From assembly GCA_963677765.1 (NCBI GenBank), contig OY782392.1, forward strand, positions 510,001-542,000: a stretch of 32,000 nt of DNA. The letters run 5' to 3'. Source of the stretch: Candidatus Saccharimonadota bacterium. GTDB lineage: Bacteria > Patescibacteriota > Gracilibacteria > BD1-5 > UBA6164. Below are positions 1-32,000 of this stretch, one piece after another. Below the pieces are notes generated by a model that saw only the letters and a list, made by a program, of their open reading frames with translations, did no database searches and was not told the DNA's origin. Within the stretch, counting starts at the first letter, position 1. Every line of letters starts with the position of its first letter. The translations under genes and the position numbers were made by a program.

Positions 1-401
1 AACTTAGCTCAATCGACTTCTATTTGTATATTTGCTTTTTCTTTTTCAATTCTTCAATAATAATTATAAAAATTAAATTTTTTTCATCAAATAGTAGATA
101 ATTTATATTTTTTTCAATTTCACTTTTGAGATAGAGATAATTTTTCTTTTTTATCTAAAATATCTTCTTCTTTTTGTTTTTGTTTATCTAAAAACTCATC
201 TCAGTGTCAATATCAACAAGTATCTAAATTTTCACACATTCAATCAAATAAAGAAGCTCAACAATTAGGACAAGTTTGTTCAGAAACTAAAATCCTTATA
301 TCTTCTTTTACAGATTCGCTATATAAATCTAAATCACTTGAGGAATTAACTTCATCAATATTTCCATTTAAATCATTAATATCATTTAATTTATTTGCCA
401 T
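1..401 (-). CDS. hypothetical protein with zinc-ribbon-like motif (N-terminal part; continues off the left edge)
   Basis: ATG at 401..399. Open to position 1 with TGA=Gly. Starts MANKLNDINDLNGN... and contains CPNC-TGA = CPNCG followed by further Cys (MCENLDTCGYGH). Confidence 0.5.
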
Positions 402-444
402 AATAATAAATCATAATTATATTTTTATATATTATAACATATAA

Positions 445-1143
445 TTAATCAGATGCAATAATAAGTCATATAATTTTATTTGATTGATTTTCTTTCAATA
501 AAAAAGATAACTCATTAATAGTAGCTCAAGTACTAATAACATCATCTATAATAATAATATTTTTTCATTTTATTATAGATTTGAATTTGTTATTAAAAAC
601 ATAAGCTCATTTTAAATTAATAAGTCTTTGTTTTCTATTTAAATCTGATTGTTGACTTGTATTTTTTATTTTTTTTAGAATATTAGGTATATATTTTATT
701 CAAGATATTTTTGAAAAATTTTTAGCCAGTATTTGTGATCAATTATATCATCTTTTTATTTTTTTTATAAAATGACTTGGTACTCATGTAACTATATAAT
801 CAGATTTATATATAATTTTTTCATTTAATAAAAATTTTTCATATAAAAACTCTGTAAAATCATCATAAATACTTGTTTTATTATAAAACTTAGAATCCCT
901 TATAAGTTTTTTTGTATATTTTTGTTTATAATGATTTAATATTATTATTTTATCATAATAAATATCTTTTTTACACAAATCATGTACTTTATAGTTTAAA
1001 GTATTTCATTTACAAACATAACAAACAGAATCAAATTTATATTCTGATTTTTGACATTGTGGACAAAAAAAGTGTCATTCTTTATTGCAAGAATAACACT
1101 TTTTAGGAGCTATTACATCCAATAATAATTTAAATATAGTCAT
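445..1143 (-). CDS. comFC: ComF-family protein (ComFC-type phosphoribosyltransferase-domain competence protein)
   Basis: ATG 1143..1141, TAA 447..445, 232 aa under table 25. N-terminal Cys clusters (CYSCNKEGHFFCPQC, CYVC). C-terminal PRTase motif IIIIDDVISTGATINE, where the Gly of STGAT is a TGA codon. Confidence 0.85.
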
Positions 1144-1177
1144 ATTTTATAATTATATATATTATTGGGAGAATATT

Positions 1178-2584
1178 TTATTTTAAATTTTTTAATATAC
1201 TAGATATAGAATCAACTCAAAATCAAGTCATTCATTTAACTGTATATCAATATGGTTCAAATCAATTTAAAGCAGTTCAAGCTATATCTAGGTGAGTATA
1301 TTTTTCATTATTCATAAGAAAATTAGCCAAAAAAGCTGCTCACATTGTAGATCAAGCATAAACTCATCTATTTAAGTTTTCTAAATCAGCAATTTTAGAT
1401 TTAGTTTTTTCTATAAAATAATTATCAAAAGGTAATCTATTATATTTTTCAAAATTGTTACTAGAATAATTTAAAAATTCATTTATTAATTTTTCATCAT
1501 TTCACATTATACCAGCATACCTAAATCATAATGCAACCATACAAGCTCAAGTAAGAGTAGCCACACTAATAATTCTTTCTAATTTATAATTATCGCTTAA
1601 ATAACTAATACCATCTGCTAAAACAAGTCTTCATTCAGCATCAGTATGAATAACATCTACAGTTTTTCAACTATAAGATTTAATTATATCACTAGGTTTA
1701 TAAGATTCTCAAGAAATATGGTTTTCTGCTAATGGAATTGCCGCTACAATATTTACATTTAAATCTTTAGTATCTAATTCTTTCATTGTTGCAAAAGTAG
1801 TTGCAGCTCAACACATATCTCATTTCATTTCATACATACTATCTCATGGCTTTACTTGAATTCATCATGTATCAAAAGTTATTCATTTTCAAACTAATCA
1901 AATAGTTGGTAACTTCTTATCAATAATTCTTTCTAATATAACCATATAAGGTTTCTTAGAACTTCATTTTCAAACATTATATAATAAACCAAGTCAAAGT
2001 TTTTGAATCTTGTTAGAATCCAAAATTTTAACTTTTGTATTTTTAAATTTTGTATTATTAATAATATTAGCAAATGATTCTGGATATAAATCATTTGATG
2101 GCATAAATCATAAATCTCTAGCTAATATTATATTTTTTATTGTAGAAACTCTTTCATTTATAATTTTTTTATTTGAATCTGTAGTAATTATATTTATAGT
2201 TTCTTCTTCTTTTTTTGATTTATATTCTTGATATGAATATCTAGATAATAAACAATTATTTAACAAAATACTAACATTTTTATCATTTTTTGTTAAAAGA
2301 GTTAAATTATTAGGAAGAGCTCTAAATATATCTCATAAATAATAATTTATATCTTTTCATTCATTTTGTGAATAAAAAATAACAAAAACTTTTTCATAAT
2401 TTTCATTTCATAAATAAAAATCAAAACAAAAACTTTTATTTAAATCTATATCATTTTTTATTTTATCTAATATTTTTTTTGATATAGATAATCATCTTAA
2501 AACACTAAGTTCAGATTTTTTTTCTACATATACAAGTAAATTCGATTTTTTGGCTTCACTGTGGTTTTTTATTTTATTAATCAT
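1178..2584 (-). CDS. pepA: leucyl aminopeptidase, peptidase family M17
   Basis: ATG 2584..2582, TAA 1180..1178, 468 aa. M17 signatures GKGITFDTGGIQVKP, MKGDMCGAA, HTDAEGRLVLAD and ATLTGAC; most of these Gly are TGA codons. Confidence 0.9.
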
Positions 2585-2608
2585 TGTCTATATATTAAAA
2601 ATATACTA

Positions 2609-3277
2609 TTAAAACAATAGTATATATAAATCTATTATTTTCAAAATAAAATATAAAAATAATAAAGTGGCTATAAATAAAGAATAAACAAGTGATATAT
2701 AATTTATATAATTTTTATGCACTTGATAATTAAAAAATATTAAAAATAATACAATAAAGAATAAATAATATGAAAATTCTATTATATAAATATAAAATAA
2801 TGAACTAATTCATATTAAATAATTTAATATTAATCAAAAATATTTTAAATCTAATTCATATTTTTTTAAAAAAGGTAATTTTGGTAAATGATTAAAACTA
2901 AAATCTCATATTATAAATAATATAATAAAAAATATTATTAATAAATCATAATTAAAAAAACCAAAATATAGTGGTGTAATAAGTAATATATAAAATAAAG
3001 AATAATATAATATTGATTTATCAATTTTATATTTATTTGTATTTTCTGATATCTTAAGTGGGCTAAAATATATAACAAATGTTATTGCTATAGTTAAAAA
3101 TAATACACTTAAAAAAAGTAATGAAATTCAAGTTTCTAAACCTAAATAATTAAATATACTTTCTAATTCAATAGCATATCTATCATTTCATAATATAGTT
3201 TTTCAATTATTTAAATTATAAAAGCTATAAAATATAAATGAAAACAAGGAAGAAACAAAAAAAAGGAGTAATCTCAT
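2609..3277 (-). CDS. multi-pass membrane protein, function unknown (possibly the frameshifted continuation of the upstream ORF)
   Basis: ATG 3277..3275, TAA 2611..2609, 222 aa. Highly hydrophobic (MRLLLFFVSSLFSFIFYSF...). Starts 14 nt after the stop of the 454-aa ORF, in the +1 frame. Confidence 0.5.
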
Positions 3278-3290
3278 TTTTAATATAAAA

Positions 3291-4655
3291 TTAAAAATTA
3301 ATTACTCCAAATATAACTATATTAATTAAAAAAACAAAACTAATAACTAATAAAAATATATTTTTTGAAAATTTTAATAAAATATAAGTAATAATAATAA
3401 CTAAAAAATAAAATATTCATCAAAAATGATAATCTTTAACTTCAAATACTTGAGAAATATTTAGATAAATTATAAAAAATAATGTATATATAAATATTAT
3501 AAAAAATATATAATCTCTAAGTCATTTAAAAAACATTAATATTTCATCTAAAATAGTTTCTATTCATTTTTTTATATATGTATAAGAAAATGAGATTCAT
3601 TTTTCTCTAGCTTTTAATAGTGCAATATTTTGTTTAATTACAATTCTTTTTAAAAATGTTTCTTCTCTTAATTCTTTATTAAAAGCTAATTTTAATATAT
3701 TTACAAAAATAAATTTTGTATTTTGATTCAATCTTTCTTTATATTTTGATAAATATAATAAGCTCTTTATATAAGAATGTGAATGTCTATCAATTCAATC
3801 ATCTTTTTTTTCTTTTTTTAATCATTTTAAAAAATTTGAAAAATTATCACTTAAATTTTTAAATTGATAAACTACATCTCTATCTTTTTCTATAAATTGA
3901 TCTTTTGATCATAATTTTCTTAATAATTTATTTGTATCTTTTAATAACTCTCTATTTTCTTTATTTTTTGTTTTTTCTAACTCTTTTAATTCAATTGATC
4001 ATATTTTTACAAGAGCTAATTCTCAAACTTCTCTTAGTTTAGCTATATTTGTTGATTTTTTTAATTTTATAATTTCATTATAAACATTTTTCAATTTTTC
4101 TCTTTTTTCATTATCTATTTCTATAAGATAATTTCATGATGTTATTTTTTCTAATTTATTTAATACTAATTCTATAAGTTTATTTGTTTCTTCAAGCTCT
4201 TTTTTAAGATAAAAACTCTCTAATTTTTTATTTCAATCTCTTTCTTTTTTTATTTTATCTCTTAATTCATCTATTTTTTCTTTTTTTCAATGGCTGTAAT
4301 ATAAATCATATTCTTCTTCTAATTCTTTTACTATTTTTTTCTTTTCTTCTAATGATTTATTTTCATCACTTTCAGAATAAATAAGATCTATACTATATTC
4401 TAAATTTTTTCTTAATTTTACATATGCCTTAAATATATCATTTCAAACTATTTTTCAGTGCTTAAATTCATTATCTTTATATCATTCAAATATAAAAGTG
4501 TTTCAAATATCTCATTTATCAAAAATTTCTTCCACACTCAAAATAGAGTATCATTCTTTATGAACTCTATTTCTAGCTACTGCTTCATTTTCGGCTTTAA
4601 AAACAATATTATATTTTTTACCGTCTTTTGATACTGATATTTTATAATTATGCAT
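3291..4655 (-). CDS. hypothetical protein: small N-terminal alpha/beta domain, long Lys/Glu-rich coiled-coil region, C-terminal transmembrane helices
   Basis: ATG 4655..4653, TAA 3293..3291, 454 aa with TGA=Gly. Starts MHNYKISVSKDGKKYNIVFKAENEAVARNRVHKEGYSILSVEEI. C-terminus FFIIFIYTLFFIIYL...FYFLVIIITYILL...LLVISFVFLINIVIFGVINF. Confidence 0.6.
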
Positions 4656-4674
4656 GGTTTAATTTAATATAAAA

Positions 4675-4917
4675 TTAAGCAAATTTTCAAATTGGATTCG
4701 ATACATTTTCACTAAATGCTCTTTGAAAATCTAATCATTTTTTTTCAAATTCTTCTAAAAAGATTCTATTAAGCTTTGTTGTTTGATTTTCTAGATCTAC
4801 TTTTTCTACATTTGGTAAAAGACTTTCTAGTTTTTCAATATTTACTGACTCCAATCTATCATTTAAATTTTCCGGAGTTTTAATTTGTTCTTTTATTTGT
4901 TCTGGATTATTTTGCAT
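4675..4917 (-). CDS. small acidic hypothetical protein (80 aa)
   Basis: The ORF-track ORF 4735..4917 reads on through one TGA to TAA at 4677..4675. It starts 4 nt after the upstream ORF stop. Confidence 0.45.
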
Positions 4918-4921
4918 GATA

Positions 4922-5233
4922 TTATAGATTATTAATTAAAAATGAAAAAGAATTTATTTCTTTTTTTCTTTCTTCTGCTTCTTTTCTTCTCATTCAAGAA
5001 ATAACAGAAAAATTAGTTTTTTGTATTTGTTCCAATTCTTTTATTTCAACTTCTTCTACAAATTTTACAAGACTAGAATAAATTCTATCAATTCATTCCT
5101 CATCTAAAATATCTAGAGCTTGAATATATAATGATTTTTGTTCATCTGGTATTTCCAAATTCATAATCATTACTTTTGTAAGTTTTATTTTTTCTTTTAA
5201 CTTATCTTGTTTTTTTAAAAAATCAAATAGCAT
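4922..5233 (-). CDS. small hypothetical protein (103 aa)
   Basis: ATG 5233..5231, TAA 4924..4922. Starts MLFDFLKKQDKLKEKIKL.... First gene of a co-directional run downstream of the 348-bp intergenic region. Confidence 0.45.
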
Positions 5234-5581
5234 ATTTTTATATTTATTTATTATATATTTATATATTAACATATATTTTTTTATAAATCAAAAATGTTAA
5301 TTACTTCTTATATATATATGTTTTTTTATATTTTATATAATATATTATTATTATTAATCATAAATGTTAAAATGTTAAAATACCTAATTCTAGCTATTTT
5401 TTTATTTATAATGAATTTATTGTAATTTAAAATATAATTTTATTTATATTATTTAAGCCATTTTTATATTTTATAACATTTTTTTAACAATTAATAAAAA
5501 AAATTATTGACTTGTATTTTTTTCTATAAAACTTATATTTAGAATTAATTATTTTTAACATATATAAATTAACAATAAAAA

Positions 5582-6847
5582 ATGAATGATAAAAAATTTA
5601 ACAATAATTATAAAGTTTTTATTATTTTTTTAACAAGTTTTGTTCTTTGAATTATTTTTACCGCATTTATAGGGAATTATACGAATATAGCTTTGTTAAA
5701 AACTAAAAATTATCAAATAGAAAGTACTTTAGATGACCAACTTGATGTAGATTTATCAAAATATGATAGTGTTTTTAATTTAATTAAAAATTATTATTAT
5801 GATATTGATAATTTAACTAATACTTGATTAATAGATTGATCTATTAATTGATTAGTAGATTGAATTTGAGATAAACATTCAGATTATCTTACAAAAGAAG
5901 AATATATACAATTTAATGAAAATTTATCTTGAGATTTTGAATGAATTTGAGCTGTTATAGAATTACATCCTTTATGAGTACAAATAGATAGGATATTAAA
6001 ATGATCACCTGCAAAAAGTAATGATTTAAGAACTTGAGATATTATTATTACAGCTAATTCTATAGAATTATCATGATTATGACTTATAGAAGCTGTTGAT
6101 AATATTAAATGACCTGCATGAACTAATGTTGTATTAGAAATAATTAGAGAATGAGAAACAGAAATATTAACAAAAGATATAATAAGAAATAAGATAAAAA
6201 TACCTTCTGTTGAACATGAATTATTAGATGATAATATTTGATATATATCTATAAATATGTTTTGAATAGATACTTTTGTAGATTTTCAATCTGCTTTATT
6301 AGATTTAAAAGATACAGACTGAATTATTATAGATTTAAGAGATAATTGAGGTTGATTATTGATGAGTGCAGTTGAAATACTTAGTAAATTTATAGAAAAT
6401 TGAAATGATTTAGTAGTAACAAAATATAAAGAATCAAACAATAATCATAGTTATAAAAGTAATAATTATTGATATTTATATAAATGAAAAATTGTTATAC
6501 TTATTAATGAAAATTCAGCTAGTGCATCAGAAATAGTTGCATGAGCTTTGAGTGATTATGATAAAGCTATTTTAGTTTGAAAAAAATCTTATTGAAAATG
6601 ATCAGTTCAAGAACCTTTTGAATTAGATGATTGAAGTATGGTAAAATTAACTATTGCTAAATGGTTTACTCCTAAATGAGTAAATATAGATGAAGAATGA
6701 ATTAATCCAGATATAGAAGTATGATTTGAAGATGAAGATTTTGAAAATAATTATGATAGACAAAAAGAAAAAGCTATTGAGGTTTTAAAAAACTTTATAT
6801 CTAAACAAAATATTGATTTAGTAAAAAGTGATTATTTAGTAGAATAA
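5582..6847 (+). CDS. carboxy-terminal processing protease, peptidase family S41 (Ctp/Prc-like), N-terminal TM anchor
   Basis: ATG 5582, TAA 6845..6847, 421 aa. PDZ-like segment (GVQIDRILKGSPAKSNDLRTGDIII). S41 motifs DLRDNGGG, INENSASASEIVAGAL and GKKSYGKGSVQ. About 33 in-frame TGA, nearly all at expected Gly positions. Confidence 0.9.
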
Positions 6848-6852
6848 TAAAT

Positions 6853-6893
6853 AAAAGAAGTAAAAACTTTAATTAGTTTTACTTCTTTTATTT
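6853..6893 (+). terminator. rho-independent terminator after the S41 protease gene
   Basis: 13-bp arms aaaagaagtaaaa (6853..6865) / ttttacttctttt (6877..6889), followed by a T-rich tail. Confidence 0.55.
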
Positions 6894-7021
6894 AATTTAT
6901 ATAATGATTCCAATTTTAATATTTAATTATATTATTATGAATTATACTAAAACAGAAAAATTAATTTTATTTAAGAATTATTAGTAAAAAAAAATAATTT
7001 TAGATTTTAAATAAATAATAC

Positions 7022-8254
7022 ATGTTAAAAAATACAGATAAAGATATTTATGATTTGATTTTAAAAGAAGAATCAAGACAAGAAAATGAAATAGAATTAA
7101 TTGCTTCAGAAAATTATGCTTCATTAGATGTATTAGAAGCTGCTTGAAGTATACTTTCAAATAAATACAGCGAATGATATCCATGAAAAAGATATTATGC
7201 ATGACAAGAAAATATAGATAAAATAGAAAATATAGCTATAAATAGAGCAAAAGAGCTTTTTTGAGCTGAATATGTAAATGTTCAACCTTTATCATGAAGT
7301 CCAGCTAATTTAGCCGTATATTTATGAGTATTAAAACCAGGAGATACTGTTTTATGACTTAGTTTAGATCAAGGTTGACATTTAAGTCATGGTCATCCAA
7401 TGAATTTTTCATGAATATTATATAATATTGTTCCTTATTTTCTTGATAAGGAAAAAGAAATAATAGATATGGATGAAGTTGAACGTATAGCTTTGGAAAC
7501 AAAACCAAAAATGATATTGGCTTGATTTTCTGCATATTCTAGAGATTTAGATTGGAAAAGATTTAGAGAAATAGCTGATAAAGTTTGAGCAATTTTAATG
7601 GCAGATATAGCACATATTGCATGATTAATAGCTTGATGAGTATTAGAAAATCCTGTTCCATATTGTGATATAGTTACTACTACTACTCATAAAACTCTTA
7701 GATGACCAAGATGAGCTATTATTATGTCTAAGGAGAAATATTCAAAAGATATAGCAAGAGCAGTTTTTCCTTGAGTACAATGATGACCACACGAAAATCT
7801 TATTGCAGCAAAAGCGGTTGCTTTCAAAGAGGCTTTAGATCCATCTTTCAAAGTCTATGCTAGACAAGTTGTAGACAACGCAAGGTTTTTAGCTGATTTA
7901 TTAATGAAAAACTGATTTAAAATAACTTCAAATTGAACTGATAATCATTTAATACTTATAGATGTTTTTTCTAGTTTTTGAGTAACATGAAAAGAAGCTG
8001 AAATCGCTTTAGAAAAAGTAGGTTTATCTACCAATAAAAATATGGTACCATATGATGTTAGAAAACCTATGGATCCATCATGAATTAGAATTTGAACTCC
8101 TGCAGTTACTACAAGATGAATGAAAGAAGAAGAAATGAAAATAATAGCTGATGTTTTTACTAGAGCTATCAAGAATCATAATAATGATAATATTTTAGAA
8201 TGATTAAAATCAGAAATATTAGATTTATGTAAAAGATTTCCTATTTATAAATAG
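7022..8254 (+). CDS. glyA: serine hydroxymethyltransferase
   Basis: ATG 7022, TAG 8252..8254, 410 aa. Motifs [33 protein letters not shown] (PLP lysine) and FPGVQGGPHEN; many of the Gly are TGA. Confidence 0.95.
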
Positions 8255-8267
8255 GAAATCTTTTTTA
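8234..8267 (+). terminator. rho-independent terminator overlapping the glyA stop codon
   Basis: Perfect palindrome agatttcctattta/taaataggaaatct (8234..8261) followed by TTTTT. The TAG stop lies inside the 3' arm. Confidence 0.6.
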
Positions 8268-8368
8268 TTTTAGACAAAAATTTTTATTTAATGTCAATGT
8301 AAAAAACTTGATTATTTAAGTAAAAAGTATAGATTATAGACAATATATTATATACTTACCTGTCTAAA

Positions 8369-8956
8369 ATGTACAATTTAACAAGACAAGAAGCAGCGGA
8401 TTTATTAAATGTATCAACTAGAAGTGTTGATAGATATATAAAATCATGAAAAATAAGATCAAAAAAAGATTGAAAAGTTGTTTATTTGCATTCATGAGAT
8501 GTAGATAATTTATGAGATTGAAATAATACTAAACAAGAAGTTATTGTTGAAAAACCAAAAACTTCTAATTATACTTATACTAAATCAACTATTGATAATT
8601 CATCTAAATCTATAGACTTAGAATCAAATTTCAAAAAAACAGCTTTAGATGAAGTTTATAGTGATTTGAGAAATGAAATAAAAGAAAAAGATAATATTAT
8701 TAAAGAATTATCTATAAGAGTATGAAGAGCAGAAGAAATTGCTAAAAACTCTGTTTCTTTGATGGATTTTAAAAAATCACAATTTATTTTAGAAGAATCT
8801 AAAAATAGTTTAAATGAATCTATTAGTAAATTAAGTGATGAAAATGAACAATTATCATGAGAATTAAAATATCAAAAAACAAATAATATTATTCTTATAA
8901 TTGCACTTATAGTTTTATTTGCTATATCTTGAACAATTTTTGTTTTAACTATATAA
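8369..8956 (+). CDS. membrane-anchored helix-turn-helix protein (excisionase/MerR-type HTH, coiled coil, C-terminal TM)
   Basis: ATG 8369, TAA 8954..8956, 195 aa. N-terminus MYNLTRQEAADLLNVSTRSVDRYIKSGKIRSKKDGK resembles excisionase-family HTH domains. C-terminus NIILIIALIVLFAISGTIFVLTI is a TM helix. Confidence 0.6.
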
Positions 8957-8974
8957 AAAGTTTGTAAAAATTAA

Positions 8975-9007
8975 AAAAATGCTTATTTTTTATAAGCATT
9001 TTTTATT
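8975..9007 (+). terminator. hairpin plus T-run after the HTH gene, ending 2 nt before the tRNA
   Basis: Arms aaaaatgcttat (8975..8986) / ataagcattttt (8992..9003). Confidence 0.5.
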
Positions 9008-9008
9008 T

Positions 9009-9083
9009 GTCCCTATAGTTCAACGGATAGAACAAACCCCTCCTAAGGGTTAGATGTTGGTTCGATTCCAGCTGGGGATACCA
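9009..9083 (+). tRNA. tRNA-Arg (anticodon CCT, reads AGG), CCA end encoded
   Basis: Hand-folded 75-nt cloverleaf. Acceptor GTCCCTA/TGGGGAT (two G-U pairs). D arm GTTC-AACGGATA-GAAC. Anticodon arm AACCC-CTCCTAA-GGGTT. T arm GTTGG-TTCGATT-CCAGC. Discriminator A plus CCA. It is the local GC peak of the window. Confidence 0.85.
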
Positions 9084-9110
9084 AAACTAAATAAGAATCG
9101 AATCTATAAT

Positions 9111-9139
9111 AAAAAAACAAGCAATTAGCTTGTTTTTTT
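9111..9139. terminator. bidirectional terminator shared by the tRNA (+) and mutL (-)
   Basis: Arms aaaaaaacaagc (9111..9122) / gcttgttttttt (9128..9139), with A-run and T-run flanks. Overlaps the mutL stop codon. Confidence 0.55.
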
Positions 9140-10988
9140 ATCTTTCATATTTATTTTTTAATTCTTCTAAATCAATATCAAAAACTACTGGTCTTCAATG
9201 AGGACAAGTTGCAGAATAATCTTCAACTGCATCATTTAATAATTTATTCATTTCAAATAAGTTTAATTTATTTCAAAACTTTATTGCAGATCTACAAGCT
9301 GTATATGCAAATATTTTATTTTTTACTTCATCTAAAGTTTTTGATTTATTAAAGCTATGTTCTCATATATCATCAAGAATTCAAGTAAATATATTATTTA
9401 AGTTTTCTTTTTTTATAAAATCAGGAATTCAATTTATTATAACATTATTTCCCGGTAATAATTCTAAATCAAATCACATTTCATAAAAAGTGTCTATATT
9501 GTCTTTTAAAATATTGGCTTCATTTGGCCTAATATTTATACTTTCAGCTATTAATAATCATTGAGTTGATACTTTTTTGTCTGCTTTGACAAGTTTTTCA
9601 TATATTATTCTTTCTGCTAAAGCATGTTGATCTAAAAACTTTATTCAAAAATTTGTTTCTACTATAATATAAGAGTTATGAGCTTGTCATATTATTTTTC
9701 ACATCTTAGTATAATGTAAATCATTTGAATTTTGTTCATTATTTGTATTTAAAAAATCATTATTTTCTCCTTTATTTAAGCCAAAACTTAAATTATTTCA
9801 TATATTGATTTGATTTGGATTACTTTCTATATTTTTGTAAGGAGAGTATGATTTAAACTTTGTACCTGATCAACTATAGTATTCTTTTTTTTGTTCGAAA
9901 TTATTATTATTGTTTGATATTGTACTATTGTGAGTACTCATTTTTCATAAAAAATAACTATTTATATCATTTTGTTCTTTTATTTGATTTGATACTAAGC
10001 TTACTGATTCCAATTTTTGGTTTATTGAATGGTAAACAGCTCTAAATATTGATTGCTCATTTGCAAATCTTATTTCAAGTTTTCTTGGGTGTACATTTAC
10101 ATCTATTTGTGTAGGATCAACTTCAATATCTAAAATATATGCAGGATGAGTTCAATGAGGAATATATCTATTATATGCATCATTTATTGATTTAGAAATC
10201 AGATAAGAGTTTATAGGTCTTTTATTTACATATAAATTTTGTCTATTTTTATTATTATAGTTTACTTTTGGGTCAGATATATATCATTTTATACTTATTC
10301 ATTGCATTCAAAAGTCAATTTCAAGTATATTATCAGATATATCATTAGAATAAATATTATATATTCTTGTTATTTTATCTTCATTTTCTTTGTATTTGAA
10401 TATTTGTTTTCAATCAGATATAAATTCAAATCATATTTCTGGATATATAAGGGCTATTTGATATAAATAATTTAAAATATGATTGTATTCTGTTCTAGCT
10501 GTTTTTAAATAATTTAATCTTGCAGGAGTATTATAAAATAAATTTTCAATTATAATTTTAGTTCATTTATCTCTTGGGCAAGTTATTATTTTTTGTTTTT
10601 CTCATCATAAAACCTTTATACTAGATCAAAAATCATCAACTTGGTTTTTTGTTTCAATTGTCATATCTGATACTGATGATATAGATGAAATAGCTTCTCA
10701 TCTAAATCAAAAAGTCATTATATTATGAAGATCTTTTATGTTTTTAATTTTAGAAGTAGAATACTTTTCTACTGCTAAGTCTAAGTATTTTTTTTCTATA
10801 CCATCTCAATCATCATCTATATATATTTCTTTTATTCATCATTCTATTATAGATACTTTTATATTTTTTGAATTAGCATCTATAGAGTTTTCTATTAATT
10901 CTTTTATTACAGAAACAGGTCTTTCAACTACTTCTCAAGCAGCGATTTGATTTGATAAAACCTTATCTAATTTTATTATTTCAGCCAC
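9138..10988 (-). CDS. mutL: DNA mismatch repair protein MutL
   Basis: GTG 10988..10986 (an in-frame TAA lies 3 codons upstream and there is no ATG before the conserved N-terminus). TAA 9140..9138, 616 aa. Motifs [58 protein letters not shown] and CPHGRP. Confidence 0.9.
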
Positions 10989-11011
10989 TTTGTTTTAGTA
11001 TTAGGAGATAA

Positions 11012-11713
11012 TTATTTTTTATTACTAAATAACAATTTGTTATGTTCTTCAAATTTTTCAATTACCATATGTAAAAGTTTGAATTTTTCTCATTTTTTTA
11101 AGTATATATATCATGTAATAGATGCTATAAGTGCTCATAGAGCATCTATCATTAAGTCAAACATTGTATCTCTAACTCATAATCTAGTATCCATATAACC
11201 GTATATAGATTCTAGTGCTTTTGCTTTTTGCATATTAGCACTTGTAAATTCATCTATCCAGAATTCAAATACTTCCCATATTGCTCATAGCATCATTGCA
11301 AAACTAAATGCAAATATTGCAATAATTATTTTTGGAGCAATTAATTTTCATGCTTTATATAGCATATACATTATAAGGAAACCTATAAATCATAATGCTA
11401 TTCATGCAAATGTATGTAGTAAAGTATCCCACCAGAATATTTTTTCATAAAAATCATTTACTTCTCATAGAAATAATGAAAAATATATAAAAAATATTAT
11501 AATTACTTGTATTTCTTTAGGTATAACTATTTTATATTTTGCAAAAATTAAATAAAAATAAGTTAACAATAAAGTTAACAATGTAATAAATACGGTAATC
11601 CAATTTTTTTCATAAATTCATATAAATGTTGCTAATACTAGTGTAAATCTCATTAACATAGTAAAGCTATCACTAAAAAAAATTTTTTTAGCTAGGTTAA
11701 AAATTCTTCTCAT
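11012..11713 (-). CDS. integral membrane protein, YjdF/DUF2238-like
   Basis: ATG 11713..11711, TAA 11014..11012, 233 aa. By-eye resemblance to YjdF motifs: WWDTLLHTFAG, IWEVFEFWIDE and RDTMFDLMIDALGALIAS. Confidence 0.45.
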
Positions 11714-11783
11714 TTATTTTATTTAACTATTTATTATATATTTATAGTATATAAATTTTTGTTTAAAAAAAAAGATAAATCTC

Positions 11784-12017
11784 TTATGATTTATCTTTTT
11801 TATCTTTGAATATATCCATAACTGAATCTTTTATTTGTTCTGGTATAGAAGCATAAGCACTAAAAATTTGTTTTATTTTATTATAAAACTCTACTATTTC
11901 CATTACAGGTCATAGTATTTTTAATACTCTTATAATCAAAACTATAAGAAGAGTTCAAATTATTGATGAAAATACAATTAATACTAAATAAAGTATTTCT
12001 AATATAGTTAATTCCAT
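11784..12017 (-). CDS. small membrane protein (77 aa)
   Basis: ATG 12017..12015, TAA 11786..11784. One TM helix (ILYLVLIVFSSIIGTLLIVLII). The stop lies inside the hairpin aaagataaatc/gatttatcttt, which is followed by a T-run on the minus strand. Confidence 0.45.
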
Positions 12018-12030
12018 AATATATATTTTT

Positions 12031-12525
12031 TTAAATTAAATCTATCTCTTTATTTATATCTAATTTAATAGATTTTACAAGTTTTTGAATATTTTCTTTT
12101 CAAGAAATTATTTTTAATTTTTTCGCATTTTCAAATACAACTATAGATGGAATTTCTTCAACTCACAAATCTTTATAGTCATATCAATCTATTTTTTCTT
12201 TTGATAACTTTAGATATATGTTTTGAGAAAATGTTTTTGTTACTAAAATAGGGTATTCATAAGTAAGGCTTTTAAAAAAGTCACTTTCTTCTTTTGCTAT
12301 TATTAAAATAGATCTTTTTACAAATACTTTATGTTCTCAAGTTTCTTTGCTAGTGAATTCCTTATTTTTTGATTTTTCTATTAGTAAATCTAGTCATTCT
12401 TTATCTTTTATAGATGCTTTAGAATTTATTATAGATTTTCATGTGCTTTCCAATTTTTCATTAGCTAACTCTCAAGCTTTTTTTGTAGCTTCAGTTAATT
12501 TATCTTTTATTTTTTTAAAATCCAT
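12031..12525 (-). CDS. hypothetical protein (164 aa); the C-terminal half looks thioredoxin-fold-like but has no CxxC
   Basis: ATG 12525..12523, TAA 12033..12031. The segment EIPSIVVFENAKKLKIISGKENIQKLV resembles the C-terminal beta-strands of thioredoxins. The protein contains no cysteine. Confidence 0.45.
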
Positions 12526-12600
12526 TTTTTTATATTATTTAATAACTTTTGTATTATTTTAACATTCTTTTAAAAAAATGTAAAAAAAATATAAAAAAAT

Positions 12601-12628
12601 TTGCAATTTGTTATTTTTTTTATATGAT
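12601..12628 (+). promoter_or_regulatory. candidate sigma70-type promoter of rplS
   Basis: TTGCAA (12601..12606), 16-nt spacer, TATGAT (12623..12628), about 43 nt upstream of the rplS ATG. Confidence 0.3.
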
Positions 12629-12670
12629 ATGCCCAGTTTTTAACTATTTTTAATTTTTTAAATAAATTTT

Positions 12671-13024
12671 ATGACAAATTCAGAACTAATTAAAAAGGTT
12701 CAAGCTCCTTTTTTACAAGAAGACAGACCTCAAATAAGAACAGGTATGGAAGTAGAAGTATACCAAATTATTAAAGAAAACAACAAAGAAAGAGTACAAA
12801 GATTTAAAGGTTTAGTTATTAAAACTGCTGGTAAATCAGAATTAGAAAAAACTATAACTGTAAGAAGAAAAATTGGTGCTTTTGGTGTAGAAAAAGTTTT
12901 TACTATACATTCTCCAACTATTCAAAAAATTGAAGTATTAAGACAATTTAAAGTTAGAAGAAAATCTATTAAATTTATCAGAGACCTTACTGGTAAAGCT
13001 GCTAGACTTAAAGAAGTTAGATAA
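12671..13024 (+). CDS. rplS: 50S ribosomal protein L19
   Basis: Intact even under the standard code. The 117-aa sequence MTNSELIKKVQAPFLQEDRPQIRTGMEVEVY...RRKSIKFIRDLTGKAARLKE is typical L19. All 6 Gly are GGT and there is no TGA. Confidence 0.97.
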   Translation: MTNSELIKKVQAPFLQEDRPQIRTGMEVEVYQIIKENNKERVQRFKGLVIKTAGKSELEKTITVRRKIGAFGVEKVFTIHSPTIQKIEVLRQFKVRRKSIKFIRDLTGKAARLKEVR

Positions 13025-13028
13025 TTAT

Positions 13029-13058
13029 AAACCCTTTATTATAAGGGTTTATTTTTTT
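13029..13058 (+). terminator. rho-independent terminator of rplS
   Basis: Arms aaaccctt (13029..13036) / aagggttt (13043..13050), followed by a T-run. Confidence 0.6.
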
Positions 13059-13063
13059 ATTTT

Positions 13064-13093
13064 AAAAGAGATGTTATATAACATCTCTTTTTT
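13064..13093. terminator. second, bidirectional hairpin between rplS and the tiny minus-strand ORF
   Basis: Arms aaaagagatgtta (13064..13076) / taacatctctttt (13079..13091), with A-run and T-run flanks. Confidence 0.5.
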
Positions 13094-13281
13094 GTAGATT
13101 TAATTGGAGCTTTTTATATAAATAGTTCCATCTTCATCTTCGTAATCCATTTAAGGATCTCCTTTTTTCTTTGTTTATGGGAATGTTATTTTATGATTTT
13201 ATAAAAAAAATCAAATTTATGTTTTAAAAAATTAGTTTTTTATTATAATCTTTATTAAATTAGTTAATTAATAATATAATA

Positions 13282-14736
13282 ATGAATTTGAAAGATTTAA
13301 GTTTAGAACAAATTATAAAAAAAATTGAAATATGAGAAATTTCAAGAGAAGATACTTTTAATTATTTTATTAAAAGAATTGAAAAATACGATGATAAAAT
13401 TAACGCATTTAATTTTATAAATACTAACTGATTAAACAAAGAAGATGGTATTTTAAATTGAGCGCCTATAGCTGTAAAAGATATATTTTGTGAAACATGA
13501 ATTAATACTACATGTTCGTCAAATATGTTAAAAGAATTTAAATCTCCTTATGATTCAACAGTAATAAAAAACTTAAAAGATGCTTGAATGAGTTCTTTGG
13601 GTAAAGTTACAATGGATGAGTTTGCAATGTGATCAACAAATGAGTCTAGTGCATTAAAAAAAGCAATTAATCCATGGTGAACAAATAGAATACCTGGTGG
13701 ATCAAGTTGATGATCTGCAGCTGCAGTAGCTGCATGATTAGCTCCAGCTGCTTTAGGTACTGACACAGGTTGAAGTATAAGACAACCAGCAAGTATGTGT
13801 AATGTAGTATGATTTAAGCCAAGTTATTGAAGAAATAGTAGATATTGAGTAATGGCAATGGCTTCTAGTTTAGACTGTCCTTGAACACTTACAAAAACAG
13901 TTAAAGATTCAGCAATATTATATAATGTTATGAATGGTTATGATGAAAAAGAAAATACATCATTACCAGGTAAAGATATTATTGATGATAAAATATGGGA
14001 TACAAAAGATCTTAAATGATTCAAAATTTGAATACCAAAAGAATATTTTGAAGAATGATTAGATGAAGGTGTTAGAAAAACTATAGAAGACTCTATAGAA
14101 AAATTAAAAGAATTATGAGCTGAAATAAAGGAAGTTAGTCTACCTATGACTAAATATGCTATAGCTACTTATTATATTATAATGCCAGCGGAAGTATCTA
14201 CTAATATGAGTAGATATGATTGATTAAGATTTGGTCATTCATCAGATAAATGATATGAATCAACAGATGAATTATTTATGAATAATAGATGAGAATGATT
14301 TTGAGATGAAGTTAAAAGAAGAATAGTTCTTTGAAGTTATGTTTTATCTGCATGATTTTATGATGCTTATTTTAAAAAAGCTACCCAAATTAGAACTCTT
14401 ATAATAAAAGATTTTGAAAAAGCTTTTGAAGAAGTAGATGCTATAGTTAGTCCTGTTTCTCCAAATGTAGCATGGAAAAGTTGAGAAAAAATAGATGATC
14501 CTGTAAAAATGTATTTGAGTGATGCTTATACTATACCAGCTTCATTAGCTTGATTACCATGAATAAGTGTTCCTGCAGGTTTTGCTAAAAGTGAAGATAG
14601 TGAGGAAGAATTATTACCTGTATGAATGCAAATATTAACACCAAGATTAGAAGAACAAAGACTTTTTGAAATAGCTCATGTTTTTGAACAAAATACAAAA
14701 TATTGAGAAAAAAAACCAGAAGGTTTTGATGATTAA
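13282..14736 (+). CDS. gatA: Asp-tRNA(Asn)/Glu-tRNA(Gln) amidotransferase subunit A
   Basis: ATG 13282, TAA 14734..14736, 484 aa. Amidase signature [33 protein letters not shown], with several Gly encoded by TGA. No gatB or gatC is adjacent. Confidence 0.93.
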
Positions 14737-14742
14737 TAAAAT

Positions 14743-14772
14743 TTGCAAAAATAACTATAAGTATGTTAAAAT
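14743..14772 (+). promoter_or_regulatory. candidate promoter with extended -10 for the acidic protein gene
   Basis: TTGCAA (14743..14748), 18-nt spacer, TGT-TAAAAT (14764..14772). It lies in the loop/arm of the gatA terminator hairpin, whose arms are 14748..14759 / 14776..14787. Confidence 0.35.
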
Positions 14773-14802
14773 ACCTATAGTTATTTTTTATTTATAATAA
14801 TT

Positions 14803-16002
14803 ATGTCATCACCATTAATTCCAAGCTCAAATATGCCTTGATTTGAAAATCCAGAAGAAAGAAGAAGAATAGATGAGGATAATCAAAGGTTTAAACAATT
14901 AAATGAAAGTGCTACACCAGAACAAACAGAACAAATTAAAAATGAAGCATCTGAAATTTTTTGAAAATCTTTTGATCCAAATGAAAATATAATTGATGTT
15001 TCAGAATTAGAAAAACAAGATGATTTTGAAAATCCAGATGATATATTAAATAATCTTGATTCAGTTGATTCTAATATTCAAAATTTAGATAGTGAACAAA
15101 CATTAGTAAATGAATCTTCTAATAATACAGATGAATTAATTGTAGGGAGTTCTTCAAATGATGAGTCTAATTCTATAGAGGAAGCTAACACAAGATCTTC
15201 AGACTCTATATCTCCTTATTCTCCAGTAGTTGATAGACTATTATCTATAAATGAGATTACAGAAGAAGAACACCAAGAAATTTTATCTAAACTTAACTCT
15301 TATACTAGAGAAGAAGGTAAAAACTATTTTTTAGCTATGGTTGAAAATATAGATAATAAAGATATAAAAAATAATATTGTTGATTCATTTGAATCCAATA
15401 GTAATATAAATGAGTCTAATTTTGATAAATCTGATTTTTATAAAGATTCTACAGATTTAAATATTGATCTTGATAATTGAGTTTGAGGTTTGGAAATAAT
15501 GCTTGCAAAAAACTATATTGATATACCTAGTCCTGAATGAAAATCAAACAAAGATGAAAATATTAATCAATCAATGGATGTAACCTTAAATACAATTTTG
15601 ACAAACAATTCAAAAGATTTTATTCAAAATAATTCTGATTTAATAGATGAAATAAAGTCTCAAACAAATCTTAATGATAAATATAATTCTTTAAAAAAAT
15701 TATACAAAGAAGATTTAAAAGAAGATGCTAAAATAGGTTGAAAAAAATGATTAGAAGAATCTAAAAGAAAGAAAAACTCTTTAATAGAAAAAGCTAAAAA
15801 ATTAAATGAAGAAATAAAAGATGCTAAAAATATAGAAGATAATGAGTTAAAAGAAAAAAAATTAGAAGAACTAAATAAACAAAAACAAGAAATTATTGAT
15901 GAATGAAATTGAATAGATAATTTTGAAGCAGAAATATTATCATTGTCTTGATGAGATATAGATAAATCAAATGAGTCAACAAAAAACAATGAAACTAATT
16001 AG
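14803..16002 (+). CDS. acidic Asn/Asp/Glu/Ser-rich hypothetical protein (399 aa)
   Basis: ATG 14803, TAG 16000..16002, open with TGA=Gly. Low-complexity acidic N-terminal half and a Lys/Glu coiled-coil-like C-terminal part. No recognisable domain. Confidence 0.55.
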
Positions 16003-16020
16003 TTTCATTGTTTTTTGTTG
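15977..16020. terminator. perfect 44-nt palindrome (22+22) acting as a bidirectional terminator inside the 3' ends of two convergent genes
   Basis: caacaaaaaacaatgaaactaa / ttagtttcattgttttttgttg is an exact reverse complement with no spacer. It contains the TAG (16000..16002, + strand) and the TAA (16001..15999, - strand). Confidence 0.7.
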
Positions 16021-17444
16021 ATTATAAATATTATTACTAAAAAATATATAAATACTAATAATCCTTTATATATTCATAAATCAACAGAAATAATTGAGTT
16101 AGGATTGCTTCAAAAATAATTTACTATATTTATATCCCATTTTAGTAATATATATGCTAGAAATCAAAATAAATATCAAAAAATATATATAAAATCTAAA
16201 AATATAATTGATAAAAATCAAAATAGCATAGCTAATGGTATAGTCCATGCAACTAAAACATTTGTAATAGGTGATATTATAGATATTTGTCAAAAATTAG
16301 TTGCCATAATAGGTATAGTAAAAATATATGCAGCTAATGTTATAGAAATAGCATTTCTTATTTCTAATGTATTTGGTAAAAATTTTAAAATTTTATCAAA
16401 TCAATCTTTAAAATACATTATTCATAATACAGCTAAAAAACTCAAATGTAGAGATACATCATAATTTAAACTATATGGATTTATAGTAATCATAATTATT
16501 AAAGCAAGTACTATAACTGCCAAATTATTAGCTTTTCTACCATTAATTATTATGTAATATCAAATTACTCACATAATAGCTGCTCTTATAACTGGAGCAC
16601 TAAATCATACTAAAAAACAAAATAACAATATAGAAATTGATATTATAGTTAGTCTCATATATTTATTTAATCATTTTATTAAATATGATATAAATAATAT
16701 AATTATTGTTATATTAAATCATGATACAGCAATAAAGTGAGTTAATCAAGAATTATTGAAATTATTATTTAATTCTTTAGGTATTGATTCTCTTGCTCAC
16801 AATAGTATTCATCATAAAAAGATTGCTTCTTCATTAGGATATAATTTATGAATGTTTTTTAATAAATATTCTCTTGTTCTTATTATATTTGACTCAATAA
16901 TATTTATTTTTTCTATTTTTATTTTTTCATATGTATATGGATAAGATTTAAAATATATTCATTTTGAGTACATATACTTTTTATAATCAAAACTATCAAA
17001 ATTTTTAATTGAGTAAATTTTTGTTTTAGTTTTTATTATTGTTCACTTTTCTAGTTTATAGTTTCATTTTATATATATTTCTCATTTTATATTTTCATTT
17101 ATTAATAATGTTTTATATATAGTATATTTTTCATCTATTTTGTTAATTCATATTATTTTTATTAGATAATCTTTGTTTATTTCTTGAATATAATTAACTT
17201 TGTCTATATTAATGTCTATATTTATTTTATTTATCTCTGAAACTATTATTCATATAAAAAATCAAATCAAAATTAATATAAATATATAATTTATTTTTCT
17301 TTTTATAATAATAAACAATAAAAAAAGCACTACTAAAAATAGTAGTACTAGGAGAGATGTAAAAAATAGGAGAGTTATATTATTGATATATATTCATGAT
17401 AAATAGAAAAATCATATCAATATAAATATTTTTGATTTATTCAT
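15999..17444 (-). CDS. comEC: ComEC/Rec2 DNA internalization channel protein (short form, no metallo-beta-lactamase domain)
   Basis: ATG 17444..17442, TAA 16001..15999, 481 aa. Competence-domain motifs FLGGILLGARESIP, NNSGLTHFIAVSGFNITII and SAPVIRAAIMG. Multi-TM throughout. Confidence 0.85.
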
Positions 17445-17448
17445 TATA

Positions 17449-18243
17449 TTAGTTATTTATTACAACTTTTTCTTTAGGTTCTTCTTTATATATATTATAC
17501 AATCTTTTTACACAAAAAATAAATAATATTATTGCTCATATTTGAGTAAAGTTAATTCATATCATATCTTTGAATATTCAATACTTTCAACTAAAAAATT
17601 CTAATATAAACACTGTACAAGAAATAAGCATTAAACCTAAGTATCATATAATTTTATTATAGTTTAGATACATAGAACTTATATATAATCAACAAAATAT
17701 AATAAAGAAAGATATAGAATAAATTATAGGTAAAGGAAATACCGGTACTTTATATGGTACTGGAGTAAAAGGGTGATTATACATTATTTCAATACCTAGA
17801 AATGTTTCTTTTCAATATACTTGTCATCAAAGTAATGCTCATATATATCATATAGGAAGTATAAATAAGAATGAAATAACTAATCATGTAATAAAATTAT
17901 CTAATTTTTCTTTTCTTATTCTAAGTAATATATAAAATACTACTAAAAATCAAAATATAGCTCAAGTTAATGAAAAATGATAATCATTCATTATAAAAAA
18001 CTCAATAGGGTTTTCTATATGTTTTAGATCATTCCATCTAGATATTACATAAAATAATCTAGAAAAGAAAAATATTCATATAAAATACCATAATAAATTT
18101 TTTTTGAATATTATGAAGTCAAATCATATTTTAATAGACATTTTTTTTAACATCCATACAAAAAGAAAAAAACTTATTGTAATTGTAAGTCAAAAAGTAT
18201 ATATCAATACTCATGTTATTGGTTCTGTAATAAATGGATACAC
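17449..18243 (-). CDS. Lgt (prolipoprotein diacylglyceryl transferase)-like integral membrane protein, divergent
   Basis: GTG 18243..18241 (no in-frame ATG before the first TM helix), TAA 17451..17449, 264 aa. By-eye collinearity with E. coli Lgt: GVLIYTFGL ~ HWYGL, IGYIGALLGGQVYGKET ~ GRLGNFINGELWGR, ILEFFSGK ~ VEFFRQ. Confidence 0.45.
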
Positions 18244-18291
18244 TTTTATTATTTTTATTAATAAAATATAGACTATATTATAAATTTAATC

Positions 18292-18326
18292 AAAAAAAGC
18301 AAAGATTTTTTATCTTTGCTTTTTTT
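18292..18326. terminator. bidirectional terminator overlapping the ndk stop
   Basis: 15-bp arms aaaaaaagcaaagat (18292..18306) / atctttgcttttttt (18312..18326). Confidence 0.6.
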
Positions 18327-18738
18327 GATTTCAAAAATGTATATTGTATTCTCTGTCTGACTCGTGTTTAGAATCAGATGCATGTATCATATTATATAAT
18401 TTTGAATTATTTCAAATATATTTATCTCTCATTTTTAATGCTATTTCTCTTATATTTTTTATACAATTTTCTCAGCTTATCAATAGTATTTCAGAAACTT
18501 CACTAGATATATAATCTAGTACATCATTAAACAAAGGGTGATCTTTTTTTTCTTCATAATGTATATATGCAACTTCTTTATTTATTCATTTTTTTCTAGA
18601 AATTACATTGTATTTATCTCTAATAATTCTCTCAAATATTTTCTTAAACTTTTCTCTCTCTATTCTTGGTTTTTCTCAGAATTCTTGCTCTGGTATATCT
18701 GGTTTTAATATGACAATAGTTTTTTCTATTTTATTCAT
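18310..18738 (-). CDS. ndk: nucleoside diphosphate kinase-like protein (divergent)
   Basis: ATG 18738..18736, TAA 18312..18310, 142 aa. EKTIVILKPD at the N-terminus and NMIHASDSKHESDREYNIHF, matching the NxxHGSDSxESAxREIxxFF active-site region. Confidence 0.7.
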
Positions 18739-18754
18739 TTTATTAATAATATTA

Positions 18755-19312
18755 TTATGCTCTAGATCTGTATTCTTTTGTTCTTGTGTCTATAACTAAT
18801 TTATCTCATATATTTATGAATAAAGGAACTTGTACAACTAATCATGTTGTCATTGTTGCAGGTTTTTTACCTCAAGTAGCAGTATCTCATTTTTCCCCAG
18901 GAGGAGTATCAGTTACTTCTAAAATACAAGTAGGTTCTAAGTTTATATTTATAGGTGAACCATTAAATTCTTGTAACATAACTTTGTCTCAATCTTGTAA
19001 AAATAGTTCTGCTCAGTCTAAGGCTTTTTTATCTAAGTCTACTTGTTCAAAAGTTTCATTATTCATGAAATAGTATCTTTCACCATCATTATAAAGATAT
19101 TCATAGGTTTTAGTTGCTATATCAGCAGGTTCAAATATATCTTTATCTGAAAATGTTCTAGGAACATTACCTCAATGTAAAAGGTTTTTAGCTTTTATAT
19201 TTATAATAGAACCTCATCTTCACATAACTTTTTGTGAATAACTTACTACTTCAAAAGGTTCTCATTCCATCATAAATTTTTTTCAAACTTTTAATTCATT
19301 TGCATTTAACAT
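18755..19312 (-). CDS. efp: translation elongation factor P
   Basis: ATG 19312..19310, TAA 18757..18755, 185 aa. Segments GKKFMMEGEPFEVVSYSQKVMGRGGSIINIKAKNLLHG, DTPPGEKGDTATGGKKPATMTTG and VQVPLFINIGDKLVIDTR. Confidence 0.93.
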
Positions 19313-19335
19313 AGTTTTATTTTAAATAGTAAAAA

Positions 19336-19373
19336 TTACGAATTACAATTATATTTATAATCGTAATTCGTAA
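19336..19373 (-). terminator. hairpin between rny and efp (terminator/attenuator of rny)
   Basis: Arms ttacgaattac (19336..) / gtaattcgtaa (..19373), 11 of 12 bp and CG-containing. Followed by TTTTT on the minus strand (plus-strand aaaaa at 19331..19335). Confidence 0.45.
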
Positions 19374-19387
19374 AAAAGTCAATAGTA

Positions 19388-20869
19388 TTATTTAGCTACC
19401 TCTATAACTCTCATTTCTCTTATAAGATTAACTTTAACTTCTCAAGGGTAAGATAATTTTTCTTGAATATTATCAGCTATATCTCTAGCTAATTTTTCAG
19501 CTTGTAAATCTGATATAGTTTTTGCATCTACAAATACTCTTACTTCTCTACCAGCAGATAATGCATAAGCTTTATTAACTCAAGAAAAACTTGATACTAA
19601 AGCTTCCATCTCTTGTACTCTTTTTAAATAATCTTCTATAACTTCTCTTCTAGCTCAAGGTCTAACAGAACTAATTGCATCAGCAACTTGAACTATTGTA
19701 GCTTCTAATGATATACTAAATTGTTCACCATGATGGTTTTCAATCATATCAATAACTTTTTCAGGAAGTTTATATTTTCTTGCTAAAATTCATCCTATTT
19801 CTGGGTGAGTTCATTCATATTCTTGATCTAATGCTTTTCAAATATCATGTAATAGTCAACCAATCTTACACATCATAGGGTCAGCTCATAATTCTTTTGC
19901 TAATGCTTCAGCAATTAAAGCTACTTCTTTAGAGTGTTTTATTATATTTTGACCATAACTAGTTCTAAATCTAAGTTTTCAAATAACAGGTATTATTTCA
20001 TCTGGAATACTTGTTATTCATAATTCATCTAGAACTTTATTTCATAACTCTTTTAATAACATATCAGCTTCTTCTTCTGTTTTTGCAACAACTTCTTCTA
20101 TTCTAGCTGGTTGTATTCTACCATCTTCTATAAGTTTTTCTAAAGATTTTTTAGCTATATATCTTCTATATAAATCAAAAGCAGAAATAAATACTGTATC
20201 AGGAGTGTCATCTATAATTAGAGCAACTCATGCAGATCTTTCAAAAGTAGTTATGTTTCTACCTTCTTTTCATATAAGTTTTCATTTTATATCATCGCTA
20301 GGAATAGGTATTACTGTAGTTGTTACTTCACTTGTAACATCTCAAGCATATTGTTGTATTGATTTTAATATTATATCTCTTGCTATTTCTTTTTTATTAT
20401 CTTCTGTTTTCTTTTTGTGTTTTATTATTAGATTTTTTCAATCTTCTTCATATTTTTCTTCTATTTTTTTCATAAATAATTCACGAGCTTCTTCCTCTGT
20501 GAGTCTAGATATTTCTGATAATTTTCATTCTAATTCAAACTTCTTATCTTCTATTTTTTCTTTTTCTTCTCTTAATTCATCTTCTTTTTGTATAAGTTTT
20601 TCTTGTCTTTCTTCTATATTTTCTAATTTTTTTTCAATTTTTTCTTCTTTTTCTAATATTCTTTCTTCAGCTTTTTCAGCTTTTGATAAAGTTTCTAGAC
20701 TTTCTTTTTTTGCATTTGTTATTAATTCAAACGCTTTATTTTCAGCATCTTTTATTATTTTTGATGCTTTATCTTGAGCTTTATTATTTTTTCTGTTTTC
20801 CCAGAAAAAGAATAATATAACAGATATAGCCATTCAAACAATAAAAGACATTATTATTTCTAAATACAT
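19388..20869 (-). CDS. rny: ribonuclease Y
   Basis: ATG 20869..20867, in frame 12 codons upstream of the ORF-track start. TAA 19390..19388, 493 aa. N-terminal TM helix, Lys/Glu coiled coil, KH motif GKLIGKEGRNI, and HD domain GGLLHDIGKA...ENHHGE. Confidence 0.92.
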
Positions 20870-21084
20870 TGTCCTTTTTTATTAAACTATAAATAGATAA
20901 AAATCCGTTCTTTAAAAAATATGTAAATTATTTTACATATAAAATATCAAATATTTTATTGAATATAAATGAAGTTTTTTGGATAATTAAAGAAAATTTT
21001 ATTTTTTCAAATTTTTATTTTATTGGGAACTTATAATATTATATAAGCTTTTATAGTTTACACATTTTTGAGATAATGCAATAA

Positions 21085-21120
21085 AAAAAACTATTACTTT
21101 TTTAAAAGTAATAGTTTTTT
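21085..21120 (-). terminator. rho-independent terminator of fusA
   Basis: 17-bp arms aaaaaactattactttt (21085..21101) / aaaagtaatagtttttt (21104..21120), immediately downstream of the fusA stop. Confidence 0.6.
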
Positions 21121-21124
21121 TATA

Positions 21125-23272
21125 TTAATCTTCATCAGGTAATTTGAAACCTCTTTCTTCTCTAATTTTAGTAGCAACGTTAGTTGGAACTTCTTCATAA
21201 TGATCAAATTCCATAGCATATGTAGCTCTACCTTGAGAAGCAGATCTTAAATCAGTCATGTAACCAAACATTTCTGATAATGGAACAAAAGCAGTAATAA
21301 TTTTTGCCATACCTCTGTTACCCATTTCTTCAATTCTACCTCTTTTTGAGTTTAATTGACCGATAACATCACCCATATATTCTTCAGGAGTATTAACTTC
21401 AACTTTCATTATTGGTTCTAATAAAGTAGCTTGTGCTTTTCTACATGCTTCTTGGAAAGCTTTAGAAGCAGCTAATTTAAATGATAATTCAGATGAGTCA
21501 ACATCATGGTAAGAACCAAATGTAAGAGTAGCTTTTATATCAACCATTGGATAACCAGCTATAAAACCTCTTGCATAAGCTTCATTTAACCCTTTTTGAA
21601 CACCAGGAATATATTCTTTAGGTATTGTTCAACCAACTATTTTATTAACAAATTTATTTGATGGTTTTTCTTTTAATTCAGCTTTAGTGTCATCTTCATC
21701 CATTTCTTTGTATGGTTCAAAAGTGATAACAACGTGACCGTATTGACCTCTACCTCAAGTTTGTTTAGAGTATTTATGTTCAACATCAGTAGCTATTCCT
21801 TTTATAGTTTCTCTATATGAAACTTGAGGTGCACCTACATTACATTCAACTTTAAATTCTCTTTTCATTCTATCAACAATGATATCTAAGTGTAATTCAC
21901 CCATACCAGAGATAATAGTTTGAGCAGTTTCTTCATCAGTTCTAACTCTGAATGAAGGATCTTCTTCAGCTAATTTTGATAATGCCATACCCATTTTTTC
22001 TTGATCAGCTTTTGATTTTGGTTCTACTGATATAGAAATAACTGGTTCAGGGAATTCAATTGATTCTACTAAGAATTTATCATTTACATCACAAAGAGTA
22101 TCTCAAGTTTTTGTAGCTTTTAAACCTACTATAGCTCAGATATTACCAGCAGTTATTTCTGGAATTTCTACTCTATCATTTGCATGCATTTGTAATAATC
22201 TACCAACTCTTTCTTTTTCTCAAGTAGTAGCATTATAAACATAAGAACCTGATTTTAATGTACCAGCATAAACTCTTGTAAAACATAGTTTACCAACAAA
22301 TGGATCAGTAGCAATTTTAAACGCTATTGCAGCTAATGACGAATTATTTGCAACATCAATTTGTTTAAAGTTTTCACCTGATTCAATATCTTTACAATCA
22401 ATTTTTGCATCATTTACATCAACTGGAGAAGGTAAGAATTCAACAGCAGCATCAATAACCATTTGTACACCTATATTTTGTAATGCAGAACCACAAACAA
22501 CAGGATATAGTTTATTGTTTATAACAGCTTTTCTTAACCCTGCTTTTAATTCTTCAACAGTTAATTCACCTTCTTCAAAATATTTTTCCATTAATTCATC
22601 ATCTTGAGAAGCAATTTTTTCAACCATTTCTTCTCTTAATTCAGAACATCTTCCAGCTATATCAGCAGGAATTTCAATTTCAGTAATATTTTCACCTGAA
22701 TCACCTTCAAAATGGTAAGCTTTCATTCAAATTAAATCAACTATACCTTCAAATGTTTCAGCAGCTCCAATAGGATATTGAATAGGACAAACTTTATCTC
22801 AAGCTAATCTTTTTTTGATAGTATCAACTGACATTTCAAAGTCACCACCCATTTTATCCATTTTATTAACGAATGCTATTCTAGGAACTTTGTATTTATC
22901 AGCTTGTTTCCAAACAGTTTCTGATTGAGGTTCTACTCATTGAGAACCGTCAAATACAGCTACTCAACCGTCTAATACTCTAAGAGATCTTTCAACTTCT
23001 ATAGTAAAGTCTACGTGACCAGGAGTATCAATGATATTTATTTGATGATCTTTCCAGAATGCAGTAGTTGCAGCAGAAGTAATTGTAATACCTCTTTCTT
23101 TTTCTTGTTCCATCCAGTCCATTGTACCTTCACCATCGTGAGTTTCACCGATTTTGTGAATTCTACCTGTATAGTATAAAATTCTTTCTGTACAAGTAGT
23201 TTTACCTGCATCGATATGGGCAATAATACCTATATTTCTAATTTTATCTAAAGGAGCTTGTTTATTACTCAT
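21125..23272 (-). CDS. fusA: translation elongation factor G
   Basis: The four ORF-track fragments (21125..21547, 21755..21994, 22220..22726, 22964..23272) are all in one frame and join through TGA codons, giving 715 aa. Motifs [51 protein letters not shown] and [12 protein letters not shown]. Confidence 0.97.
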
Positions 23273-23455
23273 TATATAAAAATATTAAAATTTAAAAATA
23301 ATCCTAAAAACGCAAATATAATCCATCTAAATTTATCTATATATAATATATATAATTTTCTTAGATAGACGTTTTTTGGTTCGCGCGAGATTTTACTTAA
23401 TACTTTTATAAAGTCAAATTTTATTTATTTAGCCATTAAATTTGTCAATATACAG

Positions 23456-23483
23456 AAAAAAGAAGTTATTAAACTTCTTTTAT
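23456..23483 (-). terminator. small hairpin overlapping the stop of the 221-aa ORF
   Basis: Arms aaagaagtt (23459..23467) / aacttcttt (23472..23480), with a T-run on the minus strand. Confidence 0.4.
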
Positions 23484-24134
23484 ATCTAATTTTTTTATAT
23501 TATTTATTACTTCAGAAATTATAAAATCTGATATATTTAATGCTTCATTTTTTGATATAGATATATTTATATCTTTTAAAAAGAATATAAATATTAAAGC
23601 TATATATTGATTTATTACTTCTTTATCATTTTTTAATAATTCTATTATTTTTTTTGTTTGAATATTTGAGTATTCTATTGTTAATGAATCAATAATATCT
23701 TCTATCCATTGATTTATTCTTATTTTTACTTCTTCTGATAGATTATTATCACTAAATTTTATATTTTCTTCTGATTTATAATTAAAATTTACTTTTTCTT
23801 TATTTGATAATTCTCTTATTTTATTTGAAACATCAATATTTATTATAGACATTATTCATACAACAAAATTAGATGTATATCAATAATCCATAGTTTTAAA
23901 TAATCTTTCTAATATAGTATCATATTTTTTATCAACTATTATAGCAACCAATAAATTAGCCAACAAAAAATCATATTTTTTGGCTTTTTTTTCATCCTTT
24001 TGAGTTCTTTTTATTCATGCGCTAGATTTTTTAGAGCTTTCTTTGTATTTTTCAGATATTTCTTTTGATACCTCAGAACTATTTCAAGATGATTCACTAG
24101 ATTCTATATTTGGAATAAATTCATCTAAAGACAT
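23469..24134 (-). CDS. hypothetical protein (221 aa)
   Basis: ATG 24134..24132. Reads through 4 TGA into the ORF-track ORF 23469..23852, in the same frame. Ser/Lys-rich N-terminus. No recognisable motif. Confidence 0.55.
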
Positions 24135-24184
24135 ATTTATTTTTAAATTATTAATTATTTTTATTATAACATATTAAAATGAAA

Positions 24185-25000
24185 TTAAAAAATTATTTTA
24201 ATACATCTATCTATTCATGAGTTATCTTTATAATAATAATTTTTTAAATTTTTATTTTCAAGATATAATTTAGAGTATTCTTTTTGATCAAATCAAATTT
24301 CTATAAATAGAGTTATATTTCATATTTTTTTACATTGTTCTATTAATTTTTCATACAGTTCAAATCATGTTTTTTCTCATCAATATAATGCTAAATCTGG
24401 TTCATAATTTATTGTTTCTATACTCATATTATCAAAATCATTGTTTTTTATATATGGTAGATTTGCTGTAATTACTTTATAATTAGAAGATTCCTTATAT
24501 TTTTCTAATAAGTTAGACTCTATTTGTGTTATGTTTTTTATAGCATGTTTTTTAATATTTATTTTACTTACTTCTAATGCTTCTTTTGATATATCAATAA
24601 CACTAGATTTAATTATTTTATCTTTATTTATATTTTTTATAACACTAATAGCTATACAAGAACTTCATGTTCATATATCTATATATTCTATTTTATCTTT
24701 TTTGTTTATTTCTTTTATTGTTTCATTAACCATTATCTCAGTATCATTTCTAGGAATTAGAACTCTAGAGTCTACATAAAAATCTAAAGAAAAAAATTCA
24801 GCTTTATTTACTATATATTCATAAGGTACTTTCTTTTCTAGTAATTTCTTTATCTCATTTATTTTTTCTTCTTTTATATCTAAATCATCACAAAAAAACA
24901 ACTGGTTATTATTTAAACCAGTATATTTTTTTATTATTTCATTTACCTGATAATTATTTAAATATCATGATAGAATTTTATTTATTTCTATTTTTTTCAT
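24185..25000 (-). CDS. prmC: peptide chain release factor N5-glutamine methyltransferase (HemK/PrmC)
   Basis: ATG 25000..24998, TAA 24187..24185, 271 aa. Motifs VDSRVLIPRNDTE, the SAM-binding DIGTGSSCIAIS, and the catalytic NPPY-type motif as ANLPYI. Confidence 0.85.
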
Positions 25001-25001
25001 T

Positions 25002-25763
25002 TTAATTTTCAAATTTTTTTCTAGAAAATATTAATACTGTAAAATATATAATTATAGCAAGATATAAAATAGAGTAAAAAATATTTAATATAAAATATGT
25101 GTTAGTTAGATTTGAAAAACTTCAAACTAGATCTTTTGTATTAAGTGCTTCAAGAGGAGGAAATAATAATTGAATAGATTTTCAAATATTTATAATTAGT
25201 TCATTTTTAGTTTTTACTAGCATGTCTAATATTAAACTATAGCTATGTGAAGCTAAATATAACATTAAACTACTTGCTATAACAAGTATGTTAGACATAA
25301 AAGTCGACATAAAGAATACTATGGCAAGAAGTATTTCTAGTTTTATGAAGGTATTAATTATTGACCAAATAATAATATTTGTTATCTCTATATCTTTAAT
25401 CAATAGTACAGCTAAAAATACTATAGATTGAAACAAAGTTATTAAAAATATAGTAGCTGAAAAACCAAGTATTTTTCCAAGTATAAAATCACTTCTCTTA
25501 ATAGGTTTACTTAGTATTAAAAATATAGTTTTTCATTCTACTTCTTTAAAAAGTAGTTGACTTCATACAAATAAAACTCAGATTAGTCAAAAAACTTCTA
25601 TCATTGCTAATCAAAAATCTGTTATTATTTTTGAATCCTCTCATAAGCTCAATTGAGCTAATATCATTGAAAATGCTATAAAAATTAATCAGAAAAAGAC
25701 TATCATATATAAAAATCTATTTCTAACTATTTCTTTAAATGTATTAATTGCTATATTAAGCAT
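25002..25763 (-). CDS. ABC-2 family transporter permease (no cognate ATPase in the window)
   Basis: ATG 25763..25761, TAA 25004..25002, 253 aa with six predicted TM segments. Contains the ABC-2-type loop EVEGKTIFLILSKPIKRSDFILGK. Confidence 0.65.
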
Positions 25764-26700
25764 TGTTTAAAAAATTATATTCTAAAAATTCTTTATTTCA
25801 GTTTATAAAAGTATTTATATCCATTTCTTTTTTTCATTCAAGCTTAACTTTTTTTAAAATAATTGTTCAGTTTATAGTACTTACAAATATTTGTTTTTCT
25901 TTTTTTATTATTTTTCAAGCTTCTGTATTTATTTTTTCGTCTAAGTAGTCAATATCTTCAAAACTTATTTTTTTGTTTTTATAGTAACTAAAAACTCATG
26001 GCCAAGACTTATATGCTTTGAATTTACAAAATATTTGTTTTGCTGTTTCTTCTTGCCAGTTTATTTCTCAATCTTTTTTTTCAATTTTTGAACAATATGT
26101 TGCTTCGTTTTCATCTTGTTTTATAGCTTTTATTTCTTTTTTTATTATTCATTTTAATGTTTCAACTAAAACATTAGGAGCTATTTTTTCAAATTTTTTG
26201 AATATATCTTCTGTTTTATCATATTTTTCTATTTTTACTTTTTCTATTTTTAAAATATCTCATTCGTCCATTCATTCTGACATATACATTATAGTCACAC
26301 CAGTTTCTTCATCTCATGATTTTATAGATTCTTGTATAGGGCTAGCTCATCTATATTTTGGTAATATAGATCAGTGTATATTTATACATCAATATTTTGC
26401 AGAATTTAAAACTTCTTTTGGAACTATTTTTCAATAAGCAACAACAACTATAAAATCAAGATCTAAATCTTTTAGATTATCAAAAAATTCATTATTTTCT
26501 TTTAGTTTTATTGGTTGTAAAACATTTATAGAGCTTTTTATTGCAAGTTCTTTTACTGGAGTAGCTATAATTTCTTTTTTTCTTCAAACTGGTTTATCTG
26601 GTTGAGATACTACTAGTTTTATATCTAAATCTTCTTTTTTTATTAAATCTTCTAATATGTTTTTAGAAAACTCTCATGTTCAAAAAAATGCTATTTTCAT
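25756..26700 (-). CDS. fmt: methionyl-tRNA formyltransferase
   Basis: ATG 26700..26698, TAA 25758..25756, 314 aa. Motifs MKIAFFGTGEFS, VVVAYGKIVP, NIHGSILPKYRGASPIQ and EGMDEGDIL. Confidence 0.92.
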
Positions 26701-26702
26701 TT

Positions 26703-27392
26703 TTATTTGTTTATATTAATAAATGATTCTGCTCAATTCTTTTCAAAATAAATAAATGCTTCACTTATATCTGATCATGAGCTTGTTAAATATTTTTTAC
26801 CTCAAATATTTTTTATTTCTATTTTATTTATATCTGATCATCAGATAGTTTCTGTTATTTTAGTTATGATGATTTCAGATTCTTCCTTGTCTATTTTTTT
26901 TAATTCTAAATTATTTAATGTTTTGTTTATAGCTCAAGATAAGCTTCATGATATTTTATAGTCATATCATACTTCATTGTCAAAGTTATAACTATTTGTT
27001 CATACTGTTGTTGCAACATTTATTTTGTGATCTTTATATATATTAATTTTCCATTCATTTCATGGGTTTCAATATATTTCTAATTTAGCTATATTATTAT
27101 TTATTTGAGATATTTCTTGTGTTATATCTTCTCAAGCAATATTTTCGTGAACTATATAACTGCTATTACTTATATTTTTGTCAAATTTTACTTCATAATC
27201 AAATATTTCTTTGTTTTTTATTTTTCTATCAAGTTCTTCTATTTTATTTATTATTTGAGAAGTCTTTAATTTTATAGTATTTTCTTCTAAAAAATTTAAA
27301 AATCAGTTCAATGTTACAACTGAAATTATAGATACAATACTTATTGATACTAGTATTTCAATTAATGTAAATGCTATTTTTTTATTTTTCAT
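26703..27392 (-). CDS. type IV pilin-like protein with prepilin N-terminal cleavage/methylation motif
   Basis: Start chosen at ATG 27392..27390. TAA 26705..26703, 229 aa. N-terminus MKNKKIA-FTLIEILVSISIVSIISVVTLNG is a class III signal: short basic leader, FTLIE with Glu at +5, and a hydrophobic helix. Confidence 0.7.
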
Positions 27393-28441
27393 TTTTTTAA
27401 AATTAAGGTCTCCATTATTTTGTTGATAAATATAACAACAAAAACTATTATAATAAAAACTATTATTTTTCATGTTTTTTCTAAAAACAATGCAGTTAAT
27501 CAAAACATAAAAGATAAACTATATACTGAAAAAAGTACTTGTTTTTTTGTTAATCATATATCTAATAGTCTATGATGCAAGTGAGTAAAATCTCATGATA
27601 AAGGATTTTTTTTGTTTATTAATCTTCTTATTATAACATAAACTGCATCTACACTATATATACCAAAAACAACTAATACTGTTGCTATTTTTCATCATGC
27701 TATTATTGCTAATGTTGCAAGCATAAATCATAAAAACATTGTTCAACTATCTCACATTAATATTTTTTGTTTAAAATCAAACCACCAAAAAGGTAATATT
27801 ATCGCTAGTAGTATTAATGTTAGTTTCATTATAAATATAGCATTTTCAATTCATCAAGCATAGTTATCTTCATAGAATAATATTGTTCATAATAGAAATA
27901 ATATTAAAAATGATATAAATGATAATCCTGAAGTATTTCATTGTATTCAATCTGACCAGTTTAAAGCATTAAATATAAATACATACCAAACAATAGTAAA
28001 AAATAATGGTATTAAGTATATTGTATAGTTAAAAACTTCTATAAAATATGTTTCTAAATCTATTATTCATCAAAAAATATTGCTTACATATCATATTTTT
28101 ATTGATGTTATTCAAATTACTGCTCATATTATTATTTGAAAGATTAGTCTTATTTTTGCACTTACATTAAGCATATCATCTATAAAACTAATAGCAGTTA
28201 TAAAAAATCAAAATGTCCAAATAAGTCATAATTTGTAATTATAGTCTACAAAAAAGTAACTTATAAGAAAAAAACAAACAAAAAAGATAACTCACATACT
28301 GTAAGGTATAGGAGCTCTTTTTAATTTGTATTTTTTTGGATTATCTAATATGTTATATTTATAAAATAGTTTTTTAAATCCTATTATTGTGAATAATGAT
28401 AATAAAAATCAGCTTATAAATATAATAAAATATTCTATCAT
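27374..28441 (-). CDS. glycosyltransferase family 4 polyprenyl-phosphate sugar-1-phosphate transferase (WecA/TagO-like)
   Basis: ATG 28441..28439, TAG 27376..27374, 355 aa, multi-TM. Motifs ISFIDDM, NALNWSDGIQG, MGDSGTMFLG and DFTHLHHRLL; the last favours WecA over MraY. Confidence 0.8.
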
Positions 28442-29154
28442 TTTGTTGTGTATTTTTTAAGTAATTTTGTATAAAAAACTAATACAGTACTAGTTAGTAT
28501 AAAGTATCATAAAGCTACTCAATCTATATTTCAATTTACATAGCTTAAATATAATCAAATACCTGATCATAATACTATTCATATAACTCAAAATAAGTTT
28601 AACCAATATCTAAGTATGTCATTTGTACTAACTAATCAAGTTGTTACTAAAGAAAATCATAGTCACATGATTATAGCAAAATATTCAGCGCTAAAATTTA
28701 TTGTTGTAAATCATAGGTTTATATCTTTATTAGAAAATGTTATAAAAAATATCAATAAAGCTATATTTAATACTCATAGACTTGCTGCATTTATAATTTT
28801 TATATCTTTGTTGAAATTATAAAAAGTAAAAGCCTTAAAAGCTGATAATATATATGCTAATTGCCATATGATATATTGAGATTGATTTAGTGCTAGTAAT
28901 CAATATATAGAAATTGTTGTAAATATAGCAGTTGCTGTAACATGATATATAGCTCATACTTTGTTGTTTTTTGAACTATAATTAGCTTGCATAACCATTA
29001 TAAATAGATTTCATAAAAAATTAGCAAAGAATAATATTATTATTTCTAATAAATTACCTTTTCATGTAACATAAACTATTATTAAAGCAATAGCTAATAG
29101 TAAATATATCCACCAGTTTTCTTTTGAAAACTTTTTCAGTTCTTGTATTAACAT
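28435..29154 (-). CDS. multi-pass membrane protein, function unknown
   Basis: ATG 29154..29152, TAG 28437..28435, 239 aa. ENWWIYLLLAIALI at the N-terminus and 6-7 hydrophobic segments. Its stop overlaps the WecA-like start (ATGATAG). Confidence 0.5.
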
Positions 29155-29214
29155 TTTTCTAAAATTAAAGAATATACTTTTACAATATAATTTTACTTTG
29201 CTTTTTAGCAAGAA

Positions 29215-29241
29215 AAAAGAAGCAAAATCTTTGCTTCTTTT
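29215..29241. terminator. hairpin terminator upstream of the membrane-protein operon
   Basis: Arms aaaagaagcaa (29215..29225) / ttgcttctttt (29231..29241), with A-run and T-run flanks. Confidence 0.5.
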
Positions 29242-29263
29242 AAAATTGTTCGTTTAGTTTTAG

Positions 29264-29331
29264 TTTTGATTTTCTTTTATTGTTTCTAGTTGATGTATGT
29301 AAATGCTTCATGTAGAATTATTTTGGAAGTC
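29264..29331. repeat. 68-bp intergenic copy of an internal segment of the large surface-protein gene
   Basis: ttttgattttcttttattgtttctagttgatgtatgtaAatgcttcatgtagaattattttggaagtc matches 30287..30354 at 67 of 68 positions. The single difference is a at 29302 versus g at 30325. Confidence 0.9.
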
Positions 29332-29363
29332 GTTACTAGTAGATTATTGTTTTAAATAGAAAT

Positions 29364-29393
29364 AATATCTAATCCTGACAAGGATTAGATATT
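29364..29393 (-). terminator. 13-bp-stem hairpin containing the stop of the 151-aa ORF
   Basis: Arms aatatctaatcct (29364..29376) / aggattagatatt (29381..29393), loop gaca. Confidence 0.5.
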
Positions 29394-29824
29394 GTTTTAT
29401 TAAACAAATAAAAATTAATATCATCTCTACTAGGTAAAAAATATTCATAAGGAATATCATACTTAGGATATGCAAAATAATTTTTTTTATAAAGATATAT
29501 ATTAAATAATGATTCTAATTTAAATCAAAAAATATAAGGAACTCTATCTTCTGATTTGTAATTTCTTAAATAATAACAATTTTTTATAGGTTTTATATTT
29601 TGATTATATATTTTATTAAAATCTTTTAAATATAGAAATTGCTCATCATTTCTTTTTAAGTCTTTTAATACTATTTTAACTTTTTCTAATTGTTTAAAAT
29701 TATAGTTATCTATATATAGTCAATATGATTCTCTGACAATAAACATTACTAACAAAATTAAAAATCATATCTTAAATACTTTTATATCTATTTGTTTAAT
29801 TATTTTTTTTATATTTTCTTTCAT
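29369..29824 (-). CDS. hypothetical N-terminally membrane-anchored protein (151 aa)
   Basis: ATG 29824..29822, TAG 29371..29369. TM helix VFKIGFLILLVMFIV followed by a Tyr/Asn/Lys-rich domain. Starts 11 nt after the stop of the large gene. Confidence 0.5.
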
Positions 29825-29835
29825 ATTTTAATTAA

Positions 29836-32000
29836 TTATTTTTTATTATTTCATTTTAAAAATTTATTCTTAAAATCTAGATTTACTATATTTTGTCAGT
29901 TATTTAGTTTTATTTCAAAATAATTATTAGTTGGTTTTTCTTGTTCCCAGTTTGGTTTCATAACTATTTTTATACTATAATTTCATCTTTCTAAATCTTT
30001 AAATTCATAATATCAATTATTATCTGTAACTACAAATGATTCTTGATTTTCTTGTAGTTTTCAATCATTGTTACTATCTATATAGATTTTCCATCATGCC
30101 ATATTTGAATTTCATGGAGAATTTATTCATTTTAGATATCATGATATACTTCAAGTTTCATTTTCACTCTTTGGGAGTGAATTAAAGTAACTTTGTATAT
30201 CATATAATCAATCATTATTTGTATCTATAGAATATGATATACTATTATCTTCTTCATTTATTACTTTATTCCAGTTAATATCAAAATTTTGATTTTCTTT
30301 TATTGTTTCTAGTTGATGTATGTAGATGCTTCATGTAGAATTATTTTGGAAGTCATCTACTAATATATTGTATGAATTATTTTCGGTTTTATTATCATCA
30401 AAATCTATTTTAATATTTTCTCTTGATATATTAAATGTATCTGTTTGTCATAAGCTAGTACTTATTCACTCCAGTTTTGTATAATAGTCTCATCATGCTA
30501 TCATTATGTCATACTTTTCTTCAGCTTTACCATTTATTTCTATACTTAGATTTTCTAGTTTTTGTGGTAAGTAGATTTGTTTCCAATTATTTTGTTCTAA
30601 ATCACCATTTAATGGAACTAAAAGTCTAGCTCAAGGAATTTCTTCAAAAATATTTCAATCTTTATATCATACTTTATTACCATCTTTATCTTTTAATAAA
30701 AAATCAGAATCTCATTTGAAAGTATATAATATATCAACTACATTAAATCAAATAGGAAAAGATTTATTTCAATTATTGTTGACTTCCTCTATATCCATTA
30801 ATCATATCAATGTTAAACTTGTTTCATTAGCATCTTGTCTAGAGGTTATTTCAATATTTCAATCATTAATTTCTATATATTGTTCATATGATTTTAACTC
30901 TCAATATTCCTCACTATTAAAAAATGGAAACTTAACTACATTATCATAAATATATATTCTATTTCATTCTATTCTATATGGAATCACAGAGTGTCAGGTA
31001 AGTTTTCAATCAGATTTTTTCCATTCAAAATTAAGTATATATTTTTTATCTGGATTATTTTTTAGAGTTTCAAGTATTTTATTTGGATTTAAAGTATGAA
31101 TTCAAATAATATTTTTAGGGATTCAATCATTATTTAATTGATAATTATTTTTATTGTATTGAGATAAATGAAAAGCAAATATATCTTCTAAATCATCACT
31201 ATATAAATCCCAATTTTGATTTAAATCAGAGCTAGGATTACTAATCAAATCATATATATTACCATTTTTTATTTTAGTGTATAATCTGTTATGATTTTGC
31301 TCTAGATAATTTGGTATATTTTTACTTTTAAAATAATCATCTTGATATTTTAATAATGATAAAGTTGATAATCAAAAACAACTACCATTATTTATAAATG
31401 TTATATCATTATTTAATCATAATGATTCATATGCTCTAATTCTTTTAATTTCTCATTTTTCAAATCAAGTTCAAGCTCTTGTATCAAAAGCTTTATCAAA
31501 TATTTTCCATTTTCTTCAATCATCTTCTGATATTTTATAAAAAGGTTTATTATATGTAAATTTTATATCATATGTTCAAGTTAGTATTCAAGTAGCTGGA
31601 CTTCAATTCACAAAATTAAACCCATAAGGATAAGGTTCAAATCATTCAAAAAGTGAAAAATCTATTTCCCATGTTTGGTTTGTAACATAGTCAACTACTT
31701 CACTTTCATTTCAATTATTGTCAGTTATTTTTGCTTTCCATATATAATTTCATTCTCATATATATGGTACTATAGTAGTTCATGTTCATGAAATAAGCTC
31801 TATACTATCAGTATATAAAGGAGTTTTTTCTCATTTTCTATATACTTCAAATACCATGTTATATTTAGTTGTTGTATCGTTTTGTATACTTGCTTCCAAT
31901 ATTATTCAACTTCAAGATTGAAACTTACCTATACTACTTCATAGTTCTATCTCTTCTTTTTCTAGAAGTGGTGATTTTATATATTGTTTTAAGTTTGTTG
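29836..32000 (-). CDS. large secreted/surface protein (C-terminal 720 aa in window): beta-sandwich region, putative papain-like Cys/His module, Ca-binding-type DxNxDG loops, C-terminal SdrD-B-like domain
   Basis: One frame stays open from 31998 to TAA 29838..29836 with TGA=Gly. NNGSCFGLS (Cys codon 31378..31380) and TGHSVIPY (His codon 30991..30993) lie 129 residues apart. Also DTNNDGLYD, and GWKIYIDSNNDGKLQENQESFVVTDNNGYYEFKDLERGNYSIKIV. Confidence 0.7.
30287..30354. repeat. parental copy of the 68-bp repeat, inside the large surface-protein CDS (encodes DFQNNSTGSIYIHQLETIKENQN)
   Basis: Direct repeat of 29264..29331 with an offset of exactly 1023 bp. Weaker similarity continues for about 20 nt on the right-hand (higher-coordinate) side only. 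Confidence 0.9.

Follow-up and report, generated by a model that had tools for sequence, protein, structure and literature searches.

What does TGA encode in a stretch of bacterial DNA in which standard annotation fragments every gene, and from which lineage does such DNA come? The window, meaning the whole 32 kb stretch analysed here, has a GC content of 21.8% and is part of a contig of 1,048,296 bp. With a probability of about 95%, we read it as normal chromosomal sequence from an uncultured, UGA-recoded member of the Patescibacteria (CPR) that has a small, extremely AT-rich genome and uses NCBI code 25, the lineage meant being Gracilibacteria/BD1-5 together with Absconditabacteria/SR1 (GTDB class JAEDAM01). 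In this code UGA stands for glycine, which leaves UAA and UAG as the sole stops.

Open reading frames and gene content

A sequence-only reading had claimed that TGA is not a stop anywhere in the window, and that the standard code breaks EF-G, GatA, SHMT, PepA and MutL. Our analysis agrees. When TGA is taken as a stop (table 11), open reading frames of 100 aa or longer account for 21.0% of the window, the longest having 272 aa. Treating TGA as sense raises this to 92.6%, with a maximum length of 720 aa, and freeing TAG instead of TGA gives a coverage of only 30%. With TGA as sense, the window is tiled by 31 genes plus rplS, and full-length EF-G, SHMT, GatA, PepA, MutL, Fmt, EF-P, RNase Y and others emerge. 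Family assignments were confirmed by Pfam searches on translations with X at TGA. The approximately 475 in-frame TGAs (47.8 per 1000 codons) are found in all genes but rplS (12671-13024, + strand), the one gene that lacks them. All 30 complete ORFs stop at TAA (25) or TAG (5). In the feature list below, the evidence is ORF and translation where none is named.

1-32000, unstranded: coding DNA, TGA as sense (Gly), terminators TAA/TAG only (ORF coverage, 475 in-frame TGAs)
1-401, -: Cys-rich (CPNC-x) zinc-ribbon-like protein, 12 TGA, 3' end outside the window (no Pfam match)
445-1143, -: ComFC-like phosphoribosyltransferase-domain protein, 10 TGA, DDVISTxAT (weak Pribosyltran match)
1178-2584, -: leucyl aminopeptidase PepA (M17), 31 TGA (Pfam E=2e-80)
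2609-3277, -: membrane protein, 6 TGA
3291-4655, -: hypothetical coiled-coil/membrane protein, 19 TGA
4675-4917, -: small hypothetical protein, 2 TGA
4922-5272, -: small hypothetical protein, 2-3 TGA
5582-6847, +: S41 C-terminal processing protease (CtpA-like), 33 TGA (Pfam E=4e-39)
7022-8254, +: serine hydroxymethyltransferase, 28 TGA (Pfam E=7e-137; full-length alignment to E. coli GlyA)
8369-8956, +: HTH-domain protein with C-terminal TM segment, 8 TGA (Pfam search)
9009-9083, +: tRNA-Arg(CCT), sole RNA gene of the window (ARAGORN; Rfam 62.6 bits)
9138-10988, -: MutL, GTG start, 29 TGA (Pfam)
11012-11713, -: DUF2238-type membrane protein, 10 TGA (PF09997 on the L007/L167 ortholog)
11784-12017, -: small membrane protein, 2 TGA
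12031-12525, -: hypothetical protein, 7 TGA
12671-13024, +: ribosomal protein L19 (rplS), 0 TGA, 6 GGT (PF01245 ortholog, syntenic position in L007 and L167)
13282-14736, +: GatA amidotransferase subunit, 31 TGA (Pfam E=2e-107)
14803-16002, +: acidic hypothetical protein, 11 TGA
15999-17444, -: ComEC competence channel, 27 TGA (Pfam E=5e-36)
17449-18243, -: polytopic membrane protein, start uncertain, 18 TGA (no Pfam match with X at TGA)
18310-18738, -: nucleoside diphosphate kinase, 5 TGA (Pfam E=4e-14)
18755-19312, -: elongation factor P, 11 TGA and 6 GGN (Pfam)
19388-20869, -: RNase Y, 18 TGA (Pfam RNase_Y_N and HD)
21125-23272, -: elongation factor G, 9 TGA vs 50 GGN, 45 of them GGT (Pfam)
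23469-24134, -: hypothetical protein, 4 TGA
24185-25000, -: PrmC/HemK-like methyltransferase, 9 TGA (weak MTS match)
25002-25763, -: ABC-2 type permease, 9 TGA (Pfam search)
25756-26700, -: methionyl-tRNA formyltransferase (Fmt), 17 TGA (Pfam)
26703-27392, -: type IV pilin-like protein with N_methyl motif, 13 TGA, start set at MKNKKIAFTLIEIL (Pfam search)
27374-28441, -: glycosyltransferase family 4 (MraY/WecA type), 24 TGA (Pfam search)
28435-29154, -: membrane protein, 17 TGA, its end AAA TGA TAG overlapping the next gene's ATG (ATGATAG) (translation)
29369-29824, -: hypothetical protein, 3 TGA
29836-32000, -: large hypothetical protein, 49 TGA in 721 codons, 5' end outside the window

The fragmentation of every gene under table 11 could also mean that TGA still terminates translation and the genes are pseudogenes, or that the TGAs are selenocysteine codons or programmed readthrough sites. 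However, when read through in frame, the pieces make up full-length conserved proteins that score highly against Pfam, the TGA positions are kept as TGA or GGN in relatives, and neither selenocysteine nor decay suits such a TGA density and its glycine-specific placement. The full-length in-frame proteins and this placement already refute such explanations, and we give them practically no weight. The termini of the readthrough proteins match those of the E. coli orthologs (EF-G residues 8-712 vs 3-703 of 704).

The amino acid at TGA

Alignments were made with TGA masked as X, using E. coli orthologs or PDB sequences as references. Glycine was the residue opposite 116 of the 176 masked sites, and tryptophan was opposite none. 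The share facing Gly was 24/28 in SHMT (E. coli GlyA), 15/22 aligned TGAs in PepA, 8/11 in EF-P (E. coli Efp), 12/17 in Fmt, 24/31 in GatA (P. aeruginosa GatA, PDB 4wj3) and 18/30 aligned TGAs in the S41 protease (P. aeruginosa CtpA, PDB 7rpq); in MutL, a weakly conserved protein, it was 10/26 aligned TGAs. Seven E. coli orthologs gave Gly at 74 of 115 TGA sites and Trp at none, and no TGA lay opposite any of their 26 aligned Trp residues. In EF-G, the TGA sites 112, 506 and 548 are Gly in all 78 standard-code species, and two more are Gly in 73/78 and 60/78. The earlier claim that conserved tryptophans use TGG is also borne out, by 6/6 TGG sites facing Trp in E. coli orthologs and by Trp in 80/81 aligned sequences at the EF-G TGG sites. 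Among codons with adequate counts, no other departed from the standard code.

All motifs quoted in the sequence-only reading were found in the translations: KTxDTLC, IVGxTIPKEY and TMDWMEQE (with TGG) in EF-G, GGSSxxSAAAVAAx in GatA, xKxITFDTxx and DAExRL in PepA, DLRDNxGx in the S41 protease, DDVISTxAT in ComFC, FPxVQxxPH in SHMT, and CPNCx. Its statement that the TGAs fall on invariant glycines applies to many sites, but not to all. Non-Gly residues face approximately 34% of TGA sites vs 29% of GGN glycines (48/68 GGN control sites, 71%, face Gly in E. coli orthologs), so about one third of either lies at variable positions. Likewise, the S41 motif is present, but its first TGA faces Pro in P. 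aeruginosa CtpA.

A tryptophan reading of TGA (code 4) is known from Mycoplasmatales, from several insect endosymbionts and, as claimed in the gTranslate preprint (2026), from a few Patescibacteriota. It would leave ORF structure and coding density unchanged from table 25. Moreover, a public protein collection carries W at TGA in the proteins of the window. Nevertheless, with Trp at 0/176 sites this reading is already refuted by the alignments. It would put Trp at 5.1% of residues and Gly at just 1.2%, all conserved Trp positions are coded by TGG, and in relatives TGA swaps with TGG once vs 176 times with GGN. We therefore regard it as highly improbable, and the table-4 translation in that collection is as wrong as any table-11 annotation, whose failure the sequence-only reading had rightly foreseen.

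Lineage and relatives

The closest EF-G, with 77% identity, belongs to a Candidatus Gracilibacteria metagenome-assembled genome (MAG). In a neighbor-joining tree of 82 EF-G sequences, the window forms an exclusive clade with two related recoded loci (L007, L008) and an SR1 MAG (L058). This distance-based placement by one protein suggests that the window belongs to the recoded BD1-5/Absconditabacterales clade, in line with the Gracilibacteria/Absconditabacteria-like origin proposed before. In the relatives L167, L007 and L008, the codon opposite a window TGA is TGA in 460 cases, GGN in 176, TGG in 1 and another codon in 132. UGA thus stands where orthologs have Gly and swaps with GGN among relatives, and UGG stays Trp.

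Code 25 is already described for Gracilibacteria (BD1-5)/Absconditabacteria (SR1), JAEDAM01, with the same UGA=Gly, UAA/UAG stops and UGG=Trp as in the window, and UGA=Gly in BD1-5 has been proven by proteomics (PMC4032931). Like this lineage, the source is AT-rich with a small genome (contig of about 1.05 Mb) and CPR-like genes (ComEC, ComFC, type IV pilin, GatA). There is no difference in kind, and the GC content of the window is close to the minimum of published values, which run from 0.21 to 0.53 (PMC8629427). Compared by description, the Gracilibacteria genome closed by Sieber et al. 2019 (PMC6851277) also uses code 25 with low GC (28.9%, vs 21.8% in the window), and at about 1.3 Mb (1.34 Mb) is larger than the source contig; it lacks prfB and has prfA. 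The code 4 systems (Mycoplasmatales, Hodgkinia, Zinderia, Nasuia, Stammera) likewise captured UGA as sense in reduced, mostly AT-rich genomes, with the same ORF structure and with loss of release factor 2 (RF2) as the presumed enabling step. They differ in the amino acid, Trp instead of Gly, and are unrelated in lineage.

Decoding of UGA

Published work on the lineage suggests that UGA would be decoded by a UCA-anticodon tRNA with the Gly identity elements G1:C72, C2:G71, G3:C70 and U73, following published criteria for tRNA-Gly(UCA) (PMC8629427), and that RF2 has probably been lost, as prfB was missing from every BD1-5 genome known by then (PMC6851277). ARAGORN found no tRNA(UCA) in the window, whose sole tRNA is the Arg(CCT), and related recoded loci totalling about 90 kb had no tRNA-Gly(UCA) either. 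UCA-anticodon Gly tRNAs are present in two AT-rich recoded public contigs (L164, L113), which cannot be tied to the source genome.

Codon usage

TGA makes up 4.7% of the codons in the window, GGN 1.2% and TGG 0.4%. Proteins with about 5% Trp and 1.2% Gly would be implausible, and Gly at 6.0% is normal, which argues that TGA is Gly. It accounts for 79% of the Gly codons, vs 17% in the SR1 locus examined, and GGA is nearly gone (about 15 of 597 Gly codons). In four recoded loci, TGA and GGN together are steady at 6.0-6.7% of codons, and the TGA share of Gly codons is 17%, 44%, 59% and 79% with GC dropping from 36% to 22%. AT mutation pressure has probably turned TGA into the default Gly codon.

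A different picture is seen in EF-G, EF-P and L19, where TGA is strongly avoided (20/82 Gly codons vs 455/521 in the remaining genes). Its share is 15% in EF-G and 0% in L19, compared to 87% in the remaining genes. These translation-apparatus genes hold on to GGT in place of TGA.

Such avoidance could mirror a decoding cost, as if TGA were ambiguous, being mainly Gly but a stop or poorly read in some contexts, with some gene ends miscalled. One gene indeed terminates with TGA-TAG (28435-28440). However, every complete ORF has TAA or TAG as its terminator, and the conserved proteins share their C-termini with E. coli orthologs, their homology running on beyond every internal TGA. Furthermore, appreciable termination would be lethal at 475 in-frame TGAs, and BD1-5 genomes are reported without prfB (PMC6851277). 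An ambiguous TGA is hence very unlikely, and we keep to UGA as a glycine codon. It is conceivable, though we would sooner bet against it, that selection excludes UGA from translation-apparatus genes even as it is the default Gly codon; if genome-wide, decoding by tRNA-Gly(UCA) would still cost speed or accuracy long after reassignment. This would offer a quantitative handle on the maturation of a captured stop codon. Such a lasting cost may be accompanied by loss of tRNA-Gly(UCC) and by unassigned CGR codons.

For the UGA=Gly reassignment, the window is no new type of case but a clean very-low-GC example with a far advanced shift from GGN to UGA and an expression-linked bias. Standard gene callers split or mistranslate all genes here. 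The table-4 fallback of common pipelines, a CheckM/GTDB-Tk heuristic (gTranslate preprint), inserts Trp at roughly 4.7% of residue positions, catalytic and structural glycines included. In the large public collection queried, the proteins of the window are stored solely in this mistranslated form, which makes homology searches, HMM building and structure prediction poorer for the whole lineage.

An extended Absconditabacteria code with CGA/CGG=Trp has been proposed (Shulgina & Eddy 2021). CGA and CGG do not occur in the about 9,900 in-frame codons of the window, and CGC is likewise unused; Arg is encoded by AGA (229), AGG (10) and CGT (2). The relative L167 carries a tRNA-Arg(CCT) at the same place as the window.

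Reading frames and gene content

The window is recoded, as the sequence-only reading had claimed for its whole length. Counted from stop to stop in six frames with a minimum of 100 aa, ORFs cover 21.0% of the window under table 11, where TGA is a stop, and reach a maximum of 272 aa. With TGA as a sense codon, the coverage is 92.6% and the maximum length 720 aa, while freeing TAG in place of TGA gives a coverage of just 30%. The resulting tiling consists of 31 non-overlapping genes plus rplS, each gene, rplS excepted, carrying between 2 and 49 in-frame TGA codons. Pfam searches, run with an X at every TGA, recovered PepA (M17), S41 protease, SHMT, MutL, GatA, ComEC, NDK, EF-P, RNase Y, EF-G, Fmt, a pilin-like protein, a GT4 transferase and a PrmC-like methyltransferase. 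The peptide strings quoted earlier in support of recoding were all found in the translations, with TGA at the indicated places.

Two gene models deserve a comment. Longest-ORF picking preferred a spurious 126-aa antisense ORF (12658-13035, minus strand) over the real 117-aa rplS (12671-13024, plus strand), a choice settled by synteny with two related recoded contigs, L007 and L167 (PF01245). MutL (9138-10988, minus strand) has an apparent GTG start at 10988; the earliest in-frame ATG is 92 codons further downstream, within the conserved ATPase domain.

Genes end with TAA (25 genes) or TAG (five genes). When TGA is read through, the proteins are collinear from end to end with their Escherichia coli orthologs (EF-G, residues 8-712 on 3-703 of 704; SHMT, 7-410 on 12-416 of 417), and therefore TAA and TAG are real stops. 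At 28435-28441 on the minus strand, the final codons of the upstream gene are AAA-TGA-TAG, and the GT4 gene that follows begins with the ATG of ATGATAG. This looks like what is left of an ancestral ATGA stop/start overlap: its TGA is now glycine, and the adjoining TAG terminates.

TGA encodes glycine

In-frame TGA makes up 4.72% of the codons, GGN 1.24% and TGG 0.42% (TGA 475, GGT 100, GGA 15, GGG 6, GGC 1 and TGG 42, one spurious antisense ORF being left out of the counts). If TGA were read as tryptophan, as in table 4, the proteome would have 5.1% Trp and 1.2% Gly. Read as glycine, it has 6.0% Gly, a normal level.

The same answer comes from alignments in which TGA was represented by a neutral X. 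Against seven E. coli K-12 orthologs (fusA, fmt, glyA, ndk, efp, mutL and pepA), the TGA sites faced Gly at 74, Ala at 15 and Trp at none of 115 positions. As a control, GGN glycines faced Gly at 48 of 68 sites, and TGG faced Trp at 6 of 6. Conversely, of the 26 E. coli Trp residues that were aligned in these orthologs, none was opposite a TGA. GatA matched Gly at 24 of 31 TGA sites when compared with Pseudomonas aeruginosa GatA (PDB 4wj3; tally read by eye from HMMER alignments), and the S41 protease at 18 of 30 when compared with CtpA (PDB 7rpq). Tabulating the residue aligned to each TGA, the check suggested with the sequence-only reading, thus gave a pooled 116/176 Gly and 0/176 Trp for the E. 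coli orthologs, GatA and CtpA.

Conservation at single sites was resolved by aligning EF-G from the window and other recoded sequences with 78 standard-code species. At the TGA sites 112, 506 and 548, Gly was present in 78/78 of these species, at site 390 in 73/78 and at site 351 in 60/78; the other TGA sites were variable or had Ala/Gly. At the three TGG sites of EF-G, Trp was the residue in 80/81 sequences. The meaning of TGA in this window is glycine.

Three related, collinear recoded contigs were available for comparison.

Related recoded contigs compared with the window
L167: NCBI GCA_041694155.1, contig JASMTS010000012.1, 76% amino-acid identity
L007: Logan contig from SRR13107671
L008: Ca. 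Gracilibacteria MAG, JAAXWG010000001.1

Opposite the TGA codons of the window, these contigs carried TGA 460 times, GGN 176 times, TGG once and other codons 132 times. Across four recoded loci, TGA and GGN together account for a steady 6.0-6.7% of codons, and the TGA share of glycine codons increases from 17% (SR1 MAG, 36% GC) through 44% and 59% to 79% (window). This is as predicted by synonymy under AT mutation pressure.

Codon choice in translation genes

TGA is strongly avoided in genes of the translation apparatus, which use GGT for glycine in its place.

Genes scored for TGA avoidance
21125-23272: EF-G
12671-13024, plus strand: rplS (L19)
18755-19312: EF-P
1-2605 of contig L007: ribosomal protein genes

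EF-G, EF-P and L19 of the window together have TGA in 20/82 Gly codons, as opposed to 455/521 for the rest of its genes (Fisher p = 3e-31). A similar bias was found for the ribosomal proteins and elongation factors of L007 (46/163 vs 217/289 in others, p = 2e-22). The TGA share of Gly codons is 0 in rplS and 15% in EF-G. Because EF-G uses GGT nearly exclusively (45 GGT, 3 GGA), while its SR1 ortholog mixes GGA and GGT, the codon choice points to selection for GGT and against TGA, rather than to frozen ancestral codons. Horizontal acquisition of EF-G could also have produced a low TGA count. This explanation was rejected, as the nearest relatives of the gene are in the recoded L007 and L008, which have the same bias.

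Further reassignments were searched for by a codon-by-codon tabulation, in which no other codon with adequate counts departed from its standard meaning; for AAG, AGG and some others the aligned sites were too sparse to judge. The glycine codons GGA (15-17), GGG (6) and GGC (1) are nearly extinct; a loss of tRNA-Gly(UCC) would account for the scarcity of GGA. Among in-frame arginine codons, AGA occurs 229 times, AGG 10 times and CGT twice, and CGA, CGG and CGC are each at 0. A reassignment of CGA/CGG to Trp, proposed for the sister lineage Absconditabacteria, thus had zero codons to be scored on in the window.

Lineage and decoding machinery

The window uses genetic code 25 and belongs to the lineage known for it; the finding is correct and the phenomenon was already known. 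With 21.8%, its GC content is at the low end of the published range (0.21-0.53, PMC8629427). In a scan of EF-G over one genome per GTDB species, the top match was a Ca. Gracilibacteria MAG with 77% identity. The remaining matches were at 58-64% identity, in various members of the Patescibacteria, Bacillota and Campylobacterota. Of the scan's 80 loci, L008 and the SR1 MAG locus L058 alone have a TGA-recoding ORF signature; the relatives fetched before the scan, L005-L007, have the same signature. A neighbor-joining tree of EF-G unites the window, L007, L008 and L058 in a clade of their own.

A further contig labeled Ca. Gracilibacteria at NCBI (L018, JAIPGZ010000017.1, 46% GC) is not recoded, with a table 11 ORF coverage of 0.96. 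Therefore, this NCBI label alone does not imply table 25. This agrees with the gTranslate preprint, which places table-25 organisms within the GTDB class JAEDAM01 (orders BD1-5 and Absconditabacterales), and not across all NCBI "Gracilibacteria".

The machinery decoding UGA would be that known from published work on the lineage. Glycine at UGA has been confirmed there by proteomics (PMC4032931), every BD1-5 genome available to one study lacked prfB and kept prfA (PMC6851277), and tRNA(UCA) genes carrying the glycine identity elements G1:C72, C2:G71, G3:C70 and U73 occur (PMC8629427). The sole RNA gene in the window, taken from a contig of 1,048,296 bp (NCBI/ENA), is a tRNA-Arg(CCT) at 9009-9083; Rfam searches of the whole window, at the gathering cut-off and at E<=1, gave nothing besides it. 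ARAGORN found no tRNA(UCA) on 48 EF-G loci or on the loci of the close relatives.

Viral and metagenome contigs were scanned with a pattern for Gly-type UCA tRNAs. Most matches were rejected, being phage tRNA-Leu(CAA), tRNA-Glu or copies of a SINE-like repeat derived from a tRNA. Genuine UCA tRNAs with glycine identity were few (L164/L090, L113); they were on other AT-rich recoded contigs, none of them attributable to the organism of the window. The one on L164 (11751-11823, identical to L090 480-552) has full Gly identity elements (GCGGGTA...TACCCGC-T). This 49-kb contig (Ga0208460_10000166 / IMGVR_UViG_3300025877_000004, 29% GC) is classed as viral, and its ORFs have 27 TGA per 1000 codons and 5.4% TGA+GGN. 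A code-25 phage or mobile element is one possible identity of this contig, and a genome fragment wrongly classed as viral is another. Gly-type tRNAs with anticodon UCA (GCGGG...CCCGC-T) were also present on L114 (62% GC) and L110 (53% GC), contigs without sign of TGA recoding, and may be suppressor tRNAs. A near-identical repeat of ~85 nt (GGGGCGGGGATAGCCGAGTGGTAGCATCTCGGACTTCAAAGCAAGAGGGCCCGGGTTCGATTCCCGGTGGGGGCAAAGAAGTTTAGTGA), in about 40 loci among L104-L166 from the metagenomes Ga0209781 and Ga0209364, fits the tRNA pattern and receives no tRNA call from ARAGORN. It resembles a dispersed, SINE-like element that derives from a tRNA, and it is unrelated to the window.

Stored protein sequences

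The value of the finding is chiefly for annotation. In a public collection of 15 billion proteins, this genome's EF-G, SHMT, GatA, EF-P and Fmt are present solely with Trp at each TGA, and an exact look-up of the Gly-at-TGA versions of these five proteins returned none. Therefore, ~4.7% of the residues of the stored proteins are wrong. An identical EF-P is also encoded on Logan contigs from the SRA runs SRR32022433 and SRR32608973. The warning that any table 11 annotation would be erroneous holds, and extends to table 4. The stored versions are consistent with the table-4 fallback that arises from coding-density heuristics (gTranslate preprint).

Follow-up and report, generated by a model that had tools for sequence, protein, structure and literature searches.

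How does a short piece from the interior of a gene come to lie, almost unchanged, in the noncoding DNA downstream of that same gene? Toward one end of the 32,000-nucleotide stretch of Gracilibacteria DNA analysed here (the window), the last 2.16 kb of a surface-protein gene occupy positions 29836..31998 on the minus strand, the start of the gene lying beyond the window end, and a segment from inside this gene recurs between two terminator-like hairpins. The first-pass annotation had described the second occurrence as noncoding DNA copied from the interior of the neighbouring gene, and this description is supported. A repeat finder run over the window returned a direct repeat of copy A (29264-29331) and copy B (30287-30354), identical at 67 of 68 nt (99%) with a spacing of 1023, and gapped self-BLAST carried the match further on one side, to 29345 and 30369 (29264-29345 against 30287-30369, 83 columns, 94%, one gap, E 5e-29), so that the weaker flanking similarity reported earlier is also present. 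No other direct repeat in the 32 kb is significant, all remaining self-matches being hairpin palindromes. With up to three mismatches allowed, a 29-mer from the repeat occurs at exactly two sites in the window and matched in none of 100 dinucleotide shuffles; the exact 29-mer had no match in two large collections, one of genome contigs and one of metagenome contigs. The two copies differ by one substitution in the core and by an indel and a substitution at the 5' edge, and the identity that runs without interruption amounts to only 38 + 29 nt.

The window uses genetic code 25, in which TGA specifies glycine: TGA stands at conserved glycines of EF-G and SHMT, and long open reading frames are obtained only with TGA as a sense codon. 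The translation of the parental segment given in the first-pass annotation depends on this code, under which the core of copy B (30287-30354) encodes DFQNNSTGSIYIHQLETIKENQN. Copy A, as had been proposed, keeps the parental frame between two stops, reading TAA-STSN-DFQNN...KENQN-TAA under code 25; it has no start codon, and the in-frame TAA codons lie four codons upstream and directly downstream (29261-29263).

Every gene at this locus lies on the minus strand, and the features are described here in the direction in which they would be transcribed. Copy B, together with its extension, forms the segment termed H inside the main gene (30287..30369), the point at which orphan modules of related genomes begin. 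The gene then continues into the expressed C-terminal module, CT-A (29839..30286), made up of a Ca-loop region with the conserved pattern INW..V.N...DTNNDGLYD, a variable SdrD_B/prealbumin-like domain and a Lys-rich tail. A code-25 open reading frame for a partner protein of 151 aa follows (29369..29824), and its last codons (ISNPCQD-stop) make up part of the first terminator-like hairpin, T1 (29364..29393), which has a 13 bp stem and a T-rich tail. Beyond T1 lies copy A, here called the stub (29264..29345), in which a junction of the orphan-module kind precedes the 68 nt that match copy B, and then the second hairpin, T2 (29215..29241, 12 bp stem and T-tract), which closes the array before the next gene, coding for a membrane protein of 239 aa and starting near 29154. 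The placement of copy A between these two hairpins was thus recovered by the terminator search, which found two minus-strand sites, T1 and T2, where 0.2 were expected.

The full main protein (P0001) has 998 aa and runs from a signal-peptide-like N-terminus through a variable N-terminal domain, a conserved core and a set of beta-sandwich domains to the C-terminal SdrD_B-like domain. Within the core C450 is invariant, and conservation reaches 90% or more at H578 and D594/N595. The placement of these residues in the structure model fits the Cys-His-Asp hydrolases of the transglutaminase/papain-like type, in which the catalytic Cys begins a helix and His and Asp sit on neighbouring strands; TG2, TG3 and FXIII lead the Foldseek matches with E about 1e-5, though their TM is only 0.1-0.16, and sequence searches of Pfam, NCBIfam and PDB gave no match to the core. 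When P0001 was compared with 22 homologs, roughly 20 of which reach the repeated region, each homolog that reaches H (DDFQNN...KE.Q) was found to run on into a C-terminal region. None of these roughly 20 stops at the end of H; even the shortest natural C-termini lie about 45-50 aa beyond it. Because every homolog continues past H, copy A is a derived fragment and not an old gene end, and for the same reason the idea was rejected that the gene once ended at copy A and T2 and that insertion of the C-terminal domain and the 151-aa gene pushed this end downstream. At least five C-terminal architectures are found downstream of the conserved stretch DDFQNN...INW...D.NNDG.YD, and the C-terminal types scanned against Pfam gave SdrD_B, CarboxypepD_reg or SpaA-like, or nothing. 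SdrD_B (PF17210) scores 23.2 bits in the window protein, below the Pfam gathering threshold of 29.7, and elsewhere in the family 29.6 bits in P0009 and 39.4 bits, above the threshold, in the C-terminus of the L003 homolog.

Related genomes hold fuller versions of what copy A appears to begin. Module maps drawn with tblastn under code 25 revealed orphan modules, each combining H with an alternative C-terminal domain and a further small gene, lying without promoter or start codon behind a main gene and its own small gene. The order in L001 is the main gene, small-B, a module of H and CT-A lacking a start codon (9431-9955), small-A and a fragment of small-B; in L005 the main gene and small1 are followed by three orphan modules (from 8816, 9914 and 11082), the last of them breaking off at about 95 codons, just ahead of mscL. 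Additional partial modules are present in L003, L007, L011 and L012. A small partner gene of its own comes after every C-terminal module except the truncated stub of the window, and the orphans of L001 and L005, like the stub (29345-29264), have no upstream start and have in-frame stops upstream. The four orphans of L001 and L005 start right after the hairpin of the small gene, at TAGTAGAYGAYTTYCAAAA, and copy A has CTAGTA-ACGACTTCCAAAA at the matching position, after the hairpin of its small gene, the junction reading CTAGTA-ACGAC in copy A and TAGTAGAYGAY in the relatives. As a point against this parallel, the sequence of T1 differs from that of the AAAGGAAAA...TTTTCCTTT hairpin that precedes the orphans in L001 and L005. 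Within a genome, H of the main gene and H of the orphan agree at 63-68 of 72 nt in L001 and L005, and at 57 of 72 for an internally deleted orphan. The first-pass annotation had drawn attention to an offset of exactly 1023 bp; the value is correct, and its being a multiple of three is uninformative for an intergenic copy. The spacing from H to H in L001 (1066) and in L005 (1098-1225) shows 1023 bp to be simply the length of a module. Two other start positions are used by the orphans of L007 and of L003/L012, and these, along with the lack of a recombinase at the locus, led to the rejection of an att-like site or integron-like cassette.

Modules of this kind have not stayed in one place. The closest relative of the expressed CT-A of the window is the orphan module of L001: the stretch 30363..29466 matches that orphan at 82% over 911 nt, starting at the first base of the orphan, and the end of the active L001 gene at about 72%, and the variable part of the module is 85-95% identical to the orphan versus 53-80% to the active end. 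An active end that is nearer to the orphan of another genome than to its active end indicates that modules moved between orphan and expressed positions. Along the core gene, identity to L001 alternates between 90-100% and 50-55%, and the 151-aa gene is itself a four-part recombination mosaic. The whole gene family is such a mosaic, and the near-identity of the two copies speaks, as suggested earlier, for recombination or gene conversion of recent date. The intact orphans have no stops over 170-220 codons and show omega of 0.22-0.25 at dS of 0.22-0.48, values that indicate purifying selection, although the low omega could also stem from recent displacement and not from selection on silent copies.

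The partner protein of 151 aa consists of an N-terminal membrane helix and a small alpha/beta domain with conserved cysteines. Its family of 95 members is unannotated, those with a named source being Gracilibacteria, and in these arrays the members sit behind main genes and behind orphan modules. Whatever C-terminal type precedes them, all partners belong to the one family and have its invariant residues in common. Searches of Pfam, NCBIfam and PDB sequences returned nothing for the partner, and its structure model is confident (pLDDT 91) yet has no fold match.

Set beside the array architecture, the junction common to copy A and the full orphans, the exchange between lineages and the constraint on intact orphans, copy A is probably the truncated first piece of an orphan C-terminal module, kept near-identical to the main gene by recombination. 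In such a scheme the full-length secreted surface protein and its small membrane-anchored partner are encoded ahead of promoter-less spare modules without start codons, and homologous recombination at the conserved piece H would carry modules from the silent into the expressed position and back, and would also expand, shrink and truncate the arrays. The array of the window would then have been reduced to the expressed module and the first ~76 nt of the next one. Deletion of the rest of that module is a plausible origin for the stub, whose ~76 nt include no diagnostic sequence beyond H; a similarity of the stub past KENQN toward the 'ELNID' type found in other family members was dropped as chance-level matching of AT-rich sequence. 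Recent recombination or gene conversion may have made this remnant near-identical to the main gene or may keep it so, and the arrays as a whole may serve to vary the C-terminus of the surface protein and its partner.

Other explanations of the repeat can be weighed against the same evidence. The stub might itself be functional as a right-hand homology arm, such that H on both sides would allow H-CT-small-H DNA from relatives to replace a module by double crossover. The modules of L005, each of which is flanked by H on both sides, are consistent with this, as are the pervasive mosaicism of the gene family, the 68-nt core of the stub, which is almost unchanged next to a first 8 nt carrying one deletion and one substitution, and a ComEC-like gene in the window (15999-17456, so named from reading its translation). 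Uninterrupted identity of 38 and 29 nt is, however, short for efficient recombination, the arrays of L001 and L011 end without an H stub of the copy A kind, and a recent event accounts equally well for the near-identity; a role as a homology arm is unlikely. A one-off neutral event unrelated to the orphans, whether a repair patch or filler copy or the last trace of a local tandem duplication, would suit the single short copy in the window and the fact that no sequence past H survives as proof of a former module. Such an origin is more unlikely again, in that copy A starts at the nucleotide junction and position used by full orphans in two other genomes, which would not be expected of a random patch. 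It is less credible still that an assembler made a short duplicate at a repeat common to paralogous loci. The genome does hold at least one paralog of the main gene (P0011), and a family member in another MAG (P0005) is cut at a contig end, but the substitution, and the indel and substitution at the 5' edge, that set copy A apart from copy B, its embedding in unique sequence between two well-formed terminators, and analogous truncated modules in independent assemblies make an artefact the least probable reading of all.

Two functional proposals in the first-pass annotation fare little better. The first was a structural or phase-variation switch in which recombination between the repeats deletes the C-terminal domain together with the 151-aa gene and leaves a protein that stops after ...KENQN. 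Direct repeats of such size are known to undergo deletion, the repeats match at 67 of 68 positions 1023 bp apart, and the reading frame would be preserved in the product, where TAA immediately follows the repeat and T2 comes after another 22 nt. The event is physically possible. It would nonetheless be irreversible, removing 1023 bp including the 151-aa gene, and thus could not act as a phase switch; neither inverted repeats nor a recombinase are present at the locus. The cut would fall inside a beta-sandwich, between strands 800-808 and 812-818 in the model of P0002, and the homologs, as described above, all extend at least 45-50 aa beyond this point. The stop right after the repeat is unremarkable, because the base composition of DNA with 22% GC would by itself make roughly 1 in 13 codons TAA or TAG. 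A deletion switch is therefore doubtful, on a par with the one-off event. The second proposal, that copy A gives rise to a plus-strand RNA, terminated by the hairpin at 29364-29393, which pairs in antisense with the surface-protein mRNA, is more doubtful again and has no positive evidence in its favour. T1 is nearly symmetric, with GTTTTATT next on the plus strand, and a single promoter-like site on the plus strand, a 9/12 match, was found, at 29290-29318. That site falls inside the repeat, however, and hence is found in copy B as well (30313-30341), and promoter-like sites in this region number 35 versus 41 expected from shuffles. Both hairpins are oriented for minus-strand genes, a search of Rfam gave no match, the T1 hairpin alone accounts for the strong z-score obtained when the plus-strand stretch is folded, and relatives have whole modules at this place with no conserved small RNA.

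Parallels with the orphan modules of Rhs and CdiA toxin loci in Enterobacteria (rhs-CT/rhsI and cdiA-CT/cdiI; PMC3967940) are instructive. There too a main gene and its small partner are followed by 3' fragments, each with a partner of its own, that keep a conserved upstream coding stretch usable for recombination and lack start and export signals; there too an orphan in one genome may be the expressed C-terminus in another, truncated modules occur, and the C-terminus becomes hypervariable after a conserved demarcation motif. For Rhs orphans the same recombination logic has been demonstrated experimentally (Koskiniemi et al., 2014; PMC3967940). The differences are also considerable. No toxin domain is detectable in any C-terminal type scanned here, the C-termini being SdrD_B/prealbumin-like beta-sandwiches, Lys/Glu-rich inserts or unannotated, and unlike immunity proteins, which are specific to their toxin, the partners form one conserved family across C-terminal types; a toxin/immunity reading is unsupported on both counts. 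The main protein lacks Rhs/YD and haemagglutinin repeats and has instead a core that is transglutaminase/papain-like in its model, the homology arm is about 70-180 nt as against 522 bp in Salmonella, the bacterium belongs to the CPR and uses code 25, and no T5SS, T6SS or T7SS was seen among the translated genes of the window. The orphan layout is known from bacterial toxin loci and is not described for this surface-protein family.

Silent-cassette antigenic variation, as in Neisseria pilE/pilS, Borrelia vlsE and Mycoplasma genitalium MgPa/MgPar, offers a second comparison. Partial copies of a surface gene, lacking promoters, are stored close to the expressed one and have in common with it conserved segments through which they can recombine, the outcome being a varied exposed protein. 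The spare copies in Gracilibacteria differ in that each carries a complete downstream partner gene and in being few (0-3), and they lie in tandem right behind the expressed gene, an arrangement from which simple deletion, and not non-reciprocal conversion, could activate them. In its C-terminal part the main protein resembles the Gram-positive proteins SdrD, UafA and BcpA, with a string of Ig-like/prealbumin-like beta-sandwiches bearing DxNxDG calcium loops, and adhesins bearing SdrD-type B repeats, along with pilins, are among the best fold and Pfam matches of this part. Unlike these proteins it ends in a Lys-rich tail in place of an LPXTG sorting signal, and unlike Sdr proteins it has a core that, in the model, looks catalytic, with Cys, His and Asp.

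By itself the repeat of 68 nt is a minor leftover of recombination, and its value is as a pointer to an architecture of the cassette type in an unannotated protein family of the Gracilibacteria, an uncultivated lineage that uses code 25; pipelines that read this DNA with the standard code miss the whole system. A published 'hypervariable' gene of Gracilibacteria (PMC6851277) comes from another genome and is not the gene described here. As a tentative proposal, less secure than the origin of copy A itself, Gracilibacteria may possess an undescribed polymorphic surface-protein system, in which a transglutaminase/protease-like secreted protein would swap its C-terminal domain and cognate membrane partner with silent tandem cassettes and with the DNA of relatives, H segments such as copy A serving as recombination arms. 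If this is true, an ultra-small and probably host-dependent bacterium could vary the anchoring or the binding target of the protein. If modules are truly exchanged, the logic of orphan modules in toxin loci would extend to surface proteins that are not toxins, and CPR bacteria would have a means of varying their surface or of switching partners.

The direct repeat reported in the first-pass annotation is real: a repeat finder pairs 29264-29331 (the intergenic copy A) with 30287-30354 (copy B, the H segment within the main surface-protein gene) over 68 nt at 99% identity and 1023 bp spacing, a 29-mer drawn from the repeat is present at exactly two sites in the window and matches none of 100 shuffles, and gapped alignment agrees, widening the repeat to 83 columns at 94% (29264-29345 versus 30287-30369) and bearing out the weaker flanking similarity already remarked on. 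It is the sole significant direct repeat across the 32-kb window, the remaining self-matches all being hairpin palindromes. All genes at the locus lie on the minus strand, as do the two hairpins previously described, both of which were recovered as terminator-like sites. In that direction the main gene, whose full product (P0001) has 998 aa and which carries H 150 codons ahead of its stop, ends at 29836 and is followed by a 151-aa gene (29824 to 29369), hairpin T1 (29393-29364) overlapping the stop codon of that gene, copy A (29345 to 29264) with TAA directly after, hairpin T2 (29241-29215) and a further gene starting near 29154. The final codons of the 151-aa gene, ATATCTAATCC...GGATTAGATAT, encoding I S N P C Q D and the stop, themselves make up T1, unlike in relatives, where a separate AAAGGAAAA...TTTTCCTTT hairpin lies past the stop. 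Palindromes of 28-48 nt that are perfect or nearly so, sited at gene ends or in intergenic positions (8231-8264, 13064-13091, 14747-14788, 15976-16021 and 21080-21126) are probably bidirectional terminators.

The window has a G+C content of 21.8%, and standard-code ORF calling yields fragments only, with table 11 giving 18 ORFs that reach 100 codons and a sense reading of TGA giving 52. Conserved glycines of EF-G (SQ*VEPQSE; gene 21125-23284) and SHMT (*HLSHGH; gene 7019-8254) are encoded by TGA, which identifies the code as 25 (TGA = Gly). Under this code the translations first proposed are right, including the in-frame TAA codons on either side of copy A. Public protein database entries for the window proteins carry a different residue at TGA codons (W where shown) and for that reason match the correct translation at only 93-98% identity; named homologs are all Candidatus Gracilibacteria. 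The only RNA gene detected across the window is a tRNA-Arg(CCT) at 9009-9083, and the stretch 12658-13035 is open on each strand, with reading frames of comparable length (126 and 121 codons) whose translations look odd.

The locus in relatives is decisive. In Gracilibacteria MAG_52 (L001), whose main protein is 64% identical to that of the window, the main gene is followed by a 167-aa small gene, a start-less reading frame and a second small gene; the start-less frame, its first base exactly at LVDDFQNISTGSIYLHKLEIIKEKQ, spans a complete alternative C-terminal domain, and the last piece of the array, after the second small gene, is a 95%-identical copy of the first small gene's 3' end. Three such orphan modules stand behind the main and small genes in MAG STE_112 (L005), the last cut off after about 95 codons with mscL directly next, and partial modules lie behind main or small genes at L003, L007, L011 and L012. 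In a module-start alignment, the orphan starts of L001 and L005 (n=4) lie at TAGTAGAYGAYTTYCAAAA, immediately past the terminator hairpin of the small gene, and copy A has the junction CTAGTA-ACGACTTCCAAAA at the equivalent place, past the hairpin of its own small gene. By position, junction and sequence, copy A thus reads as an orphan-module start that ends after 68 nt. At least three kinds of orphan start can be told apart (LVDDF; YQIDSDNDG at L007; GEK(T/L)MAGWKVCID at L003 and L012), a diversity that disfavours a site-specific mechanism and argues for repeated recombinational displacement as their source.

Loci in relatives showed further features. Directly downstream of the L001 cassette array, at 10650-12072, six tandem units of ~225 nt each encode ATP synthase subunit c-like hairpins (Pfam ATP-synt_C match on the called gene) and look like a multiplied or fused c-subunit array. 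L010 (1622-7051) holds a tandem pair of family members that flank a small partner gene and have C-termini that are helical and Lys-rich, not beta-sandwich. A degenerate array at L012 (5358-8790), comprising a main-gene remnant with stops, four consecutive small partner genes and a C-terminal-domain fragment, adjoins a ribosomal-protein gene cluster and gyrA.

The window's expressed C-terminus and two thirds of its 151-aa gene align to the L001 orphan as one 911-nt block of 82% identity, starting at the orphan's first base, versus about 72% in colinear alignment to the L001 active end; in the variable part the figures are 85-95% versus 53-80%. The module that one lineage expresses is thus silent in the other, as is known for Salmonella Rhs orphans (PMC3967940). 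Nucleotide identity to L001, whose main gene is paralog-like and from another Gracilibacteria MAG, alternates between 90-100% and 50-55% along the main-gene core, and the 151-aa gene is a patchwork of segments closest to four different small genes; mosaicism runs through the whole family. Within the main gene, 31381-31201 and 31111-30931 stand at 90-100% between flanks of 50-55%, and the peptide LLKYQDDYFKSKNIPNYLEQNHNRLYTKIKNGNIYDLISNPSS is identical in both main genes; such stretches point to segments having been exchanged recently between lineages or paralogs. Omega is 0.25 (dS 0.48) for the window module against the L001 orphan and 0.22 (dS 0.22) for the L005 main gene against its orphan 2, and the compared intact orphans contain no stops or frameshifts over 170-220 codons, a pattern of orphans that are evidently not decaying.

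Neither the conserved core of the main protein (window 30379-31998; residues 250-850 of P0002, the family member modelled) nor the small protein matches a Pfam or NCBIfam family or a PDB sequence. One Cys of the core is invariant, and a His and an Asp/Asn are nearly so; the model of the core (pLDDT 70-90) puts them at the N-terminus of a helix and on strands that follow one another. In fold comparison, animal transglutaminases, Gram-positive pilins and adhesins, and a Treponema cysteine protease come out best, which is only suggestive, as TM-scores are low; the main protein may be a surface enzyme instead of a pure adhesin. At least five architectures make the C-terminal region polymorphic, and in the P0002 model H lies inside a beta-sandwich, off any domain border. 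The small protein (29369-29824) belongs to a family of 95 unannotated proteins (P0024-P0118), present in two to four copies on several contigs and, where an organism is named, all from Gracilibacteria; its confident model (pLDDT 91), a long N-terminal helix and a small alpha/beta domain, has no structural match in PDB.

How copy A arose can be weighed against these observations. The DDFQNN...KE.Q segment is kept in all main-protein homologs that reach the region, and since all of them run on into the C-terminal region, copy A is not what is left of an earlier, shorter gene. The deletion between the repeats proposed as a switch is possible, but it could not be reversed, would disrupt a domain and would leave a form of product absent from all homologs. 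An antisense RNA from copy A, also proposed, finds no positive evidence, both hairpins being oriented to the minus strand. A truncated orphan module, nearly identical to the main gene through recent recombination or gene conversion, is the likely explanation. Copy A would then be either all that remains of a longer array or the terminal part of a segment that recombined, and its resemblance to the main gene would reflect events that are frequent at this locus.

In the literature searched, no description of this architecture in Gracilibacteria was found. The data do not support placing the system in the polymorphic toxin family, since Pfam recognised no toxin domain in any C-terminal architecture examined and all partner proteins belong to one family whatever the C-terminal type. 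The architecture appears to work in the same way as Rhs/CdiA orphan arrays, where homologous recombination at a retained conserved segment joins a silent C-terminus, with the partner gene behind it, onto the gene being expressed. The history of the copy A stub, like any present-day switching at the locus, is inferred.
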